Source: Bacteroidales bacterium
Lineage (GTDB): Bacteria > Bacteroidota > Bacteroidia > Bacteroidales > UBA12077
Length of the DNA stretch: 64,000 bases
Direction of reading: 5' to 3'
Assembly: GCA_028282785.1 (NCBI GenBank)
Contig: JANQHE010000037.1
Span: 206,856 to 270,855, forward strand
In this document: positions 1 through 64,000 of the stretch, piece by piece
Layout: each line of letters starts with the position of its first letter
Position numbering within the stretch: position 1 is the first letter of the stretch
The notes under the pieces: generated by a model
Told to the model about the DNA's origin: nothing
Database searches by the model: none
The model's input: the letters and a program-made list of their open reading frames with translations, nothing else
Translations under genes and position numbers: made by a program

Positions 1-253
1 GATTTGCCAATATAATAAATGGTCCACCCTTAGGAATTCGTTTTATATCTTCTTCGTTTACTTCATAATTAAATTCTAAATGATCAATTACTGCATTAAT
101 AAAATCTATTCCTGATTTATCAATATTATCAGAATACATTTTATTTATCTTATTCAATTTTAAAAGCTGCATCAAAAATTTTGCAAACATTTCACCTCCA
201 AACTTCTCAAAATGAATTGCTTTTGACACATCTTTTGATGATACTAAATGCAT
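1..253 (-). CDS. Acyltransferase-family protein, N-terminal ~84 codons only (gene runs off the window start)
   Basis: Not in the ORF track. Manual minus-strand translation from ATG 253..251 gives MHLVSSKDVSKAIHFEKFGGEMFAKFLMQLLKLNKINKMYSDNIDKSGIDFINAVIDHLEFNYEVNEEDIKRIPKGGPFIILAN. The RIPxxGPxIxxAN ending resembles the approach to the HxxxxD box of PlsC-type lysophospholipid acyltransferases. The family call is from memory. Confidence 0.4.
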   Translation of the reverse strand, partial: MHLVSSKDVSKAIHFEKFGGEMFAKFLMQLLKLNKINKMYSDNIDKSGIDFINAVIDHLEFNYEVNEEDIKRIPKGGPFIILAN

Positions 254-343
254 ATTTCTTTTTTAAGGTTAACTAACAAATATAATTTTTATTATTAATA
301 TTTGATAAATATACCTTGTAATATGCTAAATCAAATATAAAAG

Positions 344-3300
344 CTATTTAATAAAGTGTTTTTCAAGAGTAAGTATTAACTCTTTCTCCTTTAAAGGCTT
401 GGTAAGGTAATCATCACAACCTGCATTAATGGATTTTTTACGGTTGTTTTGTTGTGTATAAGCTGTTTGAGCAATAATTTTAACCTTTTTATTAAACTTT
501 CTGATTCTTCTTGTAGTTTCATATCCATCGATGTTCGGAAGGCGAATATCCATAAATATTATATCAATTTTATTTGTTTTAACGATATTGATTGCGTCTA
601 TGCCGTTAGAGGATTGGATAATTCCTCCTCCTCCCATATTTTCCAGGAAAATCTTTAAAAATTCAAAACTAACTAAATCATCCTCTACAATAAGTATCAT
701 TTTATTTTTTAAGAGCATTTTTCCATGTTTTTTTTTCGCTTCATTTTTCTTTATTTTTTTTGAAATCCTTAAAGGTAATGTAAAATAGAAAGTTGACCCT
801 TTGCCTTTTTTTGATTCTACCCAAATTCTACCTCCCATTCGCTCAACTAAACCATGAGATATGGATAGCCCCAAGCCTGCTCCTTCATAATCTCTTGTGA
901 TAGAATCATCTACCTGTCGAAAAGCATTAAAAATTGTTTCCAGGTGTTCTTTTGGGATACCTATCCCTGTATCTTTTACAAAACATGTAATTTCATCATC
1001 TTTAGCAGGTAAATACCCAAATTCAACACTTCCCTCCTTTGTAAATTTAAACGCATTGTCCAATAAGTTCTTAAATACCTGGTGAACACGATATTTATCA
1101 TTGAAAAGCATTATGTTTTCTTTAGTTTCTCGAATCAATTTAAAATCAACAATATTCAGTTTTTCATTTTGTACTGTTTTGTAAAAAGTAAAAATTTCCT
1201 CCATTAGATCATTTAATTCAAAATCTGTATTCTCAATCTTGAGTTGATCTGCCTGTATAAGTGAAATATCAAAAACATCATTTACCACTGAAAGCAGGCG
1301 TTTTCCGCTACTTTCAATAATCGCAGAATATCGCTCATGAGATTCTTTACTTATTCCTTTTTTACGCAGTAATGCAGAGAATCCTAGTATACCATTTAAA
1401 GGTGTACGTATTTCATGACTCATATTTGCTAAAAATGCTGATTTTAAACGGTCGCTTTCCTCTGCCTTTTCTTTAGCCAGTTTTAATTCGTTATTGATTT
1501 TTTGTATACGTTCCAAATTTTCTTCTAACTCCTCATTAAGTGCCAAATACTCTTCATTTGTTTCCTTTAATTTTCTTTCATAATTTTTCAACTGTGTTAC
1601 ATCTGTACAAAAAGCAATAGATTGATTATTTGATAATTTTACTGCACTTAAATTAACATCAATTGTCTTTCCATTTTTATTCTTTAATTTCACCTCTAAT
1701 CCTTTTATATATCCAGCCTCCTGTATCTTTTTATAGCTTTTTGATTTTTCCTGATTACCATCATACTTAACAATATCAGGTATCGACATTTTAGTTAGTT
1801 GCTCAAATTTATAACCCAGCATCAAACAAGCTGCTTCATTAACATACACATACTGCGATTTTTCATTTGCAATAAAGACGGGCACGGGTGAAGTTTCAAT
1901 ATAAGTTCTAAATTTTTTTATTTGATTGAAAAGTGCTAATTCCGCTTCTTTCTCCCGGGTAATATCTGATATAACAAATAACAACCTATTATCCTTGTTA
2001 ATATCTAAAGGTTGAATAGAAATACTTACCCAGAGAACTTTACCTGATTTTGGTTTCATCTGGATTTGCATGTTTTGCACTTCCCCTTCTTTTTTAACAG
2101 TTTCTAATAGGATTTTTCTGTCATTGGCATCAGAATAAATATTTCTGATATCAATACTTAATAGTTCTTTATTGCTGTAACCAAAAATTCTGGTCATTGC
2201 ATTATTTGCAGCTAAAATTTCGCCGTTAACTGTTGAAATTCCAATTCCCACATTTGCTGATTCAAATAACCTTCGATAACGTTCTTCACTTTCTTTAAGC
2301 GCGTCCTGTATAGTTTTTTGTTCTGTAATATCAACCAAAGCACCAACAATTCCTATTACCTTTCCGTTTTCAATTAATGGAGCCTCTCTTACTTCTACCC
2401 ATATTTTCCTTCCTGATTTATGCCTAATCTCCAACTCATAAGGTGGTTGGACTTCTCCAGTTTCGATGGCTTTCATAGTTTTCTTTAAACCTTCTTCATT
2501 AATCGGATCATCTGTAACTAATTCGGTCCATTTAACCATTGCCTCATCAACTGTGTAGCCTAAAATATCTTTAACTTGAGGGCTTATGTGAGTTATTTGA
2601 TGATCGGTAGTATGTTGATAAAATAAGTTAGTGCTATGCTCTGTTATATTTCTCAGTTTTTGTTCACTATTGAGCAAAGCAATCTCCGAAATTTTCTTTT
2701 CAGTTATATCACTAACAATACCTTCAATTGCAATCGGATTTCCATCATTATCTTTAATTAAAAGATTTCTTTGATTTAACCATTTTACTTCACCTGATTT
2801 AGTTACAACCTGGTACTCGTAAGTTGGCGGCATATGTCCTTTCAGTAAATTATCCCACTGTACCTCAAAATAACTTCGCCAATCCGGATGAATTATCTTT
2901 TCAAATAATTTGGGGTTTTCATAATAATCTGCAGGAGTATATCCTACCATTTCTATTGCTGCTGAGTTAATAAATTCATATTTTCCATCTGGCAATGACA
3001 TTCTATAAATCATGTCCTTTGCATTTTCTGTTAAACGACGGTATTTTTCTTCACTTTGTTTTAAAGCTTTTTCTGCCAACTTACGCTCAACAATTTCTCC
3101 AATTAATCTTGCAGAGGTTTCTAATCTTTCCTTTGCGATATCAACTATAAACTGTGGCCTGGGTTCATATTCTTTTGCCTTTTTCTTAAGGTCATCAACC
3201 GTAACTTTATTACGATCTGCAATCTCTTTTAAAACATTTTCATTTGTTGGAGGAGTTCCATAGCCAAGGCATATGGCACCTATAACTTCTTTATTTGCGA

Positions 3301-4579
3301 AAATAGGAATAGCATATAGATGTATACCACCATTACATTCTATATCAATTGGTTTCTTTTCTTTAATAGCATATTTTGAAGAGTCTAACCAACAAGACTC
3401 GTGGCATAACCATTTACCGGAATTAAGTGCTTCTAAATTATTTTGTTCGTCAGATGATTTACGTGAAGCATTATCCAAAAACTGGCACCAACCTGATGAG
3501 AAAATTCCTAAAGCGTAGTCCCCGTTTTTTTCATATACAGCAGCAGAAGTTTCCAATAGATTAAGATAATCATCGACAATATCCGTTAGCGTTTTCTTTC
3601 CAACTGATTTCAATATTAACCCCTCCTTATTTAATTTGCTTAAATCACCATAAGGTGGAGTATATGATTTTTGTTTTTTAGCTTTGGGTTTTAATAACCA
3701 TTCAATACTTTTTAAATGCTGTTCAGCTTTTTTTCTTTCTGTTATATCTTCACCAATGCTCGTAACTGAAAAAACATTACCTTTATCATCGAAATGAAGC
3801 GTATTATTCCACTGAATTATCCTATGTTGCCCCTTTTTTGTAATTATATCATTTGTATAAGATACCGACATATCTTTTTTAGCAATAGCTTCTATAAAGA
3901 AACTATACACATAATCTCTTACATTCCCAGGTAAGAATGTACTAAACCAATCTTTTCCAATTACTTCTTTTCGCTTCCAACCTGTTAGTTTTAATAAATA
4001 ATCATTGGCAAAGGTTATGTTTCCTTCGGTATCTAGCATCACTCCAATTAGTTGCATATTTTCCAATACCATACGGAATTTTTCTATTGCTAAATTAGCT
4101 TCTTTTAATTCTTCATAAAGAGATTCATATTCTTCTTTTTGTTCTTGTAACTCCTCATTTGCAGCTTCATATTCTTCATTTTGCATTTTCAGCTCTTTAT
4201 TTTGACCTTCTATTCTTTCTTTTAGCTCAAATTCCTTTTCTATATCAATATACTGCGAAAGGAAATGAGTCAATTTCCCATTATCATCAAAAATTGGGTT
4301 AGCAATCACCTTATAAGCCTTAAATCCATTCGGCGTATTAACTTTTTTTTCTATTTCTAATTTGCGCTTTTCCTTTAATATCTTTTCACAAGTACATTCT
4401 ATTTCGGCAATTTCTTTCGTACATGGCTCATCTAAACCATATAAATGTTTATAACAGTAGGTTTCATTAATTTTTACTTCAGGATTATTACTCTCAACTA
4501 TTCTTAATGTTTTCGTATCCACCACATAATAATCCTGGGGAAGTGCTTGAATTATTTTTTTAGCATCGAGCTTGCCCAT
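344..4579 (-). CDS. Hybrid sensor histidine kinase/response regulator with multiple PAS domains and a Cys-rich PocR-like sensory segment
   Basis: 1411-aa ORF with coiled-coil linkers and at least 6 PAS-like repeats. The Cys-rich segment is WCQF..CHESCW..IECNGGIHLYAIPIF..VIGAICLGYG. It has an H-box (SHEIRTPLNGI), HATPase boxes (LLDNAFKFT, DTGIGI, GAGLGLSI) and a C-terminal receiver (LIVEDD..MDIRLPNIDG..TAY..KP). Confidence 0.9.
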   Translation of the reverse strand: MGKLDAKKIIQALPQDYYVVDTKTLRIVESNNPEVKINETYCYKHLYGLDEPCTKEIAEIECTCEKILKEKRKLEIEKKVNTPNGFKAYKVIANPIFDDNGKLTHFLSQYIDIEKEFELKERIEGQNKELKMQNEEYEAANEELQEQKEEYESLYEELKEANLAIEKFRMVLENMQLIGVMLDTEGNITFANDYLLKLTGWKRKEVIGKDWFSTFLPGNVRDYVYSFFIEAIAKKDMSVSYTNDIITKKGQHRIIQWNNTLHFDDKGNVFSVTSIGEDITERKKAEQHLKSIEWLLKPKAKKQKSYTPPYGDLSKLNKEGLILKSVGKKTLTDIVDDYLNLLETSAAVYEKNGDYALGIFSSGWCQFLDNASRKSSDEQNNLEALNSGKWLCHESCWLDSSKYAIKEKKPIDIECNGGIHLYAIPIFANKEVIGAICLGYGTPPTNENVLKEIADRNKVTVDDLKKKAKEYEPRPQFIVDIAKERLETSARLIGEIVERKLAEKALKQSEEKYRRLTENAKDMIYRMSLPDGKYEFINSAAIEMVGYTPADYYENPKLFEKIIHPDWRSYFEVQWDNLLKGHMPPTYEYQVVTKSGEVKWLNQRNLLIKDNDGNPIAIEGIVSDITEKKISEIALLNSEQKLRNITEHSTNLFYQHTTDHQITHISPQVKDILGYTVDEAMVKWTELVTDDPINEEGLKKTMKAIETGEVQPPYELEIRHKSGRKIWVEVREAPLIENGKVIGIVGALVDITEQKTIQDALKESEERYRRLFESANVGIGISTVNGEILAANNAMTRIFGYSNKELLSIDIRNIYSDANDRKILLETVKKEGEVQNMQIQMKPKSGKVLWVSISIQPLDINKDNRLLFVISDITREKEAELALFNQIKKFRTYIETSPVPVFIANEKSQYVYVNEAACLMLGYKFEQLTKMSIPDIVKYDGNQEKSKSYKKIQEAGYIKGLEVKLKNKNGKTIDVNLSAVKLSNNQSIAFCTDVTQLKNYERKLKETNEEYLALNEELEENLERIQKINNELKLAKEKAEESDRLKSAFLANMSHEIRTPLNGILGFSALLRKKGISKESHERYSAIIESSGKRLLSVVNDVFDISLIQADQLKIENTDFELNDLMEEIFTFYKTVQNEKLNIVDFKLIRETKENIMLFNDKYRVHQVFKNLLDNAFKFTKEGSVEFGYLPAKDDEITCFVKDTGIGIPKEHLETIFNAFRQVDDSITRDYEGAGLGLSISHGLVERMGGRIWVESKKGKGSTFYFTLPLRISKKIKKNEAKKKHGKMLLKNKMILIVEDDLVSFEFLKIFLENMGGGGIIQSSNGIDAINIVKTNKIDIIFMDIRLPNIDGYETTRRIRKFNKKVKIIAQTAYTQQNNRKKSINAGCDDYLTKPLKEKELILTLEKHFIK

Positions 4580-4832
4580 AATTCGATTATTTGGTTAAAG
4601 CTAACTGATTTAAACTCACTCAATTTAAAAAAATAAATCGATAATAAGAATTTTTGCAACCCTTTATTAATAATCCAGCATTTTAGGTTAACTATTTAAC
4701 ATTTTAAGTAAAATGCTAATCATTTTACGATAATTTTTTCGATTTTTCTATTATTGCGTTCGAATATTTTGATATTAATATCTACATTTGTCGAACAAAA
4801 CTAGCTTATGGTCGAATTTTTAAATTTATAAT

Positions 4833-5459
4833 ATGAGAACAAGAAAACATATCTTAATAGGTTTATTGATTTTATTGACTTTTACCGCTAAGTCACAAAT
4901 CAAATTTGGAATAAAAGAGGGCTTAAATCTTAGTACTCAATCTGAACTGGGAATGTTATGGGATAATAACGACATGAAAACCGGTTTTACATTGGGTGCA
5001 ACTTTAGATTATCGTTTCCATAAAACTATTTCGTTACAAACAGAGCTAAACTATAAACGAAAAGGTTTAGCTTATGAACGAAATGAGTCCGGTCGTAAAA
5101 AGGATATAAATAATAGTTATGACTATTATAATATTCCTTTATTATTAAAAGGTAGATTTAATGAAGAACTTGGGTTAACAGAAAAATGGATGGTATCATT
5201 CTATGGTGGTCCCTATTATAGTTACTTAAGAAAAGCAGAATCTGAAGTAAAAGAGTCCGGGCAAACTATTGTTACGAACTACGAAGAAGAATCTAACCAT
5301 TCTGATTGGGGAATGGTTTTTGGAGGCGAAGTTGCCCGCATATTTGCTAAAGGTGAATTATTCTTTGATATACGCTATGAAATGGGCTTAAATGATGTTG
5401 TAAAAGACGATGATATAAAAAACAAAGTGATTGGGCTTGGAATTGGTTACCGTTTTTAA
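4833..5459 (+). CDS. Outer-membrane beta-barrel protein (small porin/OmpW-like class)
   Basis: Signal peptide MRTRKHILIGLLILLTFTAKSQ, alternating amphipathic strand pattern, and an aromatic C-terminus (GIGYRF) typical of OM beta-barrels. This is the only convincing plus-strand gene in the window. Confidence 0.6.
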   Translation: MRTRKHILIGLLILLTFTAKSQIKFGIKEGLNLSTQSELGMLWDNNDMKTGFTLGATLDYRFHKTISLQTELNYKRKGLAYERNESGRKKDINNSYDYYNIPLLLKGRFNEELGLTEKWMVSFYGGPYYSYLRKAESEVKESGQTIVTNYEEESNHSDWGMVFGGEVARIFAKGELFFDIRYEMGLNDVVKDDDIKNKVIGLGIGYRF

Positions 5460-5488
5460 ATACGAAAACTTATTGTGTTCATCATATA

Positions 5489-5517
5489 AAAAACGCGGAT
5501 TTGAAATCCGCGTTTTT
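5489..5517. terminator. Bidirectional intrinsic terminator between convergent genes
   Basis: The sequence aaaaaCGCGGATTtgaaAATCCGCGttttt is a perfect GC-containing stem flanked by an A-run and a T-run. It sits between the stop codons at 5459 (+) and 5526 (-). Confidence 0.75.
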
Positions 5518-5525
5518 ATATTTTT

Positions 5526-6740
5526 TTAATTTTTCCTGATACACCGTACACTTCTTCTTGCATTGGACCCTGTATCATATGTCTTACCATCTTCAAAATT
5601 CTTTTCAAACATTGCGCGAGTAGAACCCTGTTTTTTAGGTGTTGAAGACCAATACCACATCCCAAGCATATTTAGGGCAATTTTATTATTGTACATAAAT
5701 TCCAGCACATTAATTTCCGGCAAATACCAATCATTATATCCGTAAGCGTTTGACATTTCGCATGCGTTTCTTGCCTCTTCCCAGCGAAACTCACCTGCTA
5801 TATCTTCGGGCATTACTTCATAATTATTGCCATAAAAGCTAAATCCCCAAACACCATTATGATCTTCCAGATTTATAACGCCATTGCTATGCACGCAACG
5901 TACAAAACTTTTCGCACGCCCCGATGCCGGCACTAATTTTTCTGCATCAAATGCCTGCCTGAAATATTCGTCCTTTTCAAATGGTGTGCTTGACCAATAC
6001 CAATACGTCTCCATATTTTTTAATTTAATCCTTAATGCATACATGCTGGAAATTTCCAGTTTTGTTGGTAACCTCCAATCTGTCATGCCATAAGCAGTAC
6101 TTTCAAGGCACGCCCTATTTGCTTCCATCCAGGTAGTTTTTGTTGGAGTTTCATCAACAGGCATTACAAGAAGGCTTAAACCCATCATATTCAATTCAGA
6201 AAGTTCACCAAAATCATTTGATTGTACAACCGGTTTACTTGTTACCGGCCTTGAAACAACATTGTTTGTACGTTTTGGCGCTTGTCCAAGCATTTCTCTT
6301 GAAACATTTGCAGCAACAATTACCAAATCATCTAATCCTGATTTTGTTATACCTGTATTTTGCCTTTCAATCTTAGCAGTCATTACATCTACCAACTTAC
6401 ACGAAATGTAATAATTACCTCCAACAGAAGAAATTGATGCATAACACACATAATTAGCTCCCATTTTTTTACCAAGTTCACCGATTTGGCCATCATCAAC
6501 ATGACCGGTCATTTGAAATTTATTCTCGGCCAGTACTTTATCGATTAATTCTCGTTCCATCACTAAATAACCAGGTGTGTTTACCACAGCATTACTTAGT
6601 TCTTCGCGAAGAATAATTTTTAAGTTTTGCGATACTTCCCCAACCGGGTCAAACACCGCAACCTTAAACTCTCCTTGGCCATTAGCTGTTCCTGCTAGTA
6701 TTAAAACGAGAAGTATGGTTAGTAAGTTTATTCGTTTCAT
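5526..6740 (-). CDS. Secreted/lipoprotein with an LpoB/CsgG-like N-domain and two DUF1566-like C-terminal repeats
   Basis: Signal peptide MKRINLLTILLVLILAGTANG. The N-domain is FKVAVFDP..LVMERELIDKVLAENKFQMTG. Two repeats carry DW(R/Y)LP..E(I/L)..MY...(Y)WYWSST..RCV(H/I), resembling the Lcl C-terminal/DUF1566 signature. Confidence 0.5.
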   Translation of the reverse strand: MKRINLLTILLVLILAGTANGQGEFKVAVFDPVGEVSQNLKIILREELSNAVVNTPGYLVMERELIDKVLAENKFQMTGHVDDGQIGELGKKMGANYVCYASISSVGGNYYISCKLVDVMTAKIERQNTGITKSGLDDLVIVAANVSREMLGQAPKRTNNVVSRPVTSKPVVQSNDFGELSELNMMGLSLLVMPVDETPTKTTWMEANRACLESTAYGMTDWRLPTKLEISSMYALRIKLKNMETYWYWSSTPFEKDEYFRQAFDAEKLVPASGRAKSFVRCVHSNGVINLEDHNGVWGFSFYGNNYEVMPEDIAGEFRWEEARNACEMSNAYGYNDWYLPEINVLEFMYNNKIALNMLGMWYWSSTPKKQGSTRAMFEKNFEDGKTYDTGSNARRSVRCIRKN

Positions 6741-6744
6741 AATT

Positions 6745-7815
6745 TTAGTTATTTATCCAGATTAGTATTTTTTCAGAAATTGCTTTACTTATATCATCGC
6801 ATGCTTTTTTTGCCGCTGTGCCATATGATTTGCTGTGTGCACCCTTTTGTGAAATTTCATCCTGAAATACGTGCTTATCAGATGGTGCTTTAAAAAGCTT
6901 AACTTCAGCGTCCACATAACTGAAGTACACATTATTAGAGTAATTATATTCTCTTGAGGTTGCGTCTAATTTTAATTTCCAATCCGCATCACTTTCTATG
7001 GTAGTAAAACTACAGTTATTTTCAGCTAAGATTGCTTTTAAACCATTTTCAATTAAATTAACTTTTTCGCCAAACACATCCTCACTTGTAGAAATAAAAA
7101 CTATTATACCTTGAGCTAAACGTGCTTTTGCCTGCATAACCTCATTATATAAACTCATGGTTTTTTGCATCTTTAACCCATCTTCAGATATATTTTTATC
7201 AATCGCGGTAAGAATGCCTTGAGCTTTTTTAACTTCTTCGAAGACCGGAAGAGTTTTTTCAAATTCATCTTTTGCCTTTACTTTTTCCCTATTTCCTTCT
7301 AGCTCTTTGGCAGTATTGACATGCCCCTCAATTTGCTGCACTTGTAAATTTAAATTGGCTTTATAAAAACCAATTAATTCATATTTATTAGCATAAGCAA
7401 AAGCATATACAATATTACCCTTAACATATGTATCAACAGTAATTCCATTAATTTCAAGGTCAGTTGATATTTTAATTTCTGCCTTAAATGATTCAGAAAT
7501 GACTTCATTATCGCCAATCATATCGCTTTGGCTATAACTTTCATTTACACTCTTTACTGATGATAATATACTTTCGGATAAATTTGAACGAGCCATGTTT
7601 TTTACCCGTTCAGTGATTTCTGCTAAAGTTTCGTTGTTGTTTTTATTATCCCGGGCAAATCCTTTTATATAAATATTTGACGGATAATGCTCCATTCTCC
7701 AGCTTTCCATTAACCAAGCAGGATCTTCTTGTGCACTAACATGTACATAAGAAAATAATAGGTAAAGCAGAATAAAAAATTGATAAAATTTCTTAAAGGT
7801 TAATTCAGTTTTCAT
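6745..7815 (-). CDS. Secreted hypothetical protein (possible LPP20-like N-terminal region)
   Basis: Signal peptide ...LLFSYVHVSAQ. The ORF abuts and is co-oriented with 5526..6740. No catalytic motif was recognised. Confidence 0.3.
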   Translation of the reverse strand: MKTELTFKKFYQFFILLYLLFSYVHVSAQEDPAWLMESWRMEHYPSNIYIKGFARDNKNNNETLAEITERVKNMARSNLSESILSSVKSVNESYSQSDMIGDNEVISESFKAEIKISTDLEINGITVDTYVKGNIVYAFAYANKYELIGFYKANLNLQVQQIEGHVNTAKELEGNREKVKAKDEFEKTLPVFEEVKKAQGILTAIDKNISEDGLKMQKTMSLYNEVMQAKARLAQGIIVFISTSEDVFGEKVNLIENGLKAILAENNCSFTTIESDADWKLKLDATSREYNYSNNVYFSYVDAEVKLFKAPSDKHVFQDEISQKGAHSKSYGTAAKKACDDISKAISEKILIWINN

Positions 7816-8104
7816 AGGTTTATAAATTTACATCGAAATGTACAATAAATATACCAAAAAGTTGAGCATCTTAAAATTCATTTCACTATTTAATTAATTA
7901 TCAACACATTAAAAATCGAAACAAATTGTGAATTTATTAAAAATTTAACATTATAATTATAAATTTATGTTATGATTTTAGTTATCAAAAACATAAATAA
8001 TTCTATTCACTATTTTTTACTTTATATAATTCTAACTGTTTCCCTTTATATGATTTTTTAAGGTTAGTTAAGCTTATTAATGCCATTTGTTTATTGATAA
8101 TAGA

Positions 8105-8740
8105 TTACAGGTTAAGTTTTGTGATATCCAATAGTGTATTCACAATTACGGCATTTCCATTAAATTTTTCCTTATTGATCACCTGGTGTCCATTGGAAAC
8201 AAGAATACATTTTGCGTTTATTTCTTGCGCAACCTCCAGGTCATGCATTGTATCGCCAATTAATATTATTTGATCATAGCCCGGTGAATTCACTACAAAA
8301 TTCTTGGCATTATCAACTTTTCCTTTTGCATGAATATTATTTAACCCTATCAATGAATCAAAATAATTGAAAATATTTCTTTGCTTAACCTGGTTTTCCA
8401 GTGCTATTTGTTCTGATGCAGATAAAATAACCTGCTTATACTTTCTTGACTTAAAAAAATTGAGTAACTCAATGACACCTTCTTGTAAAGGAGAATTCAT
8501 TGAATTTCTTTTGTATAGATCTATATACTCTATTGAAAGTTCCTCGAAAGGTTCTTTATTAAAATCAAAACCAAGTTCCTGGTAATATTTTTTTACGGGA
8601 AATGTAAATATACTTTTATAGTAATCAATTGTAATTTTATTTACAGAACGTTTGTCCAACATACAGTTCATACTATCTACACATGCTTTAACATCATTTA
8701 GCAATGTGCCATTCCAGTCCCAAATAATTAGTTTACTCAT
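8105..8740 (-). CDS. HAD-superfamily hydrolase (phosphatase-like)
   Basis: Motif I-like IIWDWNGTLLND, in which the second acidic residue is Asn. SAS and K motifs are present, and motif IV is LIGDTMHDLEVA. Confidence 0.7.
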   Translation of the reverse strand: MSKLIIWDWNGTLLNDVKACVDSMNCMLDKRSVNKITIDYYKSIFTFPVKKYYQELGFDFNKEPFEELSIEYIDLYKRNSMNSPLQEGVIELLNFFKSRKYKQVILSASEQIALENQVKQRNIFNYFDSLIGLNNIHAKGKVDNAKNFVVNSPGYDQIILIGDTMHDLEVAQEINAKCILVSNGHQVINKEKFNGNAVIVNTLLDITKLNL

Positions 8741-9221
8741 TATAAAATCGTTTATCGGATTTTTTAGAACTCATTTCTTCGGATTTTCCTTCTAACCAAC
8801 CTATTTTAATATCTTGAATATTATCAATATTCGAAATATATGGCTTGATATCTAATAAAGGAGTTTCATTTAATACATCAATATTTTCAATGTGTAAAAT
8901 ATTATCTTCAATCTTCAATAGTTTAACAACAGAAATTCCTATTGGATTAGGGCGCTTGGGAGCACGAGTAGAAAATATTCCCCTTAATTGATCGTCCATA
9001 AATGGTTTTACTTTTAATTCATAACCTTTGGATTTATGAAATTGGTAAATTAAAATCACATGAGAAAAATCTTCCAAATCCTGTAAACCATCCAGGTATT
9101 CGGGCAATAATTCTATTTGCCCATGTGCTCCGCCAGCCCCGGTTGGTTGAATTGGCATTCCCTCTATTGAATTAAAGGGAGATTTTATTGTTCCTATAGG
9201 TTTTAAAACTAGTTTATCCAT
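8733..9221 (-). CDS. trmO: tRNA (t6A37-N6)-methyltransferase TrmO/TsaA (YaeB family)
   Basis: Motifs seen: PIGTIKSPF..GMPIQP..IELLPEYLDGLQDLEDFSHVILIYQFH..FSTRAPKRPNPIGISVVKL..LDIKPY. The ORF-track start at 9299 adds an implausible 26-aa extension, so the likely start is MDKLVLKPIG at 9221. The stop overlaps the HAD gene start by 8 nt. Confidence 0.7.
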   Translation of the reverse strand: MDKLVLKPIGTIKSPFNSIEGMPIQPTGAGGAHGQIELLPEYLDGLQDLEDFSHVILIYQFHKSKGYELKVKPFMDDQLRGIFSTRAPKRPNPIGISVVKLLKIEDNILHIENIDVLNETPLLDIKPYISNIDNIQDIKIGWLEGKSEEMSSKKSDKRFYNE

Positions 9222-9440
9222 ACTATTGATTTGAGAAAATAAAAGTAATAAAAAAGGCAGAAACTTATTGCGTGAAAGTGATCTTTCGGTTCCAGGCAAT
9301 ACAATTTTAAACAGATCATCTGTCCAGCTGATTTTACTGTCTATTACAATTTTCTGATACGGAAAGTATTTTACATCTCTTATGAGTTGAACATTAAAAC
9401 ATTATCAAATTATTAAAAATAGTAACACAATTGTAAAAGG

Positions 9441-10388
9441 TTACAAGTTTAATCTTTGGGCACGTTTTTGAATCAGTTCCTTAAATGATTCTTTAAAATC
9501 AACCGACAGGAAAGAAAAATCAATAAAATTTAATACTTTATCTAATTGTTTTGAAAATCTATTTAAAGAATTTTGTACTTGCTTCTCGGTAAGTTTTAAT
9601 CTTTCTCCAAATATGTAAAAATCATTCAATTTAAAATTTCTCTTCCTGCCATTTAAGGTTAAAGCCATTTCTTCTTTATCATCCTTCTCAGGAATTACTA
9701 ATCTGGTTGAAAGCATGTCGTAAGCAGGAGACAAACCTGTCATTCCTGTTCTATAATCTAATAAAGAAAAATTCTTTAAATGCATATCTGCATTACCTGT
9801 TAAAAACGAAAATACAGCTACTTCAAAAAAAGTTAATGCATCAAGTAAGGGATTTGATGAATATTGAAGTATTAGTTTTCCAACTTGTTCCATAGATGCC
9901 TTATACTTATCTTCTGTAAGCCTTTCAGATAGCTGGCAAAAATCTTCCATATGTAATTTACCTTTCTTATCCCGGTCAACACGTTTAGTAAGATATGCTA
10001 ACTCTCCGGATTTCAATTTTATTAGTGAATGTGGAACGACTTTTATTTTGAATAAATCAGCCAAATGCATAGTCAAATCTTCGTTCTCAGGCAACTCTGG
10101 ATAATTTACAGTTGGAGGTTTTAATATATAATCGCCCCATAAACCAACCAATGTTAATCTTGACGGCCTACCTCCTTTTTTATCTAAATGTAATGACAGC
10201 TTTGCTTGAACTCCTGGAACCGCAACACTAGTGCTTATAACTTTTTCTGCAAGTTTTGCCATTTCCAAGAATGAATAATCCAGTACTGGAGGTTCTTCAG
10301 TACCAAACATTTTTTTACTGCACCTAGGATGAAAATCTTTTATTCCCGAGTTATTTTCCTGATAGCAATATAAGCACTTGTTTTTCAT
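9441..10388 (-). CDS. HipA-family Ser/Thr kinase toxin core that lacks the N-terminal subdomain (HipT-like)
   Basis: 315 aa, against ~440 aa for canonical HipA. The catalytic-loop motif is TGNADMHLKNFSLL. The start overlaps the upstream ORF stop as ATGA (10385..10388). Confidence 0.8.
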   Translation of the reverse strand: MKNKCLYCYQENNSGIKDFHPRCSKKMFGTEEPPVLDYSFLEMAKLAEKVISTSVAVPGVQAKLSLHLDKKGGRPSRLTLVGLWGDYILKPPTVNYPELPENEDLTMHLADLFKIKVVPHSLIKLKSGELAYLTKRVDRDKKGKLHMEDFCQLSERLTEDKYKASMEQVGKLILQYSSNPLLDALTFFEVAVFSFLTGNADMHLKNFSLLDYRTGMTGLSPAYDMLSTRLVIPEKDDKEEMALTLNGRKRNFKLNDFYIFGERLKLTEKQVQNSLNRFSKQLDKVLNFIDFSFLSVDFKESFKELIQKRAQRLNL

Positions 10389-10714
10389 TCCTCTTCATTT
10401 AATACTTTTACACTAACTGCACCTATGCAATCATTACAACAAGTAAGTAACAAACCCATACGATCACGTTCATCTATTTTCCAATGCTTTTGGGCAATAT
10501 CTAATAACCAACCTTCCGGTATTAATCCATCGAAAAAGGGAAACATAGTATTTGAAGTATAAGCTCCTTTTGCCAATGGCAATGTCTTACTTATAGTTTT
10601 TGATTCAGAATTTTCGAGATACCTGGAATCATAAGTAAAGCGATAACCTGTTTCAGTTTCTTCAATTATACCACAAAACTGATCTTCAAAATATACTTTA
10701 CCTTTCCTACTCAT
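10385..10714 (-). CDS. Stand-alone HipA N-terminal-subdomain-like protein (HipS-like)
   Basis: 109-aa ORF translationally coupled on both sides (4-nt and 8-nt overlaps). Its size and position match the HipS component of three-gene HipBST systems. Confidence 0.65.
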   Translation of the reverse strand: MSRKGKVYFEDQFCGIIEETETGYRFTYDSRYLENSESKTISKTLPLAKGAYTSNTMFPFFDGLIPEGWLLDIAQKHWKIDERDRMGLLLTCCNDCIGAVSVKVLNEEE

Positions 10715-10922
10715 TATTTAACTTTTTAGATTCCACCGGTAACAATTCATGACCAAATAATGCTAATACCTGGTTTATCTTGTCCATTCGCAAGGTTTCC
10801 TTTCCTTGTTCTAAATCACGTATAAAACGTAATCCTACACCTGCTTTCTCTGCTAATTCTTCTTGAGTTAATCCAAGTAATTTTCTACGGCCTTTGATAA
10901 ATTTTACTAATTTATTTTGCAT
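10707..10922 (-). CDS. XRE-family HTH protein (HipB-like)
   Basis: HTH region LTQEELAEKAGVGLRFIRDLEQGK. The ORF-track start at 10991 runs through the operator repeats, so the likely start is MQNKLVKF at 10922. Confidence 0.75.
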   Translation of the reverse strand: MQNKLVKFIKGRRKLLGLTQEELAEKAGVGLRFIRDLEQGKETLRMDKINQVLALFGHELLPVESKKLNNE

Positions 10923-10925
10923 AAC

Positions 10926-11024
10926 TATACCTTTTCGGGTATAAAAACCACATTCAAATACAATTTTATACCTTTTCGGGTATAAAAACAAGTATTTGAA
11001 TAAAAATATATCCGATCGGGTATA
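10926..11024. promoter_or_regulatory. Three palindromic operator-like sites upstream of the hipB-like gene
   Basis: TATACCttttcgGGTATA occurs at 10926..10943 and again at 10967..10984. An imperfect third site, TATATCCGATCGGGTATA, lies at 11007..11024. The architecture resembles the TATCC-N8-GGATA operators of E. coli hipBA. Confidence 0.6.
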
Positions 11025-11124
11025 TTTTCAGAATATATAAGTTGATTTTCCAAGAAAACTCAAGCGCCCATCTAAAATTCATATGCAAGATCAGAAAATC
11101 AAATAGCTATGTAAACCGATTATA

Positions 11125-12312
11125 TTACTTATATTTTACTTTTATAAACCTCGGGTGGTAAATTGTTGCGTCTTTCTGAATATCTTCCCAAAAATTAAAG
11201 GTAATTGTATTATAACTTATTAATAATTCGCCGGGTTTAGATAAGTGGTAATGTGCCTTTGCATTGTAAGGTAACAATCCCTTCTCAGCATATTCGGGGC
11301 AAGTATATACTTCATTTATTTCACCAAACGGCCCCACCGGACTGGCACCGACCTGAATTCCAATTTTATCGGAAATTCCGAGTATAGTAAAAGTTAATAA
11401 ATACCTTCCGTCTTCTATTGGTGTAAGGCTTAATTCATTTGATACTCCATCGGTTATTGGAAAAATATCTTCCTTATTCTTAACCCATTTTTTACCATTC
11501 CAAAAGGTCCATTTATTGACATTTTCGAAATTTGCAGGTAATGTTCGTGCTGCAATTAGCGATTTCTTTCCTTCAGCTATGCCATAAATATAAACATAGC
11601 CATCCGGATTAAGTGCATTTGCCTTTTCAGTGTTTACAAAAATACCACTGCCAAAATATATTCTGCCATATTTTTCATGAATAAAACCAAGGTCTGTTGC
11701 AATCTGTTCATACTCTTTTATTCCTGTTGAAGTTGGATTTTTAATCTTTAGCAATGCAATATTGGTTTGTTCAAAATCAAATACATTAGGCCCTGTTTTA
11801 TGAACATGATAAGCAAAAATATACAATGCGTTTTCTTTCTCATGATTAATAAAACCATCTCCTAACCAAAAATATTCTCCCTCAACAAAATTTCTATTAT
11901 TTGGAACAAAATATGATGTCGGATTTCCATTTTCATCTGTATTATATTCAAATGAAATTGCCTTTTTATCAGGCACATTACCTGTCATCCAGGCAGTAGT
12001 ATTATTTACCATTACATTTCCCGGCTTTGGAATATTATTTTCAACCTCCCCAATATAAGTATCACTGAAAATAAACAATGTTCTTTTTCCTTCTATTTCC
12101 TGATTTTCTATACCATCTAAAGGAATAGAGAATATTCCGTCGGCCCCAAACCATCCTGAAGTTCTTTCCATTAAAGCTGTCCATTCAGGAGCTGGCTCGC
12201 TTGTAAAAGTCAAAGGTTTAACAGGCTTTTCTTCTTTTGATGTCTGATTACAAGCATTCATTAAGAATACAATCGCGACAGCCAATAGGATTATGTTTTT
12301 CATCATTAACAA
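11125..12312 (-). CDS. PUL-encoded secreted glycoside-hydrolase candidate, paralog A (possibly DUF4185-like beta-propeller)
   Basis: Lipoprotein-type signal ..LMNACNQ. The shared N-terminal motif SGWFGADGIFSIPLDG..RTLFIFSDTYIG and the C-terminal YHPRFIKV are also present in 12340..13542 and 29681..30763. The family name is an uncertain recollection. Confidence 0.4.
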   Translation of the reverse strand: MLMMKNIILLAVAIVFLMNACNQTSKEEKPVKPLTFTSEPAPEWTALMERTSGWFGADGIFSIPLDGIENQEIEGKRTLFIFSDTYIGEVENNIPKPGNVMVNNTTAWMTGNVPDKKAISFEYNTDENGNPTSYFVPNNRNFVEGEYFWLGDGFINHEKENALYIFAYHVHKTGPNVFDFEQTNIALLKIKNPTSTGIKEYEQIATDLGFIHEKYGRIYFGSGIFVNTEKANALNPDGYVYIYGIAEGKKSLIAARTLPANFENVNKWTFWNGKKWVKNKEDIFPITDGVSNELSLTPIEDGRYLLTFTILGISDKIGIQVGASPVGPFGEINEVYTCPEYAEKGLLPYNAKAHYHLSKPGELLISYNTITFNFWEDIQKDATIYHPRFIKVKYK

Positions 12313-12339
12313 TTTTAGTTTTGAATCATTCCTGAAAAA

Positions 12340-13542
12340 TTATTCTTCATTCAATATCAGCTTCATTGGTACGCGTAAAAAACGAGCGCGGTAAGCATCT
12401 ACATTTTCAAATACATCTCTTACTCTTGTTGAATTAACGCAGTAAGAAACAAGTAATTCGTCATTTTCGATGTATTGAACATGTGCCAGAGCATTGTATG
12501 CATAAATATTCTTTGTGGAATCCAAACCGTGTTCAGGGGTATGATAAATGAATTTCTTATTACCAAAACCTTTATCCGGATAATCAGATGTATAGGTAAA
12601 TATTTCTGTTCCACCCCTTTCCTGAGTTAATAAAATATATTTATCCTTGTATCTGAAGATGCTGAATTGTTCAGACACACCCAAATCTATTTCAATGGGT
12701 AAAGATTTTGAAATATCCTTATTCCAGCCATCACCTGTAGAATACTCCCAATTGTCATAAAATGTTTTACTGCTTAATGGAATCCTGGCAGTATGTACTT
12801 TAGCAATTCCCGGGAAATTTTTGGTACCATAAATATATACATACTCGTTATCAACCATTACACAATTCCCAAAATCAATCTGATATTCAGCATAATCATA
12901 TCCAAGCTTTTTTGTTTCAATGTGCTTGAAATCAGGTAAAGTAAAACTATGCAGATCAACCCCACCTACCCTGAAAGCAAACATATCTTCAGTTAATTTA
13001 TCGACTGCATCCTGTTCTTCTTCGCTTTTTTCAATTTTTATTTTCGCTGAAGGCTCATTGTACATGTTTAATGCGAAAACATATAAGGTATCATTTTTTA
13101 CAAAACCATGGCCCGGCCAATACCAGCGATATGTGGTATCTCCGGGTTCATTTTCCGGTTCTATCAAACTTATAGGATTGTCATATTCTCCCCTATAAAT
13201 AGCTCTTGTTTCAGTCTGGCCCTTATTAACAACCACAAAGCTGTTTCGCAGCATTGTAGTGTTCACATTACGAGAACCATCCACAACTTTACCCAGGAAG
13301 CAATCGCCCAGGAAAAAAACAGATGATCCATCGGGTAAGGGTACGGAGAATATTCCGTCAGCCCCGGTAATACCTCCTGAATCGATATTAAACATAGAAC
13401 TAAACTTCTCATCTATAACAACTGTCATTTTCTCGCTATTGGTCACTTTCTTTTGGCAGGAAAATAATAAACCAATTAAGGAAATAACAAATAGTTTATT
13501 CACTGTTTTGACTATAAAAAATCTGTTTATTTTCTTCATCAT
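12340..13542 (-). CDS. PUL-encoded secreted glycoside-hydrolase candidate, paralog B
   Basis: Signal/lipobox ..LLFSCQ. Motif GGITGADGIFSVPLPDGSSVFFLGDCFLG, with C-terminal YRARFLRV. Confidence 0.4.
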   Translation of the reverse strand: MMKKINRFFIVKTVNKLFVISLIGLLFSCQKKVTNSEKMTVVIDEKFSSMFNIDSGGITGADGIFSVPLPDGSSVFFLGDCFLGKVVDGSRNVNTTMLRNSFVVVNKGQTETRAIYRGEYDNPISLIEPENEPGDTTYRWYWPGHGFVKNDTLYVFALNMYNEPSAKIKIEKSEEEQDAVDKLTEDMFAFRVGGVDLHSFTLPDFKHIETKKLGYDYAEYQIDFGNCVMVDNEYVYIYGTKNFPGIAKVHTARIPLSSKTFYDNWEYSTGDGWNKDISKSLPIEIDLGVSEQFSIFRYKDKYILLTQERGGTEIFTYTSDYPDKGFGNKKFIYHTPEHGLDSTKNIYAYNALAHVQYIENDELLVSYCVNSTRVRDVFENVDAYRARFLRVPMKLILNEE

Positions 13543-13595
13543 ATACTGTATTAGATTTGAAATAATATCTGTTGGTTAAATGGCTGAAAGTTAAT

Positions 13596-14597
13596 TTATT
13601 CAGGAAAGTTCATTTTCTCCATTATATTAACAAATCTTCGATCATTTCTAATGGGATCGTACCAATGTTCAACCTGCATAAAGATGAGAAACCATGACTG
13701 TTGATTATAAGCATCTTCCAATAATTCAAGAGCCTTTTCATAGTCTTTCATTCCAATATGGATAAAAGATCGTTGAACAGGCGGTAAATAATTACTTTCT
13801 GCTGCCACTGTGTAATAATCAGCTAATTGTTTCGCCTTTTCATATTCTCCGGCATCACCTAATGCATGTCCTAATCCTCCACCTACTTCAACAGTACCAT
13901 CAGATAGTTTAAATGCCTTTAAATAGGTATTGATTGCCTCATCGTGTTCCTTTAAACCATTATACGCCATTCCTAGCCAGTCGTAGGACCATGGAACTTC
14001 CGGATCCAGTTCAATACTTTTGAACATTAAAGTTTTCATTTCCTCAAAACGATACTGGAAATAGAGAAGAGAAGCTCTTCCGATCAAAAAATTATTATCC
14101 GAATCCATTGACATGATCGTATCAGATTGAGCCATAGCTCCATCAATATCGTTCATTGCAATTAACCACAGTGAATACCAATGCCTTGCACTTAGATTTT
14201 CAAAATCCTCCTTAATAGCCTTTAAAAAAGCCTGCTTTGATTCTTTCCATTTCCAATCAATAAAACTTAATACACCGGAGAGTTTATAAACTTCGGAATT
14301 AACCACACCGGTTTTTTCAATCTCATTTAAAGCATTCCTTGCTTCTTCAATGGCTATTTCTCTTGGTAAATAACCAAATACATAAAGAAGAATGTAAGCA
14401 TCGGCATATCCAATATATGCATCAACATTCGATGAGTCTTCTGCAATCTGAGATTTATACATTTTTGCCAGATCAAGAAATTCATTTTTATATTTACTTC
14501 CAAGAGAAGTCATTGCTTCTTGATCAATTATAATTTCTTTCTTTTGACAAGAAATAAATATTACCAGGCTTAATAATAACGTACTAATTTTTTTCAT
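13596..14597 (-). CDS. TPR-repeat lipoprotein
   Basis: Lipobox LVIFISCQ, followed by repeated A..Y...G/A..Y helical-hairpin patterns throughout. Confidence 0.55.
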   Translation of the reverse strand: MKKISTLLLSLVIFISCQKKEIIIDQEAMTSLGSKYKNEFLDLAKMYKSQIAEDSSNVDAYIGYADAYILLYVFGYLPREIAIEEARNALNEIEKTGVVNSEVYKLSGVLSFIDWKWKESKQAFLKAIKEDFENLSARHWYSLWLIAMNDIDGAMAQSDTIMSMDSDNNFLIGRASLLYFQYRFEEMKTLMFKSIELDPEVPWSYDWLGMAYNGLKEHDEAINTYLKAFKLSDGTVEVGGGLGHALGDAGEYEKAKQLADYYTVAAESNYLPPVQRSFIHIGMKDYEKALELLEDAYNQQSWFLIFMQVEHWYDPIRNDRRFVNIMEKMNFPE

Positions 14598-14605
14598 TGT
14601 GGGTT

Positions 14606-17599
14606 TTATTCTTCGATATATTTATGTATGATTTTCTTCCATAATTTATATCCGTTTGCGTTCAAATGCAGGCCATCGATACTGTAATCGTAATTTAATT
14701 TTCCTGTATTATCTTTAAAGTAAGTCCATAAATCTATGTATGTAAGCTGATTTTCTTTAGCCAAATCAGCGAGTTGATTATTTATTTTTATTATCTCCGG
14801 ATTTGGTCTTGTATAATGTAATCCATCATCAACCGGCAATACGCTTTGTACATAAATTTTTGTTTTCGGAGACTCTCTTTTGATTTGTTCAATAATCTTT
14901 CGATAATTGCTCATCACATGATCTGATGATTTACCATAAGCCAGATCATTTGTTCCTATTAAAATAAAGATTTTTTTTGGTTGGGATTCCGTTATTTCAG
15001 AAAGCCTTTCAAGGACCCCATCTGTATCATCTCCTCCAATTCCCCTGTTTTTGATATTTATATCATTAAATAATTCATGCCATTCACATTGATCGGTAAT
15101 ACTGTTACCAAGCATAATAATCTCATTTTCTGTATTCGGCAGCATCTCAAACTGTTCTTTACGATGATAGTAATATGCTTTCATCGCTTTGTTCCATGCC
15201 TCAATATCTTCAGCGAACTTGTTAAACTTTAAAATCTCTTCCTTTTCTGTTTCAGTTAAGATCGAACTCATTGAAGGCGGTTGATTTTCAGGAAGCGATC
15301 CCCATTCTTTATTTGGTTTATCACCCATAACTAATTCTATTTTCCCGCCTTTTATTATTTCTGAGTGATAAAACCAGGGATTATTCAATTCTTTACCGTT
15401 TAATTTTGCAGATTGAATATAAATGTTCTTTTTAGACGCATTCTTAGCATGAATTTCGAATTTTTCTCCCTGATAATAATTTTTATCAAGATGTATGGTA
15501 ATTTTCTCAAATCTTGGGCTTCCTAACTCGTATATTGGTTTCACCGCAGCACCTCCATCCATTTGGAACAAGCCCATTGCACTCATTACATACCAGGCTC
15601 CCATTTGCCCCTGATCTTCGTCTCCCAGCCAACCACTATGAGGATCTGCTCCATAATAATTCTCCATGATTTCGCTTACCCATTTTTGTGTTAACCAGGG
15701 TTTTCCTGAATAATTAAATAAATAAGCAGCCTGCATATTGGGTTGGTTTCCATGATTCACAGGCAGAACTCCCATTCCGGTTAAACTGTTTGATCCCAAA
15801 TGTTCCGAGTTAAAATTATGTGGAGCGGAAGTTGCAAACCCCTTTTCTAAACGCTTATTAAATTCTTCTTTCCCTATTAAATTTATTAATCCGTGCAAAT
15901 CATGTGGCACAAAATAAGTATATTGCCATGCATTCCCTTCTACCCATCCGGGCCCGAGCCATGAAACCTGCCCAAACTCACTAAAATTATCTACCCAAGA
16001 GCCATCTTTATGTTTTCTTCTCATAAAACCAAACGATGGGTCAAAGACATTCTGATAGTTATATGCTCTGTGCATAAACTGTTTATACTCTGTTGTTTTA
16101 TTTAATGCCCTGGCAAACTGTGCAACCGTCCAATCGTCATACGCGTACGCCAAAGTATTTGAAACAGGCCCGTCTTCATCGGGCACAAAACCATGTTCCA
16201 GGTATGTGTTTAAATGCCGGTTCCCGACATAACCTCCCGCTTCATGTGGTTTTCCCTGGATTGTCTGTAATTTATAAACTGCATCCCATGCTTTATTTAT
16301 ATCATAATTCCGAATTCCTTTTTGATATGCACTTACAATGAGTGAAATTTGATGGGAAGCTACCATAATAGCCGAATATTCAATACCGGTTGGTCCTTTA
16401 GGCAGCCATCCTCCTTTATCATAAATTTCCAGAAAAGAGTTTACCCAATTATTAGCTATATCAGGAGTTGCTAAAGTCCAGAGTTGATTTAGATTCCAGA
16501 ATGTGATCCAAAAACCATCACTTCCATATATTGGTTTCGAAGGATCCTCCAGTTGTTGAACCTTTTCATACATATCCATATATTTTCCATTCACATCGCT
16601 CCAGGTAGTTCTCCCGGCATAGGCCCTGTATAAATTTGTATAAAATTTGGTTTTATCTACCTCCGATCCGCCTTCTACTTCAATAACCGATAATAAGTCA
16701 TTCCATTGTTTTTTTGAATCAGAAACAACTTTATCAAAATTCCAATTATAATTGTTAAGCTCTGTTTCTAAATTTAATCTTGCCTGCTCAATGCTAACCA
16801 GGGATATACCTGATTGCACCATAATTTGCTCCCCTTCTTTTGTTTCAAATTCCACAAATGCTCCAACATCTCTATGTCCAAATCCGGATGAAACCCTTTC
16901 TGTATTTCTCACAATGTCTTCCTTCACCCATCCGTTTAATGATTTAAAAGGCTTGCTAAATCGCATTACAAAATGCAATACATATTCGTTGTAGTTAGCC
17001 TTTCTTAAACTTTGCTGATAAGATACTCCTTCAATTTCAGTATCGCTTACTTTTTTTATTTCAGTATAAAATATCTCAAAGCCATATTCCGATGGTATCT
17101 GAAGGTCGATTAAAATCCTTGCAGAATCATTTTTAGGGTAAGTATATCGTTGAAATCCGGTTCTGGTTGTAGTAGTTAATTCAGCTTTAATATTGTAATC
17201 ATCCAGAAATACGGAATAGTAGCCGGCTGAAGCTTCTTCATTTTGGTGTTTAAATGTTGATCGATAACCACGTTCAGGATGTTTCTCTGTTCCGGGGTTT
17301 ACTTTTAAAGTACCCACAGTTGGCATAGTCAATAACCCGGCCATAGTCCATGAATGAATGTGACTAAAACCAGCTATATTATTGATATCATATTCATATC
17401 CTGCTTTCCAGCCTAATTCCTGATTATCAGGGCTTAATTTTACCATTCCGAATGGTACCGTAGGACCCGGAAACAAAATCCATCTTGAATTATGTGTCCC
17501 AATCATCGGATCAACATAATCTACCGGCTTTTTATTTACCTGTGAAAAACTAAAAACTGCAATAAAAATTAAAACTGATGTGATAAATATTTTTTTCAT
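14606..17599 (-). CDS. GH92 alpha-mannosidase fused to a C-terminal SGNH/GDSL esterase domain
   Basis: GH92-type N-terminus VDYVDPMIGTHNSRWILFPGPTVPFGMVKLSPDN. The protein is 997 aa, against ~760 aa for a typical GH92. The last ~200 aa (about 14606..15200) carry the SGNH blocks GNSIT, GIGGD, GTND and DGLHL. Confidence 0.8.
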   Translation of the reverse strand: MKKIFITSVLIFIAVFSFSQVNKKPVDYVDPMIGTHNSRWILFPGPTVPFGMVKLSPDNQELGWKAGYEYDINNIAGFSHIHSWTMAGLLTMPTVGTLKVNPGTEKHPERGYRSTFKHQNEEASAGYYSVFLDDYNIKAELTTTTRTGFQRYTYPKNDSARILIDLQIPSEYGFEIFYTEIKKVSDTEIEGVSYQQSLRKANYNEYVLHFVMRFSKPFKSLNGWVKEDIVRNTERVSSGFGHRDVGAFVEFETKEGEQIMVQSGISLVSIEQARLNLETELNNYNWNFDKVVSDSKKQWNDLLSVIEVEGGSEVDKTKFYTNLYRAYAGRTTWSDVNGKYMDMYEKVQQLEDPSKPIYGSDGFWITFWNLNQLWTLATPDIANNWVNSFLEIYDKGGWLPKGPTGIEYSAIMVASHQISLIVSAYQKGIRNYDINKAWDAVYKLQTIQGKPHEAGGYVGNRHLNTYLEHGFVPDEDGPVSNTLAYAYDDWTVAQFARALNKTTEYKQFMHRAYNYQNVFDPSFGFMRRKHKDGSWVDNFSEFGQVSWLGPGWVEGNAWQYTYFVPHDLHGLINLIGKEEFNKRLEKGFATSAPHNFNSEHLGSNSLTGMGVLPVNHGNQPNMQAAYLFNYSGKPWLTQKWVSEIMENYYGADPHSGWLGDEDQGQMGAWYVMSAMGLFQMDGGAAVKPIYELGSPRFEKITIHLDKNYYQGEKFEIHAKNASKKNIYIQSAKLNGKELNNPWFYHSEIIKGGKIELVMGDKPNKEWGSLPENQPPSMSSILTETEKEEILKFNKFAEDIEAWNKAMKAYYYHRKEQFEMLPNTENEIIMLGNSITDQCEWHELFNDINIKNRGIGGDDTDGVLERLSEITESQPKKIFILIGTNDLAYGKSSDHVMSNYRKIIEQIKRESPKTKIYVQSVLPVDDGLHYTRPNPEIIKINNQLADLAKENQLTYIDLWTYFKDNTGKLNYDYSIDGLHLNANGYKLWKKIIHKYIEE

Positions 17600-17616
17600 A
17601 TTATGATTCTTTGAGC

Positions 17617-19932
17617 CTAATTTTCTATTATCATGGTTGTTTTACCATTCTCGGTTTTAAGAGTATAATATTCTCCTTTGTATTTTACATGATATAGCGT
17701 GCCGGAAAAGTTTAGCTGTCCATTAGTTTGAATTATTTTGCCATTAATATCAGGATAAAAACCAAAGAAATTCTTTAACATAACCTGTGACATAGCAATA
17801 CCTGAGGAAGATTCCCGGTTATGCCATCCTCTTTGGGCTATCCGAACTTTCGCTTTTTTATTCATTTTATTCTCGCCCCATAATTCATGTGCCTGGGCCC
17901 AAATTCCTTCGTTCGTAACCGGTTCGATATTATGATAAAAATCTAACGCTTTTTGTGGAAATCCTAGTTGAGTTAAAGCATCCATCGTACCAGCCGGCCA
18001 TCCGTCAAAAGCACCTAAGGGCCCATGGTCTGCCCTGTCTGAATCTTTAGCCGCAATATCTTTTAAAGATTGTGCGCGCATCCAATTATCTGTAATTAAC
18101 TCTCTGTAAACAAATTCCATCATTTCAGATTTTATATTAACAGGAATATCATCAGGTATATACCTTCCCATAAACATAAAATCAAGACAGTGCCTTACTT
18201 CAATTTTCTTACCATCAGGATATAAGCTATACCATACTCCATTTCCGGCATATAATTGCAACAGCCTTTCTACCATTTCATCAGCTTCGATGTGTAATTC
18301 CTTTGCTTTTTGCGGCTTCCCTTTCAATTCAAAGAAATTTGCTGTTTCACGCATCATCCAGATATAACCGGCATTAAAAGATGGTACTATATGTTTGTAA
18401 GTTGGTACACATTCAAGCAGATTCCACTCATCATCTCCAAAATCAGCCAGTTTGTAAATTTCATCTTGAGTGTTTGGTTGTCCGTATATTGAAATTCGCT
18501 CCCAGTTTGTTGCATAGTGTTCCAAGTGTTCTAATACTGTTTTTCCTTCAAGCTCTTTATCCAGAAATTCATAATCTCCCGAAACAGTGATATATGCACG
18601 AATCATTTGAAATAATGCCCAATAGTTTGCTGAATATCCATTACCAACACCTTTGCCCCCTTGATTATCCTGTCCGTAGAACTTTGAAGGGTCAATACTA
18701 ATCCAGGAGCTTAGATGTTCTTTCATCATCGCCGGGTCAATTGTTGCCCATAACGTGGACCATTCGGTAATATCCCAAAAAAATGTAATTGAGCCACCCC
18801 ACCTCGGCCCACCGGTTAAAAATACTTTATCATGCTGTGGAAGATTGGTGTGTGTTAAATAAAGCATTGTTAGCGGCCCGGTATAATAAACTTTCTTTGC
18901 TATTTCGTCATTAGTTTCAAGAACAGGAAAAGTTCCCGAAAGCATCTCATTTTCAGGATTAAATAAACTATACCAGCGTTTCTCCCATTCTTTTTCTATT
19001 TGACTGAAATTTGAATAAAAATTAGTTGTAAGACTTTCCAATTCCGATTTAATATCATCTTCATTATCACCATACACCATTACAAACTGAAAATCAAATG
19101 AGCTACCAGGCTCTATACCGGATTCAAGTTCTACTGTAGCTCCACTATTATATGCATTTAGCTTTACATGCGGATTAACTACTTTGAATCCCGTTATAGC
19201 CTCTGTTTCTGTGTCATGAATTAGAATACAGCCATCATCTATTTCGGTAAAATATTTACTACATTCCAGCAATTCTATATCAGATGGCCAGTTTGTCGTT
19301 AGTTTTTTCTTTTGTGGTTTTCCATTTATAAGTTCGGTTACATAGGCATCTTCTTCATCAATTGTTTTACCTATGAAGTGCCTTGCATTTTCTACTTCAT
19401 CATCTCTAACCGTAGTTTTACCTTCCATTTTGGGATAAGGGTACCACCACTGCCAATCGCCGGTATACTTAGAAATAAACCCGATAAGATCTTGCTCGAT
19501 TTTGATCGTTTTCATGGAATCAGATTCATTTGTAATCTTTATGTTCCACATTACCGCGTTCTTTTCAACAGGCATCCTTGTGCTACTTTCTATCCTAAAA
19601 CTTTCAAATTTGGCCCTTCTCAAGGCTTGATAAGGTTGCCAGCGAAATTCTTTAACCAAAGGAACTCCGCCATTTAACTTAAAAATCCCGGTATGATAAC
19701 CACCGGCATAAGGTGCTGCTGCCAACCAGCTTATTGAACTCATATCGGGATTAGTTAGTGCCTGGCTTTGGAAATTTCGAACCGATGGCTCCATATCCAC
19801 AGTATCAACTGATACCCAATTTCCTGAAAGTTCTTCAAGATTGGGAATATTATCATAAATTGAACTCGATTTTTCTTGTTTACAAGCACTTACAAACAAT
19901 AAAAAAATGATTAGCTGAATGAAATGTTTCAT
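17617..19932 (-). CDS. PUL lipoprotein, putative glycoside hydrolase of unassigned family
   Basis: Lipobox LLFVSACKQ. It is 771 aa and sits between the GH92 and the sugar kinase. I could not recognise a family signature. Confidence 0.3.
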   Translation of the reverse strand: MKHFIQLIIFLLFVSACKQEKSSSIYDNIPNLEELSGNWVSVDTVDMEPSVRNFQSQALTNPDMSSISWLAAAPYAGGYHTGIFKLNGGVPLVKEFRWQPYQALRRAKFESFRIESSTRMPVEKNAVMWNIKITNESDSMKTIKIEQDLIGFISKYTGDWQWWYPYPKMEGKTTVRDDEVENARHFIGKTIDEEDAYVTELINGKPQKKKLTTNWPSDIELLECSKYFTEIDDGCILIHDTETEAITGFKVVNPHVKLNAYNSGATVELESGIEPGSSFDFQFVMVYGDNEDDIKSELESLTTNFYSNFSQIEKEWEKRWYSLFNPENEMLSGTFPVLETNDEIAKKVYYTGPLTMLYLTHTNLPQHDKVFLTGGPRWGGSITFFWDITEWSTLWATIDPAMMKEHLSSWISIDPSKFYGQDNQGGKGVGNGYSANYWALFQMIRAYITVSGDYEFLDKELEGKTVLEHLEHYATNWERISIYGQPNTQDEIYKLADFGDDEWNLLECVPTYKHIVPSFNAGYIWMMRETANFFELKGKPQKAKELHIEADEMVERLLQLYAGNGVWYSLYPDGKKIEVRHCLDFMFMGRYIPDDIPVNIKSEMMEFVYRELITDNWMRAQSLKDIAAKDSDRADHGPLGAFDGWPAGTMDALTQLGFPQKALDFYHNIEPVTNEGIWAQAHELWGENKMNKKAKVRIAQRGWHNRESSSGIAMSQVMLKNFFGFYPDINGKIIQTNGQLNFSGTLYHVKYKGEYYTLKTENGKTTMIIEN

Positions 19933-19951
19933 AGGAGATGGTTGTTTTAAA

Positions 19952-21055
19952 TTAAGTCATTTTTTGTAATGCATATGCATATGCTCCTAAAGATGTAGCT
20001 TTACTCGCTCCCAGTTTTGTGAATCCAACACCAATTCTTGGCATGCTGTCGTATTTTACTTTTTTATCATAACCGGGAACCTTTAAATCTACCACCTTAC
20101 CTTTTGCATACGAATCAAATGTTAAGGGATTATCGATATCAAAAACTTTAAACGACAAACGATTATTTTTTTTGCCCATAAGGTCTTCCAGTTGCCGGTT
20201 AAGTTCTTTAAACATTGCAGGAGCAAAAAGATTGGCAGCCGCAATAATTCCTCCTCCAATTGCAACCAAACCATCAACCAGTGTTACAACATTGGCAATA
20301 GAACTTCCGAGATTTTCGCCATAAACATAAAAAGCTTCCTGCGCTGCTTCATAGTTACCAGCCACTTTTCTTTTGGCTATGTTATAAATATCTTTGGGCA
20401 TTAAACCAGGATTAAATTCCAGTCCTGCCCTTTCTGCATAGATTCTTTGTATAGCTCTTGTACTAACGCTTTCTTCCGCATTCCAATTTGGATTATATTT
20501 ATTTAAGGTATTATGAATTTCGGCACCGCAAGAGTTATCCCCAACAATTAGTTCCTGGTTTAAAACTATGCCACAACCAAACCCCGTACCAAGTGTTACT
20601 CCAACTAAATTACGATGTTGCAATATACTTCCTGCGTCTTTTAGTTTTTTATTAACATCGGGCAGAATACCTGATAAGGCTTCACCATATGCATATAAAT
20701 TACCATCATTATTAATAAAAACCGGAACTTTAAACTTTTGCTCGAGCATGGGCCCCATTGGAACTCCACCTTTAAAAGCCTCAAAGTTTGGCAAATCGCC
20801 TATTATTCCCTGATCGTAATCTGCCGGCCCGGGAAATGCAAAACTAATCGCGTCCGGTTTCCGGTTAATTTCTTTTTCCAAAAATTCAAACCCGTGGATA
20901 ATCGTGTGCAAACATTTATCTAAATTATCCGCGTTTGAAGGTAAGGTCATTGGCCCGGCAATTTCCTTATTTCCTTGTAAAGCAGAAAATACAAAATTAG
21001 TTCCCCCTGCATCAAGGGTTAAAACAATACGCTTATCATTATCTGTATCAATCAT
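19952..21055 (-). CDS. ROK-family sugar kinase (glucokinase/mannokinase-like)
   Basis: N-terminal ATP-binding motif LTLDAGGTNFVFSA, then GVTLGTGFGCGIV and AIGGGI. No signal peptide. Confidence 0.65.
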   Translation of the reverse strand: MIDTDNDKRIVLTLDAGGTNFVFSALQGNKEIAGPMTLPSNADNLDKCLHTIIHGFEFLEKEINRKPDAISFAFPGPADYDQGIIGDLPNFEAFKGGVPMGPMLEQKFKVPVFINNDGNLYAYGEALSGILPDVNKKLKDAGSILQHRNLVGVTLGTGFGCGIVLNQELIVGDNSCGAEIHNTLNKYNPNWNAEESVSTRAIQRIYAERAGLEFNPGLMPKDIYNIAKRKVAGNYEAAQEAFYVYGENLGSSIANVVTLVDGLVAIGGGIIAAANLFAPAMFKELNRQLEDLMGKKNNRLSFKVFDIDNPLTFDSYAKGKVVDLKVPGYDKKVKYDSMPRIGVGFTKLGASKATSLGAYAYALQKMT

Positions 21056-21061
21056 GACTAA

Positions 21062-22210
21062 TTAATTTTTTGAAGCATAAAATGCAGAATAACTCACATA
21101 AATTATAGATGCAACTAAAACGAACAGGCTTTGAGTAACACCAAAACTATCACTTATAAGTCCCATTATTGGAGGAATTATTGCTCCTCCACATACCGCT
21201 AATATGATCATTCCGGATATTTCATTTGCATACTCCGGCTTATTCTCAACGGCAATTGTGAAAACAATAGGGAAAATATTAGAAAAGCCTAAGCCTGTAA
21301 TAAAGATTAATACCCAGGCCAGGTTAAGGTTATTAATCAAAATCAATGCAACCAAACCGGCTAAGGTTATAACCGCACTTACTATAAAAAACCTAATAGT
21401 ATTTATTTTTCGCAATAAAAAAGCACCTGCTAACCTTCCGACCATTAAAGAAGCAAAATATATACTAATACCTAAGCTTGCTTTTTCAATGGTAATAGAG
21501 AATTTTACACTTAAAAAGTTTGCAATATTAGAATTTATTGCTACATCGAAACCTACCATAAAGAAAACAGAAAAAATCATAACCAGCACGAACTTTACTT
21601 TGAATAATTTCAATACAGTTCTTAAGTTTGCCGGCTCTTTTTCCGGTTTCGACTCTTCTATTTTAACAGAACCCAACCAAAGTGCTGTTAAAAATGATAA
21701 TATAGCATATAAAGGAAAGATCAACTTCCAGTTTCCTGTATAAGTTGCGAATGCTGTAGCAATAATAGGCCCTAACATAGAAGCTATGGCCTTTATAAAT
21801 TGTGACAAACTTAGGTTTGCTGCTTTATTATTTTTTGATGATATGTCGATTAATAAAGGGTTAGCCGACACCTGTAAAATCGTATTACCTATACCAAGAA
21901 TAATAAATCCGATTACAGCGGTTAAATATGAATAATGAATAAACGGAACCAGCATTCCGATTCCGGTAACAAGCATTCCGGTATTAACCGTAAAACGTTT
22001 TCCCCTGCGATCCTGAAAAATTCCGGTAGGAATTGCCAATAAAGCAAACCAAACAAAAACCATACTGGGAAGAAGTTGGGCTACACTATCCGATAAATCA
22101 AAGTCTTTTTTAATATAACCTGTAGCCACACCTACAAGGTCCACAAAACCCATTACATAAAATGATAATAATACGGGAGCGAGATGTCTAAAGGAAGCTT
22201 TTTTGTTCAT
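21062..22210 (-). CDS. MFS sugar transporter (FucP/glucose-galactose-type)
   Basis: 382 aa with ~12 hydrophobic segments and an MFS loop motif FQDRRGKRF after TM2. Confidence 0.75.
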   Translation of the reverse strand: MNKKASFRHLAPVLLSFYVMGFVDLVGVATGYIKKDFDLSDSVAQLLPSMVFVWFALLAIPTGIFQDRRGKRFTVNTGMLVTGIGMLVPFIHYSYLTAVIGFIILGIGNTILQVSANPLLIDISSKNNKAANLSLSQFIKAIASMLGPIIATAFATYTGNWKLIFPLYAILSFLTALWLGSVKIEESKPEKEPANLRTVLKLFKVKFVLVMIFSVFFMVGFDVAINSNIANFLSVKFSITIEKASLGISIYFASLMVGRLAGAFLLRKINTIRFFIVSAVITLAGLVALILINNLNLAWVLIFITGLGFSNIFPIVFTIAVENKPEYANEISGMIILAVCGGAIIPPIMGLISDSFGVTQSLFVLVASIIYVSYSAFYASKN

Positions 22211-22257
22211 GAGATATCAAAAATTAATTATGTAATAAAATCAAGTTTTTTAATATT

Positions 22258-24006
22258 TTAATAGTTGGTTCTAACATAAGCTTTAATAATACCAACTTGT
22301 TTACCTTCACTAACTCCATAAGGTTTAATAGTATACCTACCTACTTTTGCAGGTACAATAAAAGTTTCTGCATAATGGATTATAAAAGGTTCAAAATTAC
22401 CATCCGGGCTTTCAACAATTGCCTCTTCGCCTTCGACCAGGTTTAATACTTGTACTCCGCCATTTGTATTATGATTTGTAAGCTTACTAAACCAGAACCT
22501 TCTTGTTTCAATAAATTCTCTTTCATGCAAACCGGTTCTTTCTTCTGTCCAACCATCTCCTTCATCTATTTTTTCTATTCGATTCACCAGGTTAGTTTTT
22601 GTCCAAGGTGTTGTGCGATCCCACTGAATTACATTCTTTCCATGTTCAAGATTTATGGGCCGTGGTTTTCCATCCAACCCTAAGCGGCCCCAATCCCATA
22701 ATTTAAATGTAAAAATATAAGGTGTTGAACTAATTTCCAGAACCATGGAATCTACTCCTGAACAATGAATTGTTCCTCCCGGGATTAAAACATGATCGTG
22801 TTTTTTAATATCCCAGGTTTGAACATGTTTATCTGCATCAAAATGAGTACCTTTTTCCTGAGCCTCTTCAAGTTCTTCCATCATTTGCTGCGGGTTTATG
22901 CCTTCTCTTAAACCCAAATAAACTTTAGCTCCAGGTTTAGCATCCATTAAATAATAACTTTCGTCCTGTGTATAGGGAATACCAAATTTTTCTTGTATAT
23001 ATTCAGTTAAAGGATGAACCTGTAAACTTAAATTTCCACCATCCATTGTATCCAAAAAGTCGAAACGAATTGGAAATTCATCACCAAATCTTGCATGTAC
23101 CGCATCGCCTAATAATTCTATCGGTTGATAAAAGACCAGGTTTATAGATGGAATTTCAACCAAAGTTTCGTTGAATTTAAATAGCAAACTATTTTCTTCG
23201 GGGACACAATTGAAACACCAAGCAAAATTATCTACATCTTTATCCAAATCACAAACTTCTTTCATCCATTGTCCCCCCCAAGGCCCAGGGTCGAAGAAAG
23301 GCATCAAACTAAATGGCCTTCCAGCCGCTTGTTTTAATGCATTCCTCATTAAATCGCCATCAATCAATTTTGGATTTTTATGATCATTTGTATCCAGAAT
23401 AAAATCCCAATTATGCATTAATTTTCGTTTTAACCTGTCTTGTACTCTCCAGTCAACAAAAAAACCACGTTTATATTTGGCTTCAAAAGTCTCGTTTTTA
23501 TTATTTACTCCAAAATTATTCACTTCATTTCTACGCATTCTCTGTTGAATTTCCCAGCGAGCCATATCTGCATAAACTATAATATCAGGATCTTCAACCA
23601 GTAAAGATGCTCCATATCCAACTATTATTGTTTTTCCGTTATACGAAGGAATTCTGTTTTTAGCTTTTTCCAGTTCAGAGTTATCAAAAAAATCTATAAC
23701 ATTTAATCTTGTTAAAAAACCAAAGATCCGATCATCTGTAACATCTTGTTGAGTAATTTCCCTGATTTGTTCTTCCGGTTTCATTAAATCAGCTGTATTG
23801 ATCAGATTATTGTAACTCAACTCATTTTTAACCCAGTTTAAAAGTTTATCATAATAAATACCCTGATAACATTCAAAAACAAGTGTATTGCTTCCACTTG
23901 AATTGCCTAATAAACTATTTAATTTATTAGTTATAGCTGTCCAACCAACATTAATATCTTTGGGATCACTATGGATCTCTATAAATGGAAATTTATTAAA
24001 ACTCAT
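22258..24006 (-). CDS. Class I mannose-6-phosphate isomerase (long ~580-aa form)
   Basis: Cupin/PMI motifs LSLQVHPLTEYIQEKFG, YTQDESYYLMDA and HVLIPGGTIHCSG. No signal peptide. Confidence 0.65.
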   Translation of the reverse strand: MSFNKFPFIEIHSDPKDINVGWTAITNKLNSLLGNSSGSNTLVFECYQGIYYDKLLNWVKNELSYNNLINTADLMKPEEQIREITQQDVTDDRIFGFLTRLNVIDFFDNSELEKAKNRIPSYNGKTIIVGYGASLLVEDPDIIVYADMARWEIQQRMRRNEVNNFGVNNKNETFEAKYKRGFFVDWRVQDRLKRKLMHNWDFILDTNDHKNPKLIDGDLMRNALKQAAGRPFSLMPFFDPGPWGGQWMKEVCDLDKDVDNFAWCFNCVPEENSLLFKFNETLVEIPSINLVFYQPIELLGDAVHARFGDEFPIRFDFLDTMDGGNLSLQVHPLTEYIQEKFGIPYTQDESYYLMDAKPGAKVYLGLREGINPQQMMEELEEAQEKGTHFDADKHVQTWDIKKHDHVLIPGGTIHCSGVDSMVLEISSTPYIFTFKLWDWGRLGLDGKPRPINLEHGKNVIQWDRTTPWTKTNLVNRIEKIDEGDGWTEERTGLHEREFIETRRFWFSKLTNHNTNGGVQVLNLVEGEEAIVESPDGNFEPFIIHYAETFIVPAKVGRYTIKPYGVSEGKQVGIIKAYVRTNY

Positions 24007-24023
24007 CTACTCGCGTTTATTTT

Positions 24024-25550
24024 TTAATATCCTGTATTCTGCGTTAATTTTTTATTTAAATCTATTTCCCGTTGTGGTATCGGAAATAAATAATGAATAT
24101 CCTGTGGATTTACATTACTTTTTCCTGAAGCCTGAACAACTTCAATCAGCTTTCCAAAACGTTTTAAATCATTATATCTGCTACCTTCCATCACAAACTC
24201 AAGTCTACGTTCATTTAAAACCGCATCACGAAATTCCGAATAGGATAATCCGGACAAATCAGGTAAAATGTTTTGTTCAACCACTCCATTAAATCTTGCT
24301 CTTTTTCTAACTTCATTTATTGCATCATAGGCTTCGGTTGTCGGACCATTGTTTACTTCGTTTAAGGCTTCTGCATACATTAATAAAACATCGGCATAAC
24401 GAATATAAATTACATCGGAATTTGTACTATTTCCTCTGGGTTCTGCTTCCTGATCCCAAAATTTTCCAATATGCGGGTCGAAGTTAACAGTTGTTCCGTC
24501 CGAATATGTATATGAGGTTATGAAAGTAACTGCCCTCCTTCTATCCAAGGGATCAAAACTATTGTATAAATTATCAGTGGGCTGTTCCCAACCATGTGCA
24601 TTTTCCGGTCCTTCGCCATCAACATCTAGTCCTGAAGGTAGCAAGCGGACGTGATACTGGTTTGGTTTAAATCCCTCACTTAAAGTACCACTATAATTTA
24701 CTGCAAAAATTATTTCGCCTGAATTCATATTTGCAATCTTGAAAATATCAGCATAATCGGGCCATAATTGGTATACGTGAGAGTCAATTACTTCAGATAA
24801 CTTATCCGATGCATTAGAATAATCACCTTTTGTAAGATAAACTCTTCCTAATAAAGCAGTTGCCGCCAATGGAGTTGGCCTTCCGTTTCCCACACGGTAA
24901 TTTGTTGATAAATTCTGTTCTGCATATTCCAAATCAGTAATAATGATATTATATACATCATCTTCACCAGATCTAGGGATAAAGGCATCATCGGCACTTT
25001 CTGTCGAAGTAGTTTTTAATGGTACATCTCCAAAATATTTAACGAGTTCAAAATACATCATTGCACGAATAAAACGAGCCTCTGATAACAAATGTAACTT
25101 TCTATTTTCCGCAAAATCAATATCCGGGACCTTATCAATAACCACATTTGCAGCGTTTATTGTTTTATATAGATCTTGCCAATAAAGTTCTATTCTAAGA
25201 TTATCTGCTGTAAATCTAAATTCTGATAAGTTTCTGTACTCTGCTGATACCAGTGTTTCGTAACAATTATCTGATAATAAATCCTGAAAAACCCAATAAT
25301 CATTAAAGAAAATACCACCAAAACCATTATCCCATAAATAATCCGTACCCACGGTTAAATAATCGTACAAAGCATTTACTGCAGCAACAGCATCTTCTTC
25401 TGTTTTATAATAATTAGCTGACGTAATTAAGGATTCAGGATCTTCTTCCAAAAAATCGCAAGAACTCATTAATAATATACCTATAATCATATTTATTAAT
25501 AGCAACAAATTACGAATCCTTTTTTTGTATATATCCGATTTACTTTTCAT
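24024..25550 (-). CDS. SusD/RagB-family nutrient-binding outer-membrane lipoprotein
   Basis: Lipobox GILLMSSCDF. It lies immediately downstream of the SusC-like gene, and its length and helical composition are typical of the family. Confidence 0.85.
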   Translation of the reverse strand: MKSKSDIYKKRIRNLLLLINMIIGILLMSSCDFLEEDPESLITSANYYKTEEDAVAAVNALYDYLTVGTDYLWDNGFGGIFFNDYWVFQDLLSDNCYETLVSAEYRNLSEFRFTADNLRIELYWQDLYKTINAANVVIDKVPDIDFAENRKLHLLSEARFIRAMMYFELVKYFGDVPLKTTSTESADDAFIPRSGEDDVYNIIITDLEYAEQNLSTNYRVGNGRPTPLAATALLGRVYLTKGDYSNASDKLSEVIDSHVYQLWPDYADIFKIANMNSGEIIFAVNYSGTLSEGFKPNQYHVRLLPSGLDVDGEGPENAHGWEQPTDNLYNSFDPLDRRRAVTFITSYTYSDGTTVNFDPHIGKFWDQEAEPRGNSTNSDVIYIRYADVLLMYAEALNEVNNGPTTEAYDAINEVRKRARFNGVVEQNILPDLSGLSYSEFRDAVLNERRLEFVMEGSRYNDLKRFGKLIEVVQASGKSNVNPQDIHYLFPIPQREIDLNKKLTQNTGY

Positions 25551-25560
25551 AAAGCCCAGG

Positions 25561-28500
25561 TTATAGTTTTAAAGAAATACCTAATGTATATAGCTTTGTT
25601 GAGGGATAAGAGCCATAGTCTGCTCCCATACTTAAATTATCGTTTGCAAATCTGCTAACCTCCGGATCATATCCTGAGTAAGAAGTTAATGTATATAAGT
25701 TTTTAGCACTAACATATAACTGTAGCGAAGAAATCTTAATACGATCCAATATTTTTTTGGAGAAAGTATATGATAATGTAACATCCTTAACACGTAAATA
25801 GCTTCCGTCTTCTACCTGAGCATTGGATAAAGTATATGCACGTGGTGTTGCATTTGCCCTTGGATATTCGTTTGTTGGATTGGTTGTTGTCCACCTGTCT
25901 AGAGCAGCAACCGAGTTATTTCTGTTTCCATCAAAACTTTCCAGCGTAAAACGGTTAAAGTTCACAATTTCATTCCCATATACACCTTGTATATAAATAT
26001 TTAATGTAAATGATTTATAGCTAAATGTATTAGTAAGCCCATAAGTAAAATCCGGATTTGCATTACCTAATTTAACTTTATCTGATTCATTAATTACTCC
26101 ATCTTCATTAACATCTACGTATTTTCTATCTCCATAATCCGGAGTATAATCAGTAAAATAAGGTAATGATGCAGGATCTTCGTCCAATTGTATTATACCG
26201 TCGGAAAGGTAACCATAAAATGTTCCTATTGACTCACCTTCCGTTATTCTGGTCCATCCGTTAATTCCAAGAATACTTTGGCCAACCAAATCATCTTCGC
26301 CTGTAAGTTTGGTAATTTCATTTTTGTTCATTGCAAAGTTGAATATGGTGTTCCAGGAAAAATTGCCGACGAAATTTGCTGTATTCGCAGTAATTTCAAA
26401 ACCGTAATTTTCCATATTACCAACATTTGTATAAGCATATTTATACCCTGAAGTATAAGGTACAGGTGCATTCAGTAATAAATCATAGGTTTCTTTATGA
26501 TAGAAATCTCCGGTTAAACTTATTCTGTTTTTATAGAAACCAATATCCAGACCAACATTAATTTGCTCTGTAGTTTCCCACTTTAAATTACTATTCTCAA
26601 AAGATGAAGGCCCTGCCCCTACGGCAATTTCATTCTCTCCAAAATAAGCTTCTGTTATTTCCAACAATCCTAGTGAGCTATAAGGAGGAATACCCTCATT
26701 ACCTACCTGACCATACCCGGCCCTAAGTTTTAAATTACTGATTTTTGAATCTCCATTCCAGAAATCTTCCTGGGTAACTCTCCAGGCTACCGAAAAAGAT
26801 GGGAAAAATCCATATTTATTACCCGATCCGAATTTGGATGAGCCGTCTAATCTACCCGTGAGAGTAAGTAAATACTTTTCTTTATAATTGTAATTAACTC
26901 TTGAAATTACAGATTGCATTTGCCAACCGGAAGTACCACTTAACATTAATGTTTTTTGGCTTCCCATTTGAATTGCATTATAACCTAATCTATTATCTTC
27001 AAAATCGGAGCTTGCTGCATACTGATATTCGGAGTCAAATTCTTGTAAGGAATGACCAATCAAGGCATTTATGGAATGATCATTTATCTTTTTATTGAAA
27101 TTTAAAGTATTTTCAATTAACCAGGTATAACCATTGGTTGATCCTAGTGCTGCCTGGCCATTTGAAGCTTCGGCGCGTTTTAAATAATTTGGAACAAAAG
27201 ACTTATCGGTATTAAAATAGGCATCTCCTCCCAACGAACTCCTGAATTTAAGATAGTCTGTTAAATTCCATTCCAGATAGAAATTACCAATAAACCGGTT
27301 AGCTATATTTATTTGTTCTGTTTCCAAAGCATCTGCAACGGGATTCCCTACCGAAGGTTTTGAAGTGTTATTTTCGTAAATATAATTACCTTCTTCATCA
27401 TAAACATCCAATCCCGGATTAAATTCTAATGCCCAAGATGTTACACTGGATGGAATGGCAGCTTCATCATCAGTTACAACTCCATTTAAAACACTTCTGT
27501 TAATATTTATTGAAGTACCGATCTTAACATTATCCTTTAAGTTATTCGCCAAATTAATGCGTAGGTTACCTTTCTTAAAGTCAGAACCAATAATGATTCC
27601 ATCCTGGCTAAAATAATTCAAGGAAATTGCATACGTAGTTCGCTCTGTTCCTCCGGAAAACGACAATTGATGGTTTTGAATTGGTGCAACTCTAAAAATT
27701 TCCTCTTGCCAATCGGTTCCTTCTCCAAGATTTGTCGGACTTGCATATATTAATTTTCTGTCAACACCTGCATTATCTGCTGCTTCATTAGCTAATTCTG
27801 CTAATTCTCTTGCTGTCAACATTTCAATCTTTTTCCTAACCTCCTGAATACCTGCGTATCCATCATATGATATGCTAAATTTTCCTTTTGCGCCTTGTTT
27901 TGTTGTAACCATTATTACTCCGTTAGCACCTCTTGCTCCGTAAATTGCAGTTGCTGAAGCATCTTTTAATATTTCAACAGACTCAATATCATTTGGATTT
28001 AAACTTGTTAAGGGATTTAATTGAGGTCCTTTCACTGCTCCCGTCGAGCCCAGAGTTGGATCACTAATAATTGGAACTCCATCAATAATATATAATGGTT
28101 CATTTGTTCCATTTATTGAGCTTGTTCCTCTGATTCGGATCGTTGTAGCTGCACCAGGCTGACCCGAAGTTTGCGTTACAACAACACCTGCAGCCTTTCC
28201 TTGTAATCCTTGATCCAACGAAGCAATGGATGTAGTAATAATGTCCTCGCCTTTTACCGATGAAATTGAACCTGTTAAATCACTTTTCTTTTGGGTTCCA
28301 TAACCAACTACGATTACTTCATCCATTTCAAGAGCTGACTCTGTAAGTACTATGTTATAATTGGTCTCTTTTCCGAGTTTGATTTCCTTTTGATTATACC
28401 CTATAAAGCTAATAATTAGAGAAGAATTTAAAGGAGCATCTAATTTAAATTTACCATTTATATCCGTTACGGTTCCTATGGAAGTATTTTTTACCTGGAT

Positions 28501-28647
28501 ATTTGCACCGGGAAGTGGTAAACCATCACTTTCAGAAGTTACCGTACCTTGAATGGTTGTAAAGTTTTCATCCTGAGCAACTATTTGCCCTATAAAAAAC
28601 AAACTTATAAAACCTAAAAAAAAAATCCTTTTCATAGGATATGTCAA
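25561..28647 (-). CDS. SusC/RagA-family TonB-dependent transporter
   Basis: Signal peptide, a carboxypeptidase-regulatory-like domain (TIQGTVTSESDGLPLPGANIQVK), a plug region (VVVGYGTQKKSDLTGSISSV) and a terminal strand (YTLGISLKL). 1028 aa. Confidence 0.9.
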   Translation of the reverse strand: MTYPMKRIFFLGFISLFFIGQIVAQDENFTTIQGTVTSESDGLPLPGANIQVKNTSIGTVTDINGKFKLDAPLNSSLIISFIGYNQKEIKLGKETNYNIVLTESALEMDEVIVVGYGTQKKSDLTGSISSVKGEDIITTSIASLDQGLQGKAAGVVVTQTSGQPGAATTIRIRGTSSINGTNEPLYIIDGVPIISDPTLGSTGAVKGPQLNPLTSLNPNDIESVEILKDASATAIYGARGANGVIMVTTKQGAKGKFSISYDGYAGIQEVRKKIEMLTARELAELANEAADNAGVDRKLIYASPTNLGEGTDWQEEIFRVAPIQNHQLSFSGGTERTTYAISLNYFSQDGIIIGSDFKKGNLRINLANNLKDNVKIGTSININRSVLNGVVTDDEAAIPSSVTSWALEFNPGLDVYDEEGNYIYENNTSKPSVGNPVADALETEQINIANRFIGNFYLEWNLTDYLKFRSSLGGDAYFNTDKSFVPNYLKRAEASNGQAALGSTNGYTWLIENTLNFNKKINDHSINALIGHSLQEFDSEYQYAASSDFEDNRLGYNAIQMGSQKTLMLSGTSGWQMQSVISRVNYNYKEKYLLTLTGRLDGSSKFGSGNKYGFFPSFSVAWRVTQEDFWNGDSKISNLKLRAGYGQVGNEGIPPYSSLGLLEITEAYFGENEIAVGAGPSSFENSNLKWETTEQINVGLDIGFYKNRISLTGDFYHKETYDLLLNAPVPYTSGYKYAYTNVGNMENYGFEITANTANFVGNFSWNTIFNFAMNKNEITKLTGEDDLVGQSILGINGWTRITEGESIGTFYGYLSDGIIQLDEDPASLPYFTDYTPDYGDRKYVDVNEDGVINESDKVKLGNANPDFTYGLTNTFSYKSFTLNIYIQGVYGNEIVNFNRFTLESFDGNRNNSVAALDRWTTTNPTNEYPRANATPRAYTLSNAQVEDGSYLRVKDVTLSYTFSKKILDRIKISSLQLYVSAKNLYTLTSYSGYDPEVSRFANDNLSMGADYGSYPSTKLYTLGISLKL

Positions 28648-28700
28648 TTAGTTAAGATAGGAAACCCCGGTATTAACCAGGGCCTCCAAGAAATATTGCG

Positions 28701-29567
28701 TTATTTATCCCAAGTTACATCGTTACAAGTCCCTGCTGGGCCAGCGTCATCTTCAGCTCCATTTTGATACGGATCAAAATCACCACTTCTTGCTGTTGCG
28801 TAAAAAACCTTTTCGTAGTTTTCAACCGGCTCATAAGGTACTGTTTCGCTTCCTGTATTAAATGCATCTAAACCATAATAAACAACATCGCCTCTCAATT
28901 CTTCGTGATCGATCGTTGTAATCATTATTGTATCGCGTACATCTTCTAAGAAAGCTCCGGTTCTGGACAAAATCAACATTGAATCTGCTTCGTTAAAATT
29001 CCAGTAACAATGGTTATACCACAGGTCACTGAAATCATCAACTTTAGCACCGATACTTTTATCATAACTACCGTCTTCGTAGAATCTATAAATATCATCG
29101 GTATAAACATCAGAAATATCATTTTCATTGGTTAATTCACGAATTTCTTCTGATAGCAACCAATCATATTTTAATAATAACTGTGTAACCGTAAGCTCCA
29201 CATCTACAACCAAATCTTTTGAAACTTCTTGCCCATCATTATCGATAGCAGTAAATTGAATTGATAAAATCGGATCAACGTCTTCTTCCGAAACCGTATG
29301 TGTATAAGTAAAAGTTAACGTAGTAAATTCGTCAGGAGTACCAAAAGCTGTACCATCATGCAAGGTAGTTACAACAACTTTATTTAAACCTGCTTCAGCA
29401 ACAACGGTCACATTTACGGAAATTTCTTCACCGGCTTTCGCCTCTATAAGCTCTTCACTTAATGTTATTGTCGGGGGCGCAGAATCATCATCATCATCAC
29501 ATGAAGTAACAATGAATAAAGCGGCAAACAATAATACCGCCAGGTTAGCAAAAACACTTTTCTTCAT
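28701..29567 (-). CDS. PUL surface lipoprotein in the SusE/F position (possible glycan-binding protein)
   Basis: Lipobox IVTSCDDDDD with an acidic linker. It lies directly upstream of SusC in the operon. No family signature was recognised. Confidence 0.4.
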   Translation of the reverse strand: MKKSVFANLAVLLFAALFIVTSCDDDDDSAPPTITLSEELIEAKAGEEISVNVTVVAEAGLNKVVVTTLHDGTAFGTPDEFTTLTFTYTHTVSEEDVDPILSIQFTAIDNDGQEVSKDLVVDVELTVTQLLLKYDWLLSEEIRELTNENDISDVYTDDIYRFYEDGSYDKSIGAKVDDFSDLWYNHCYWNFNEADSMLILSRTGAFLEDVRDTIMITTIDHEELRGDVVYYGLDAFNTGSETVPYEPVENYEKVFYATARSGDFDPYQNGAEDDAGPAGTCNDVTWDK

Positions 29568-29680
29568 AGTTCATATTTTAAGTTAGTAAAATGGCATATG
29601 TTCATATGTATGCACAAACTTAATGATAAATTTTATTATGTCCAATTTATTTAACATATTTTTTAAGTTAGTTTAAAGAT

Positions 29681-30763
29681 TTAATTATCTATTTTATTTA
29701 GAGATACCCGTATAAACTTTGGACGATAAATACCAGCGTCCTTATAATGATCGGAAAGTTTAAAAGAATTTGTATTATAAGAGATCAGAATACCCCTTTC
29801 ATCTATAAACTGGGGATGTACAACCGCATTATAGGTAAATATATCACTATTTAAACTATCTAATGGAGTGGTATATAAGTGTTTTTTATTGGTCCAACCC
29901 GTGTATGGTTTTTGAGAACTATATACATGAATCTCCGGGCTCAACCCTCCATCCTGAGTAAAATAATAATATATATCATTTAATTTTATTATCGAAAATT
30001 GTTCTGATCCGTTTATATCTGCCATTGGTTTTGAATCTTCAGGATTTTTTGTCCAAACCTCTCCATTAAAAAATTCCCATTTATCATTTACATTAGCTAT
30101 ACCTACCCTGGCCACATGTGCTTTCCCTTCGCATAACCCGTATATGTATAAAAAATTTTCGTCCTCTAACACTGCATGCCCATAGTGTACACCATTTTTC
30201 AGTCCGTAATCAATGATTTCAACCTTGGTTTCTTTTAGATCGGGAAGCGAATATGTAAACAAAGCTGTACCCTCCCAACTAAATCCCCACATACCTGTAT
30301 CTACCTGATGAAATTCAGATGCAAATATTTTTAAATAATTATTGTCAACAAAGCCGTCTCCCGGCCAATACCACTGTTCATATTCAGATATTTCAAAATC
30401 AGACGCAAGAACCTGTGGAGGAATCATTACAGACCTGTTCACATAACCCGTATCATTAAATATGAACTCAAAATTACTACCATCTTGAACAATAAATGAA
30501 TTTCTTATATATATCGGATCAGTTTTAGTTCTTGTATTATCATCGTTTACCGCTCCAACGAATGTATCCCCAAAAATCCATATGGTCCTTCCATCAGGTA
30601 GTAATACAGAATATGTTCCATCACCTCCTGTAAAACCATCTCCTTTTTGATAAAAATATTCATTGAATTCATCATCGATTACAACACTTTTTTTTTCTTC
30701 CTTATTTACGCAAGAAACCAGAACAGTACCGATAATGGTACCAATTATAAATATCCTTTTCAT
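29681..30763 (-). CDS. PUL-encoded secreted glycoside-hydrolase candidate, paralog C
   Basis: Lipobox TVLVSCV. Motif GFTGGDGTYSVLLPDGRTIWIFGDTFVG, with C-terminal YRPKFIRV. Confidence 0.4.
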   Translation of the reverse strand: MKRIFIIGTIIGTVLVSCVNKEEKKSVVIDDEFNEYFYQKGDGFTGGDGTYSVLLPDGRTIWIFGDTFVGAVNDDNTRTKTDPIYIRNSFIVQDGSNFEFIFNDTGYVNRSVMIPPQVLASDFEISEYEQWYWPGDGFVDNNYLKIFASEFHQVDTGMWGFSWEGTALFTYSLPDLKETKVEIIDYGLKNGVHYGHAVLEDENFLYIYGLCEGKAHVARVGIANVNDKWEFFNGEVWTKNPEDSKPMADINGSEQFSIIKLNDIYYYFTQDGGLSPEIHVYSSQKPYTGWTNKKHLYTTPLDSLNSDIFTYNAVVHPQFIDERGILISYNTNSFKLSDHYKDAGIYRPKFIRVSLNKIDN

Positions 30764-30787
30764 TCTTAACTTTTGTATCTTATATAA

Positions 30788-31516
30788 TTATTCTCTTTCG
30801 CTCTCTACTGTATAAACTATGCTATCTGACCGATAGTAACCCAAATTAAACTCGATAGGCCGTCTGCCCGGATCATATACAAACCTTTTCCTTTTTAAGA
30901 TCGGGTCGCCTATTTTTATATTGAGTCTTTTTGCCAGTACTCTATCTGCGGCAACTGCGGTAATTTCTTCTTTTGAAAGCTTTGCAACCACGGCATAATC
31001 ATTTTGAAGTATTTCATATAATGGCCGATTAAAATTCTCCGTGCCTGATAACCCGATCCTTGGATGAAAATACGAAACAAAATAAACAAAAGGCCCATCT
31101 TTACTTCCGCGTAACCTTTCCATTTTTAAGATTTTCGAATCTTCCGGTATTCCAAAAAACTCTGCCACTCGTTTGTCCGGATTTACCCAGGTCAATTTTA
31201 TATCGTAATTAACCACTTCTATCCCTTTTGATCTCATTTCCTGCGTAAAGCTCATCCAGTTTTTTGCTTTACTATCTACGGGACGTGTAACAATGGTTCC
31301 TACTCCCTTTTTTCGAAACAAAAGCCCTTCATAAACTAATTTATTTGTTGCTTGTCTTAAGGTATTTCTGGATATACCTAATTCGTTTGCCATTTCTATT
31401 TCATTTGGTAATAACTTTCCATTCTGATATTCAGGCATAGCTATTAATTTCCTAAGTAATTTTTCAACCTGTACATAAAGAGGAATTGAACTGTTATGAT
31501 CAATAAACAATTTCAT
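30788..31516 (-). CDS. GntR-family (HutC/UTRA-type) transcriptional regulator
   Basis: wHTH region LPNEIEMANELGISRNTLRQATNKLVYEGLL followed by a UTRA-like C-terminal half. It sits at the head of the PUL. Confidence 0.8.
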   Translation of the reverse strand: MKLFIDHNSSIPLYVQVEKLLRKLIAMPEYQNGKLLPNEIEMANELGISRNTLRQATNKLVYEGLLFRKKGVGTIVTRPVDSKAKNWMSFTQEMRSKGIEVVNYDIKLTWVNPDKRVAEFFGIPEDSKILKMERLRGSKDGPFVYFVSYFHPRIGLSGTENFNRPLYEILQNDYAVVAKLSKEEITAVAADRVLAKRLNIKIGDPILKRKRFVYDPGRRPIEFNLGYYRSDSIVYTVESERE

Positions 31517-31825
31517 AATATATTATCCGTATTTAAAACTAAGTAAATTCACAAGTTACTTGTTCAAATGTATGAACATAATTTAAATTTAACAACAGAT
31601 TCATGAATTTTAATTGATAAATAGAAAATGAATCGCATTTGTCTATCGGCAGTTTATATTGTTTGGTTACTAAAGACAACAAAATCCTTACTAAAAAAAT
31701 GTTTGGAGGTATTGGAAAATATTGTGTACTCATACTAAAAGGAAATTCAGTTTGAATTTTTAATGTCCTATTTGGACAGTGAGACTAACGAAAGCGAGTA
31801 AAAAATAAGAGGCGTTATTCTTAAT

Positions 31826-32437
31826 TTACTTTGATTCTAAATCGAAAGCAGTTTTAATAATATCCCAAACATAATATTCCCATTGCTTTTGTCTGAAATC
31901 AAACCATTGTTGCCTGTAATCAGAGTTTTCAACCAGATTTTTAAAGTTGGCAAACGGTTTACGCATGTTAAGTGCCTTTACTAGCTTGTCCTGCATTCTC
32001 TCATCCCTAACTTCACCAATAAAATATTCCATCACCTTAAATGAATCGTATGATTGCATAGGTTCAATTTCGATACAATTAGTCCAGTTCTTATGCTTTA
32101 GTTCTAAATTGTCCGCAGATTCACCTGTCATCAATTCAAATTCTTCAGAGTCTTGAGCCATAAATTCCGGTATACTTTCAATTTCCAGTGTACCAGGATT
32201 AAAGTAGCATATTAAACCAGCTAATAAACTATCCGTAATCTCCGAAACAATTTTTTTATATTTTTTTGAAATTTCTTCCGGCCCGGGTTCTTCATAGATT
32301 TCATTCACAACAAATTGATAAAGCTTCTCCAGCTTGTTCCTATCATTTTTGATGGTTTGTAAAATAGTCAAAATCTCATTCATTAACTGGTTTGTATTCA
32401 TGGCTTTAAATATTGTTAGCATTTCAACTAATCCCAA
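31826..32437 (-). CDS. Hypothetical protein (UPF0158-like)
   Basis: The C-terminal segment ALNMRKPFANFKNLVENSDYRQQWFDFRQKQ resembles UPF0158-family proteins. This is recalled from memory. Confidence 0.35.
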   Translation of the reverse strand: MGLVEMLTIFKAMNTNQLMNEILTILQTIKNDRNKLEKLYQFVVNEIYEEPGPEEISKKYKKIVSEITDSLLAGLICYFNPGTLEIESIPEFMAQDSEEFELMTGESADNLELKHKNWTNCIEIEPMQSYDSFKVMEYFIGEVRDERMQDKLVKALNMRKPFANFKNLVENSDYRQQWFDFRQKQWEYYVWDIIKTAFDLESK

Positions 32438-34157
32438 TTGAGTTTTTTAAACTCTTCTTTCATTGCCGGACGATTTTTATATTTATTTAGCAATGATTCT
32501 TTAAGTGCTTTGGCAGCAGGTAATCCACCTTTTAGTTTTGTCATTTGCTTTATATAATTCACCAACTCTCTATAAACATTCCTACCTGTATGTTCAGCTT
32601 GAATTTCAATGGCAGTTTTGTAATACTCCAATAATTCGGCTGGATATTTTGTTTTAAGATACCTGGTATATTTAATAATGGTATGAATACTGTTTGAGGA
32701 ACTGACTATTCCAAACAACTCATCAATCATTTGTTCTTCAATATATATCCCGGCTAAATCATCTAAGGATATTCCTCTGTAGTAGCCCCGTTTTTTATTT
32801 TTTAATTCGGTAATTAACTTATTTCGCTGTTCAATCCAACCCTCTTTGCCACTCGTGTGCTTGTAAACTCTGAAATATTTAATATCTGAGGTATTTCCAC
32901 AAACAGTTCTCTTGCCAGTTTATTGTATTTATACATCTCTTTTTGCTCTTTGTATAATTCAAGTAATTGGTCCTTCCATTTATGAACAATGCCCGGAGCG
33001 TCTTCCTGTTCAGCAACTTTAATACCTTCAAGTATTAACTTTTCGGCTTTTTCAGGGGTATTTTCCGACAAAGCTTGTTCAACCCTAATTTGTCGGAATT
33101 TTTCAAAATGCAGATAAGTGTCAATTATATGATCAGCTTCTGCCGTTCTTTCCGCCGACCGCAAAAGGTTTATTTTTTGTCCTAAGTAGTTCTGTAAATA
33201 ATATTTTTTGCTCCAACCATCTTCCTTATCCAGTTGAATAATTCTAGCATCAATAAACTTGTATGCTATATCCATTTGTTTTAAGGATACTGCCGTTTCA
33301 AAAAACAATGGTTCTAAACTATCTCCCACACCGTAGTTTCTGTAATCAGAATTTCGCACCTGCTCATAAAGCCAGTTGAAAACTCTTTCTTTTAGTTCTG
33401 TTGATCTTGTGTTATTCAGGGTATTTTCGATAACCTGGAATGATTCATAAATTGCTCCACCACATTCACCTGACGAATCGTCCATATATTGTATGGCTTT
33501 TACACCTTCCATAACTACGGCAGCTGCAATACAAAAGGCTTCATTAAAATTCTTTTTGGAATAATAATCATCGGCTTTCATCAGAAAGTGATCTACATCG
33601 CGCATGGCCTTATGACTATTGCGATAATCAATAAATCCCCTATAATCGTAACTTTCAAATATCCCATTTATTTGGCTCCGGTAGTATGGTATATTATCGG
33701 TATTCTGAACCTGAACAGGTTTTGAAAAGGCTAGTTTAACCTGATGCCTGAAATCCTGATTTTTAAGTCCAAAATCAAGCATAAATTTTCTCAAATCTTT
33801 CAGACTTGCATCTTTTATTAGTTGCTCCCAACTTTCCTCCCGGTATTCTTCTTCCGATGAAATTGTTATGATATCTTTCTCGTTAATTGCTAAAGCTACA
33901 GCAGCAATATGCTTGACGGCACCATCATACGGGCAATCGCAATAGTAATTACTTATATTATTTTTGTTATCTATTTCAATTTCAACTTCATAGTTTCCAT
34001 AATTACCTTCTACTTGCGCATACCAAGCTCCATTGCTACCTTGGTTTAATTCCAAAATATTTCCTTTATCGAAATAATTTTGCCCACGTTGTAATATTTC
34101 AAAGGGTATTTGATTTATAAATTCCTGTATTGTCATGTTTATTCTATTGATTGCCAA
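32428..34157 (-). pseudogene. SWIM-zinc-finger-type protein gene interrupted by a frameshift
   Basis: SWIM-like CDCPYDGAVKHIAAVA, where the third Cys position is Val. The frame of ORF 32428..32730 stays open upstream of its Met back to at least ~32880 (..KYFRVYKHTSGKEWIEQRNKLITELKNKKRGYYRGISLDDLAGIYIEEQ-M..). It overlaps the tail of ORF 32814..34157, which implies a frameshift near 32880-32900. Confidence 0.55.
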
Positions 34158-34211
34158 TAATCATCTTTACAATAATTCCATTTTTTTAGAAAAAAAATTT
34201 TCTCCACAGTT

Positions 34212-34709
34212 TTATTCAAGTATCTCCCAATGACCACTTTTTGCTGAACCAACTCTTTTTAAAAAACCTAAAGCCTTTAGCCTGGAAATATTGTTTTCTA
34301 TAGCAGTTGTGCTAATTCCAATAGCTTTTGAAAGAGTAGTTATACTTATTGTATTGTCTTTCTTTATTTCTAATAAAATTTTTAATTGATTATCACCCAA
34401 CTTATCACCCAACTTAGTTTCTGTTTCCAGATAAAAATTGAGTACAACAGAATCAAATTCAATTTGATATTCCGGCAATGTTGAGTTATAGGCCAGCCAG
34501 TTCTCATCCATTTTATCCAAACCAAAGCCTGCGTTTTCTGCTAGTTTAACCATTCTGAAAAGCTTTGCCAAAACAGGGTTACGAGGTAAAGAAATATCCT
34601 TGCTTTTCAATTCTTCAAAAGGTTTAGGCAACTCATGTTTAGCAGCTTTAACCTCAAAATCTTCCCATTCAAGAGAGCTTAGGTTTTGTATAAGTTCTTC
34701 TTTGGTCAT
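34212..34709 (-). CDS. Truncated AlbA_2/wHTH-type putative DNA-binding protein (internally deleted remnant)
   Basis: The N-terminus LSSLEWEDFEVKAAKHELPK is of the Schlafen AlbA_2 type and jumps directly to C-terminal RNPVLAKLFRMVKLAENAGFGLDKM plus a wHTH (ISTTAIENNISRLKALGFLKRVG). At 165 aa it is far shorter than the full-length proteins of this type that I recall. Confidence 0.4.
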   Translation of the reverse strand: MTKEELIQNLSSLEWEDFEVKAAKHELPKPFEELKSKDISLPRNPVLAKLFRMVKLAENAGFGLDKMDENWLAYNSTLPEYQIEFDSVVLNFYLETETKLGDKLGDNQLKILLEIKKDNTISITTLSKAIGISTTAIENNISRLKALGFLKRVGSAKSGHWEILE

Positions 34710-35361
34710 ATTTTATTTGCTTACTGCTTTTTTTGCATAATAACTCTAATCATTCCAGAATCAGTTGTATATCATATTGTCGTAAATTTAGTAATTTATC
34801 TATGACAAATCTATACATTCGTTTTAGTTTCCATTCTGAGCATCTCCAATGTTGAATTTTGTTCCAATTCGAATACACACATCTCCTAATCATTTTTTGC
34901 TGCTAAACTAAATCTTCTTAAAATACAGTTTTATAAGTGCTCTGGTCTGTTTATTGATTATTGTATTTAAGCTTTAATCTCATTACTTAAAACCGTGTTC
35001 AGAAACCCTAATCATCTTTCCGGACGGATTATTAAAGTTTCTAATTTAAAAATATAATGCTCTTATTGAAATACTTTCGTTATTAGCTTTGAAAATTTAT
35101 TATCAAATATACCTACTTGGTTTTTCCTTCATTTAGTTTTTGTTATTTCTATCATTTCAATACATGCTAGCCTAACACTCTTTTCAATTCAATTTTTCAG
35201 TGCGGTATTTTAAGCATTTACTTTAATAAACTAATTGGGTAATAAAATGGGAATTTTTTGATGGGTATTAATTTCACACTCTTGTATCTCTGAATTTAAA
35301 GTATTTAAATAGGAATTATCAGACATGAAGTGCTATTCAGAAACAATTTTATTTCACTAAT

Positions 35362-35886
35362 TTATTGATGATTCAATTTAAGTATCATTTCTAATATTTC
35401 TTCTCCTTCAAATTTCCGATGATATGAATTTGGATTCATAGCAATATTTTCTTTGATAAATCCATTTTTTTTCAACACCTTGATTGATGCCTGATTCCTT
35501 TTTAACACTCCTGTTTTTAATATCTCCAACTGAAGTTCTTTTTTTGCATAACGGATTATTTTTTTTAAAGCGTAAGTGGCTAGCCCATTATTCCAGAAAG
35601 GAACTGCTATCCAATAGTAGATCCCTGCTTTCTTGTTATTTATGTTTACATCGTAAAGTGCACATATACCAACAAATTGATTCTTAAACTCTATGGCAAA
35701 TGCAAAACGATTACCTTTCTTTCGCTCGTTAATTTCCTTTTCTACGTATAGTTTTGCATCATCTTTTGAATAGGGCAAAGCAACAGGGTATGTTTCTGCA
35801 AGTTTTTCATTATTCAAATATTTATGTATTGAATCAATATGACTATTATCCAGTAATTTTAATGAGATTTCATTTTCACTAAGCAT
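35362..35886 (-). CDS. GNAT-family N-acetyltransferase (RimJ/RimL-like)
   Basis: The A-motif region YWIAVPFWNNGLATYALKKIIRYA and the C-terminal NQASIKVLKKNGF are typical of the family. Confidence 0.75.
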   Translation of the reverse strand: MLSENEISLKLLDNSHIDSIHKYLNNEKLAETYPVALPYSKDDAKLYVEKEINERKKGNRFAFAIEFKNQFVGICALYDVNINNKKAGIYYWIAVPFWNNGLATYALKKIIRYAKKELQLEILKTGVLKRNQASIKVLKKNGFIKENIAMNPNSYHRKFEGEEILEMILKLNHQ

Positions 35887-35986
35887 GTGTTTTTGGGAAT
35901 GAAATTAATGTTGCTAATGCTATAGGATTGGTAAAGAAAGACCCGGATATTTTTACTTTGGGTGTATATTGTTTTAATAAAATTAT

Positions 35987-36155
35987 GAGGTTGTCTGAAA
36001 AGATCTGAAAATGAAAATCTAACACTAAAACACGAAGAGTCTAAGAATTACAAAAATCAGGTAATCAATAAAATATAATTTCGAGAAACTTTGTGTTTTT
36101 TTGTCCCTGCCTGCCGGCAGGATCATGGCGAAAGTCAATCTTTTTGGACAACCTC
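35987..36155. repeat. MITE-like palindromic element, copy A (169 bp)
   Basis: Terminal inverted repeats GAGGTTGTCTGAAAAGAT and ATCTTTTTGGACAACCTC, with an internal palindrome cctgcctgccggcagg. It marks the low-coordinate edge of the island. Confidence 0.6.
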
Positions 36156-36192
36156 AAAATTAGAAATTCGATAACTAATTTATTTAAATGAT

Positions 36193-36846
36193 TTATTTAC
36201 CATAAAAGGCCAATAGTTTTTTAAATAATACTCCTGCTTTCCATACTGTCTCCTGGTAGTATTTCCTTCGCTCTTCAATTGCCTCACATAATTGTTCTTT
36301 AGAAAACACTCTTGTTACTCCTTCATTCGGATCAAGAAAATCTACCATATCTGATTTGTTGTGTTTAAATAAAGCCAATGCGTGTCCGGTTATTTTAGGA
36401 TCTGTACAGCTTATAAGCAATAAAAACCACATTGGTTTAGATGTAAAAACTTTTTCACAAATAATCTTATCATTATTTATAAGGTAAGCGTTTGAGCTGT
36501 TTTCATCTTTGGTTATTATTGATAATTTTTTTTTGAACGTAAATCTATTGTTTTTTAAATATTCCAGGCACTTTTCAACTTGAGTTTCTTGCGTATACTT
36601 CCTATCAAAATGTGCATGTAACTCCTTGCCATTAAATAACAAATCGTTGCCAGGCAAAAGTTGATAACCTTTCTCTATTTCTTTCTGAGACGGGTAACCT
36701 TCTTTTTGATTATCTAAAATTTTTTCAAACCATTCTACGCAAATTCCTAAACAAACACCTTCGCCTATTTCCATTTGCGAAATAATAGCTTCGTCTTCCT
36801 GACTAAAATTTATTATTTTGATTGGTTGTTGTACACTCTTTTCCAT
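36193..36846 (-). CDS. YopT/AvrPphB-type (peptidase C58-like) cysteine protease candidate
   Basis: Candidate triad: Cys in EGVCLGICVEWF (C32), His in KITGHALALF (H155), Asp in VDFLDPNEGV (D172). The C-H spacing is 123 and the H-D spacing is 17, compared with 119/16 in YopT and 114/15 in AvrPphB (values recalled). No signal peptide. Confidence 0.55.
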   Translation of the reverse strand: MEKSVQQPIKIINFSQEDEAIISQMEIGEGVCLGICVEWFEKILDNQKEGYPSQKEIEKGYQLLPGNDLLFNGKELHAHFDRKYTQETQVEKCLEYLKNNRFTFKKKLSIITKDENSSNAYLINNDKIICEKVFTSKPMWFLLLISCTDPKITGHALALFKHNKSDMVDFLDPNEGVTRVFSKEQLCEAIEERRKYYQETVWKAGVLFKKLLAFYGK

Positions 36847-36936
36847 ATTTTTAATTTTATATTAAGAACTAATCTCCCCTGATCGTAAAACTAAAGCGGG
36901 ATATTTTTTAGTTTTCCGGCATCACCAGTTAAAACA

Positions 36937-37143
36937 TTATTGTTTCCTTTTTGCCCTTTTACCTTTTGAATATTTTGACCATTTTTCTGCTTGTTGATTA
37001 GATTTGGGAGTATGATGCGATGTTCCCTTACCACCCTTATATTTACCTGTTGGTGCAGGTTGGGCGTAATTATCATGTTCACATGGGCATGGCCTTTCCT
37101 GCCCACATGTTTTACACTTCTTTTTTTTATTGTCTTTTTCCAT
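36937..37143 (-). CDS. Small, highly basic Cys-containing protein (68 aa)
   Basis: MEKDNKKKKCKTCGQERPCPCEH... followed by a Lys/Gly/Ser-rich tail. It is the first ORF after promoter module g. An overlapping alternative frame (36891..37106) is less plausible. Confidence 0.35.
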   Translation of the reverse strand: MEKDNKKKKCKTCGQERPCPCEHDNYAQPAPTGKYKGGKGTSHHTPKSNQQAEKWSKYSKGKRAKRKQ

Positions 37144-37302
37144 TATTTTATCTACTTAAATTCATTAACTTATTACATCTTAGCTATAGCCTTTTTTAAG
37201 GAACTTGATGTTTTGCCTCGTCGCCTGTATGCCACAGACTTCATTTTTATAATTGGTGTATGCACCTATTACAGCCCACATTGCCGCATTTAATATTTCG
37301 GC

Positions 37303-37560
37303 CCTACTCTAAACCATACCCAACCTCCTTTCTTTTTTGATTTATAGTTTATTCAATTAAAATTAGTTGGATTAATTCCAACGCAATAGTAGGAATCGGA
37401 CAATTTTTGATAATTGCTAATGCAATTCGAATTCTGTTTTACTCAATTCTAATTGTAATAGATTATCTAAGACCGGCGAGTACGTCAAATATTGTTGTGA
37501 TAGTAAAAAGAATGGTTACTGGCCTTACTGTAGATAAAGTTAAGCTTCTTATTATAAAAT
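37303..37560. repeat. ~258-bp intergenic direct repeat, copy 1 (contains module g, the SD and a degenerate micro-ORF)
   Basis: Aligns nearly colinearly with 38374..38630, sharing for example caattaaaattagttggat..aatcggacaat(a/t)tttgataattgctaatgcaattcgaattctgttttactcaattctaattgtaata. There is a partial third copy at 39473..39575. Confidence 0.8.
37356..37401 (-). promoter_or_regulatory. Island promoter-like module g
   Basis: Minus strand: GTCCGATTCCTACTATTGCGTTGGAATTAATCCAACTAATTTTAAT. It is followed 41 nt later by GGAGGT (37328..37323) and a decayed micro-ORF, ATG GTT TAG (37317..37309). Confidence 0.6.
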
Positions 37561-37562
37561 AA

Positions 37563-37673
37563 GAGGTTGTCCAAAAAGACTCGAAGACGTCATTGCGAAC
37601 CTGCCTTGCCGGCAGGCAGGCTTCGTCGTTCCTCCTCCTAATGACAGTAGGTTTTGACTTTTTGGACAACCTC
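37563..37673. repeat. MITE-like palindromic element, copy B (111 bp)
   Basis: GAGGTTGTCCAAAAAGAC...GACTTTTTGGACAACCTC with an internal cctgccttgccggcaggcagg. ORF 37463..37669 in the track is an artefact of this element. Confidence 0.65.
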
Positions 37674-37777
37674 AGTCAGGGTTATTTGCTATAGGATTTT
37701 TTAAATACCTATAATAATTAGGCTAAAGTCCATTAAAGTGAATTTTAGGTTTTGTTATGGTTATCTTGCCATATTGT

Positions 37778-38239
37778 CTACAGTCTATCGTATTCATTAC
37801 CGCAAGCCTGTTTCGCTTCTTCGAAAGTTTTCGGAGTATCTGATGATCTATATTCACTATCTGGACATATCCAGTGTCCAAAATGAGCTATTTTAAACTC
37901 ATCATTCTCAACTGGTTTAAGCTCGACAGTCCGCTTACCGTTTGTTGGTCGAACAAGCTCATATGTTGTGGTTGTGCCTACTTGCTTTATTGTTATAGTC
38001 TCATCTCCTACAGTACCAACTGAAACAATAAACTTTTTTCCTTCTGATTTGGCTTGCAAAAGTGCATCCCTATTATCTGGGTCAGTAGAGTATTGCCACC
38101 AAGAATGTACACTAGTGTTATCATCTTCTCCTTTATATCTCGCTTGACCTATGTTCCCAGCAATATAACAGTATGTACTGGAAGGTTTATTTTCGCGACC
38201 CGAACCAAGGTCATTGGTTATAAAATATGTTTTTGGCAT
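37778..38239 (-). CDS. Hypothetical protein (153 aa)
   Basis: ORF downstream of module h, a micro-ORF and a conserved hairpin. No signal peptide and no recognised motif. Confidence 0.5.
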   Translation of the reverse strand: MPKTYFITNDLGSGRENKPSSTYCYIAGNIGQARYKGEDDNTSVHSWWQYSTDPDNRDALLQAKSEGKKFIVSVGTVGDETITIKQVGTTTTYELVRPTNGKRTVELKPVENDEFKIAHFGHWICPDSEYRSSDTPKTFEEAKQACGNEYDRL

Positions 38240-38291
38240 TTTTCTTTCTTTAATTGTGTTTATTTTTATTTTCTTTTTAGCTTTTATTTAA

Positions 38292-38311
38292 AAGGTGTCA
38301 AACAACACCTT
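38292..38311 (-). promoter_or_regulatory. Conserved 5'-leader hairpin (attenuator/terminator-like), copy 1
   Basis: Minus-strand RNA is AAGGUGU-UGUUUG-ACACCUU followed by UUAAAUAAAAG. Its flanks are homologous to the copy at 56901..56920. Confidence 0.45.
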
Positions 38312-38360
38312 ATTTAAGTACTATTGATTCATTAACCATTAGTACCATAATATTTAATAG

Positions 38361-38384
38361 TTAAAATTGTACAACTCTACTCAT
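38361..38384 (-). CDS. SD-led micro-ORF, divergent copy (MSRVVQF*)
   Basis: GGAGGT at 38394..38389, a 4-nt spacer, then ATG AGT AGA GTT GTA CAA TTT TAA. The geometry matches the MIRAGP copies but the peptide has diverged. Confidence 0.4.
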   Translation of the reverse strand: MSRVVQF

Positions 38385-38630
38385 AGCAACCTCCTTTCTT
38401 TTTTTGATTAATAGTTTATTCAATTAAAATTAGTTGGATCAATTCAAGCGTGATAGTAAGAATCGGACAATATTTGATAATTGCTAATGCAATTCGAATT
38501 CTGTTTTACTCAATTCTAATTGTAATACGTTATCTAAGATTAGCGAGTAAGTCAAATACTGTAGTGATAGTGAAAAGAATAGTTAGTGATCTTACTGTAG
38601 GGAAATTTGACCTGCTTATATAAAATAATG
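38374..38630. repeat. ~257-bp intergenic direct repeat, copy 2 (contains module h, the SD and a micro-ORF)
   Basis: See 37303..37560. Confidence 0.8.
38423..38468 (-). promoter_or_regulatory. Island promoter-like module h
   Basis: Minus strand: GTCCGATTCTTACTATCACGCTTGAATTGATCCAACTAATTTTAAT. Confidence 0.6.
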
Positions 38631-38853
38631 ACTCGACTAAAAGTCCGTGCGAGTTGGTTAAGTTTTTTGTGTTTTTTTTATTTTATAAAATAAACTTGAA
38701 TGGATAAGTAATGTAAAAAGAATTTTACATTTTTATGTTTGAGTACACAACAAAACCTTGGACTGACGCCCAAGGCTATTGATAATGAAGCTTTGATGCA
38801 TAATTACTATCTAAATTGGTTGAATTATAACTTTTCTTTTTTAAGATTTTTTA

Positions 38854-39390
38854 TTATTCCATTTTAAATAACTCAAAAAAGTGCTCGTATGTATCCGCGT
38901 TTGATTTCAACTTACTTTTATTAAGATTTGTTCTTAATTTTTTATCCCCACTTACTCCATATTCATGATCTTCTGTATTCAGCACAATATGTGAAGCTTC
39001 ATGCACAAGTGTCCCCATTTGAGAATCCTCTCCTTTTTTATCAATTGTATAAAAATACGGACACAAGTATATTCCCTGTGCTTCGTTACCTGGATATGCA
39101 TATCCAAAATCTGTAGGGCCACAACTAGCTTCTTCCCCATTTTTAATTGGTGGCATCCTACTAATATAATCTTGGATCTTTGTATAACAATCAGCTAAAA
39201 GTTTTAATTCTCTATCACTAGATACACCCCAGTGCGTTTTTAAAAAATCTTTTTGTACTGATGTTAAATTATCAGGATTACGTAGAGCTTTAATAATCCT
39301 TCTGAGCCTATTAAAAGTTTTTACTATAATTTCTTCCAAGAGTGGTTTTTGATATACATTTAAATCTGTTCCTTCTCTTACTATTTGCAT
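38854..39390 (-). CDS. Aspzincin (M35-like, HExxH + GTxDxxYG-type) metalloprotease candidate
   Basis: GTLVHEASHIVLNTEDHEYG contains HExxH followed by T-E-D-H-E-Y-G. The downstream SNADTYEHFF resembles the NADSY segment of M35 enzymes. 178 aa with no signal peptide. An AGGAGA sits 8 nt upstream of the ATG. Confidence 0.55.
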   Translation of the reverse strand: MQIVREGTDLNVYQKPLLEEIIVKTFNRLRRIIKALRNPDNLTSVQKDFLKTHWGVSSDRELKLLADCYTKIQDYISRMPPIKNGEEASCGPTDFGYAYPGNEAQGIYLCPYFYTIDKKGEDSQMGTLVHEASHIVLNTEDHEYGVSGDKKLRTNLNKSKLKSNADTYEHFFELFKME

Positions 39391-39465
39391 ATTTAACTTC
39401 TCCTATTTAATTTATTAATATCGTATCTTTTATTGGTTTTTATTCGAGTTAATAAAGCCTATTTA

Positions 39466-39489
39466 CTACATTGGCCCTGCTCTAATCAT
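39466..39489 (-). CDS. SD-led micro-ORF encoding MIRAGPM*
   Basis: GGAGGT at 39499..39494, a 4-nt spacer, then ATG ATT AGA GCA GGG CCA ATG TAG. It lies 76 nt upstream of the M35-like gene start. Confidence 0.6.
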   Translation of the reverse strand: MIRAGPM

Positions 39490-39526
39490 AGCAACCTCCT
39501 TCCTTTTTTGATGAATAGTTTATTCA

Positions 39527-39572
39527 ATTAAAATTAGTTGGATTAATTCAAGCGTGATAGTAAGAATCGGAC
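39527..39572 (-). promoter_or_regulatory. Island promoter-like module i
   Basis: Minus strand: GTCCGATTCTTACTATCACGCTTGAATTAATCCAACTAATTTTAAT. Confidence 0.6.
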
Positions 39573-39856
39573 CAGGTTAATCTTTTTCTAACTTTCATAC
39601 TTTTACTTCTTATTGTTTTGCGATCATACAGTAAAGTATATGAGCATGTCGATTATTAAAAGTATTAAGCAATTCAGTTTTGCCTTTATAAAAACTATAC
39701 TTACTTCGACATGCCCGGTATGATAAGTAAAGTATGAGATAAACAGTTGGAGATTACATTAATTGATAGTTATGAATTCATCAAACTGAACTTATCTGAG
39801 AATATAGAACGTATAACTGTTTTATATTAACGGAGCGCCAGGTTTATGGAAAAATG

Positions 39857-40552
39857 CTATTCTGTTACCTTTTCTATTTCTTTTTTTACATCCGGAGTTT
39901 CTTTTGACTCTACCACTGTTCCTCCGTCTCCAATCTTTATTTTTGTATCACCAATTATTAACTCTGTTGATTTTTCTTTATTCATAGATTCGGTTAACTT
40001 ATCATTCATCTCTTTAATAAGATCAATAAATTCCTTTCGTGATTTTTCGCGTGCATCAAACTGATGTGCTTGTTCTTTCATTTCCTCTTTTTTCAATCGT
40101 TCGGTAGATTGAATTTTGTTTATCTCAACCTGCAACTGATGTTCTGATTTAGCAAGCCTTTCTTTACGTTCCTGTCTCCTGTCAACCAACATCGGATCTT
40201 CATCTTTACCTACCGATGCTTCTTTAATTACCATTATTAATGCCATTACAACGGGTGCAATCATACCAACAACCGGGGTAAAAGCTGACTCAGAAAGAAA
40301 GTAACCTGACATACAGGTAATTAATACCAATAGTACGGTTGTTGGCATTGCCCAACGTCCAACAAGAATAGCAACCATATTATTATTTTTCTGTTTTTGC
40401 TGTTCATTAGTATCCTGATCTGAATTAGCAGAAGGATTCCCAGTTTCAACATCACCCGGCCCATCATCTTGATTATTAATCACCTCATCATCAACAAAAT
40501 CATTGTTCACCTCATTATCAGTAAGATTATTATTAAGTTCATCCTTATTCAT
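39857..40552 (-). CDS. Membrane protein with an acidic N-terminal region, 2-3 TM helices and a C-terminal coiled coil
   Basis: TM block MVAILVGRWAMPTTVLLVLITCMSGYFLSESAFTPVVGMIAPVVMALIMVI. The track start at 40564 is a TTG that lies inside an SD. The likely real start is ATG 40552 (MNKDELNN), preceded by GGAGGT-AATT (40562..40557), identical to the micro-ORF SD context. Confidence 0.6.
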   Translation of the reverse strand: MNKDELNNNLTDNEVNNDFVDDEVINNQDDGPGDVETGNPSANSDQDTNEQQKQKNNNMVAILVGRWAMPTTVLLVLITCMSGYFLSESAFTPVVGMIAPVVMALIMVIKEASVGKDEDPMLVDRRQERKERLAKSEHQLQVEINKIQSTERLKKEEMKEQAHQFDAREKSRKEFIDLIKEMNDKLTESMNKEKSTELIIGDTKIKIGDGGTVVESKETPDVKKEIEKVTE

Positions 40553-40643
40553 AATTACCTCCAATTTTTATAATTCATTTTTTATGAAACATTTAAATTA
40601 TCTTCCTACTAATTCCCAGTTTTCTTCTGGTTTATTGAGTTAT

Positions 40644-40689
40644 TACAAATTTATTAAAGCTTAAGCTTTGTTTATAGTAAAGATCAGAC
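40644..40689 (-). promoter_or_regulatory. Island promoter-like module j (most divergent copy)
   Basis: Minus strand: GTCTGATCTTTACTATAAACAAAGCTTAAGCTTTAATAAATTTGTA. GTCyGAT, TACTAT and a TAAATTTG -7 box sit at exactly the same offsets as in the other nine copies. Confidence 0.5.
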
Positions 40690-40845
40690 AACAACCAAGT
40701 GCTTTCATCTTTTATAAGTTCCCTGTTACTATTTATTTTTGGAAGAATGATGGGAGTATAACATTCATATTTAGTATAAGCTGGCATATTAAATACGAAT
40801 TCTATATTTTTTACAACTTACCGTAAAAAGATTATCCCGATTATT

Positions 40846-42186
40846 TTAATCAGAAATAAAATTTTCTATGTGATCATCATTACGTATTTCGGCAAGATGA
40901 AACTGTATTCCGTAAGGAGATGGAATATTTACAAAAGTATCGCGCCTTACTCCTTCTCCTTGAGCAGGAAATGATTCTGATTTATACACAACATCTTCTT
41001 TATTTGGAATATACCTTGGTTTGGCGTAATTTAATCTTTTTACTATTTTTGTAATTGTATTGTGATACTCTATCAAAGCTAATTTTTTATACTCTTCTTT
41101 ATATCCCAATTGTACCCTTACAATTTTCATAGCTTTTTCAACCTGGCGCTCCATGATTTCATCCAGGTATGGATAGGTTTCAATCAATACTTTTTTTACT
41201 TCTTCCCTGGCTGGTTGGTCAGTAAGTGAATAATCTATAATATTCAAAATGCTATCTTTTACCCATATACCAAATGTTTCTTTTACACCAGAATAAACGC
41301 CCATCTTATTTTGCCTGCTTTCGGGCCTATCTTTTAGAAGTAACAAACTGGGTATTGCCAACAAATTTGCTAATCCCTTACAGATGTGTACTAATGCTAT
41401 TTTACCCTGATTTGTTAATATGTTCTTAACAATTATATTATATAACAATTGATAAGTTTCACTGAAATATTCAAATCTTTCCGAAACATAGGCATCGTTT
41501 TTATGGCTGGAAATAAACTCTGCAATTTCTTTTGCAGTAATTGATATATTTAGTTGAGAATATACCTGATGTTTTATCGTCTTATGTTTTTTTCGCACAG
41601 AGATTAAAAGGCCTGTATTCTCCAAATTTATTTGCCATACATTACCCAAACCATATTTCTTAAAAATTACCGTTAGCTCCCTAAGATTATATCCAAATGC
41701 TTCATTATTTATCTCATGCATCGTTTTCCTTAAATTTTGCCAAATATTATATAGAGCTTCTTTGTTAATTTCTCCATCAACATTAGCTATCAAAAATGGA
41801 GGAAAACCTATTTCTAATTCATTGTATATGTCTGTTTCCAGAACAAAAGGCATATTAAACAGAGAACTAAAACCATCTGTTTTTCCAAGAACTGTATGCA
41901 CTGGTAATTGTTTGTTCTCTTGTATATTTTTAAAACCATAAGTTGCAAATTCAAATTCAAGCCCAATACTCCTGTTAAGCGACATTATTTTTTTCACATC
42001 TCCATTAAACGTATTATAAAGCCAATCTTGATATTCTCTTTGAGCATTTATTATTTCTTTGATTGTAAAATTTCCATCGGCATGAGCTTTTCTCAGCATA
42101 TCGAGATTGTCACAACATTCTTTTATTTTGTAATTTTTTTCAACTGTTTTCAAAATATTTTTGTAGCTATTAATCCCGGTTATCAT
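40846..42186 (-). CDS. Hypothetical protein (446 aa)
   Basis: No signal peptide. The only motif noted is SIGLEFEFATYG, faintly reminiscent of the first strand of glutamine-synthetase-like amidoligases. This is very tentative. Confidence 0.5.
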   Translation of the reverse strand: MITGINSYKNILKTVEKNYKIKECCDNLDMLRKAHADGNFTIKEIINAQREYQDWLYNTFNGDVKKIMSLNRSIGLEFEFATYGFKNIQENKQLPVHTVLGKTDGFSSLFNMPFVLETDIYNELEIGFPPFLIANVDGEINKEALYNIWQNLRKTMHEINNEAFGYNLRELTVIFKKYGLGNVWQINLENTGLLISVRKKHKTIKHQVYSQLNISITAKEIAEFISSHKNDAYVSERFEYFSETYQLLYNIIVKNILTNQGKIALVHICKGLANLLAIPSLLLLKDRPESRQNKMGVYSGVKETFGIWVKDSILNIIDYSLTDQPAREEVKKVLIETYPYLDEIMERQVEKAMKIVRVQLGYKEEYKKLALIEYHNTITKIVKRLNYAKPRYIPNKEDVVYKSESFPAQGEGVRRDTFVNIPSPYGIQFHLAEIRNDDHIENFISD

Positions 42187-42229
42187 TTGTAGGTTTAAAT
42201 ATTGAACTTGAATTTATATTAAATATTTT

Positions 42230-42583
42230 TTAACCAGACCTTAGGCTCTTGGTGAAATCCTCTATTAAGGATATAGATGCATTGGTTTTAACAAACCTGA
42301 TACCCGCATTTCTTCCCGAAACAGTACTATACATTTGGCTTGCACCAACTATTTCGCCATTGGCAGCTTTTAAAAGAAAGTAGTATTTCCCGTTAGAAGA
42401 TCTTTTTTTCTCAAAACAATCATCATCCAAAGAATTTTCCTGTACTGACTTTACACCTTTTAAACAATTCTGTTTTGTAGTGTATGCTTCTCCTACAAGG
42501 ATTTTTCTTCCGTTTTTAGATAGTAATCTGAACCGATATACCTTACCTGACTGGTATATCTGAAATTTTGATTTCGCTTTCAT
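42230..42583 (-). CDS. YegP-family (DUF1508) tandem-repeat protein
   Basis: Two repeats: FQIYQSGKVYRFRLLSKNGRKILVGEAYTTKQNCLKGVKSV and KYYFLLKAANGEIVGASQMYSTVSGRNAGIRFV. Confidence 0.7.
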   Translation of the reverse strand: MKAKSKFQIYQSGKVYRFRLLSKNGRKILVGEAYTTKQNCLKGVKSVQENSLDDDCFEKKRSSNGKYYFLLKAANGEIVGASQMYSTVSGRNAGIRFVKTNASISLIEDFTKSLRSG

Positions 42584-42767
42584 TTTTTTCTGTATTAGTT
42601 AATAAAAAATTAGGTTATTTAATTGATTATTTGATTTTTATATTATTTATCCTAAGAAATTTTCAAGCTTAAGTTTTTATTTAAACCCGAATTAAATATC
42701 AGTTGGTTATTAAAATATTACTAACGGTTGCGATTAAATGATCTTTATTAATTCCTTATAAACCATG

Positions 42768-43823
42768 TTATAATTTTCCTGCATCAACCTGTTTGAATGT
42801 CTTTTGTGGATTTTTATCTCCAGTTAAAAGGTTTAAGGCATTTATCATTTCTTTTTTTAGTTTTTCCATTTCATTCAATTTTCCAAATACCTTTCCTAAA
42901 CTTCCCACACTTTGACCTAATCCAGGTATACTATCTACTCCCATACCCATCTTTTTTAATACAGTATTAAGCATTTTTTCTATCATTACTTTTGCCGCAT
43001 AAAAAAGTGGATTCGTTAGATAAATCATTATTATATCCTTGACAGTTAAGGTTATTTTTTTTATCAATAGATTAATAGTTATCTTTTTTTGAAGTATATT
43101 GTTAATATCCTTCACGCCTAATAATATTCGATCAAGTTCATCCATAAGAATAATGATTGGCTTGAATACTTGGTTTATTATATGGCATAACTTTTCTATA
43201 ACCTCAATAATCGAATCTGTTGCGGATAGTAATTTATTAACTTGTACAAGAATTTCATTGGGAATAATCAGAATTTTATTTTGCAAATTAGACGCAAAAT
43301 TAAGTCGTTTCTGTGACACAATTTTATACCTACTTTCGGGAAGGGCACTTGTCATCGTATGAGCAACAGTCATTAGTTGCTTGTCTTTTTTTACAAATCC
43401 ATCCACTTTTGTTAAGTTTCTCACGATCTTTTCAATATGCTTTCTGAATTTAGCCAGTTTTTCCCTGTGTGGTTTTATTTTTCTCTCCAGGCTATCAACT
43501 CTTTTTTTAGCTTGTTTAACAATGTTTTTAAGTTGAGCAACTACTTTCTGTGCTATTTTTATTACAGGCCCCACAATTGGTACACTTGATAAAGCCTGTA
43601 ATGCTTTTTCAGTTATTAATAATAAAATTTGCAATTCTCCCAGCTTATCTGCTAATTTTTTTGAGATCATCAATGTTTCCTCAAGATCTTCCAGCGTATT
43701 TTGTAAGGTTTGAAACCTATGAATAAGTTGTAACAAATTATTATCTAAACTTGTTAAATTTTTTATGAGACTAACTGTGTGTTTAGTTTGATCTGTAGAG
43801 TTTGTTGTTGCTATTGTACTCAT
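42768..43823 (-). CDS. All-helical/coiled-coil protein, paralog 1 (351 aa)
   Basis: Colinear with 44291..45322. Shared blocks are HTVS(L/F)I, ISKK(L/I)..KL, LERKI...R..LAK(F/Y)R, LP(E/D)SRYK..SQ(K/E)RLN and NPQ(K/E)TF(K/D)QV. No signal peptide. Confidence 0.6.
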   Translation of the reverse strand: MSTIATTNSTDQTKHTVSLIKNLTSLDNNLLQLIHRFQTLQNTLEDLEETLMISKKLADKLGELQILLLITEKALQALSSVPIVGPVIKIAQKVVAQLKNIVKQAKKRVDSLERKIKPHREKLAKFRKHIEKIVRNLTKVDGFVKKDKQLMTVAHTMTSALPESRYKIVSQKRLNFASNLQNKILIIPNEILVQVNKLLSATDSIIEVIEKLCHIINQVFKPIIILMDELDRILLGVKDINNILQKKITINLLIKKITLTVKDIIMIYLTNPLFYAAKVMIEKMLNTVLKKMGMGVDSIPGLGQSVGSLGKVFGKLNEMEKLKKEMINALNLLTGDKNPQKTFKQVDAGKL

Positions 43824-43878
43824 AATTTTACTTTTAAAGTTATTAACCCGATTATATATTTACTTAGCTATAGAATTA

Positions 43879-44229
43879 TCACGGTTTATTTAGTATTCTG
43901 GACAATGATTTACTTAAATATTTTTGAGCCCATGTTTTACCTTTACCTGTTGTTCTTTCCTGCTTTTTAGAAGTTGAATCCCGCTCGCTCTCCAACTGGC
44001 TTAAAAGATCATAAGCTTCACGCAATGATTGCCTAACACTTCTGTTTTTTACATCTCCCTGCCTTTGTTCGGTTTGAGCTTTCCTAATTAACCTTATTAC
44101 CCTGGAGCATTTTGTTTTTGTATTTCGTGACCTTGGTATTAACGACTTTGCCATTTCCATTGCATTCTTTAGAATACTTTTTTCAACAGGTTGGTCATTC
44201 TCTTCAATTGTTTCTATTTTCCAAATCAT
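43879..44229 (-). CDS. Small basic helical protein (116 aa)
   Basis: ORF between the two helical paralogs. It is Arg/Lys-rich and no motif was recognised. Confidence 0.4.
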   Translation of the reverse strand: MIWKIETIEENDQPVEKSILKNAMEMAKSLIPRSRNTKTKCSRVIRLIRKAQTEQRQGDVKNRSVRQSLREAYDLLSQLESERDSTSKKQERTTGKGKTWAQKYLSKSLSRILNKP

Positions 44230-44290
44230 ATTTTTACATTTTCAAATTATTGATTACTCTCATTTTTCAGTTTATTCTTTTATTGAGCTT

Positions 44291-45322
44291 TTAATCTCTT
44301 TGTTCTTCAACCTGATCAAAAGTTTCCTGAGGATTGTTTTTATCAATAAAATTTGAAATAGCACTTTGTATTTCGTTTTTATCTTTTTCAATAGTTCTTA
44401 ATTTTGCTACAGCCTTTTCTAAACTTTCTAAGCTTGGGCCTATACCTGCTATCTCAACTGTATTTACCATTAATTCTTTTAATAATGGTTCCAGAATATC
44501 TACTGCCGATATTGTAAGGTCCTTTATCCCTGTTGTTGCTTCTGTAATAGTAATTATCTTTTTAATTGCAAGTGCTGTTTTTCCACCTGGGTATGTAACA
44601 CTCAATACTTTATTCAAAGCCTCATTTATTTTATCAACAGTATTTATTATACGATTTGCCTCGCTTAACACTTCCTGGATAGGAATTGTAACTTTTTCAG
44701 CAGTTTCGCAAAGCTTTTGAATATCAAATAGGTTTGATTCAATTTTGGCTATTAAGTCAATTACTTTGTCAACAACTATATTGGGAATTTCCAATAATTT
44801 AATTTGTAATTCAGAGGAATTGTTGAGCCGTTCTTGCGAAAGGTTTTTATACCTGCTGTCAGGCAATTTTGTATTCATTTTATGAGTCTTATCGGCTTGT
44901 TGCCCTTCTTTTTTAAGGAATTTCTCAGTATCGGTCAGGGCTTTTACTGTCGTATTTATATAAGCCCTGTATTTTGCCAACATATTTCTATAAGATCTTA
45001 TCTTTCTTTCTAATTCGTTGGCTTTTGCTTTTGGTTGCTCAATTTCCTCCCTTATATTAAGCTCTGACTTGTGCGATTCTTTTGCAACATCGCCTACATA
45101 AGATATGTTTAACAAACCGGATAAAGCATTTCCTGCTTTCTCAAGTACATCGTATACTTCATTGAGTTTTTCGCTTATTTTTTTTGAAATCAACAGTTCT
45201 TTTTCTGTCTCTTCTAAAGTAGTTGTTTGAGATTTAAATTTTTCTATAAGTTCTTCCAGGTTTTTATCCAGGTTTTTTATGTTCCCAATAAAACTTACTG
45301 TATGTTGCGTTAACTTTTTCAT
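44291..45322 (-). CDS. All-helical/coiled-coil protein, paralog 2 (343 aa)
   Basis: See 42768..43823. Confidence 0.6.
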   Translation of the reverse strand: MKKLTQHTVSFIGNIKNLDKNLEELIEKFKSQTTTLEETEKELLISKKISEKLNEVYDVLEKAGNALSGLLNISYVGDVAKESHKSELNIREEIEQPKAKANELERKIRSYRNMLAKYRAYINTTVKALTDTEKFLKKEGQQADKTHKMNTKLPDSRYKNLSQERLNNSSELQIKLLEIPNIVVDKVIDLIAKIESNLFDIQKLCETAEKVTIPIQEVLSEANRIINTVDKINEALNKVLSVTYPGGKTALAIKKIITITEATTGIKDLTISAVDILEPLLKELMVNTVEIAGIGPSLESLEKAVAKLRTIEKDKNEIQSAISNFIDKNNPQETFDQVEEQRD

Positions 45323-45502
45323 AATTAAAGGTTTTAATGGATTTATAGATATTAATTAATTATTTATTGAATGGCATTGTTAATTAATTCCATCTTTACA
45401 TTATATGATATTGCGTGTGTACCTATTTTGAAATAATTAAACTCCAAAATTGGGAACATATACTATAGTATATCTGTATTATCTCTACTATCATTGCTGA
45501 TT

Positions 45503-45961
45503 TCACTTTCTCTTACCCTGAAATATAGTAGTAACGGTTGCGGATAAAAAAGCCAACAAAGCACCCAGCACAATATTAAAAGACTGAGAAGCCAATTGCT
45601 GAATATCATTTGCATTTTCTTCCGCTTTTCTCACAAGATCATTAATTGTGGTTTTAAATACATCTTCATCTTGATTGTCTGGCAGGTTATCACTGTATTT
45701 TTCAATAATAGCAAAATACTTTTCTACATTTTCCTCAGGATCATTAAATGCCATGGGCCAAAAAGCAATATAACCGATGTAACCAAAAATAACAATGTAT
45801 ACCAACATTACGTAAATCCAGATTTTCACAACTCCGAAATTGGATTTTTCATTTGGTTCGTTTATTCCGGCTTCTTCTATATCCGATTCATTTTCTGGTT
45901 TATCTATAAGCTTACATATAAACTCTTTCATTTTTCTAAATAGTTTAAAAATTAAATTCAT
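45503..45961 (-). CDS. Small membrane protein (2 TM helices)
   Basis: TM1 is VVKIWIYVMLVYIVIFGYIGYIAFWPMAF and the C-terminal TM is FNIVLGALLAFLSATVTTIF. Confidence 0.5.
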   Translation of the reverse strand: MNLIFKLFRKMKEFICKLIDKPENESDIEEAGINEPNEKSNFGVVKIWIYVMLVYIVIFGYIGYIAFWPMAFNDPEENVEKYFAIIEKYSDNLPDNQDEDVFKTTINDLVRKAEENANDIQQLASQSFNIVLGALLAFLSATVTTIFQGKRK

Positions 45962-46092
45962 CTTAATATTCTATTAGTGTTGTAAGCAATTGTAGCCTAT
46001 TATAAAAGGATTGTAAAGACTAATAATGCAACCCTTTTGAGGGAGTTTTATATAACCCGATAAAGTATAAATAAAGAGTTTTTATTCTCCAT

Positions 46093-46140
46093 TTGATTGA
46101 AAACCTGCGTGGACAAAGCTTCGACAGGCTTTCAAATCAA
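46093..46140 (-). promoter_or_regulatory. Long imperfect hairpin downstream of the five-gene run
   Basis: Arms TTGATTGAAAACCTG (46093..46107) and CAGGCTTTCAAATCAA (46125..46140) pair at ~13/15 positions. It lies 45 nt after the stop at 46185 and has no U-tract, so it is not a canonical terminator. Confidence 0.3.
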
Positions 46141-46184
46141 ACAAGGATACACAGTGAAACAAGCATGTATTTAAAATATCGTTT

Positions 46185-46730
46185 CTAAGGTGTCATTCTT
46201 GAAATAATAAGATCAAGCATTTTTTGCAAACCTTCAGGTTTATCTTGCATGTTTGCTTCAACTCGAAATTGATATTTTGCCCCCATACTGGTTTTTCGAG
46301 TATTTTCTTTTGACTCACTAATTTTTCCCAGCATTTCTGTTTTCTTCAATGAAAACAGTTTTAGTTTTTTCATCTTATCTTCCTGATTACTATTATACTT
46401 ATTGGCATTTTCGATAGTTGTTTTCACCTCCAACTGAAAATCGACGGTAACCTTGTCAATCATTAATGAAGGAATAGGAAGTAAAGAAAGAAGTGGTGCT
46501 TTAACTGTTTCCTTGGCATAGGTAACAACTCCATCTTCTAATTTTTCTGCGATTGGGACATCAAAATCGATGGTTTTCAACTCTCCTTCATCATCGAACC
46601 CAATTAGTTTAATAAACTCATATGTACTCTCCGCTAAAGCGATCTGAGATTCCATAGTTGCACGAAACGGTGCACCAATAAGTTCTTTCATGGGCAATGA
46701 ACGAAGTTGATTTGCAACATTATTTTCCAT
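46185..46730 (-). CDS. Island family-1 protein (DUF2589-like), paralog 1
   Basis: LPMKELIGAPFRATMESQIALAESTYEFIKLIGFDD..APLLSLLPIPSLMIDKVTVDFQLEV..AKYQFRVEA..PEGLQKMLDLI. The same blocks occur in 47237.., 49052.. and 55284.., and more weakly in 46732... No signal peptide or TM helix. Confidence 0.6.
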   Translation of the reverse strand: MENNVANQLRSLPMKELIGAPFRATMESQIALAESTYEFIKLIGFDDEGELKTIDFDVPIAEKLEDGVVTYAKETVKAPLLSLLPIPSLMIDKVTVDFQLEVKTTIENANKYNSNQEDKMKKLKLFSLKKTEMLGKISESKENTRKTSMGAKYQFRVEANMQDKPEGLQKMLDLIISRMTP

Positions 46731-46731
46731 T

Positions 46732-47205
46732 TTATTTATCTTTTGGTATTACATTATTTGCAAAACTTTCGATAATACGCTGGATACCCTCCGGCGCATC
46801 ACCCTGTTTAAATTTCATCTTTAAATCAATCATATTCGTATCTCTACCAGATTTAACACCTCCTGAAGCAAAAGAAATATTAAAACTTGCACGATGAATT
46901 TCGTCACCTGCTTTTGTTATTTCCTTTTTTTTATCGATGCCATCAACCCTCAAACTCATATCAACTTCCAGCTCATCAAGTTCCATTCCCGTAGGTGTAA
47001 CGAGAGTAATTAAGGGAATATCAATAGATGTGTCATCTGAAATATTTATTCCCATTGAAATAGGATTTTGATCATCATCAAAGTAGCGGTCCAATAATTT
47101 AATATAAAATTTCTCAACGACATCTTGCGCTGCATTAACCGTATATTGTATTCCTTTAGCAATATCCGACAAGGTTTGTCCAGTTTTTTTATTTTCTTCT
47201 TTCAT
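46732..47205 (-). CDS. Island family-1 protein, divergent paralog 2
   Basis: IDIPLITLVTPTGMELDELEVDMSLRV..IDLKMKFKQGDAPEGIQRIIESF follows the same order of blocks. There is only a 1-nt gap to the next gene. Confidence 0.5.
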   Translation of the reverse strand: MKEENKKTGQTLSDIAKGIQYTVNAAQDVVEKFYIKLLDRYFDDDQNPISMGINISDDTSIDIPLITLVTPTGMELDELEVDMSLRVDGIDKKKEITKAGDEIHRASFNISFASGGVKSGRDTNMIDLKMKFKQGDAPEGIQRIIESFANNVIPKDK

Positions 47206-47236
47206 TTGTTTATATTTTTCTTAATTGTTTACGTTA

Positions 47237-47809
47237 TCATTTGTTTTCAACTTTTGGAACAAGACTAGCCTCTGTAAGAATATCTATAATCTTGCTTAAG
47301 GATTCCGGTTGTTCCTGTTTTTTTGCAACTACTTTAAAACTATATTTAGCACTCGTATCCGACGAGCGTGCATTAGCCGATTGATGTGTCAGGCTCGTTT
47401 CTATATTCATATTATCCTTTTCCACTTCAATTCGTCTTCCTTGCGAATCTTTAATGAATTGTTTTTCCTTTTTATTACTTGAAGTATGAATGCGTAAATC
47501 GAAGGCAACTTCCACATTCTCAATAGCTAGAGATGGCGGTTGCACCAACGCCAGATAAGGAAGGTCTACAGATATTTTACGTGATTTACCATTTGGATTT
47601 CCCTCATTGTCAACTTCATCAGATTCAAAAGCAAACGGGATCATTCGAACGTCTCCATTTTTATCTACGGCAACTTTATCCAGAAATTCTAACATTTCAT
47701 CGTTCATAATCGATTGAGCCTTGACAGCTGCTACGATCGGAGCAGCTACCATTTTTTCTATTGCAAGGGGTTTAATAACACCCGCTACTGATTCATCATT
47801 TTTAGCCAT
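47237..47809 (-). CDS. Island family-1 protein, paralog 3
   Basis: LAIEKMVAAPIVAAVKAQSIMNDEMLEFL..VDLPYLALVQPPSLAIENVEVAFDLRI..AKYSFKVVA..PESLSKIIDIL. Confidence 0.6.
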   Translation of the reverse strand: MAKNDESVAGVIKPLAIEKMVAAPIVAAVKAQSIMNDEMLEFLDKVAVDKNGDVRMIPFAFESDEVDNEGNPNGKSRKISVDLPYLALVQPPSLAIENVEVAFDLRIHTSSNKKEKQFIKDSQGRRIEVEKDNMNIETSLTHQSANARSSDTSAKYSFKVVAKKQEQPESLSKIIDILTEASLVPKVENK

Positions 47810-47829
47810 TATTTTTAATTTTAATGTAT

Positions 47830-48390
47830 TTATTCATTTTTGTGATATATTTTAGTTATGTGATCCTTTTTCGAATACCTCAATTTTTTACTATAGCGTA
47901 GTATTCGTTTGCAAAATGTGACAATTAAATCCCAAAACGATGGTATTTTTTGTAAATGACATTTTACATATTCTGTAATTTCTTCAACAACATCTTCGGT
48001 AAGGTCATTTTTATAATGTTCAAATTGAATCTTTAAATCTCTTTTCGATGTTTGTGTGGCATTTATAGTAAAGGCTGTTTTTTTAGCTTCTTCCTGAGTA
48101 TCATTTTTATATTCGATGAGCTTATTTTTTAATTTGAATCTCTTTAAAGGGAAACTAACGGATAATAACTCTAAATCATAAGTATATACTTGCATTGCTT
48201 TGGTCAAAATCGTTTCAGTATCAGCAGGCTTTGAAGATGCATTCTTTAAGTACTTCCTGTTATTTTCCAAATACCTTTCGACAACAGATTGCTTAAAGTG
48301 GGTTTCTGTTTTTTTAAGTTGCTTAAAAATATCTTGATTCCCTCTGGCTACAGCTATAAGTCCTTTAACACTTGAAATTCTTTTTCCCAT
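47830..48390 (-). CDS. Hypothetical protein (186 aa)
   Basis: ORF in the operon. The C-terminus contains a tandem RYSKKL/RYSKKD duplication. No recognised motif. Confidence 0.45.
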   Translation of the reverse strand: MGKRISSVKGLIAVARGNQDIFKQLKKTETHFKQSVVERYLENNRKYLKNASSKPADTETILTKAMQVYTYDLELLSVSFPLKRFKLKNKLIEYKNDTQEEAKKTAFTINATQTSKRDLKIQFEHYKNDLTEDVVEEITEYVKCHLQKIPSFWDLIVTFCKRILRYSKKLRYSKKDHITKIYHKNE

Positions 48391-48401
48391 TACTATTTTT
48401 A

Positions 48402-48911
48402 TTAAATTGACTGAACCCCAATAAAAAGATCTATGATTAAATCATCGATCGATTGATTTGGTGTTATTTTATTACGGTATATATTGTATATTGGGGTTAC
48501 AACCTGGAGGTTGTTTTCTGATATGTATTGGTGCAGTATATCATAAGCGGTATTTAAAAGCTCCGGATTTCCCTTGTGTGTTGCATAAATCCCATTCTCA
48601 AGTTGAAAGGTTTTAATAAACTTATAATCCCCTGTGTTAAAACTTTTTTCTAATTGGCTGATATTTTTATTTTTATATAAGCTATTCTTAATATCAACAG
48701 GAATCATAATTTCAATATCTAATATCTTCTTATCATTTTCGTCATTTATATTATGGACGGTTGTTATAATACCTCCGTTTTGGTTTAATTTGTGTTTTTT
48801 TATGAAAGCAGTTAAATTGGCAAATTCCTTATTCACTTCAACTTCAAGAACTTCTTTTCTACATGCCAAAAGATTTTCTAATTTAATTTCCGCATTCTCA
48901 TATATATCCAT
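48402..48911 (-). CDS. GyrI-like/AraC-effector-binding-domain-like small-molecule-binding protein
   Basis: 169 aa. The pattern ..GGIITTVHN..IEIMIPV.. and ..GIYATHKGNPELLNTAYDILHQYISENNLQV..PIYNIY resembles the duplicated beta-alpha-beta-beta GyrI-like fold. Confidence 0.4.
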   Translation of the reverse strand: MDIYENAEIKLENLLACRKEVLEVEVNKEFANLTAFIKKHKLNQNGGIITTVHNINDENDKKILDIEIMIPVDIKNSLYKNKNISQLEKSFNTGDYKFIKTFQLENGIYATHKGNPELLNTAYDILHQYISENNLQVVTPIYNIYRNKITPNQSIDDLIIDLFIGVQSI

Positions 48912-48934
48912 AATGATAAAGTGTTTTTTTGATT

Positions 48935-49038
48935 GAGGTTGCCGAAAGATTTTTGCCTATCTTAATCTGCCCGGTTCAAGTAGTTTTGATAGGCTAATTA
49001 TAAACAATACAAACCCTACTTTCATCTTCGACAACCTC
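48935..49038. repeat. MITE-like palindromic element, copy C (104 bp)
   Basis: GAGGTTGCCGAAAGAT...ATCTTCGACAACCTC. It is inserted between 49052..49618 and 48402..48911. Confidence 0.55.
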
Positions 49039-49051
49039 ATTTTAAACTAAA

Positions 49052-49618
49052 TTATGCAGTTGCTGTTTGTGCTCCTCCTTGTATAGGAGTAATACAACTT
49101 GCGATAATATCCATTAACTTACTCATACCCTCTGCAGGAGGCTGCTGAGATCCATTAACAACAACTTTATATGTTGCTGATTGGTCAGATGACCTGGTTC
49201 TTTCTTCAGAACTTTTACAAGAAGCTTTGAAAGCAACACTAAAGCCCCAAACTGAACCTGACACACCTAAAGAAGCCTCTCTAGAACTTGATGTAGTTGT
49301 AGTATCTGATGTTTTAACTTCCATTGTAAATTCAACATTTATTGAATCAATCAACAATGAAGGTATTGGAACCAGCCCAATTAAAGGGGCCCTTACCTGA
49401 ATAGGCATTACACTTACCTTACCTGTTGTACCATCTGTAACAGTTTGGTCTAATTTAAACTCTAAAATTCGTGTTGTACCGTCATCGTTAAAAGCAAGTA
49501 AATCCACATACTTTATAAATTCATCTGCTAATAATATTTGTGACTCACAAGCAGCTTTAAACGGATTCGCGATTAGTTCGCGCATCGGTAAACTGGCAAA
49601 AGAACTAGCTACGCTCAT
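49052..49618 (-). CDS. Island family-1 protein (DUF2589-like), paralog 4
   Basis: LPMRELIANPFKAACESQILLADEFIKYVDLLAFND..APLIGLVPIPSLLIDSINVEFTMEV..ATYKVVV..AEGMSKLMDII, with a Ser/Thr-rich insert. Confidence 0.6.
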   Translation of the reverse strand: MSVASSFASLPMRELIANPFKAACESQILLADEFIKYVDLLAFNDDGTTRILEFKLDQTVTDGTTGKVSVMPIQVRAPLIGLVPIPSLLIDSINVEFTMEVKTSDTTTTSSSREASLGVSGSVWGFSVAFKASCKSSEERTRSSDQSATYKVVVNGSQQPPAEGMSKLMDIIASCITPIQGGAQTATA

Positions 49619-49966
49619 AATTTTTGATTTTTAATTTTTTTCTCTATTGAGAAATGTTATTTATTATTTGTTATTATTATTCGTACATTGAAAAACAACT
49701 ATCATTTTTAATGTATATTCTGTTGTATTTTATTAGCATGTACCAGCTATTTATTTCTTTGTTATGTCATATCCACCCCCCTCTCTTGTTTAAAATGTTC
49801 AACATACTTCATGCACCCACCCATTTAAACAATCCTTATTCAATTGCAGGTTAGGTCAACAAAGCTACCCGTATGAACAAATTGTTCAGATTGGACTTTA
49901 ATTACAATTGATATTGTTAATTTGCTTTGTTTTGGTTTATCAAGTTTACCTGTAAAAAGGCGAAGT

Positions 49967-51874
49967 TTATGTGCCCCACGATTTACCGCTCATCTCATTG
50001 TATATCACCACAGCACCACTAACAGGGCCATCAGATGAAACTTTTACATTATCTCCTTTTTGTGTTGGAACTTCAGTTAGTTCCGAATTACCACTCCAAA
50101 ATAAATCATTGGTATTTATTTGTCCTATCCGCGGAATCTCTATATTAACAACCTGTATTTGTGCTTTTGTCTTTAGAACCTTTTCAAAAGGAAGAAGTTT
50201 ATCTTCACTTTCTGTATTTACTCCTTTAAAATCTGTTTTTGAAAGCATTAATCCTGTATGAGCATTACCAAGGCTTGTTTTCGGATTTGAACTCACACTT
50301 TTATATCCAGGCTCATCTTCCAGCTGACCAATTTTGGAGAGAACAATCTTATCATCTTCTAACGTTCGCATGTTGTTCAACCCATCACAATTGAATACCC
50401 ATCCATCTGCTTTTGTAATAACGGCATTATTATATATTTTTGACCCGCATGAAGGAATAATCTGGAAATCGACTCCAAATTTGTCAAAAATTTCTTCCAA
50501 TAAATCTAAAGTAGCTAATTGTGGGGCTCCTTCGGGGAATAGTTTAGCTATAACAGCTGTATTTTTGCATAATTTTTTTGCCCCAACTAATATCTTTTTA
50601 TTCACCTGGTTAACATTATCCAGCCCTGATTCTATAGCAAATGAAAGATTTCCAATCTTAAATATGCCAATATTATCAACTTCAAATTTTGTTGGGTTTA
50701 GATCCTGTCCGTCTTTCCATCCTGATAACAACGGCGAACCATATGCTTTATCTTTTTTAATGCGGTCGAGCTTTTCATTATTTATCTCACCATTACTTTG
50801 TATTAACCTCCATGGATCAATATATTTTATCTCTTTATCGCCCGTTCCAATTGTTGAAATAACAAACTCCTCTGATTTTTTCTCAACATCCTGTAATTCT
50901 TTTTCAGATTCTGGCTCAAGATCTTCCAGCTTGTTATAAAAAGGCCTTATTATTATTTTTGTATTTTCTGTTGCTTCCGGGCCTCCTTCTATTGCAATAG
51001 TTGTACAATAAATATCTCTTTCTTTATTTGGATCTTGTTGTTTTTCCCATTGAAAAGCATATTCTTCAGGAAGCGCTTCAATAAGTTCCATGAGATCATT
51101 TCCCTTTGCTGTTGTTATCTTTTTTAATTCTGTATTTACCGTTTTTTGAGCTTTTAGTGCAGATGTATAAATAAATTTTTCCTTGCTCGTTTGATACATT
51201 TGCTTAATGTTATCCATTTCTCCTTTTACAATATTTTTTGCAACCTCTTTTATAGTTGCTCCAATCTTGTCCGGGTCGATACTTGCACTTTCGAAATCTT
51301 TATCTTTTCCCTTAAATTCCTCTTCTAAATGTTTGCACAAAAAGGAATAATTAATGGCATCAACTACTGTAAAATTATTTTTATCTACTTTCTTTTCTAA
51401 AGTTGTTTCTGATGTATTATTTGGTTTGAAAAACGGTATATTAATACTTTCAACCTCTATGGTTTTAGTCTTGGCTGGCATTGCGTATACAATATTTGAT
51501 CCTAAAACCAAAACCCATTTACTCCATTTTTCATCACTCATGAATTTTTGTAAATCACTTAATAAACCTCCTGAATTATCGTTCCCAAAAAAACTTTCTA
51601 AAAAGTATCCGTTATTTTTTCCTTTAAAAAAGAATTCCGGAACCGTAAAAATTTTTACAGCGGAAGAATCAATATTACTGGCACTCGCAGCTTTATCAAG
51701 TGCGGCTTTTAGTAACGATAGCCTGGCTTTATAATCCTTCTCTTCTACCTGAAATCTTGTTAACCCAGGTATATCTACATCAACTCCAAGTGGGACCGGG
51801 TTACCATTTTCTTCTTTACCACCGGTATGGATTCCATAACCTATAAATTGTACTTCTTGAATTTTATTTTCCAT
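49967..51874 (-). CDS. Carbon-nitrogen-hydrolase (nitrilase-superfamily)-like protein, long paralog with Ser at the nucleophile position
   Basis: Glu motif KIFTVPEFFFKG, preceded by RLSLLKAALDKA as in the paralogs. Where the paralogs have EIC(L/K)D, this protein has FAIESGLDN. 635 aa with no signal peptide. Confidence 0.45.
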   Translation of the reverse strand: MENKIQEVQFIGYGIHTGGKEENGNPVPLGVDVDIPGLTRFQVEEKDYKARLSLLKAALDKAASASNIDSSAVKIFTVPEFFFKGKNNGYFLESFFGNDNSGGLLSDLQKFMSDEKWSKWVLVLGSNIVYAMPAKTKTIEVESINIPFFKPNNTSETTLEKKVDKNNFTVVDAINYSFLCKHLEEEFKGKDKDFESASIDPDKIGATIKEVAKNIVKGEMDNIKQMYQTSKEKFIYTSALKAQKTVNTELKKITTAKGNDLMELIEALPEEYAFQWEKQQDPNKERDIYCTTIAIEGGPEATENTKIIIRPFYNKLEDLEPESEKELQDVEKKSEEFVISTIGTGDKEIKYIDPWRLIQSNGEINNEKLDRIKKDKAYGSPLLSGWKDGQDLNPTKFEVDNIGIFKIGNLSFAIESGLDNVNQVNKKILVGAKKLCKNTAVIAKLFPEGAPQLATLDLLEEIFDKFGVDFQIIPSCGSKIYNNAVITKADGWVFNCDGLNNMRTLEDDKIVLSKIGQLEDEPGYKSVSSNPKTSLGNAHTGLMLSKTDFKGVNTESEDKLLPFEKVLKTKAQIQVVNIEIPRIGQINTNDLFWSGNSELTEVPTQKGDNVKVSSDGPVSGAVVIYNEMSGKSWGT

Positions 51875-51903
51875 AATCTCATTTGTTTAATTAATACTTA
51901 TTT

Positions 51904-52461
51904 TTAAAAATCACTCTCCTCCAACAATGTATAAGTGAATAGCGATTGCCCAGAGTCTTTACAGATTTGCATAAAACGGTCAAAGTCATCAACTTTTTGA
52001 AATACCTGACATCCAGCCGACCATTTTTCAACTATCTGTGACTCGCTAGTAGGGTTACTGCGATGGATATTAATTCCAAACATGCCCTGATATATTTTTC
52101 CTTCCTTATCAATAATATTATCCTTGTTATTATCGCGCCATACTTTTAAATACGATTCTTGTTTAAGAGCTTCATATTTTCCCTGGTGTAACCCAATCTT
52201 ATGTGACCCTATGTATTGCCCCGGAACTAACACTGCTGTTCCATCCACACTTAAAGGATTATTTAGCCAATAAGTGCCGGGATCTGTGGTTATTGGGAAT
52301 ATCAACGGATCGTCGTCACCTTTTATAAGGTACAACCAATCGTCAAAGGAATTTGAAACATTGTTATTACTGCGAATTCCAATGATGTTAAGCTCATCAT
52401 CAAAAAATTTATATCCTTTTTTTGCGAGAACTTCTTTAATTTGATCGATAGTAAATTCCAT
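51904..52461 (-). CDS. YkuD-fold L,D-transpeptidase/carboxypeptidase-like protein
   Basis: GINIHRSNPTSESQIVEKWSAGCQVF has His and Cys 18 residues apart with an SxGC context, as in the H..(S/T)xGC(I/V)R signature of L,D-transpeptidases. 185 aa with no signal peptide. Confidence 0.45.
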   Translation of the reverse strand: MEFTIDQIKEVLAKKGYKFFDDELNIIGIRSNNNVSNSFDDWLYLIKGDDDPLIFPITTDPGTYWLNNPLSVDGTAVLVPGQYIGSHKIGLHQGKYEALKQESYLKVWRDNNKDNIIDKEGKIYQGMFGINIHRSNPTSESQIVEKWSAGCQVFQKVDDFDRFMQICKDSGQSLFTYTLLEESDF

Positions 52462-52509
52462 TTAAATTGTTTTAAGTTTGACAATTATTTTATTCAGTTT
52501 AAATTATAT

Positions 52510-52555
52510 ACCAAAAGTAGTTAGTAAGAATCGCTCTTAATAGTAATAATCGGAC
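52510..52555 (-). promoter_or_regulatory. Island promoter-like module a
   Basis: Minus strand: GTCCGATTATTACTATTAAGAGCGATTCTTACTAACTACTTTTGGT. No SD or micro-ORF follows. The main ATG lies 51 nt after the -7 box. Confidence 0.6.
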
Positions 52556-52844
52556 ACCCACGTTTTTAAGTAAATATTTATTGTTGAAACTTCTATTTTA
52601 GAAAGAGGTATTAACGCTGTATACCCGACACAATGATCAGAACAAACCATTTCACAATAAGTAAAAGACTAATTATAAACTTAAAAAAGAAAAGGGCCCC
52701 CAAGAACGGATACCCTTATAAAATCGAAGTTTTTTAGACCTATGAGAGGCTTTACTTTAACAGTTTTACTGTAGATTTAAAACCAGTTTTTTTAATACAA
52801 GAATGAATATTTTATCTGATTACAAATAAGTTGCACACTCATTT

Positions 52845-53774
52845 CTATTGTCCGATTGGAATAAATTTTAAGCTTTCTGCTTTGTCTTTATTGTTTGCAT
52901 TTTCATCTGCATTTTGGTTAATTACTTCAACAAACCATTTTCGTTTTAGCTTATTATTTTCAATCAACTGAATAGTATATTTATCAGCCAGAAGTTTAAT
53001 TATTTCTTGCCAGTCGAATCCTAAACCACCTCCAAGTGCCATTATTACTTCAGATTCCTTAAATTTTGCCCTATCTAAAACATCTTTTATTTTATCTATA
53101 AGAACCTGGTTTTCATGCAAACCAAAACCTTCATCAAACATGGGAGATAAATGTACGCCTATTACACCATCATTCTGAAGTTGTACTAAGCCGAGCCTGT
53201 TCTCCAATCGGTTAAAAGCAATGGCTTTCTTACTTTTACCACTTTCCCACTCACGAATAATTGGTATATCACCACATAATATTGATGTTTGATTTCCGGT
53301 ATACTCTATCTTCCGGTCGTACCACTTATTAAGCCTGCTTTGTGAATTTATAAAATCATCTACCTTTTTATAGTCCATTTCTTCCATTGTTGTATCTGTT
53401 TTTTCGTTTGTACTAGTTGTAATATTTTCCTCTTTAGGAGTTAATTCCTCTTTTGGCCGGGGTTTTACAACTTCTTTTTTGATAATCATTTCCTCCTTAT
53501 TAGTTTTTTGTTCCGAAGTTAATTGCTTTTTAATGTCATCAATTTCTGATGTAATTTTTTCTATTTTCTCTTTTAGAGAGCTTATTTCTGACATAAACGT
53601 TTCGTGAGCTTTATCTTTTTTTACCGTTTCTTTTTTAACTGTTTCTTCTTTTACCTTTGGTTCTGTTTTTGTTGTTACGGCTGGATTTGGTTCAACTTTA
53701 GTTTCGGCCTTCGTTTTCAGCTCATTTTTTTGAGCAGGTGTTCCTTTTTTAGTCTCTTCATCTTTTTTTTTCAT
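52845..53774 (-). CDS. Hypothetical protein with a Lys/Glu/Thr-rich disordered N-half and a globular C-half
   Basis: 309 aa. It is the last gene of the family-1/patatin transcription unit. No recognised motif. Confidence 0.45.
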   Translation of the reverse strand: MKKKDEETKKGTPAQKNELKTKAETKVEPNPAVTTKTEPKVKEETVKKETVKKDKAHETFMSEISSLKEKIEKITSEIDDIKKQLTSEQKTNKEEMIIKKEVVKPRPKEELTPKEENITTSTNEKTDTTMEEMDYKKVDDFINSQSRLNKWYDRKIEYTGNQTSILCGDIPIIREWESGKSKKAIAFNRLENRLGLVQLQNDGVIGVHLSPMFDEGFGLHENQVLIDKIKDVLDRAKFKESEVIMALGGGLGFDWQEIIKLLADKYTIQLIENNKLKRKWFVEVINQNADENANNKDKAESLKFIPIGQ

Positions 53775-53903
53775 AATATTTTAATATTAAATTTTACTCA
53801 GGTATTTTATAAGCATTGATGTATACATTTTATTTAATATTCTTCTTAAGCATCTCTTTCTTCAATGAAAACTTATCAAAGCTTCTAAATTTCATAACAA
53901 GAA

Positions 53904-55115
53904 CTATTCAATTATACTTTCATCTTTTTGTTCTATATATCTCAAGTAATTGATTCCTGCAAATTCTGCATAAGTTCCTCCATGAGTTAATATGCCACAT
54001 TCATCAATTCTATTTAAATACTCTTTTATATACGTTTCGGCTTCTATTAATTGCTCAATTGAAACTTCTCCTGTTAAAGTTTCAATTGCCTTTGCACTTT
54101 TTCCAGCAGCATTTACATTCAGGCCAATTAAAATATCACCTTTTAGTAATTGAAATCCGTATACTGAATCCCAATATACCTTATCAACATAACTCCTTGT
54201 ATTAAAAAGAGTTTCGATCAACATCCGGTCAAGATGCCCACAATTAATATATTTACCGTAATCTATTGCATCCAAGATTTTCTTGTTATCCAAACTTAGT
54301 ACCATCGAATTCTCGCCTTCTTCAACAAGTCCGGAATGAAATGGAAGGTTTAAATATAGCCCTCCATCGATACATGGAATGTCCTGACCTCCAATGTTAA
54401 TAATCTGGGCTGGCAACACTCCTGGGAAAGTTGCTGATGCTGACACAGCTTTTAATATTGGAACATCCATAGAAATCTCAGAAAATTCGGAATTCTTTTT
54501 TGACGTAAATATCTGGGGTACAATTTCATTCTCTAAAATCATGGTTACTGCAACAGAAATATGCCGTAGCCCAAATTCCTTGCATTTGTCCTCTCCCAGC
54601 TCATTCAGAAATTTGTTCCATTGGCCAAATGTTAGTTTCCTGATCTTACTTGTATTAAATTTTCCATACACCGGTTTCATTTCCTTTAAAAAGGTTTTAT
54701 TAGTTAGAACTGTATATAGTGCTTCTTCCAGAGGATGCTCCGTATGTACCGGTTTCTGCATAGTAAAAGGGGAGCCTATTAATTTACCGTATAACAAGGT
54801 GTTAATTGTATAACTTCCCATGGATTCCGGAGCAAAAGTATCTTCCTTGCGTTGTTTAATTACAGTTTTTAATGACATATTCGGATAGTCATAAATATTC
54901 TTGCTCGAATAACCGTACATTGATAACAAATGTTTAGGTTTACAACCAAAGCCTAATAATGATGCAAATAAAGCACCGCCACTTGTTCCTGAGGCATGTG
55001 TAAATTCCTGCAGTATTCCTCTTTTTTCTAATCCCAATGCAAATACAGGATAAAGAACAGATTTAGAACCGCCTCCACTGCAAAATAAATTTCTTAGTTT
55101 AAGTAATTTCTCCAT
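53904..55115 (-). CDS. Patatin-like phospholipase
   Basis: Oxyanion CSGGGSKS, nucleophile elbow GTSGG and catalytic Asp IDGGLYLNLP. No signal peptide. Confidence 0.8.
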   Translation of the reverse strand: MEKLLKLRNLFCSGGGSKSVLYPVFALGLEKRGILQEFTHASGTSGGALFASLLGFGCKPKHLLSMYGYSSKNIYDYPNMSLKTVIKQRKEDTFAPESMGSYTINTLLYGKLIGSPFTMQKPVHTEHPLEEALYTVLTNKTFLKEMKPVYGKFNTSKIRKLTFGQWNKFLNELGEDKCKEFGLRHISVAVTMILENEIVPQIFTSKKNSEFSEISMDVPILKAVSASATFPGVLPAQIINIGGQDIPCIDGGLYLNLPFHSGLVEEGENSMVLSLDNKKILDAIDYGKYINCGHLDRMLIETLFNTRSYVDKVYWDSVYGFQLLKGDILIGLNVNAAGKSAKAIETLTGEVSIEQLIEAETYIKEYLNRIDECGILTHGGTYAEFAGINYLRYIEQKDESIIE

Positions 55116-55233
55116 TTTTGTATTTATTTTAACCTGTTTAAGAAAGTTATCCTTCGCTGCCTATAGTTAGAGCTACCAAACAACTTTAACTTTATTTTTC
55201 TTAAGTATTATCGCTTTTAAAAACATCATTGTA

Positions 55234-55254
55234 ATTATGGATCATCTCTAATCA
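55234..55254 (-). CDS. Intercistronic micro-ORF encoding MIRDDP*
   Basis: AAAGAGGATACT then ATG ATT AGA GAT GAT CCA TAA. It lies 29 nt after the stop of 55284..55775 and 119 nt before the patatin ATG. It shares ATGATTAGAG and the terminal Pro codon with the MIRAGP copies. Confidence 0.45.
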
Positions 55255-55283
55255 TAGTATCCTCTTTTATCTTTAATTCATTT

Positions 55284-55775
55284 TTACACTTTCACAGGTT
55301 CCATCGATTTGGCCATAATCTCGGTAAGTTTTTCCATTCCAGCTGCCTGTGGCTCTCGCTCGGCTATCATTTTAATATCGTATTTGGCCGTTGGATCTGA
55401 AGGCCTGCTACGTTTACTGGTAGCCTTAACTGTTTTTAACTCCGGGTCGTTGGGATTTACCTCAAGGCTAAGATCTACAGTTACTTGTTTCATAGTTAAA
55501 GCAGAAACGCTAACCAAGGATATAAGTGGTGCCTCTACTTCCTGCTCTACCTGTTCAACATCATCTTCTCCCTTTTTTATTAAACGATTAAAAAGAACTT
55601 TCAATACACTTGTCTTTCCGTTTTGCTCTCTTCCATCTTCATTACTATTTCCAAAAGCTAGATTTTTTACGGTTTCAATGTATTTATCGATCATTTTTGA
55701 TTGTACACTAAGCGCTGCTATAAACGGACTACTTAGCAATTTTACTATTTCAGAATCCTTTGTTTGCTTTTCCAT
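55284..55775 (-). CDS. Island family-1 protein (DUF2589-like), paralog 5
   Basis: LLSSPFIAALSVQSKMIDKYIETVKNLAF..APLISLVSVSALTMKQVTVDLSLEV..AKYDIKMIA..AAGMEKLTEIM. Confidence 0.55.
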   Translation of the reverse strand: MEKQTKDSEIVKLLSSPFIAALSVQSKMIDKYIETVKNLAFGNSNEDGREQNGKTSVLKVLFNRLIKKGEDDVEQVEQEVEAPLISLVSVSALTMKQVTVDLSLEVNPNDPELKTVKATSKRSRPSDPTAKYDIKMIAEREPQAAGMEKLTEIMAKSMEPVKV

Positions 55776-55890
55776 TGTTTGTTGTTTAAGTAAATTTGAT
55801 TTGAATTAATTTTAAAACCGTATAAATGGCTTATTGCTTATCATTTCATGACATTTCACATTTTATGGGTTGATAAGCTTAATAAGTTTT

Positions 55891-55988
55891 AAACCCGTTT
55901 GATGAATGTATCGATCATTATTACCAGTATATAAAATGGAAAACCTCCAATGGTTGTAATAGTCTTTTAGCATTCATCAAACCGGTTT
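55891..55988. repeat. 18-bp inverted repeat enclosing an orphan SD in the leader of 55284..55775
   Basis: AAACCCGTTTGATGAATG (55891..55908) and CATTCATCAAACCGGTTT (55971..55988) are complementary at 17/18 positions. The 62-nt loop contains GGAGGT (55948..55943, minus strand) with no ATG at the usual spacing. Confidence 0.5.
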
Positions 55989-56002
55989 AATAATTAACCT
56001 AT

Positions 56003-56048
56003 ATCAAAAGTAGTGGGTATTACGTTGTTTTAATAGTATATATCGGAC
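56003..56048 (-). promoter_or_regulatory. Island promoter-like module b
   Basis: Minus strand: GTCCGATATATACTATTAAAACAACGTAATACCCACTACTTTTGAT. Confidence 0.6.
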
Positions 56049-56276
56049 GTGAACAGAAGATTATTTTAGTCGGAAACCATAAACGCAAGTTGTAATACAT
56101 CTAAAAAAAGAAAGCGCAATTCCACCTGTCTGCTGACAGTATAAATTGCACTTAGCTTTTGGGGTTACTTTATATACTACTTTTGAAGGCTTAATTCTGT
56201 ATTCTTAAATTACATGTATTCCAGAATCAAAATTGTATTGGAACGGACAATATATTCGATACAGCCGGGGTTAATA

Positions 56277-56891
56277 TTACCGTTTTTCTAGAAAACCATC
56301 GCCTGAAATCTTGTAACCTTTATGTAACCATACTCCTAAATCTTCTAACCAAATGTGGTTATTTTTATCTATTATATCATAAACTTCTTTCCATGTTCCG
56401 TCGTCGCTATTAATATTTTTTCTTGGTTTGAATTCAACAAAACATTTTTCAAAATTTTCACAATCTATTTCCGGATATTTATTGAGTATTGGTACAATAT
56501 TATTATGTGCAAGCATTATTTTAGGGTAGTTTATTAGTATTTCTCTGAATTTCATTGCATTCTCCTTATTCCAAATTTTTAAATTATTGTATAGAAATCC
56601 ACTTAAAAAAAAAGGTGCATCATCCTTTGTTTCAGGTTCAGGTTTCCAATCTACAATTCTACTTGCAACTAAATCATTCTTTCCCCCAAAGTCTGTTCCT
56701 ATTATAGCACAGGTATCTGACATTATAATATCTCTAAAATTGTTATTCTTCCCCCAATTGTTAAGCCAATCCTCTGTTGGCTTGTCGCCCCAGTCTTTTT
56801 TTTCTTGTCCTTCGTAAAATTCTTTCCTTTTCGGGCCTTCTTCTTCTTTTTTATCTTCCATTTTATTTCTTTTTATTGGTTTTAATTGCAT
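56277..56891 (-). CDS. Hypothetical protein (204 aa, or 194 aa from the internal Met at 56861)
   Basis: The track start ATG at 56891 lies only 9 nt after the conserved leader hairpin, so MEDKKEEE at 56861 is the more likely start. No recognised motif. Confidence 0.45.
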   Translation of the reverse strand: MQLKPIKRNKMEDKKEEEGPKRKEFYEGQEKKDWGDKPTEDWLNNWGKNNNFRDIIMSDTCAIIGTDFGGKNDLVASRIVDWKPEPETKDDAPFFLSGFLYNNLKIWNKENAMKFREILINYPKIMLAHNNIVPILNKYPEIDCENFEKCFVEFKPRKNINSDDGTWKEVYDIIDKNNHIWLEDLGVWLHKGYKISGDGFLEKR

Positions 56892-56900
56892 CTTTAATAA

Positions 56901-56920
56901 AAGGTGCCTATCAACACCTT
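56901..56920 (-). promoter_or_regulatory. Conserved 5'-leader hairpin (attenuator/terminator-like), copy 2
   Basis: Minus-strand RNA is AAGGUG-UUGAUAGG-CACCUU followed by UUAUUAAAG. The flanks CTTcAAATAAGGTGTTG..CACCTTTTAttAAAG match copy 1. Confidence 0.45.
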
Positions 56921-57117
56921 ATTTGAAGAAATTATTCAAAAAATAATATAGTTGAATTTTATTTATCTTTTTTACCTGGTGTAACACAGTCAGCCGACAA
57001 GGCCGGTTTGTGATTCTCTATGAAACAACTTTTTATAATTTTACCACAAGCTTGCTTGCTGCAAGCAGGGTTTTATAAATAAAACTATTTTTTTGAACAC
57101 TCTCTAATAAATATCTT

Positions 57118-57138
57118 TTAAGGCCCTGCTCTTATCAT
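57118..57138 (-). CDS. SD-led micro-ORF encoding MIRAGP*
   Basis: GGAGGT at 57148..57143, a 4-nt spacer, then ATG ATA AGA GCA GGG CCT TAA. The ATG is 41 nt after the -7 box of module c. Confidence 0.6.
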   Translation of the reverse strand: MIRAGP

Positions 57139-57176
57139 AATAACCTCCTTCTTTAATTGGTTTAAAATTTACTTAC

Positions 57177-57222
57177 ATCAAAAGTAGTTTGTAATAAACC
57201 CCTATGATAGTATATACTGGAC
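57177..57222 (-). promoter_or_regulatory. Island promoter-like module c
   Basis: Minus strand: GTCCAGTATATACTATCATAGGGGTTTATTACAAACTACTTTTGAT. Confidence 0.6.
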
Positions 57223-57424
57223 ATGCTCTTTTTTTACTATTGTTCAATATTTGAAATCTTTTTAAGGTTAAAACGAAAGGTATCCTCTGCTTAACTTATA
57301 TTGTGATTATTTCTATCCTGAACCGGGTTTAATTGTGTATTATTACCAAAGATTAAGGATTCTTGCAGCTATACTTTTTATTATTTGATAAAGAACGGAT
57401 AACATATCCGGCCCAACGGAGTAT

Positions 57425-57877
57425 TTATTCAGTGTCTATTTTAAAAAACAACATAACTTCATATTTGGTAGTTACACTTTCGGTTATAACACTCCACATT
57501 GCTCTTGCCGTTGGTTTTTTTTGTGCATCCTGAGGTTCTGTATATTTAGCACTTGGTACTTCTCTCCAGGTTGAGCCTGCCTTCTTAGCAAAGTGCATTT
57601 CATACGCCTTATAATCACTAATTTGTTTATCTCTTTTACCCAAACACAAAATAATATTAAAATCTTCTTCTTCTTTATCACTTACATCAAACGATATTCC
57701 TTTCCCTTCGCACATTTCCTGCAATATTACTGCAATATCAGTTGCATAATGTTCTTTTTTTTGTGCCTGGTTGTTTTTTTTATAATATTCTTTCAGTTTT
57801 GTTTGAAGTGTTGTCAAGCTAAGTTTCTTGTTTATCGCATAATCAAAACAATTTAAATATTTCTTTTTTGCTTCCAT
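57425..57877 (-). CDS. Hypothetical protein (150 aa)
   Basis: The ATG lies 23 nt after the -7 box of module d, giving a short A-rich leader. No recognised motif. Confidence 0.5.
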   Translation of the reverse strand: MEAKKKYLNCFDYAINKKLSLTTLQTKLKEYYKKNNQAQKKEHYATDIAVILQEMCEGKGISFDVSDKEEEDFNIILCLGKRDKQISDYKAYEMHFAKKAGSTWREVPSAKYTEPQDAQKKPTARAMWSVITESVTTKYEVMLFFKIDTE

Positions 57878-57897
57878 TTTATTTTTTATTGATTTAG

Positions 57898-57943
57898 TTC
57901 AAAAGTAGCTGGTAATAAACCCCTATGATAGTATATATCGGAC
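57898..57943 (-). promoter_or_regulatory. Island promoter-like module d
   Basis: Minus strand: GTCCGATATATACTATCATAGGGGTTTATTACCAGCTACTTTTGAA. Confidence 0.6.
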
Positions 57944-57993
57944 ATATTCTTTCTTATTATCATCCATTGTTTGAAATCTCATTAAAGTAAAAA

Positions 57994-58058
57994 GAGGATG
58001 TCCAAAAAGTCAAAACCCAACGTCATTACTGACATCTTCGGGTCTTTTGAACACCTTC
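57994..58058. repeat. MITE-like palindromic element, short copy D (65 bp)
   Basis: GAGGATGTCCAAAAAGTC...GTCTTTTGAACACCTTC. It sits inside an intergenic repeat whose sister copy (57223..57424) is ~50 bp shorter at this point. Confidence 0.45.
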
Positions 58059-58287
58059 TTACTGGTATTGTGAGTATTTCTATCTTGAACCGGGCTTAAC
58101 TGTATATTACCAGAGACAAAAAATTCTTATATCCATGTTATTTGTCATTGATAAGGACCGGATAACATATCCGATCCAGCCGGAGATAATTCCATATTAT
58201 AATTAAAATAGAAAAGGTTATCTTTATAAATTAGATAACCTTTTTCTAATGCTTAATTTAAAATAATGCAATACCTTTTTATGATAA

Positions 58288-59226
58288 TTATTCCAGAGGA
58301 AATTTATCATAAAAGGCAAAGCCTCCCTTTACAGAATCTTCATGTGCATATTCCTCTCCTGTCATTCTATGAAATAAATCCTTAAGCTTAGCACTGGTAA
58401 ACAGATTACCATGTCTCAATTCTCCTAAAGCCATGTTTTTTAGTAAAACGTAGTTAGAAGCTTCTTTTCTATCTTTTCCCTTAAAAACTACTCCCTGATT
58501 ATTAGCTCCATCTACATAAAATGCATATTGTGGTTGATGTTCATCGGTCCACCTATATGGCCCCATCCCCGCAGAACATACCAGGTGAATATCAAATTCC
58601 TCATTCTTTAACCTTTCCTTTGTGTTATCCAAACAAATTTCCAATCCATATACTATGTCATCAATTTTAAATATACCCCCACCGTTAAATCCTGAAATAT
58701 TTGATTCCGTTCCGGCTTCATCGACTTCAGGTTTTATCAAATTTCCTATCTCGGAAAAATCCAAATCAGAGATATTCTCTTTAATTACAACAAAACAATT
58801 TTCTCCTGCTGTAATTTGATCGTACTTAACTCCTCCTTTTAATACAAGAGCTGAGTTAAGAATTACCCTTTCATTAGCTGGATTAAGATAGCTAACAACA
58901 ACTGTCCCAAAAATAAACAGCCAGTCTTTATAAATATTTTTACCAGTTTCTACACTCATTAATCTAAATATTTCCGGTATAACATTTAAATCTTCATAAT
59001 AGCCTTTTTTAGGCCTGAAGAAAAACTCAGGTGCCATAAAAACTTTTAGTGTGTCTTCTGAAGAATAATTTTGTGCCCAATTTTCATTCGCATACATAAT
59101 TGCTTTTTCTAAAACCAATAATCTTGCTATGTAATCTTCTTTTTGATCTTCAAGGCCAACATAAGTTTCCGGGCCTCCACTTACATAAGGGGAAAAATCT
59201 GCAAATGTGATATATTTATATTTCAT
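58288..59226 (-). CDS. Carbon-nitrogen-hydrolase (nitrilase-superfamily)-like protein
   Basis: Candidate E-K-C triad: FMAPEFFF, VVIKENISDLDF and YGLEICLDN. 312 aa with no signal peptide. Confidence 0.5.
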   Translation of the reverse strand: MKYKYITFADFSPYVSGGPETYVGLEDQKEDYIARLLVLEKAIMYANENWAQNYSSEDTLKVFMAPEFFFRPKKGYYEDLNVIPEIFRLMSVETGKNIYKDWLFIFGTVVVSYLNPANERVILNSALVLKGGVKYDQITAGENCFVVIKENISDLDFSEIGNLIKPEVDEAGTESNISGFNGGGIFKIDDIVYGLEICLDNTKERLKNEEFDIHLVCSAGMGPYRWTDEHQPQYAFYVDGANNQGVVFKGKDRKEASNYVLLKNMALGELRHGNLFTSAKLKDLFHRMTGEEYAHEDSVKGGFAFYDKFPLE

Positions 59227-59414
59227 ATTTTTAAATTTTTTAATTTGTTATTTTTAACTTATCCTAATAGACTATATAACAATCTATTATATTACCAAAT
59301 CATTAATGAATGTAATTTTAAGTATAATTTAATGATATATTATACTACAAAACTTTATATAATTATAATTTTCGGCTTAGACTAACTCAACGAAGATATT
59401 TTATTTACCAGCTT

Positions 59415-60650
59415 CTATTTTTTTCTGTTTCGGGTTGGAATCTCTACATCTAACCATATATCCCAATAATCTTCACTTAATTTCCCATTAACCTCTTTTA
59501 AACTCTCCCCTTCTTTTTTCCATACTCCAAACCTATCGCTTTTATCATATTCACTATCACAATGTAAAAGCACACCTCCTTCAATTAGATCTATACTATT
59601 CTCATTATGATCTGTTGATGCTGACAATATAATATGAATATCCGGACGTATTTCCTCTTTATTATAATCCGGACAATTCTCCAAAACTTTATCCTGATGA
59701 TCTTTACAAATCTCCAGTATTATTTGATGTGAACTGTCCTCCATACGATAATTCCATTGACTCTTTGGTCCTTTTACAAAAAACCGGCTATTTGGGTCCA
59801 TACCAATATAATGTAACTTTTGATCAGGTTTAGGAGGATGCATTAAATAAGTCCCGGTAATTTCTATATACTCCTCATGTTTACATAGTTTGGTCACGCT
59901 ACCATCTCTAAAAACCTGAGCGCAATTCATCAAAAACGTTGTTTCGGGATTTTGCAATGTTTCCTTTAAATCCTCATTGGTGTAATAACCAGATCTGTAT
60001 ATTTCAGGAGCTTGAACGGATGCTAACTGAGCTTCTTTAGGATTAATTCTTGATAAAATATTTTTATAGCGTATATCTCGGGCTATTTGCGGATCAAAAT
60101 CCTTAAATAATAAATTCTCATTCTTTTGAATCTTTTTAAATTCTTCTAATTTTGAGCTTCTTACTATTGTTCCGGGTATTATATAACAACCTTCCGGACG
60201 ATTGAATTTAAGATTCTCCATTAACTGATCTACTTTTATTACATTTTCCTCATTCAGTGCCCTGGAAGACAACATATAAGTTACATCATTATTATTAGCA
60301 TTTTTCTTGAGCCAATCCTCAACCTGCTCACTGCTCTCAAGGCTTGAAGCATTTCCTGTAAAATCTTGCCATACGTTTGAAAAATTGCCTCTCGGATATT
60401 CTTTAATGCCCTTATCCATATAAGATTTCATATCTAAAACGACCTCTTTCTTGGTTTTTGTTGCTTTTTCTGCAAAAAAATATTCAGGTGCCAGAATAAT
60501 AAAGGGTTTTTTATTAATTTTATTAGCTGCATGCATAGCATTCTCAAATATTTCGATTCTCTCATCAACAGATTTAACCATTCCCGACTGTTCCGATGTT
60601 TTCAGTTTTATCATTAGAATATTATATTCTTTTGATCCTTCTTTTTCCAT
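59415..60650 (-). CDS. Carbon-nitrogen-hydrolase-like protein, paralog
   Basis: IILAPEYFFAEK, LCKHEEYIE and QIILEICKDHQD. 411 aa with no signal peptide. Confidence 0.45.
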   Translation of the reverse strand: MEKEGSKEYNILMIKLKTSEQSGMVKSVDERIEIFENAMHAANKINKKPFIILAPEYFFAEKATKTKKEVVLDMKSYMDKGIKEYPRGNFSNVWQDFTGNASSLESSEQVEDWLKKNANNNDVTYMLSSRALNEENVIKVDQLMENLKFNRPEGCYIIPGTIVRSSKLEEFKKIQKNENLLFKDFDPQIARDIRYKNILSRINPKEAQLASVQAPEIYRSGYYTNEDLKETLQNPETTFLMNCAQVFRDGSVTKLCKHEEYIEITGTYLMHPPKPDQKLHYIGMDPNSRFFVKGPKSQWNYRMEDSSHQIILEICKDHQDKVLENCPDYNKEEIRPDIHIILSASTDHNENSIDLIEGGVLLHCDSEYDKSDRFGVWKKEGESLKEVNGKLSEDYWDIWLDVEIPTRNRKK

Positions 60651-60715
60651 TGTATAAATTTTAATTCATTTACATACTTCTTTAACAGCGTTATTTATTA
60701 ACATATTTTAATACC

Positions 60716-60748
60716 TTAACCATTAAAATTGGGCCCTGCTCTAATCAT
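60716..60748 (-). CDS. SD-led micro-ORF encoding MIRAGPNFNG*
   Basis: GGAGGT at 60758..60753, a 4-nt spacer, then ATG ATT AGA GCA GGG CCC AAT TTT AAT GGT TAA. The ATG is 41 nt after the -7 box of module e, and the stop is 65 nt before the main ATG at 60650. Confidence 0.6.
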   Translation of the reverse strand: MIRAGPNFNG

Positions 60749-60786
60749 AATTACCTCCTTCTTTATTTAGTTTATCATTTACTTAG

Positions 60787-60832
60787 ATCAAAAGTAGTTG
60801 GTACTAAATCCCTATGATAGTATATATCGGAC
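60787..60832 (-). promoter_or_regulatory. Island promoter-like module e
   Basis: Minus strand: GTCCGATATATACTATCATAGGGATTTAGTACCAACTACTTTTGAT. Confidence 0.6.
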
Positions 60833-60943
60833 ATGAGATTTTTTATTCGTTTATCTAAGTTTAAAAATCTTAAATAGGACAAAAAAAGCGAAGGGCACCC
60901 TTCACTTTACTTGTATATTGAATATTTTCTACGCTGAACCGGC

Positions 60944-61177
60944 TTAATAGATCTTGTTAAGAAATGTTTCTTTGCGGTCAACGATTTCAAGCTCTTGTAA
61001 AGTATCATTTATTGCATCCATAAAACCTTTGTCTTCAATTGTTGCAGTTCCCTCATACATTCTTCGCAACGACATATAAAATTTTAATTCTCCAAAAGCA
61101 AATTCATCAATTTTATTGTTAGCTTCAATAATAGAATTTGAGTATTGGTTGATCTTTTTTTCTATAAAATCTTTCAT
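60944..61177 (-). CDS. Small hypothetical protein (77 aa)
   Basis: ORF immediately downstream of the protease-like gene. A role as its partner or inhibitor is speculation. Confidence 0.4.
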   Translation of the reverse strand: MKDFIEKKINQYSNSIIEANNKIDEFAFGELKFYMSLRRMYEGTATIEDKGFMDAINDTLQELEIVDRKETFLNKIY

Positions 61178-61246
61178 CTGTTTTAATTTTAATTAAGTTC
61201 ATAAAGTTTAATGTATATCAGAATGTGCATAATTTTATAATTTACC

Positions 61247-61933
61247 CTAATGAGTTTTTTTAAAGCTAAATCCCATTTTTGCTGCTAAAATTGTCATTTT
61301 ATAAGCATAGGTATAATCAGAATCTACCTTAAATAAAAGGCCAACGGGCTTGTTTGTTCCTGATTCGACAAATACAGCCCCTGAATCGGCATACTCGGAT
61401 ACAATTTTTTCTATGATAAGTATATTACGCTCTACTTGTTTTATGTTTCCGGTAGAAAGGCCGGTTTTACAACCGGTTTTAAATACATCCCTACCTTCCG
61501 TAGGTTCAATTGGATCTGCATTAATCTCCCTGTCTATTTGTTCTAATGGAATTATTATCTCACAAAGTGCAGCATCATATTCATCATATGCTTCGCTAAC
61601 AAATGCTACAATTTTAGCTCGCTTATCTCCTCTGGGATATTGGGGATGAAAAACAGGAATCTCACCTTCTTCTATTCGTTTGAGCAACTCAGGAGCTAAA
61701 TCCCAATCACGCTCCTTTATTCTAACTAATAACTTTTCTCTGTTACGTTCTGTTTGTTCAGGATCATCAGTTGTTATAACATGTTTATTGGTTAATATCA
61801 TTGGCTTGCCATCTTTAAAAACAATAGCACCCAATGTTCCTTTTGAAGCTGTTGATAAGCCACTTATTTCCATTCCAGCCTTTAATATGAATTCATTTTT
61901 TAATTCATGTGTTTTATCTTTTACCGTTTCCAT
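61247..61933 (-). CDS. Trypsin-like (S1/chymotrypsin-fold) serine protease candidate
   Basis: His in GKPMILTNKHVI, Asp in EYDAALCEI and Ser in EYADSGAVFV, in the canonical H-D-S order. 228 aa with no signal peptide. Confidence 0.5.
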   Translation of the reverse strand: METVKDKTHELKNEFILKAGMEISGLSTASKGTLGAIVFKDGKPMILTNKHVITTDDPEQTERNREKLLVRIKERDWDLAPELLKRIEEGEIPVFHPQYPRGDKRAKIVAFVSEAYDEYDAALCEIIIPLEQIDREINADPIEPTEGRDVFKTGCKTGLSTGNIKQVERNILIIEKIVSEYADSGAVFVESGTNKPVGLLFKVDSDYTYAYKMTILAAKMGFSFKKTH

Positions 61934-61998
61934 ATTTATTTTTTTAATACATTGTTTTATTTATGTGTTATTTAAATTGAGTGTTTAGTTTTTTTTAG

Positions 61999-62460
61999 TT
62001 AATTTTTATTATCGATCAACTTATATTTGCATTTTTGTATTATTCGCAGCACATCAGACATAAACAAGATATCGTTACTTTTTCTAATTTTTAAATAATT
62101 AACTGATCGCACCATATCAGGTACTAAGGGACCCAATTCTTTTTTTAGGTTTAAATCTTTAAACAGTTCTGTTGAATTTATTGCCATTAAAACCTCTCCC
62201 TCCACATCTACATCTTCAATACTGAATTTCGCATCATGAAAAGCATTCAAAACGGCAACCCCATCAACCTCGTATGATAATTTATATTTTATGTTCTTTA
62301 AAATCGATTCTGACAGATTATGGATATTCTTTGTATCATTCCAAGGCGTGTTCTCAATTTTTTTTAGCAATTCTTCTTTAGTTAATTCTGAATATTTCTC
62401 TATCCAGGCTATTAGTCCGCTGTTTAAAATTTCAGCCGTGGTTTGATATTCTTTCTCCAT
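61999..62460 (-). CDS. Hypothetical protein (153 aa)
   Basis: First ORF after module f. No recognised motif. Confidence 0.45.
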   Translation of the reverse strand: MEKEYQTTAEILNSGLIAWIEKYSELTKEELLKKIENTPWNDTKNIHNLSESILKNIKYKLSYEVDGVAVLNAFHDAKFSIEDVDVEGEVLMAINSTELFKDLNLKKELGPLVPDMVRSVNYLKIRKSNDILFMSDVLRIIQKCKYKLIDNKN

Positions 62461-62507
62461 AATTCGTTTCTTTTATATTTTTATGATTTTAGTGACTTTC
62501 AATTAAT

Positions 62508-62553
62508 ATCAAAAATAGTTGGTACCAATTTCTTGTGATAGTAAATATCGGAC
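62508..62553 (-). promoter_or_regulatory. Island promoter-like module f
   Basis: Minus strand: GTCCGATATTTACTATCACAAGAAATTGGTACCAACTATTTTTGAT. Confidence 0.6.
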
Positions 62554-62963
62554 AACTAAATATCTGGCAAATAAGGTGTTTAATTGGTTCTGGATTTTGA
62601 CAAATTCAAACGGTATAGCAGGTAAAAGTGTCTATGATAAGTAAAAAAACATATTTCAATACTATATAATAAACATAACTTTCCGGGCTCAATAAGATCT
62701 TAAATAAACAGTATTAGAGGATAAATATATCAATGGCCAAGCTTGAGTGGTTTAATGTTAATGATAAACCCAACAACATGGTATAATATAAGCAGCTCTC
62801 TGAATAAATTGAGAATAAAAATCAACAAATGGAATGCTGAATGCAGTCGGAGTCTTCCTATAAAAAAGTTTTTATTTCTAAATTAAATGACATGAATAAA
62901 TAGAGAAAAATACCGGCGATTTGTCAACATCAAACTCCCTAACAAGGACCAGAAAAATAAACC

Positions 62964-63320
62964 CTAAAGCACAATCAGTGGCCTGTAAAAATAAAAATGC
63001 CCTTCGGTTATTTTTAAAAAATGCGAAGGGGTGGTTTTCATTATTTCTTTAAACTCATGTATAAAATGCATCTGGTCATAATATCCACATGAACATAATA
63101 CATCAAATAAATCTATTTCGGGAAATGTGGAAATTTGCATACAAGCATAATTAAAACGAATTATTCTTAAGTACTTTTTGGGAGCTATACCCATATCTTC
63201 CGTAAATAGCCTGTGAATACTTCTTATACTAAGGTTTAATTTATCGGCAATTTCTTTAACTGTACAACAGCCATTGTGTTCAATTATAAAATCGTTTGCT
63301 TCTTGTAATCTGTCGGACAT
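62964..63320 (-). CDS. AraC-family HTH domain protein (C-terminal half of a split AraC-type regulator)
   Basis: CTVKEIADKLNLSIRSIHRLFTEDMGIAPKKYLRIIRFNYA..GYYDQMHFIHEFKEIMKTTPSHF. The start lies 2 nt after the stop of 63323..63832, in a different frame. Confidence 0.75.
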   Translation of the reverse strand: MSDRLQEANDFIIEHNGCCTVKEIADKLNLSIRSIHRLFTEDMGIAPKKYLRIIRFNYACMQISTFPEIDLFDVLCSCGYYDQMHFIHEFKEIMKTTPSHFLKITEGHFYFYRPLIVL

Positions 63321-63322
63321 GG

Positions 63323-63832
63323 CTAGGTAGTTGTTTTTAATTCTTCTAAAAAGAATTCATTTAATATTTTTTCACGTTGTTTGTTACAGGAAGCATTCGT
63401 TATTTTATCAATCAGATTTTTACTTCTATCTCCAAAGATTGTTTCCAGCCGGACTATTTTGTTTGTAAATGCTTTAACTGGAAAACCTAAATATTGACAA
63501 ACTCCCCTAAAGTTAAATGTTATAAATATTCCGCTTAAGTAGGCACTTTTTGTAACAGGTTTTATATACAAAGCATTTTCCAATTCGAAAATTCCCACTA
63601 TGAAATTTGTAAGTGCTATTTCATTCTTTCCATTGGTAATAATTAAGTTACTGTTATTGTAAAATAAAAACATTTCAACTTTACCGTTTGAAACCACTTT
63701 TAAATACTTATCATTGGTAATATGTGTGTTTTCAAAAAACACATAGTTTTCGATGAATTGTGCCACCTCATCTCTTGGAATTGAAACAGACTTTTTCATC
63801 TTACCAATTAATTCAAAATAAGTATTATTCAT
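63323..63832 (-). CDS. AraC-type regulator N-terminal (ligand/dimerization) half
   Basis: 169-aa ORF directly upstream of the HTH ORF. The two together total ~287 aa, the size of a normal single-chain AraC regulator. Confidence 0.5.
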   Translation of the reverse strand: MNNTYFELIGKMKKSVSIPRDEVAQFIENYVFFENTHITNDKYLKVVSNGKVEMFLFYNNSNLIITNGKNEIALTNFIVGIFELENALYIKPVTKSAYLSGIFITFNFRGVCQYLGFPVKAFTNKIVRLETIFGDRSKNLIDKITNASCNKQREKILNEFFLEELKTTT

Positions 63833-64000
63833 TTTTCGTTTTTATTAAAAAAAGCTACTTAAAAGTTAATTGCAACAACTGCCCACAACTGACATATTGA
63901 ACTAACAGTAAGTGCATTACAACAATCGTACATGTAATCTTTTTGATGCTTATCATTTCAATTTAGTTTTATGGTTTTATCTAAATTAGATAGTATAATT

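Follow-up and report, generated by a model that had tools for sequence, protein, structure and literature searches.

Genes and Shine-Dalgarno sites of the locus

The window analyzed here, a stretch of 64,000 nt, contains a SusC/SusD pair, which confirms its assignment to the Bacteroidota. The initial annotation had described an island with perfect GGAGGT hexamers, and all seven of the reported sites are present: on the - strand, those at 60758, 57148, 39499, 38394 and 37328 lie 4-5 nt before the ATG of a micro-ORF, the one at 40562 precedes ATG 40552, and the one at 55948 is an orphan with no ATG close by. The hexamer occurs 33 times in the window (29 on the - strand) versus 13.7 +/- 3.8 times in shuffles, AAGGAGGT is found 7 times for 1.6 expected, and GGAGGT-N3-5-ATG 7 times for 0.94 expected, a count of seven or more being reached in none of 100 shuffles. 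The seventh of these arrangements (GGAGGT-N3-ATG, 199-188) was rejected as a Shine-Dalgarno (SD) sequence, being an in-frame Gly-Gly within an ORF starting upstream. GGAGG precedes the start of only one of the 55 main ORFs, namely 40552; the start at 39390 has AGGAG at a spacing of 9, and the other main ORFs show the A-rich leaders lacking a full SD that had been described. Predicted pairing with the 16S tail, calculated with the Bacteroidia 16S 3' sequence from the literature in place of the organism's own, has a median of -1.8 kcal/mol for main genes versus -13.8 to -17.5 kcal/mol for the five leaders, which bears out the claim that SD-led leaders are exceptional. Their restriction to one island is true inside the window only, since the element precedes unrelated genes in other Bacteroidia.

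Three of the five leader cores, all on the - strand, are intact. The first (60716..60764) consists of the SD AAAGAAGGAGGT (60753-60764), the spacer AATT and the micro-ORF ATGATTAGAGCAGGGCCCAATTTTAATGGTTAA, encoding MIRAGPNFNG* (60716-60748), 65 nt before a 411-aa gene (59415-60650); its SD-anti-SD energy is -14.0 kcal/mol, and the leader is identical in the syntenic locus L075. The second (57118..57154; -13.8 kcal/mol) has the SD AAAGAAGGAGGT at 57143-57154, the spacer TATT and the micro-ORF ATGATAAGAGCAGGGCCTTAA, encoding MIRAGP* (57118-57138), 226 nt before the ORF 56277-56891, for which a start at Met11 (56861) is likelier. In the third (39466..39505; -17.0 kcal/mol), the SD AAGGAAGGAGGT (39494-39505) and the spacer TGCT lead to ATGATTAGAGCAGGGCCAATGTAG, encoding MIRAGPM* (39466-39489), 75 nt before an Aspzincin_M35 gene (38854-39390), and an identical sequence was found in an independent read assembly (L086). 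The two other cores retain the perfect SD AGAAAGGAGGT (-17.5 kcal/mol in both) in front of a decayed micro-ORF. One of them (38361..38399, SD at 38389-38399) encodes MSRVVQF* (38361-38384) upstream of a 153-aa gene (37778-38239); the other (37309..37333, SD at 37323-37333) has been reduced by an indel to MV* (37309-37317) and is followed by a 68-aa basic Cys-rich ORF (36937-37143) and a Peptidase_C58 gene (36193-36846).

The remaining two sites are of a different kind. At 40550..40562 (- strand), GGAGGTAATTATG opens a 231-codon ORF (39857-40552) with an acidic N-terminus, two predicted transmembrane helices and a coiled coil; around the start the sequence is similar to the leader core (GGAGGTAATTATGAATAAGG versus GGAGGTAATTATGATTAGAG), and its SD-anti-SD energy of -10.7 kcal/mol is the strongest among the 55 main genes. 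The initial annotation had taken this for the real start of the gene. The SD does open the ORF, but the in-frame Met59 has a typical A-rich leader, and ATG 40552 could be the start of an SD-led long isoform. The orphan GGAGGT (55943..55948, - strand; -10.5 kcal/mol) lies about 50 nt into the transcript predicted from an upstream promoter copy (56000-56049), in the loop of a long inverted repeat (55971-55985 / 55894-55908) upstream of a DUF2589 gene (55284-55775), and is kept in L075.

A repeated promoter-leader cassette

The five micro-ORF sites are copies of one promoter and leader cassette and are not independent of each other: the leaders can be aligned over about 110 nt and diverge completely beyond. 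In the close relative L075, the promoter and MIRAGP leader also stand before a 354-aa gene that is absent from the window. As paralogous copies of one repeat, they represent one evolutionary invention in the window and not five. Both this cassette structure and the extended complementarity to the 16S tail can be read directly from the DNA. The promoter-like unit, TGTCCGATATATACTATCA-N17-CTACTTTTGAT, (repeat family D1), occurs in 10 copies in the island, 5 of which run on into an SD leader. The copy feeding leader 60758 lies at 60784..60833 (- strand), and the other nine at 37353-37402, 38420-38469, 39524-39573, 40641-40690, 52507-52556, 56000-56049, 57174-57223, 57895-57944 and 62505-62554. 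Seven of the 10 copies match TAnnTTTG perfectly, which is the -7 box consensus for the primary sigma factor of the Bacteroidetes (PMC7366714), and the SD core starts 29-30 nt past this box. Further upstream the units share a box, GTCCGAT-N4-TACTAT, for which we infer a candidate activator in an AraC-family regulator at the island's upstream edge (62964..63832, - strand), either split or encoded by two genes (DUF6597, 63323-63832; HTH_18/HTH_AraC, 62964-63320); a matching gene pair is also found at the edge of the syntenic island L075. Terminator-like hairpins with a T-run, one directly upstream of the promoter copy 60784-60833 (60885..60908, - strand) and another after the M35 gene (38754-38777), mark the cassettes as separate transcription units.

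A conserved micro-ORF peptide

The repeated cassette and the conserved peptide MIRAGP had been missed by the initial annotation, whose reading of the SD leaders is supported in part. The three intact window copies read ATG ATH AGA GCA GGG CCN, that is M-I-R-A-G-P followed by 0-4 variable residues. An SD-led MIRAGP micro-ORF is also found in at least seven other contigs of Bacteroidia type, where it precedes unrelated genes and its codons differ by synonymous changes only. Over the window and 11 other loci, 15 copies encode M-I-R-[A/G]-[G/S]-P, with Ile as ATT/ATC/ATA, Arg as AGA/AGG/CGC, Ala as GCA/GCT/GCC, Gly as GGG/GGA/GGT and Pro as all four codons, a table that is partly ascertainment-biased since for most cross-genome copies the search pattern permitted synonymous codons only. 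The genome matches, 24 in total, are close to a rough chance estimate, and the full architecture is confined to the low-GC subset. Copies found without constraint on the peptide agree with the pattern: the three window paralogues, L075b (located by synteny) and L002b, which was found from SD and ATG alone and reads MIRGSPY; when residue 2 was left free, it was Ile in all three low- or mid-GC metagenome matches. In the 15 copies, conservation extends neither to the spacer nor to the 3' flank. At the level of sequence comparison, MIRAGP/MIRGSP is conserved as a peptide across genomes.

The last five residues of MIRAGP, namely IRAGP, are the core part of the Escherichia coli SecM arrest peptide nearest the peptidyl-transferase center. 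SecM has GIRAGP at its end and only Ile162, Arg163 and Pro166 as invariant residues, and its stall is driven by the RAG/P module (PMC10951299). Experiments have validated both RAGP of E. coli SecM and RGSP of Mannheimia SecM as arrest cores (PMC10987492), and these are exactly the two variants seen in the micro-ORFs. RAGP is strongly avoided in bacterial proteomes, Bacteroidota included (PMC12992588); in a six-frame translation of the whole window it occurs only in the three micro-ORFs, and it is absent from the 17,700 aa of the main ORFs. Being conserved and identical to the SecM core, the peptide provides a concrete way for translation of the micro-ORF to matter. SecM arrest, on the other hand, requires tunnel contacts up to 17 residues back, and of the RAGP-containing segments assayed in PURE translation systems the majority failed to arrest (PMC10987492), so that a chain of five residues may stall weakly or not at all.

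A translated micro-ORF might also act by other means than arrest, as a decoy diverting ribosomes from the main gene, through an active released hexapeptide or by feeding ribosomes to the gene through scanning or re-initiation. The conserved peptide and strong SD fit such a role, as does AGGAGA 8-9 nt before the ATG of four downstream genes, but what is conserved is precisely a known arrest core, the released product is not conserved, since Pro is followed by anything from 0 to 18 residues, and the stop codon, 64-226 nt from the main start, is too far away for coupling. We regard a non-arrest role as highly improbable.

The peptide is dispensable in at least some copies, as two window copies have lost it and kept a perfect SD. 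The strong SD likewise persists in the orphan at 55948 and in the L080 element, AGAAAGGAGG-ATG-AAA-TAG. This would be expected if the extended SD simply bound a 30S subunit near the 5' end, the short ORF serving for quick termination and its sequence being unimportant. The leader consensus GAAAGGAGG resembles what we take to be the cry3A STAB-SD sequence, which also speaks for such an SD-only function. Left unexplained by it are the retention of M-I-R-A-G-P in distant genomes through synonymous changes, including AGA to CGC, and the fact that RGSP, the other SecM core known, is what the sole non-synonymous variant encodes; we consider it improbable.

Strength of the SD and the ribosomes that may read it

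With the same literature-derived 16S tail, the leader SDs pair over 9-11 bp at predicted energies of -13.6 to -17.7 kcal/mol, with one weakened exception (L075b, -10.6 kcal/mol). In Bacteroidia an exceptionally strong SD class (< -13 kcal/mol) is known from rpsU, which bS21-less ribosomes preferentially translate, the extended helix clashing with bS21 (PMC9976891, PMC13000457); so far the class has been described for ribosomal-protein genes only, e.g., rpsU and rpsR. Given the complementarity of 9-11 nt and this published class, it is a reasonable hypothesis that ribosomes with a free anti-SD translate the leaders selectively. The argument is weakened by two contigs (L056 and L066) that have MIRAGP leaders although SDs are in use at their ordinary genes, so that a leader SD does not have to imply a special pool of ribosomes.

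The same two contigs would be accommodated if the cassettes had reached an SD-blind host by horizontal transfer from SD-using bacteria and had kept the SD and mini-ORF as functionless relics. In the DUF2589 clusters of SD-using organisms (L081-L083) an SD precedes every gene, and the genes behind the leaders are effector-like and differ between close relatives. The main genes of the island, however, have A-rich SD-less starts and are thus adapted to the host, SD and micro-ORF have been retained with synonymous turnover in at least eight Bacteroidia-type lineages, and within the window conservation is better in the SD than in its flanks. Such a relic has, in our opinion, only a very slight probability.

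A possible ribosome-parking mechanism

Our preferred reading, held tentatively and at somewhat less than even confidence, is that the cassette is a portable promoter-leader with a ribosome-parking core, SD-dependent and arrest-programmed, which sits at the mRNA 5' end and controls effector genes. Within it, we infer that the micro-ORF is translated, that arrest follows, that bS21-free ribosomes are required, and how and in which direction the downstream gene is affected. Transcription would proceed from an island-specific promoter made of the -7 box TAnnTTTG and the conserved box GTCCGAT-N4-TACTAT, probably an activator site, e.g., for the adjacent AraC-family protein. With a transcription start predicted from the promoter consensus, the RNA would carry (A)GAAAGGAGGU about 18-24 nt from its 5' end, pairing with 9-11 nt of the 16S 3' tail and followed, after 3-4 nt, by AUG AUH AGR/CGC GCN GGN CCN. 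Because the Bacteroidia anti-SD is normally buried by bS21, bS18 and bS6, initiation at the micro-ORF should require, as has been shown for rpsU, that the anti-SD be free, which means 30S subunits that lack or have lost bS21. The ribosome would then adopt the RAG/P configuration, the state that blocks peptide-bond formation in SecM, and the stalled 70S would occupy the first ~60 nt of the mRNA, with the start codon it had used and the 5' end both covered; as the five-residue chain would stay inside the tunnel, pulling force could not release it. The most likely output would be protection or stabilization of the transcript, as with STAB-SD and ermC, and expression of the effector-like gene would rise when free-anti-SD ribosomes are available. 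Placed before toxin-like genes, the leader suggests a minimal form of ribosome parking on a message in bacteria that normally ignore SDs.

The stall could also be conditional, the micro-ORF being a sensor of the attenuation type that arrests only under particular translation stress (such as a compound that targets the ribosome, a shortage of Pro-tRNA, or a missing rescue or elongation factor), whereupon the ribosome would remodel the leader RNA or block a Rho or intrinsic terminator and turn on the toxin-like gene, as in toiL-topAI, erm and cat. A stall-sensing uORF controlling a toxin gene is known in toiL (PMC12121999), several leaders contain stable hairpins, with similar terminator-like hairpins and T-runs at 38286-38311 and 56896-56920, and the leaders of L002, L011 and L016 are strongly structured. 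But when the stretch covered by a ribosome halted at Gly5 was masked in 14 leaders, the main start region changed little in predicted accessibility, and not uniformly up or down (e.g., 0.67 to 0.70, 0.62 to 0.64, 0.46 to 0.36). The 64-226 nt between micro-ORF and gene are conserved in neither sequence, length nor structure and are almost pure A/T in leaders 60758 and 39499 and in L046, and the lack of any Rfam family match to the leaders also counts against a sensor, which we hold to be possible but rather unlikely.

Comparison with known systems

The toiL-topAI (E. coli), erm, cat and cmlA leaders share with the cassette a 5-10-codon ORF before a toxin or resistance gene and a decisive stall position. 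They require an external inducer together with either a defined alternative RNA fold or a Rho site beside the uORF, whereas no conserved structure was found in the micro-ORF leaders, whose peptide resembles an inducer-independent arrest core.

Comparison with SecM and RAPP-like peptides (E. coli SecM GIRAGP, Mannheimia succiniciproducens SecM RGSP, ApdA/ApdP RAPP, Bacillus subtilis YwcI RAGP) shows identity over I-R-A-G-P, a single variant, I-R-G-S-P, ending in RGSP, the same invariant Ile, Arg and Pro, and a position upstream of and co-oriented with the putative regulated gene. Unlike SecM, the micro-ORF is Met plus core, and as it has no tunnel-spanning regulator segment, signal sequence or membrane anchor, it would allow no force-dependent release; the genes behind it are unrelated and effector-like, not sec or yidC, and the ribosomes of its host lineage normally ignore SDs.

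As in the rpsU (bS21) autoregulation of Flavobacterium johnsoniae and other Bacteroidota, a rare SD below -13 kcal/mol stands out among otherwise SD-less genes. Unlike rpsU, the leader SD drives a six-codon micro-ORF before non-ribosomal genes and not a ribosomal-protein gene, the element is present in several copies per locus, its helix is shorter (9-11 bp versus 13 bp) and about 3 nt nearer the start codon, and a feedback loop is not evident.

STAB-SD acts through 30S binding near a 5' end (PMC4113751). The leaders share with the STAB-SD of Bacillus thuringiensis cry3A an SD-like sequence of the GAAAGGAGG type near the 5' end of a long leader and far from the main start, as well as a location upstream of toxin or high-expression genes. 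In common with both STAB-SD and ermC leader stalling, protection is proposed to come from a ribosome kept close to the 5' end; unlike these, the leaders are found in a Gram-negative host of the Bacteroidia.

Shine-Dalgarno sites in the window

The hexamer GGAGGT occurs 33 times in the window, against 13.7 ± 3.8 in shuffled sequences, AAGGAGGT seven times against 1.6 expected, and the combination GGAGGT-N3-5-ATG seven times against 0.94 expected. When the sites were re-located in the window, every GGAGGT coordinate of the initial annotation proved correct. Strong Shine-Dalgarno (SD) sequences had been described there as exceptional among the main genes, and GGAGG indeed precedes only one of 55 main ORFs, the 231-codon ORF starting at 40552; a second SD-like main start, with AGGAG, lies at 39390, and the remaining ORFs of this set have A-rich leaders. 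The confinement of SD-led leaders to the island, the part of the window at about 36-63 kb with repeated promoter-leader cassettes and effector-like genes, is likewise borne out within the window. The match at 199-188 was considered as the SD of a truncated gene and rejected: its GGAGGT (194-199) encodes an in-frame Gly-Gly and the ORF starts further upstream. Since this seventh match is no SD and the other main ORFs have A-rich leaders, the real SD-led starts of the window are found in the island only. All long ORFs of the window are on the minus strand, its GC content is 29-37%, and the SusC/SusD pair that it encodes at 24.0-28.6 kb marks the organism as a member of the Bacteroidota. The sole SD-led long ORF (39857-40552, minus strand) contains an in-frame Met59 after a typical A-rich leader (AAACAGAAAAATAATAATATG) and may give two isoforms, an SD-dependent one with an acidic N-terminal extension and an SD-independent one.

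Five of the SD sites, at 60758, 57148, 39499, 38394 and 37328, lead into micro-ORFs and are copies of one repeated cassette, alignable over about 110 nt and wholly divergent beyond. In the three intact copies (57148, 39499 and 60758) the micro-ORF reads ATG AT(T/A) AGA GCA GGG CC(A/T/C), the third bases of the Ile and Pro codons being the sole differences, and continues for 0, 1 or 4 more codons to encode MIRAGP*, MIRAGPM* and MIRAGPNFNG*, respectively. The two decayed copies (38394 and 37328) encode MSRVVQF* and MV*, and both retain a perfect AGAAAGGAGGT. In the six-frame translation of the whole window RAGP appears in the three micro-ORFs only, and it is absent from the 17,700 residues of the main ORFs.

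Occurrence in other genomes

One genome per species was scanned with the pattern GGAGGT-N3-6-ATG ATH MGN GCN GGN CC, which returned 24 loci, near our rough estimate of the chance number. The high-GC matches were ordinary gene starts or lay within coding sequence. Seven low-GC matches showed the full architecture, namely an A-rich tract, GAAAGGAGGT, 3-4 nt and MIRAGP plus 0-13 residues, in an intergenic position preceding a co-oriented gene. Six of them are labelled Bacteroidia (two Prolixibacteraceae, Marinilabiliaceae, Marinifilaceae, Bacteroidales and unclassified Bacteroidetes) and one, L010, with 36% GC, is labelled Desulfobacterales. Three more copies, in contigs of low or mid GC, came from a metagenome scan that left residue 2 unconstrained; all three have Ile at this position. 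Among the metagenome loci, L046, which precedes a patatin gene, is closely related to the window cassette, and L056 and L066 have MIRAGP leaders in organisms whose ordinary genes carry SDs. The syntenic island of GCA_028279845.1 (L075) has a leader before the orthologous 394-aa gene; a second leader there (L075b), whose SD is weakened to AGAGGT and whose Gly codon is GGA, precedes a 354-aa gene without counterpart in the window.

A further variant, L002b, emerged when the fetched loci were searched for any SD-ATG combination, whatever the peptide. It belongs to Marinilabiliaceae bacterium JC017 (locus L002, 5003-5045, plus strand, RHGE01000039.1), reads GAAAGGAGGT-TACA-ATG ATT CGC GGA AGT CCA TAT TAG, that is MIRGSPY*, and lies upstream of the gene for a PixA-like inclusion-body protein. 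The same contig has a canonical MIRAGP* leader about 950 nt away. Since JC017 is a cultured strain, it is a possible experimental system. Altogether, 14 of the 15 intact copies carry I-R-A-G-P and one I-R-G-S-P. Their first and second codon positions are invariant apart from the synonymous AGA/CGC and the switch from A-G to G-S, variation at third positions is free, and neither the spacer nor the 3' flank is conserved. This codon table is in large part ascertainment-biased, the scan pattern having admitted synonymous codons only; the unbiased subset (the window paralogues, L075b, L002b and residue 2 of the metagenome matches) gives the same picture.

An all-against-all BLASTP found no homology among the proteins behind the leaders, which are therefore a portable module and not part of one gene family; for the 411-aa and M35 proteins, homologue searches returned near-identical relatives only. 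Six-codon ORFs are invisible to gene callers, "MIRAGP" is absent from the searchable literature, and related searches turned up no account of leaders of this kind; the motif GAAAGGAGGT-N3-4-ATGATHMGNGCNGGNCC offers a simple search handle. High-GC MxRAGP matches of the metagenome scan were rejected as family members, being N-termini of IS3 OrfA or lying inside apparent coding sequences of the opposite strand. An SD-led M-[P/A]-R-A-G-P-[R/K]-K-V... opens many high-GC IS3-family transposase OrfA genes, so that the arrest-type motif RAGP occupies residues 3-6 of a genuine protein (metagenome contigs L027, L029, L036, L037, L041, L047-L049, L051, L052, L054, L070 and L071). Scans of viral contigs gave one match for the motif and one for a codon-order-reversed control, too few to compare. 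In an 81%-identical relative (L080, 3086-3110, plus strand), the leader of a DUF2589 operon has AGAAAGGAGG-AAT-ATG AAA TAG (-16.3 kcal/mol), which is close to a start-stop element and has been lost from the homologous window region 49619-49966. The DUF2589 loci of gut Bacteroides (L084 and L085) are without MIRAGP-type leaders.

Comparison with SecM/RAPP arrest peptides

Ile162, Arg163 and Pro166 are the only invariant residues among SecM homologues, and arrest is held to be driven by the RAG/P module, with upstream residues tuning it (PMC10951299). The other SecM core with experimental validation is RGSP, from Mannheimia succiniciproducens (PMC10987492). Few tetrapeptides are avoided as strongly as RAGP in the proteomes of bacteria, those of Bacteroidota included (PMC12992588). 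The SecM/RAPP core R-[A/G]-[G/P/S]-P, with its essential Arg and Pro (PMC10951299, PMC10987492), is present in all 15 intact copies. Judged by its predicted peptide, the micro-ORF thus consists of Met and the SecM core, and the sole non-synonymous variant seen is the second known SecM core, which we take as the strongest single argument that the MIRAGP peptide is selected for an action at the peptidyl-transferase centre. We consider it very probable that the micro-ORF is translated and its peptide selected.

Other hallmarks of these arrest peptides are missing. The N-terminal segment of about 10-17 residues, whose tunnel contacts make arrest efficient, is replaced in every copy by the initiator Met, and the micro-ORFs, of 6-24 codons, contain no signal sequence or membrane anchor for force-dependent release. 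Downstream, instead of a sec or yidC gene, come genes for C58 and M35 peptidases, patatin, a PixA-like protein and unknowns. Without tunnel segment, localisation signal and sec gene, the element falls outside the SecM/RAPP family as defined. Arrest of this class is thought to need a tunnel-filling segment besides the RAG/P core, so that a natural Met-plus-core ORF would mean either that the core acts alone or that the five-residue chain is used differently. Against arrest, the tunnel contacts of efficient SecM arrest would be out of reach for a chain of five residues, and most RAGP-containing segments did not arrest in vitro (PMC10987492). On balance, arrest on the micro-ORF is the somewhat favoured prediction.

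Possible initiation by ribosomes with a free anti-SD

The 3' tail of Bacteroidia 16S rRNA (...UCACCUCCUUUCU) can pair through 9-11 nt with the leader consensus (A)GAAAGGAGGT. This tail is our reconstruction and neither that of the source genome nor a sequence printed in PMC13000457, with which its C1543, U1544 and U1541 are consistent. The predicted energy of the SD-anti-SD duplex is -13.6 to -17.7 kcal/mol in 13 of 14 leaders and -10.6 kcal/mol in the weakened L075b, whereas the 55 main genes, all from one 64-kb window, have a predicted median of -1.8 and a best value of -10.7 kcal/mol (40552). With this reconstructed tail and one 64-kb window for comparison, the leaders thus have energies of the rpsU type, where the extended SD lies below about -13 kcal/mol and far beyond the other genes of the genome. 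Extended-SD mRNAs are preferred by ribosomes lacking bS21, the long helix clashing sterically with this protein (PMC9976891, PMC13000457). The energies and this preference together make it plausible that the leaders are translated by ribosomes with a free anti-SD. Such a ribosome subpopulation had been proposed in the initial annotation, whose observations (the SD sites, their rarity and their confinement to the island) stand and whose interpretation is supported in part and can be sharpened. The idea is weakened by the MIRAGP leaders of the SD-using organisms of L056 and L066.

The autoregulatory loop of the rpsU type, in which the controlled gene encodes bS21 or bS18, is missing: the SD drives a six-codon ORF and the island contains no ribosomal protein gene, which places the element outside the rpsU circuit. 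To our knowledge, the only Bacteroidia mRNAs reported to depend on the anti-SD are those of ribosomal-protein genes such as rpsU and rpsR. The boldest reading, which we regard as rather unlikely, is that MIRAGP would be an autonomous six-codon arrest ORF without tunnel-spanning sequence, initiated in Bacteroidia only by bS21-lacking ribosomes with an exposed anti-SD. If true, it would constitute a second specialised-ribosome regulon, in addition to the ribosomal-protein genes rpsU and rpsR, and would link the composition of ribosomes to effector or toxin gene expression. With a multi-copy family of equally strong SDs in the leaders of effector-like genes, the "specialised ribosome" idea would gain a physiological output. 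These questions concern the fields of ribosome stalling and of Bacteroidia translation.

Four main genes behind MIRAGP leaders have AGGAGA 8-9 nt before their ATG (window 39390; L002 6128; L011, minus strand, 3462; L016, minus strand, 1225), with energies of -7.3 to -9.3 kcal/mol. This is unusual among Bacteroidia genes, and these genes might also be tuned to ribosomes with a free anti-SD.

Proposed effect on the downstream gene

The micro-ORF stop is separated from the main start by 64-226 nt of unconserved sequence, almost pure A/T in several copies. Folding of 14 leaders showed no conserved RNA structure, with hairpins in some, and no consistent sign of a structural switch: blocking out the stretch that a ribosome stalled at Gly5 would cover changed the predicted accessibility of the main start region little and in varying directions; an Rfam scan of 34-64 kb (E<=1) returned nothing relevant. 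As the main rival explanation we see a uORF that acts as a conditional sensor, like those of toiL, erm or cat. In those attenuators, alternative structures link the ribosome on the uORF to the start site or terminator; here some terminator-like hairpins are present, but the unconserved spacer, the inconsistent accessibility shifts and the lack of an Rfam match leave a classical attenuator without support, and we judge the sensor-uORF explanation rather unlikely.

The SD itself begins 29-30 nt past the -7 promoter box and 90-500 nt upstream of the main ATG. Common to all copies is a strong SD at a distance of about 18-24 nt from the 5' end as predicted. A ribosome initiating on it would cover the 5' end of the mRNA and, if arrested, would stay there and could stabilise the transcript. 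The STAB-SD of cry3A and ribosome stalling on the ermC leader both stabilise mRNA (PMC4113751), and the predicted holding of a ribosome at the 5' end resembles both. [quoted passage not shown] It unites one defining feature each of SecM/RAPP, the rpsU circuit and STAB-SD. The SD is also kept without the peptide in the orphan 55948, in the decayed copies and in the AGAAAGGAGG-ATG-AAA-TAG element of L080, which fits docking as the basic function and arrest as its prolongation. The whole chain, a parked and arrested ribosome stabilising an effector mRNA, is in our opinion the most likely mechanism, at a probability slightly under even; that this stabilising output would be gated by a free anti-SD is a more tentative proposal.

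Predicted promoters and possible regulation of the island

The shared part of the cassette opens with a promoter-like unit, TGTCCGAT-N4-TACTATCA-N17-CTAnTTTTGAT, of which the island has ten copies at 37-63 kb (37353-62554, minus strand). All ten have in common an upstream box, GTCCGAT-N4-TACTAT(C/T)A, about 19 nt upstream of the TAnnTTTG -7 box, which is perfect in seven and corresponds to the -7 consensus of the Bacteroidetes primary sigma factor (PMC7366714). The conserved box occupies the place of the usual -33 element, which suggests that these promoters are activator-dependent. The edge of the island is occupied by a split AraC-family gene (62964-63832), and so is the same position in the syntenic L075, where the arrangement of box and AraC is the same and an extra box copy precedes the AraC genes; the AraC-family protein is a candidate regulator acting on the shared box. 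With ten units sharing a box and an AraC gene at its edge, the island has a regulon-like organisation.

Five of the ten units lead directly to ordinary A-rich gene starts and five into an SD leader, and terminator-like hairpins are found between units. Two similar elements of hairpin plus T-run (AAGGTGTTG...CACCTTTTA) lie inside two leaders (38286-38311 and 56896-56920, minus strand), 40-50 nt before the likely main start codons; they may be either attenuators or terminators that were captured. In the leader of a DUF2589 gene, the orphan GGAGGT at 55948 is in the loop, of about 60 nt, of a 14-15 bp inverted repeat (CCGGTTTGATGAATG ... CATTCATCAAACGGG; 55894-55985, minus strand), and this orphan is kept in L075.

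Cargo of the island

The genes behind the five leaders encode a Peptidase_C58 homologue, an Aspzincin_M35 protease and three proteins without family match; the island also encodes a patatin phospholipase, six DUF2589 paralogues and a DUF1508 protein. With its YopT-like C58 peptidase, M35 protease and patatin, the cargo (36193-62460) looks like a set of secreted or injected effectors; apart from patatin, listed as a phospholipase effector, NCBIfam and PADLOC searches of the island returned nothing. The close relative L075 has a cargo different from that of the window. Five DUF2589 paralogues are confirmed by Pfam, four in the array at 46185-49618 and one at 55284-55775, and the array (46.2-49.6 kb) also contains an unmatched ORF and a weak DUF5085 match. 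Elsewhere, DUF2589 clusters adjoin a C58-like gene in SD-using bacteria (L081-L083), and in gut Bacteroides (L084 and L085) their neighbours are Mfa-like fimbrial genes and an AraC regulator. An AlphaFold model from the five paralogues was unusable (pLDDT 47).

A 68-aa ORF (36937-37143, minus strand) without Pfam match, very basic and Cys-rich (MEKDNKKKKCKTCGQERPCPCEH...KGKRAKRKQ), separates the decayed leader 37328 from the C58 peptidase gene. The effector-like cargo further includes a possible serine protease, suggested by the N-terminal sequence of 61247-61933, and three island proteins, at 51874, 59226 and 60650, that are related to one another.

Follow-up and report, generated by a model that had tools for sequence, protein, structure and literature searches.

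The AraC/XylS proteins MarA, SoxS and Rob of E. coli are monomeric activators with two helix-turn-helix (HTH) units that act at class II promoters, and ExsA, which controls the type III secretion regulon of Pseudomonas aeruginosa, ToxT and Rns are AraC-family virulence regulators of island regulons. In Bacteroidota, the promoter consensus for the -7 element is TAnnTTTG (PMC7641319). Here we describe a 29-kb accessory gene island of an uncultured Bacteroidales bacterium in which every transcription unit starts with the same promoter, a 46-nt module that we read as a class-II-type activator-dependent promoter of an autoregulated island regulon.

Scanning the window, the whole 64-kb stretch of DNA that was analysed, we recovered ten 46-nt modules, all on the minus strand and aligning without gaps, at the same coordinates as an earlier note on this DNA had listed (their 5′ ends are the higher coordinates of M1 to M10 in Table 1). 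Realignment confirmed the blocks described there: GTC(C/T)GAT at positions 1-7, with GTCCAGT in the copy at 57222 as the exception, TACTAT at positions 11-16, invariant across the ten copies, and a -7 box, TAnnTTT(G/A), at positions 37-44, which reads TAnnTTTG in 7/10 and TAATTTTA in 3/10. The layout is (T)GTCCGAT-N3-TACTAT, an unconserved 20-nt spacer and the Bacteroidota -7 box TAnnTTT(G/A). The (C)CAAC reported at positions 32-36 is present but weakly conserved, and does not qualify as a general element: its information content is 0.3-1.3 bits across 24 island-type modules against ~0.1 bit in other-genus sites, it is absent from the orthologues L063 and L095, and it mostly reflects duplication. 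The set of ten copies is likewise real, but an eleventh (M0) runs across the end of the window, ahead of the regulator genes, and the copies are not independent events. Spacer identity groups 37401 with 38468 and 39572, and 57222 with 57943, 60832 and, loosely, 62553, leaving 40689, 52555 and 56048 single; the ten copies represent about 6-7 independent lineages.

Searching for the 16-nt upstream block with up to two mismatches gave 12 matches against 2.6 expected, and none of 100 shuffles reached 12; when the -7 box was ignored in the search, all ten true copies still had one at exactly N20. A position weight matrix built from the ten copies, which themselves score 24.6-62.8, detected nothing else scoring at least 8 when both strands of the 64-kb window were scanned, and a repeat search recovered the family independently. 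All ten modules are intergenic, in an island of which 26% is intergenic, and each has the orientation of the next gene and lies 20-509 nt upstream of its start. Taken together, the transcription units that modules head include every one of the 31 island genes.

Two canonical promoters outside the island, at 31595-31565 and 29645-29615, read TTG-N20-TAnnTTTG, and both bear out how the element had been assigned: the module -7 box matches the same consensus, and the TACTAT/GTCCGAT block takes the place of the -33 TTTG, because the TAT of TACTAT falls on their -33 TTG. No canonical TTG-N18-21-TAnnTTTG promoter was found in intergenic DNA of the island, where modules account for 7 of the 10 TAnnTTTG boxes on the minus strand. 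Modules are like canonical primary-sigma promoters (TTTG/TTG at -33, TAnnTTTG at -7) in the -7 box, the distance to the gene and the 20-nt spacing to the upstream element, whereas at -33 they have the TAT of the invariant TACTAT instead of TTG, plus the conserved GTCCGAT upstream. A promoter reading of the modules is supported, as it fits everything that sequence can test.

Table 1. Modules, leader elements and regulator genes of the island (window coordinates; L numbers are related loci).
Feature	Position	Strand	Remarks
M0, last 22 nt of eleventh module, with -7 box TAATTTAG	63979..64000	-	before a 33-aa ORF, then the two regulator genes; full copies in L001 (same contig in another assembly) and L119
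M0, 5′ half GTCTGATTTTTACTATCAGGTGGA	just past window end	-	full M0 at L001 1206-1251, L119 1379-1424
DUF6597 protein, 169 aa	63323..63832	-	sensor/N-terminal half of an AraC-type regulator, separate ORF (Pfam DUF6597)
Stand-alone AraC-type DNA-binding domain, 118 aa	62964..63320	-	two HTH (Pfam HTH_18, HTH_AraC)
M1	62508..62553	-	47 nt upstream of ORF 61999-62460; unit continues with 61247-61933, 60944-61177
Terminator-like hairpin	60885-60908		ends M1 unit
M2	60787..60832	-	heads leader with MIRAGPNFNG micro-ORF, ORFs 59415-60650, 58288-59226
M2 leader element	60716..60765	-	AGGAGGT 60753-60759, 4 nt, ATG ATT AGA GCA GGG CCC ... (MIRAGPNFNG*)
M3	57898..57943	-	20 nt upstream of ORF 57425-57877
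M4 (GTCCAGT variant)	57177..57222	-	heads leader with MIRAGP micro-ORF, then ORF 56277-56891
M4 leader element	57118..57155	-	AGGAGGT 57143-57149, 4 nt, micro-ORF MIRAGP*
M5	56003..56048	-	227-nt structured leader, DUF2589 gene 55284-55775, patatin 53904-55115, ORF 52845-53774
M5 leader long hairpin	55889..55990	-	stems TTTGATGAATGC / GCATTCATCAAA
M6	52510..52555	-	48 nt upstream of ORF 51904-52461; heads 13-gene core cluster reaching 40846, including four DUF2589 genes
M7 (GTCTGAT, -7 box TAAATTTG)	40644..40689	-	79 nt upstream of ORF 39857-40564; orthologues L053 19-64, L101 1844-1889
M8	39527..39572	-	heads leader with MIRAGPM micro-ORF, then M35 aspzincin peptidase 38854-39390
M8 leader element	39466..39506	-	AGGAGGT 39494-39500, 4 nt, micro-ORF MIRAGPM*
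M9	38423..38468	-	leader with decayed micro-ORF MSRVVQF* 38361-38384, then ORF 37778-38239
M10	37356..37401	-	leader with decayed micro-ORF MV* 37309-37317; then 68-aa Cys/His/Lys-rich ORF and C58 (YopT-like) peptidase 36193-36846
Relic module at island edge, operator GTCTGATAATTCCTAT	35279..35324	-	decayed operator 35309-35324, without -7 box; at the orthologous position, following the GNAT orthologue, L012 carries an intact module

A single DNA-binding protein (DUF6597 plus HTH_18) was found in the island, encoded at its head, with M0 before it and M1 after it. Its sensor ORF matches Pfam DUF6597 (E=3e-5; the score, 24.3, is below the cutoff of 27) and shares 44% identity with the N-terminal half of the AraC protein of L010, which is contiguous and 292 aa long. 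The 118-aa ORF matches Pfam HTH_18 (E=3e-15) and HTH_AraC (E=5e-12), and residues 1-102 match the sequence of the AraC DNA-binding domain in PDB 2k9s; it starts 2 nt past the DUF6597 stop codon (TAG CC ATG), in a different frame. The split into two ORFs is also present in L119 and L122, in the latter with a 118-aa form of 75% identity and a different junction, and the split protein is our candidate activator. The earlier note had left an activator, a repressor and an alternative sigma factor open; comparison narrows the choice to this AraC-family regulator as the best candidate for the factor acting at the modules, rather than a sigma factor.

Scans of public genomes and metagenomes with the full pattern returned 113 loci, in which conservation of the blocks and of the N20 spacing outside the island is by construction, because the search pattern preset both. 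At the positions left free, the T before G carries 1.4 bits and N3, as TTT, 1.4-1.8 bits, against ~0.1 bit for the 20-nt spacer. An AraC HTH gene lies within 1 kb in 19/26 loci with GTCCGATTTTTACTAT-N20-TAnnTTT, compared with 2/76 of the other pattern matches; of the 7/26 without one, L032 sits at the end of its contig and the contigs of L068 and L096 are shorter than 1.7 kb, so contig truncation may explain part of them. Ten loci, which belong to several genera, have the operator beginning 3-7 nt past the AraC stop codon; in Bacteroides loci it lies before the AraC gene, and a second, divergent copy is present. Of nine such neighbouring regulators, seven match both HTH_18 and DUF6597, one of them below the Pfam cutoff. 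In L010, the closest full-length relative (44-51% identity), the site lies 46 nt past the stop codon, and the gene downstream of it has a GHSLGG motif, which suggests a lipase. Three regulator homologues found from protein search alone (L119, L122 and L123) all have the site just downstream. The M6 promoter shows an orthologous footprint (L016, L063, L095): across four orthologues the operator and the -7 box are unchanged and the spacer is scrambled, with flanking proteins 75-97% identical. MAG CSMAG_1796, the nearest species representative, contains the exact pattern only twice, both times on island-homologous contigs, so the pattern is not genome-wide there. Within the 64 kb the ten modules all lie in the island, but their upstream block is not island-specific and is a variant of a predicted operator that recurs beside AraC genes in many Bacteroidota.

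Module anatomy, geometry, gene coverage, AraC co-occurrence and the orthologous footprint can all be read from the DNA itself, and we think it rather probable that each module is an activator-dependent promoter for the Bacteroidota housekeeping RNA polymerase, run by the AraC regulator at the island head. The primary sigma factor would read the -7 box, and the promoter would be weak alone because the -33 TTG is missing. In its place would lie a 17-bp asymmetric operator, T-GTCCGAT-N3-TACTAT, at roughly -49 to -33 from the expected start. The centres of its halves are about 9.5 bp apart, one helical turn, and the footprint would be that of one AraC-type domain with two HTH units in adjacent major grooves. 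The 118-aa domain, the candidate binder, would act together with the DUF6597 protein or be controlled by it, and when placed over -33 would recruit polymerase in the manner of MarA and SoxS at class II promoters. Since a module, M0, also serves the regulator genes, positive autoregulation of the circuit is probable, and the entire island, 11 transcription units with 31 genes, would be switched on together.

Activation over repression is something we infer, as are the predicted binding, the start sites and the sensed signal. Modules could instead be promoters repressed by the AraC-type protein or another factor, leaving the island silent until release, and occupancy would then block transcription because the operator overlaps the polymerase contact region. 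The -33 region is a position that repressors also use, a site before the regulator's own genes also fits negative autoregulation, and some AraC-family proteins both repress and activate. However, modules without a -33 TTG offer no obviously strong promoter to repress, the characterised members of the family are mostly activators, and across genera the operator replaces -33 in a fixed register with the -7 box, which is the class II activator pattern; we consider repression unlikely. Less probable still is that the block is a -35-like element of an alternative sigma factor (ECF-type or other) encoded elsewhere and that AraC adjacency is incidental. The canonical -33 element is indeed absent, the block is highly conserved and the view of the genome spans 64 kb, but the downstream element is a primary-sigma -7 box and not an ECF -10, domain searches of the island found no sigma or anti-sigma gene (the sole match was a weak, sub-threshold Sigma54_CBD, E=1.6e-3), and the block occurs across the phylum beside AraC genes in three layouts (post-stop, pre-start and divergent) that a sigma element does not predict.

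Duplication has contributed to the array, as two groups of copies are recent duplicates with their flanks included (a 238-nt duplication and an 81-nt unit, from operator to Shine-Dalgarno sequence, present three times), and cassettes vary among close relatives behind the same 5′ unit. Even so, modules with unrelated spacers and flanks (40689, 52555, 56048 and M0) keep the blocks and the exact spacing, orthologues retain the blocks and lose the spacer, and each copy lies between genes, upstream of the next one and in its orientation. Neither terminal inverted repeats nor target duplications mark the modules, and the site recurs as a single copy beside AraC genes in distant genera. That they are a dispersed or duplicated repeat without regulatory role, whether a mobile-element remnant or a segmental duplication of cassette borders, is marginally the least credible of these explanations.

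Several leaders between the modules and their genes have features of their own. Five contain a perfect Shine-Dalgarno sequence, followed by an intact MIRAGP micro-ORF in 3/5; both are odd for a lineage that is blind to this sequence. The ATG of the micro-ORF was said always to follow position 44 by 40-41 nt, which is true of the five island copies that have one, but the distance is 31 nt in the relatives L053, L057 and L116, and the fixed spacing is largely a duplication artefact. The whole M5 leader folds with an MFE of -47.9 kcal/mol (z = -4.0, no shuffle equally stable) and matched no Rfam family; L119, L095, L071 and L103 conserve its hairpin stem, one pair of which is compensatory.

For the micro-ORFs of these five leaders only, the comparison is with SecM-type or RAPP-like arrest peptides. 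The IRAGP that closes the conserved part of the intact micro-ORFs has the same sequence as the C-terminal core of the SecM arrest motif, and ribosome arrest is supported by RAGP in several contexts (PMC12992588). However, only two residues precede RAGP here, so the micro-ORFs have no tunnel-spanning N-terminal region, the genes that follow are not Sec/YidC components, and roughly half of the copies have decayed (MV*, MI*, MSRVVQF*, MRKAGL*, MIRAKP*); the apparent likeness to arrest peptides is one of sequence.

As activator-dependent promoters, the modules would be closest to the class II promoters of MarA, SoxS and Rob. In both, the site is asymmetric and bipartite, its halves separated by about one helical turn, and it overlaps the upstream hexamer while keeping a fixed distance to the downstream element; the promoter has no upstream element of its own, and SoxS and MarA are stand-alone DNA-binding domains like the 118-aa island regulator. 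In contrast, those promoters are of the -35/-10 type and the modules of the Bacteroidota -33/-7 type, the marbox is unrelated in sequence to the island operator, and the island regulator derives from a DUF6597-type AraC protein whose sensor half is a separate adjacent protein; binding and activation at the modules are predicted. As in the regulons of ExsA, ToxT and Rns, a single AraC-family regulator lies inside the island, and as in ExsA-type regulons about ten promoters have a conserved site beside or over the upstream element, the regulator's own operon is proposed to be among the targets, and the cargo includes hydrolase and effector-like genes. ExsA-type regulons belong to a different phylum and promoter architecture, and ExsA uses two adjacent sites, whereas the island site is short and looks like that of a single monomer; the island cargo also differs in its DUF2589 cluster, and an anti-activator cascade is not evident. 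The circuit would be of an ordinary kind, and the site itself is previously undescribed and recurs beside related regulator genes across the phylum.

All ten copies of the 46-nt promoter-like module reported in the earlier note were recovered on the minus strand at the 5' ends listed in the table, and they align without gaps. The anatomy described there also held: GTC(C/T)GAT at positions 1-7 (GTCCAGT in one copy), three variable bases, an invariant TACTAT at positions 11-16, a 20-nt spacer, and the -7 box TAnnTTT(G/A) at positions 37-44, which reads TAnnTTTG in 7/10 modules and TAATTTTA in 3/10. A repeat search of the window recovered the module family independently. The 16-nt upstream block alone, allowing up to two mismatches, matched 12 times in the window versus 2.6 expected from shuffles, and in this operator-only search, blind to the downstream element, the -7 box was found exactly N20 downstream in all ten true copies; the same operator-to-box spacing is constant in all orthologues. 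The position weight matrix suggested earlier for a genome search was built from the ten copies and run on both strands of the 64 kb, where it found zero further copies. All ten modules are intergenic although only 26% of the island (the accessory gene cluster that carries them) is intergenic, and each is co-oriented with the next ORF, 20-509 nt upstream of it. One operator match at the island edge was classed as a relic and not as a twelfth copy because it lacks the -7 box, and since a related locus (L012) has an intact module at the matching position, after an orthologous GNAT gene, the relic represents a decayed copy marking the island edge.

The operator keeps a fixed register with the -7 box. 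In Flavobacterium and Bacteroides the conserved -7 box reads TAnnTTTG (PMC7641319), and in the modules this primary-sigma element lies upstream of a co-oriented gene. Two canonical promoters outside the island (TTG-N20-TAnnTTTG at 31595-31565 and 29645-29615) place the TAT of TACTAT exactly at the position of the -33 TTG, in agreement with the earlier proposal that the upstream block replaces the -33 element; module positions 14-16 read TAT in all copies, never TTG or TTTG. No canonical TTG-N18-21-TAnnTTTG promoter was found in the intergenic DNA of the island, where 7/10 of the intergenic minus-strand TAnnTTTG boxes belong to modules. A sigma-70 promoter scan gave matches at or below the shuffled expectation, as expected for this phylum, and a terminator scan was only mildly informative. 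The upstream site is asymmetric and bipartite, its halves about one helical turn apart (9.5 bp from the centre of GTCCGAT to that of TACTAT) and held in fixed register at the upstream promoter element, as in the class II promoters of AraC-type activators.

Coordinates of the modules, the transcription units behind them and associated elements (window positions unless a locus from another assembly or genome is named)
Feature	Position	Strand	Content or remark
M0 (eleventh module)	63979-64000 (last 22 nt of the module, at the window end); full copy L001 1206-1251 (other assembly, same contig)	-	Upstream of regulator genes; also in close relative L119; unit: 33-aa ORF, DUF6597 protein, AraC DNA-binding domain
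M1	5' end 62553	-	61999-62460, 61247-61933, 60944-61177
M2	5' end 60832	-	59415-60650, 58288-59226
M3	5' end 57943	-	57425-57877
M4	5' end 57222	-	56277-56891
M5	5' end 56048	-	DUF2589, patatin, 52845-53774
M6	5' end 52555	-	13-gene core cluster, 51904-52461 down to 40846-42186
M7	5' end 40689	-	39857-40564
M8	5' end 39572	-	M35 peptidase
M9	5' end 38468	-	37778-38239
M10	5' end 37401	-	C58 peptidase
Relic operator	35309-35324	-	One mismatch, no -7 box
Split regulator	62964-63832; L119 1571-2439; L122 3801-4623		157-169-aa DUF6597 protein and 118-aa DNA-binding domain
Micro-ORF leader elements, intact	60716-60765, 57118-57155, 39466-39506	-	Island leaders
Micro-ORF leader elements, decayed	38361-38401, 37309-37335	-	Island leaders

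The ten module copies are not independent. Outside the blocks, 17-22 of 23 variable positions are identical among the modules at 37401, 38468 and 39572, and 20-21 of 23 among those at 57222, 57943 and 60832, to which 62553 is loosely attached; 40689, 52555, 56048 and M0 are unrelated to the other modules. Between lineages only 4-14 of 23 spacer positions match, which is near chance, and the blocks alone are conserved. An 81-nt unit from the first G of the operator through the Shine-Dalgarno (SD) sequence occurs three times. Two features of the earlier description need qualifying: the (C)CAAC near the -7 box carries 0.3-1.3 bits in 24 island-type modules but ~0.1 bit in sites of other genera, and the distance of 40-41 nt to the micro-ORF ATG is constant in the window but 31 nt in relatives, so that both are largely products of duplication. 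Duplicated borders also flank the cassettes themselves (57230-57415 versus 57950-58178; 37315-37552 versus 38382-38619), on the 5' side, with module and leader, and on the 3' side. Close relatives carry different cassettes behind the same module and leader (L119 7361-8662), and in L119 a 354-aa gene takes the place of two window cassettes, suggesting that cargo is exchanged by recombination between shared cassette borders.

The source is an uncultured bacterium present in several metagenome assemblies, with 'Bacteroidales bacterium CSMAG_1796' as nearest named relative (protein identity 66-97%). The first 35 kb of the window are ordinary Bacteroidota chromosome with a hybrid sensor kinase, a HipA toxin and a polysaccharide-utilisation locus (SusC/SusD, GH92, ROK, MFS and GntR genes). 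The gene for the HipA-like kinase toxin (9441-10714; HipA_C, E=6e-44) and a 109-aa ORF upstream of it overlap and form a probable toxin-antitoxin pair outside the island. From ~35.3 kb to the window end, the island has 31 minus-strand genes, among them those for five DUF2589 paralogues, a patatin-like phospholipase, a C58 (YopT-like) peptidase, an M35 aspzincin peptidase, a DUF1508 protein, a GNAT acetyltransferase and many proteins without a family. Gene coverage by the modules is complete, as every island transcription unit starts with one. NCBIfam gave nothing usable for ten unannotated island proteins. Three proteins without a Pfam or NCBIfam match (49967-51874, 58288-59226 and 59415-60650) share a PEFFF/PEYFF motif; the products of the first two show weak mutual similarity via homologues in related loci, and a homologue in the related locus L053 also lies behind a module with an SD leader. 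The 509-nt leader between M10 and the C58 peptidase gene contains a 68-aa Cys/His/Lys-rich ORF (MEKDNKKKKCKTCGQERPCPCEH..., 36937-37143, minus strand).

DUF2589, whose five paralogues lie at 46185-49618 and 55284-55775, is a widespread and uncharacterised family found also in Bacteroides fragilis and Phocaeicola vulgatus, and a literature search returned passing mentions only, in two papers. An AlphaFold model from a 33-sequence alignment, with a pLDDT of only 58, has a long N-terminal helix and a beta-sheet; neither Foldseek against the PDB (no match below E=1.9) nor a PDB profile search with the five paralogues gave a match. In a more distant relative (L117 8858-11061), the DUF2589 core cluster adjoins a PLP-dependent decarboxylase gene and one whose product has a ligand-binding domain of the neurotransmitter-gated channel type. 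That cluster has zero AraC-type modules, so the module wiring was acquired in the lineage of the window and is no property of the DUF2589 cluster.

The sole DNA-binding protein detected in the island is the AraC-type regulator at its head, encoded directly upstream of M1 and downstream of M0. A 169-aa DUF6597 ORF (E=3e-5, below the Pfam gathering cutoff) is followed, 2 nt past its stop and in another frame, by a 118-aa ORF for a complete AraC-type two-HTH domain (HTH_18, E=3e-15), which matches the AraC DNA-binding domain 2k9s by PDB sequence search over residues 1-102. In the closest relative outside the lineage, from a Prolixibacteraceae genome (L010), the counterparts of both ORFs form one contiguous AraC protein of 292 aa, with 44% and 51% identity. 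A single frame with a readthrough stop is ruled out because the frames differ, and an assembly error was rejected because the split is present in independent assemblies and in GCA_028279845.1 (L119). A recent pseudogene was also rejected, as the CSMAG_1796 locus (L122) keeps both ORFs intact, with a DNA-binding domain of 75% identity and a different junction; junctions vary by lineage, TAG CC ATG versus the ATGTCTAA overlap of L122. SoxS and MarA are likewise stand-alone AraC DNA-binding domains. A literature search for DUF6597 found no paper in the library covered.

Comparative data connect the operator with this regulator family. We scanned species-representative genome and metagenome collections for GTCYGAT-N3-TACTAT-N20-TAnnTTT and obtained 113 loci, mostly single scattered matches, as chance predicts for 17 fixed bases. 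A subset with the canonical form GTCCGATTTTTACTAT occurs in Sphingobacterium, Bacteroides, several Flavobacteriaceae, Saprospiraceae and Prolixibacteraceae, and co-occurrence with an AraC HTH within 1 kb was seen at 19/26 of these loci versus 2/76 of the other non-island matches. Three layouts were found: in ten loci the operator starts 3-7 nt past the AraC stop codon, heading the next gene; in Bacteroides it lies immediately 5' of the AraC gene, and a second copy, divergent from the first, serves the neighbouring gene; and in Sphingobacterium the layout is divergent. Both DUF6597 and HTH_18 matched in 7/9 neighbouring regulators, one of them below the Pfam cutoff, and three regulator homologues picked out solely by their protein similarity (L119, L122 and L123) all have an operator site just downstream. 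The downstream gene of L021 encodes a glyoxalase/VOC protein, confirmed by Pfam; by sequence inspection, the downstream genes of six other Flavobacteriia loci encode VOC-like proteins, a further downstream gene encodes an amidohydrolase-like protein, and that of L010 is lipase-like by its GHSLGG motif.

These sites are also conserved at positions that the search had left free: the first G is preceded by a T (1.4 bits) and the N3 gap is filled by TTT (1.4-1.8 bits), versus ~0.1 bit for the 20-nt spacer. A footprint emerged when M6 was aligned with three orthologous promoters (L016, L063 and L095), which lie between proteins of 75-97% identity: neither T-GTCCGAT-..T-TACTAT nor TA.TTTT varies, and the intervening 20 nt are scrambled. 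Other genomes have one to three sites per locus, compared with eleven in the window island. Three operator-only matches in viral contigs were dismissed as chance, since both the -7 box and the AraC gene are missing there. A literature search for the operator strings gave one unrelated match to a shorter fragment and nothing relevant, and the operator is apparently both undescribed and phylum-wide.

Taken together, these results make it likely that the modules are activator-dependent class II-type promoters under the AraC-type regulator. The sequence itself shows the anatomy, the register, the gene coverage, the co-occurrence and the footprint. In this proposal, in which we infer binding, the direction of regulation, the start sites and the signal, the primary-sigma holoenzyme would read the -7 box; a module promoter, having no -33 element, should depend on a factor. 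A monomer of the AraC-type domain would occupy the 17-bp operator, each HTH contacting one conserved half. Placed over the -33 position, it would recruit polymerase by analogy with class II MarA/SoxS promoters. The DUF6597 protein would presumably convey the signal to the DNA-binding protein, and through M0 the circuit would be positively autoregulated, so that all island units would switch together. The earlier note had suggested a dedicated activator, a repressor or an alternative sigma factor; its promoter-regulon reading is supported, and the comparative data narrow the factor to an AraC-type regulator. The same operator might mediate repression, which we judge unlikely.

That an alternative sigma factor, ECF-type or other, reads the upstream block is very unlikely, as no sigma domain scored above threshold among the 31 island proteins, the downstream element is a -7 box of the primary type, and the adjacency of AraC genes would go unexplained. 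The modules do recur as a family, but it is highly improbable that they are a functionless repeat, because the blocks are conserved where spacers and flanks vary and orientation is strict. Similarity of whole units, as in a dispersed repeat or mobile element, is absent between lineages, the modules lack terminal inverted repeats, and the window copies are without exception intergenic and co-oriented. Of the representative genomes, CSMAG_1796 is the nearest, and its two exact matches to the pattern both lie in island-homologous contigs, which speaks against a genome-wide dispersed repeat.

A second layer of control may exist in the leaders of M2, M4, M8, M9 and M10, where a perfect AGGAGGT lies at +29/+30, counted from position 44, and a micro-ORF follows 4-5 nt later. 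In the window, three micro-ORFs are intact (MIRAGPNFNG, MIRAGP and MIRAGPM, each followed by a stop) and two are decayed (MSRVVQF and MV, likewise); relatives have intact types (MIRAGPYK-stop, (TTG)IRAGPKI-stop, MIRAGPNSY...) and decayed ones (MIRAKP-stop, MI-stop, MRKAGL-stop, MIRAVS...), and about half of all copies, relatives included, are decayed. The intact ones differ only synonymously (ATT/ATA, GGG/GGA, CCA/CCT/CCC). The IRAGP core, found in 3/5 window micro-ORFs and in L081, L116 and L119, fits R-A-(P/G)-P and is what the SecM arrest motif has as its C-terminal core; RAGP can sustain arrest in a number of contexts, but the known arrest peptides further require, next to this core, an N-terminal region contacting the exit tunnel (PMC12992588). 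Here only Met-Ile precedes RAGP, and the downstream genes encode peptidases or unknowns and not localisation proteins. SD-like sequences precede only 2/55 window genes, and Bacteroidia ribosomes are reported to be SD-blind, with the anti-SD hidden by bS21, bS18 and bS6 and rpsU as a known SD-bearing exception (PMC13000453, PMC9976891). A scan of viral contigs for the SD and MIRAGP pattern gave no match. Folding of the micro-ORF leaders revealed no significant overall structure (z +1.3 to -1.7), so we propose no defined attenuator. It is possible, though rather doubtful, that these leaders of the variable cargo cassettes are a translational control device that makes cargo expression dependent on both the AraC-type activator and the condition of the ribosome pool. 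Ribosomes whose anti-SD is exposed would then do most of the translation of the micro-ORFs, and one that halts on RAGP close to the 5' end might determine how stable the mRNA is or how accessible the cargo gene. By current understanding of this lineage, such a device would not be expected to function.

Other leaders contain hairpins. The M5 leader has one of ~100 nt (55889-55990, minus strand) 5' of the unit with the DUF2589 and patatin genes; folding of the entire leader gives -47.9 kcal/mol (z = -4.0), and the stem is kept in four related loci with one compensatory pair. Rfam at gathering thresholds assigned no family anywhere in the window, this hairpin included. Two near-identical terminator-like hairpins, AAGGTGTTG(N4)CACCTTTT, at 38292-38311 and 56901-56920 (minus strand) lie in leaders 3' of micro-ORFs, just upstream of ORFs 37778-38239 and 56277-56891, and could be attenuators.

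The consensus T-GTCCGAT-(TTT)-TACTAT, 20 nt 5' of the -7 box, provides a testable operator for DUF6597-type AraC regulators and shows the probable build of activator-dependent promoters in the Bacteroidota -33/-7 system, where few activator sites are defined. With 11 promoters, predicted autoregulation and a naturally split pair of sensor and DNA-binding protein, the island is a compact experimental system, and its co-regulated parts of graded similarity may be of use in Bacteroidota genetics. It also joins 31 mostly uncharacterised genes, including those for five DUF2589 proteins, a patatin and the YopT-like and M35 peptidases, in one predicted regulon.

In conclusion, the regulatory circuit is of a familiar kind. 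In their proposed working, the modules resemble the class II promoters of MarA, SoxS and Rob. At the scale of the island, the likeness is to the ExsA and ToxT regulons, in which one island-encoded AraC-family regulator serves about ten promoters through a shared site by the upstream element, its own promoter included. The island differs from all of these in its -33/-7 promoter system and its site sequence, and its regulator differs from theirs in belonging to the DUF6597 subfamily and in being split in two.

Follow-up and report, generated by a model that had tools for sequence, protein, structure and literature searches.

MIRAGP micro-ORFs represent one form of a repeatedly used promoter-leader module in a Bacteroidota gene-cluster island

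Introduction

Ribosome-dependent stabilisers at the 5′ end of mRNA are known from Bacillus, namely the STAB-SD of cry3A and the ermC and aprE leaders, and a STAB-SD, which prolongs the half-life of the mRNA by binding a ribosome and does not depend on translation, does not require a start codon. Two-codon minigenes and start-stop elements, such as the AUG-AUA-stop of lambda bar and the start-stop sites of E. coli, form a second group of small elements. In arrest peptides of the SecM type, the RAG-P module drives the stall at the peptidyl-transferase centre, and among SecM homologues the I, R and P residues (Ile162, Arg163 and Pro166) are invariant (PMC10951299). The RAPP-like cores require an adjacent N-terminal region, RAGP being the weaker of these cores and dependent on the tunnel constriction, and upstream ORFs of this type are found in many phyla, where they control downstream genes of diverse kinds (PMC12992588).

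[quoted passage not shown] In the Flavobacteriales, rpsU alone has been reported with SD energies in the range of -14 to -21 kcal/mol, and SD control was concluded to be limited to this gene, in a screen that covered annotated genes only (PMC9976891). The present work concerns a DUF2589 gene-cluster island on a Bacteroidota chromosome, contained in a window of 64 kb (the whole stretch of DNA analysed), in which short frames encoding MIRAGP constitute one form of a promoter-plus-leader module that is reused in front of interchangeable toxin-like genes. What stays constant in this module is an unusually strong SD, followed by a start codon that opens a very short frame.

Results

The MIRAGP frames and their cargo genes

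The first-pass annotation had pointed to three MIRAGP frames, all of which are present, on the minus strand, as follows (asterisks mark stop codons).

39466..39489 (read 39489 to 39466), minus strand: micro-ORF c1, ATGATTAGAGCAGGGCCAATGTAG, MIRAGPM*
57118..57138 (read 57138 to 57118), minus strand: micro-ORF c2, ATGATAAGAGCAGGGCCTTAA, MIRAGP*, with ATA for Ile and a Pro-stop end
60716..60748 (read 60748 to 60716), minus strand: micro-ORF c3, ATGATTAGAGCAGGGCCCAATTTTAATGGTTAA, MIRAGPNFNG*
38854..39390, minus strand: c1 cargo gene, Aspzincin_M35 metalloprotease-like, 178 aa
56277..56891, minus strand: c2 cargo gene, 204 aa, no family match
59415..60650, minus strand: c3 cargo gene, 411 aa, no family match

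As had been described, the wobble bases of the Ile and Pro codons are the sole differences among the first six codons, the copies are unrelated 3′ of the Pro codon, and each micro-ORF lies upstream of an island gene, the next long ORF being 75 (c1), 226 (c2) or 65 nt (c3) away. Each micro-ORF shares its strand with its cargo gene, and the c3 cargo protein has just one homologue among 5.8 billion proteins. The pattern ATGATHAGRGCNGGNCC (ATG-ATH-AGA-GCA-GGG-CCN) matches three times in the 64-kb window versus 0.00 expected from 100 shuffles. Six-frame translation of the same window revealed no RAGP besides c1-c3, and no occurrence of RAPP, RGPP or RAPG. All three copies thus exist, but they are paralogous parts of a repeated module and not independent events, and should be counted as one ancestral event plus conservation.

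The promoter-leader module

The module in which c1-c3 are embedded spans 100-215 nt. Its promoter comprises a bipartite box, GTCCGAT-N3-TACTAT, upstream of the Bacteroidota -7 element (TAnnTTTG).

39524..39573, minus strand: c1 promoter module, GGTCCGAT-N3-TACTAT ... CTAATTTTA (-7 box)
57174..57223, minus strand: c2 promoter module, TGTCCAGT-N3-TACTAT ... TACTTTTG
60784..60833, minus strand: c3 promoter module, TGTCCGAT-N3-TACTAT ... TACTTTTG
62964..63320, minus strand: 118-aa AraC/SoxS-like protein consisting of the DNA-binding domain alone, candidate activator for the promoters of the island

The box has 11 matches at two or fewer mismatches, compared with 1.33 expected, all of them on the minus strand of the island (35-63 kb); the SoxS-like protein of the island itself probably recognises it. 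Prediction of the 5′ end gives a 5′ UTR of about 36 nt, in which about 22 nt separate this end from the extended SD. In close relatives, the same module precedes different cargo genes.

Extended Shine-Dalgarno sequences

The following SD elements are pertinent, with pairing energies calculated against a 16S tail assumed from general knowledge and not taken from this genome.

39494..39504, minus strand: c1 extended SD, AGGAAGGAGGT, -17.0 kcal/mol over 11 bp with the assumed 16S tail, its GGAGG core 5 nt ahead of the ATG
57143..57151, minus strand: c2 extended SD, GAAGGAGGT, -13.8 kcal/mol
60753..60761, minus strand: c3 extended SD, GAAGGAGGT, -14.0 kcal/mol
40547..40564, minus strand: the one long gene preceded by a true SD, TTGGAGGTAATTATGAAT, 14 nt identical to the c3 SD-ATG
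49757..49785, minus strand: a second, operon-internal extended SD, GAGAGGGGGGTGG, followed by the two-codon ORF ATG ACA TAA (MT*)

With the assumed 16S tail, the leaders of the SD type carry extended SDs of 9-12 bp and -13.6 to -17.5 kcal/mol, apart from L086b, in which the SD is weakened to -10.6 kcal/mol, and the median for fifty long genes of the window is -1.1 kcal/mol. The pairing in the leaders is thus far beyond the background of the window genes and compares with the published range for rpsU. The GAGGT core is invariant in 10 of 10 aligned leaders, the ATG is nearly so, and the spacing from SD core to ATG is 5-6 nt. It is hereby confirmed that the SD ahead of the leader frames is canonical, exceptionally strong and at optimal spacing, which renders translation of the micro-ORFs plausible. 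Such strong SDs come as a surprise in a phylum in which ribosomes do not normally respond to SD sequences, and capture by ordinary ribosomes is uncertain, since those of Bacteroidia are reported to be SD-blind unless bS21 is missing.

On the coding strand, all cases of GGAGG and ATG at the correct spacing belong to leader micro-ORFs, with the exception of a single gene, the 231-aa gene at 40552, whose promoter is of the same class as that of the module. The operon-internal SD is an independent case of an SD plus a tiny ORF: the combination of extended SD and two-codon ORF (MT*, MT*, MI*, MK*) occurs in the window and in four further lineages, the most distant at 41% protein identity.

Leader variants and conservation of the peptide

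Two leaders of the window, which the first-pass annotation did not mention, possess the SD and ATG without MIRAGP.

37300..37333, minus strand: paralogous leader, MV*, extended SD of -17.5 kcal/mol (assumed 16S tail), ATG shifted, AGAGTAGGGCC kept out of frame
38361..38399 (ORF 38384 to 38361), minus strand: paralogous leader, MSRVVQF*, extended SD AGAAAGGAGGT, -17.5 kcal/mol (assumed 16S tail)

The MV* frame runs from 37317 to 37309 (ATGGTTTAG), and AGAGTAGGGCC follows it out of frame; in the MSRVVQF* leader, homology to c1 stops within the ORF, after ATGA-TAGAG. A search of related DNA, which the earlier annotation had proposed, provided two more MIRAGP copies from other samples, MIRAGPYK* (L085) and MIRAGPNSYEF...* (L086, in which the Gly codon GGG is replaced by GGA), with synonymous variation only, but also leaders that read MIR* and MI*, which are positional orthologues in lineages of about 75% identity. 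In total, MIRAGP is kept in five of nine distinct modules, where all changes are synonymous (ATT/ATA, GGG/GGA, CCA/CCT/CCC), while the remaining four read MV*, MSRVVQF*, MIR* and MI*. RAGP is consequently dispensable for the leader family, in which SD, ATG and a tiny ORF are universal, and the four RAGP-less modules may indicate that the codons following ATG-ATT are irrelevant.

Between c1 and c3, the ORF block is identical at 17 of 17 positions, compared with 45 of 77 (about 58%) for promoter, UTR and spacer. Such a difference between diverged clades indicates that the 17-nt block is under constraint. The earlier claim of selection on the peptide is partly upheld by this block and by the synonymous changes in five modules, but is weakened by the four of nine that lack RAGP. 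Perfect conservation of IRAGP, where it occurs, may point to a role more specific and regulated than simple parking of a ribosome.

The same data bear on the view that the frame is an evolutionary relic, whereby an ancestral island gene with an SD has left behind its promoter, 5′ UTR and first codons, the cargo has been swapped by recombination and codons 2-6 are functionless. The 14-nt identity between the c3 SD-ATG (GGAGGTAATTATGA) and the start of the 231-aa gene at 40552, with its promoter of the same class, is what would be expected from such a history, as are the documented replacement of cargo immediately behind the module and the decay or truncation of the ORF in four modules. A relic should nevertheless decay at the rate of its flanks, yet c1 retains 17 of 17 positions relative to clades with flanks of about 58% (roughly P = 1e-4); moreover, all modules keep the invariant SD core at optimal spacing, and the unrelated operon-internal SD mini-ORF is conserved in distant lineages. 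We thus regard the relic view as unlikely.

RNA structure and nucleic-acid signals

The first-pass annotation had suggested attenuation or RBS unmasking, neither of which is borne out: no conserved alternative hairpins for either were found in the leaders, the ORF region has no conserved pairing partner, and the leader folds do not exceed shuffled sequence in stability (z-scores of +1.1, 0.0, +1.1 and +1.0). A terminator scan detected none directly after c1 or c3, or between either of these ORFs and its own cargo. Rfam 15 yielded zero matches at the gathering score in the whole window, and only chance-level ones at E<10 around c2.

These results also affect the proposal that the block GGAGGT...AGAGCAGGGCC acts as nucleic acid, as an RNA structure, a protein site or a DNA junction for cassette recombination, in which the frame is incidental. 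Retention of the nucleotides with loss of the frame had been named in advance as contrary to a peptide function, and it was observed in part, in the MV* paralogue, which retains AGAG-AGGGCC out of frame. Five cassettes lose homology at or just past GGGCC, and AGCAGGG of c2 can pair with CCCUGCU 55 nt downstream. This pairing partner is missing, however, in c1 and L086b, the folds do not surpass those of shuffles and Rfam provides no match. The junctions differ, with CAAT beyond GGGCC common to c3 and L086b, and breaks after AGAG in w38469 and after AGA in L089; no recombinase was recognised among the island genes scanned, and the variable sites are confined to third codon positions. A signal of this kind is very unlikely.

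Discussion

Five modules possess the Arg-Ala-(Gly/Pro)-Pro core with the essential Arg and Pro. The supporting N-terminal tunnel region is absent, as fMet-Ile alone precede the core, and a nascent chain of five residues cannot supply the N-terminal region that RAPP-like cores need. The SecM-like arrest at MIRAGP proposed earlier is partly supported and still putative: the I-R-A-G-P core and the residues invariant in SecM are present, while the N-terminal region is lacking and RAGP is missing in four of nine modules.

In its strict form, this idea posits a regulated arrest peptide, in which a signal-responsive stall at Gly5/Pro6 leads to attenuation, RBS unmasking or anti-termination, and in which the peptide is essential. 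The match to the SecM core with its three invariant residues argues for it, as do the synonymous variation across five modules, the ORF block of 17/17 versus flanks of about 58%, and the loss of inter-module homology a few nucleotides past the Pro codon, which is followed by 0-18 codons; regulation of varied genes by RAPP-like upstream ORFs in many phyla (PMC12992588) is a precedent. Against it, four of nine modules, positional orthologues included, keep SD and ATG without RAGP, there is neither a conserved alternative structure nor a terminator 3′ of the ORF, RAGP is a weak core that normally requires an N-terminal tunnel segment, and a six-residue chain has no apparent mechanism of release or sensing. 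The strict form is accordingly improbable, much as the relic is.

Our preferred explanation, held tentatively at a rough probability of 0.45, is a ribosome-parking leader, in which MIRAGP forms the translated end of a modular cassette of promoter and leader, and this cassette drives effector-like genes that are interchangeable. Transcription start, translation and mRNA stabilisation are all inferred here. The long SD-antiSD helix would capture a ribosome at the 5′ end and hold it there. In the five MIRAGP modules, nascent fMet-Ile-Arg-Ala-Gly together with Pro-tRNA (SecM-type RAG/P) would slow peptide-bond formation, and the I-R-A-G-P core probably prolongs the pause in these copies. In the other modules, the ORF stops after 2-3 codons (7 in one copy), so that the ribosome would stay, and in the shortest ORFs the stop would be reached with the SD helix still engaged. 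Most likely, the parked ribosome acts like a 5′ stabiliser, by which the mRNA downstream is protected or licensed. It is improbable that it flips a specific attenuator, against which the variable distance from micro-ORF to cargo (65-226 nt) also counts. As the anti-SD is normally hidden in Bacteroidia ribosomes, island expression may also be coupled by the leader to ribosomes in which the anti-SD is free.

A bolder and more doubtful extension, less probable than either the strict arrest peptide or the relic, is that, once five peptide bonds have formed, Bacteroidia ribosomes are stalled by the bare I-R-A-G-P without any tunnel-spanning segment, that the extended SD loads only ribosomes with a free anti-SD (e.g., those without bS21), and that the effector island is thereby switched or stabilised by ribosome state. 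If true, no shorter natural arrest ORF that is independent of drugs would be known, and SD-dependent control would be found for the first time outside rpsU in Bacteroidia.

Comparison with known systems

The likeness to SecM and the RAPP-like peptides (SecM, ApdA, ApdP, ApcA and YwcI) lies in the upstream ORF and in Ile plus R-A-G-P, the same as SecM 162-166. The MIRAGP ORF differs in that its six codons leave no tunnel-spanning N-terminal module, the genes downstream of it are effector-like and do not belong to the protein-localisation machinery, four of nine related leaders lack the motif, and there is no homology to secM. Leader-peptide attenuators (trp-type, the translational ermC/cat type and tnaC) similarly have a short leader ORF upstream of the controlled gene, yet in the leaders described here conserved alternative hairpins are absent, no terminator follows the ORF directly, and the cargo starts at a variable distance.

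The MI*, MV*, MT* and MK* variants have in common with two-codon minigenes that a strong SD precedes an AUG, which is followed by a single sense codon and a stop, whereas the MIRAGP variants are longer and contain a specific arrest core; no role in toxicity or drop-off is implied. The rpsU leaders of Flavobacteriales, in which bS21 autoregulation proceeds via bS21-less ribosomes, likewise have helices of 9-12 bp and about -14 to -21 kcal/mol in an SD-depleted phylum, but here the SDs precede unannotated micro-ORFs of an accessory island and not rpsU. STAB-SD elements resemble the leaders in their extended complementarity to 16S rRNA (9-12 bp with the assumed tail) near the 5′ end, 65-226 nt before the cargo start, several leader copies containing GAAAGGAGG, and also in linkage to toxin-type genes, independence of the cargo and operon-internal occurrence. 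They differ in that the leaders described here invariably continue with an optimally spaced ATG and a short ORF, in a Bacteroidota host with a normally sequestered anti-SD, where stabilisation is putative.

Results

The module and its promoter

The three MIRAGP micro-ORFs lie at the coordinates given in the first-pass annotation, each on the minus strand. Their codons 1-6 vary solely at the wobble bases of Ile and Pro, the sequences after Pro bear no relation to one another, and the next long ORF lies 75 (c1), 226 (c2) and 65 nt (c3) downstream.

Leader micro-ORFs in the window
39489 to 39466, minus: c1, MIRAGPM-stop
57138 to 57118, minus: c2, MIRAGP-stop
60748 to 60716, minus: c3, MIRAGPNFNG-stop
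38384 to 38361, minus: leader MSRVVQF-stop
37317 to 37309, minus: leader MV-stop, nucleotides AGAGTAGGGCC kept out of frame

The degenerate pattern ATGATHAGRGCNGGNCC has three matches in the window, compared to 0.00 expected. Six-frame translation of the whole window yields RAGP at c1-c3 and at no other site, and RAPP, RGPP and RAPG not at all. A coincidence, whereby a constrained uORF led by a Shine-Dalgarno (SD) sequence happens to encode exactly I-R-A-G-P, is unlikely: by our own estimate its chance is of the order of 1e-7 per position, and the window contains approximately 1020 micro-ORFs that start with ATG and span 2-12 codons.

The micro-ORFs c1-c3 are not independent. A repeat search recovered a 50-nt unit in ten copies, each of them on the minus strand. 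The unit reads TGTCCGAT-N3-TACTAT, then N19, then CTAnTTTT(G/A), and its 3' end matches TAnnTTTG, the -7 promoter element of Bacteroidota. Five of the ten promoter copies carry AAGGAGGT 28-29 nt past the -7 box, with an ATG 4-5 nt after; three of these SD leaders are the MIRAGP frames and two encode other peptides. When up to two mismatches are allowed, the box GTCCGATNNNTACTAT matches 11 times (1.33 expected), always on the minus strand, at 35309-62554. A twelfth copy lies approximately 25 nt past the window end, at about 64025 (contig position L101:1205), and the operon behind it, the first of the island, includes a 118-aa AraC/SoxS-like protein consisting of a DNA-binding domain only. The half-sites of the GTCCGAT-N3-TACTAT promoter are 11 bp apart, like a marbox, and the SoxS-like protein is a candidate for an autoregulated activator of the whole island. 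A sigma-54-type promoter was also considered, on similar box spacing and a weak Sigma54_CBD match in a 235-aa protein (E = 0.0016, below cut-off); the idea was dropped in view of the TAnnTTTG -7 box that is well placed in every copy and of the island's SoxS-like DNA-binding protein.

The window comes from a Bacteroidota chromosome and contains a SusC/SusD locus and a GH92 gene; all genes of the island (approximately 35-64 kb) are on the minus strand. In blastn the module had no matches in the plasmid and phage collections.

Island content (about 35-64 kb, minus)
seven DUF2589 paralogues
635-aa and 446-aa proteins without a family match
DUF1508 protein
effector-like proteins: YopT-like Peptidase_C58, Aspzincin_M35 and patatin

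A repeat of about 110 nt lies directly 3' of three island genes (60834-60945, 58066-58173 and 57299-57410, minus). Its part at 60885-60908 includes an intrinsic-terminator-like hairpin, GAAGGGTGCCCTTC plus a T run, after which the next promoter module follows; thus terminator, promoter and leader travel together as one intergenic unit.

Extended SD sequences

An alignment of ten leaders shows an invariant GAGGT core of the SD and a nearly invariant ATG. Duplex energies were computed against the canonical Bacteroidia 16S tail GAACACCUCCUUUCU, which is assumed here for the host rather than taken from this genome's own sequence. Against this assumed tail the micro-ORFs pair at -13.6 to -20.7 kcal/mol in helices of 9-12 bp, and a further module in a relative, L086b, is weakened to -10.6 kcal/mol, while the median for fifty long genes of the window is -1.1 kcal/mol. 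A single long gene in the window has a strong SD (TTGGAGGTAATTATGAAT, start 40552, -10.7 kcal/mol), and a census of GGAGG on the coding strand found correctly spaced GGAGG-ATG only at leader micro-ORFs or at this gene. The gene (39857-40564, minus) encodes a 231-aa low-complexity coiled-coil protein with a probable membrane segment and a sub-threshold Sigma54_CBD match (E = 0.0016); it has a variant island promoter, and 14 nt of its SD-ATG region are identical to the c3 leader.

Leaders in related genomes

Two further leaders came from a metagenome scan that was blind to the ORF (promoter box, -7 box, then AGGAGG), and syntenic islands were retrieved through protein homologues.

Leaders in contigs of relatives
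L085: MIRAGPYK-stop, before a patatin gene
L084: MI-stop, before an Exo_endo_phos gene
L086 (about 85% relative): c3 orthologue, unchanged
L086b, additional module in L086: MIRAGPNSYEFKTPKESSIVNVKN-stop, Gly GGG to GGA, SD weakened
L089 (77% relative): MIR-stop
L093 and L094: MI-stop again

The evidence base is thin, consisting of nine distinct modules from one sparsely sampled clade; MIRAGP is present in five and RAGP absent from four, and the five MIRAGP modules vary only synonymously (ATT/ATA, GGG/GGA, CCA/CCT/CCC). A promoter-plus-SD pattern that was too AT-rich gave 80 chance matches in a genome collection, none with a promoter box, and a frame-agnostic leader pattern gave two GC-rich chance matches in viral contigs, within coding sequence.

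Constraint on the IRAGP block

Between c1 and the c2/c3 clade, identity is 56-60% in the promoter, 52-62% in the UTR and 25-50% in the spacer; the SD is identical at 8/8 positions and the ORF block at 16-17/17. By our own calculation, the probability of 17/17 in the block for c1 and c3, when the flanks agree at 45/77 positions, is about 1e-4. Between c1 and its closest sisters the promoter is 88-96% shared, and the ORF block just 13/17 and 11/17. The simplest reading of these alignments is that the block is under purifying selection in five modules and that this constraint is relaxed in the remaining ones. The test between the peptide and nucleotide levels is weak: it has two internal substitutions, both synonymous at the third position (P of about 0.05, own estimate), and the choice of intact copies is circular.

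Exchange of cargo

The cassette directly upstream of the 163-aa DUF2589 gene is a positional orthologue in four lineages, and both its cargo, i.e. the gene behind the module, and its micro-ORF differ in each.

Cassette at the 163-aa DUF2589 gene
window (c2): MIRAGP-stop, cargo 204 aa
L086: MIRAGPNSY..., cargo 354 aa
L089: MIR-stop, cargo 236 aa
L084: MI-stop, cargo 233 aa, Exo_endo_phos protein
Cargo-swap region: window 56277-60650; L085; L086:4575-8662; L089:1671-2642; L084:6296-7245

The gene and terminator upstream of c3 are shared with L085, yet the cargo differs (411 aa behind c3, patatin in L085), and the homology between the two stops directly after GGGCC. Cargo junctions cluster just 3' of the Pro codon at non-identical positions: CAAT past Pro is common to c3 and L086b, and a few further bases are common to c1 and w37402, the MV-stop module. 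Such clustering fits a functional unit with its end at Pro. Since cargo differs behind identical modules in close relatives, the island acts like a row of interchangeable cassettes. Among the island genes scanned, none was identified as a recombinase.

RNA structure

The first-pass annotation had suggested attenuation or unmasking of the ribosome-binding site, which the leader folds did not bear out. MIRAGP leaders are no more stable than shuffled sequences (z-scores +1.1, 0.0, +1.1 and +1.0), the folds revealed no conserved pairing partner for the ORF region, and a terminator scan after the ORF found none for c1 or c3. Hairpins are present at c2, where the terminator-like match is on the opposite strand. 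Rfam gave no meaningful match at gathering and E-value thresholds. An AU-rich stem of the 5' UTR and AUG region in some copies lacks covariation support, is weakened by the ATA of c2 and was rejected as the main signal. The leaders look as if they were built open, suiting ribosome access.

The DUF2589 cluster

A second, unrelated extended SD (49757-49785, minus) is found where a well-conserved intergenic region of approximately 330 nt separates the 635-aa gene from the first DUF2589 gene.

Two-codon ORF after the operon-internal SD
window: MT-stop
L086: MT-stop, same as window
L090:8368: MT-stop, ACT and TGA
L089:~8875: MI-stop
L100:3087: MK-stop

In L099 and Flavivirga aquimarina (L092), at 41-43% protein identity, this SD is retained, but with no well-spaced ATG. 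The element supports the theme of an SD with a tiny ORF as a second example.

Another conserved leader precedes the 163-aa DUF2589 gene (window 55870-56000, minus; L086:9023-9155; L084:7357-7466; L093:1099-1230; L098:652-785; L089:~2755-2850). It has a 14-bp stem, UUUUGAUGAAUGC/GCAUUCAUCAAAA, around CCAnUGGAGGUUUUCC and no Rfam matches; an indel between lineages breaks an annotated 41-aa short ORF there, so that it is apparently the RNA that is conserved.

The DUF2589 gene cluster itself (40846-52461, minus) is kept in L089, L092, L099 and L100. It is made up of a 609-637-aa protein together with four to six DUF2589 paralogues and a number of proteins without a family match. In distant relatives it adds patatin, a pyridoxal-dependent decarboxylase and a Neur_chan_LBD protein, and adjoins a LytTR two-component system. 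Several Flavobacteriia-like lineages have the cluster, and an Acidobacteriota MAG has a 30% homologue. DUF2589 proteins had no sequence matches in PDB or NCBIfam, and AlphaFold, given 8 sequences, produced a poor model (pLDDT 58.8) with meaningless Foldseek matches.

Discussion

The best-supported reading is a portable promoter-leader module by which a ribosome would be parked close to the 5' end of effector mRNAs. Its indispensable parts would be the extended SD and the ATG; in one lineage the IRAGP arrest core would reinforce the pause, while in lineages with ORFs of 2-3 codons an immediate stop codon may be reached with the SD helix still engaged. We regard protection or licensing of the mRNA as more likely than a specific attenuator, because the module does not depend on its cargo, its distance from the cargo start varies and a twin element lies inside an operon.

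The SecM-like arrest proposed earlier stands in part: the constrained IRAGP block with its extended SD speaks for it, and the absence of RAGP from four of nine modules and of the N-terminal module against it. Ile162, Arg163 and Pro166 are the sole invariant residues among SecM homologues (PMC10951299). RAGP, RAPP and RGPP are strongly avoided in proteomes and serve as arrest-peptide cores in uORFs that precede a variety of genes; RAGP, as the weaker core, leans more on tunnel contacts, and the adjacent N-terminal region is held to be necessary (PMC12992588). A six-codon version is therefore plausible although without precedent.

Bacteroidia ribosomes are reported to sequester the anti-SD, with SDs depleted; in Flavobacteriales an extended SD (-14 to -21 kcal/mol) was found in rpsU only, and SD-dependent control was concluded to be limited to that gene (PMC9976891, PMC13000453). 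The published screen took annotated genes, so leader micro-ORFs would escape detection; the island holds at least six with an extended SD, all unannotated and hence invisible to gene-based screens. Five of the related modules have exactly the SecM core at their end.

Two specialist assumptions would thereby be challenged, that RAPP-like arrest cores require an N-terminal tunnel segment and that SD-dependent translation in Flavobacteriales-type Bacteroidia is rpsU autoregulation only, and a 60-nt element makes both directly testable. Being short, portable and cargo-independent, the module is therefore amenable to reporters and toeprints in Flavobacterium johnsoniae, and may be of use in Bacteroidota as a tool for expression or stability. 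Beyond that, it draws attention to the uncharacterised DUF2589 cluster, whose toxin-like cargo (YopT-like peptidase, M35 protease, patatin, Exo_endo_phos) is swappable and stands under a single dedicated type of promoter.

The leader is a new variation on kinds already known: an arrest-core uORF, an SD-based leader and an extended SD in Bacteroidia. Its proposed mode of action would resemble that of STAB-SD and ermC-type stabilisers, its SD is of the same extended class as that of rpsU, and its core is of the SecM type. The module nevertheless falls outside the SecM family: it lacks the N-terminal module, some orthologues do not have the motif, and homology is absent.
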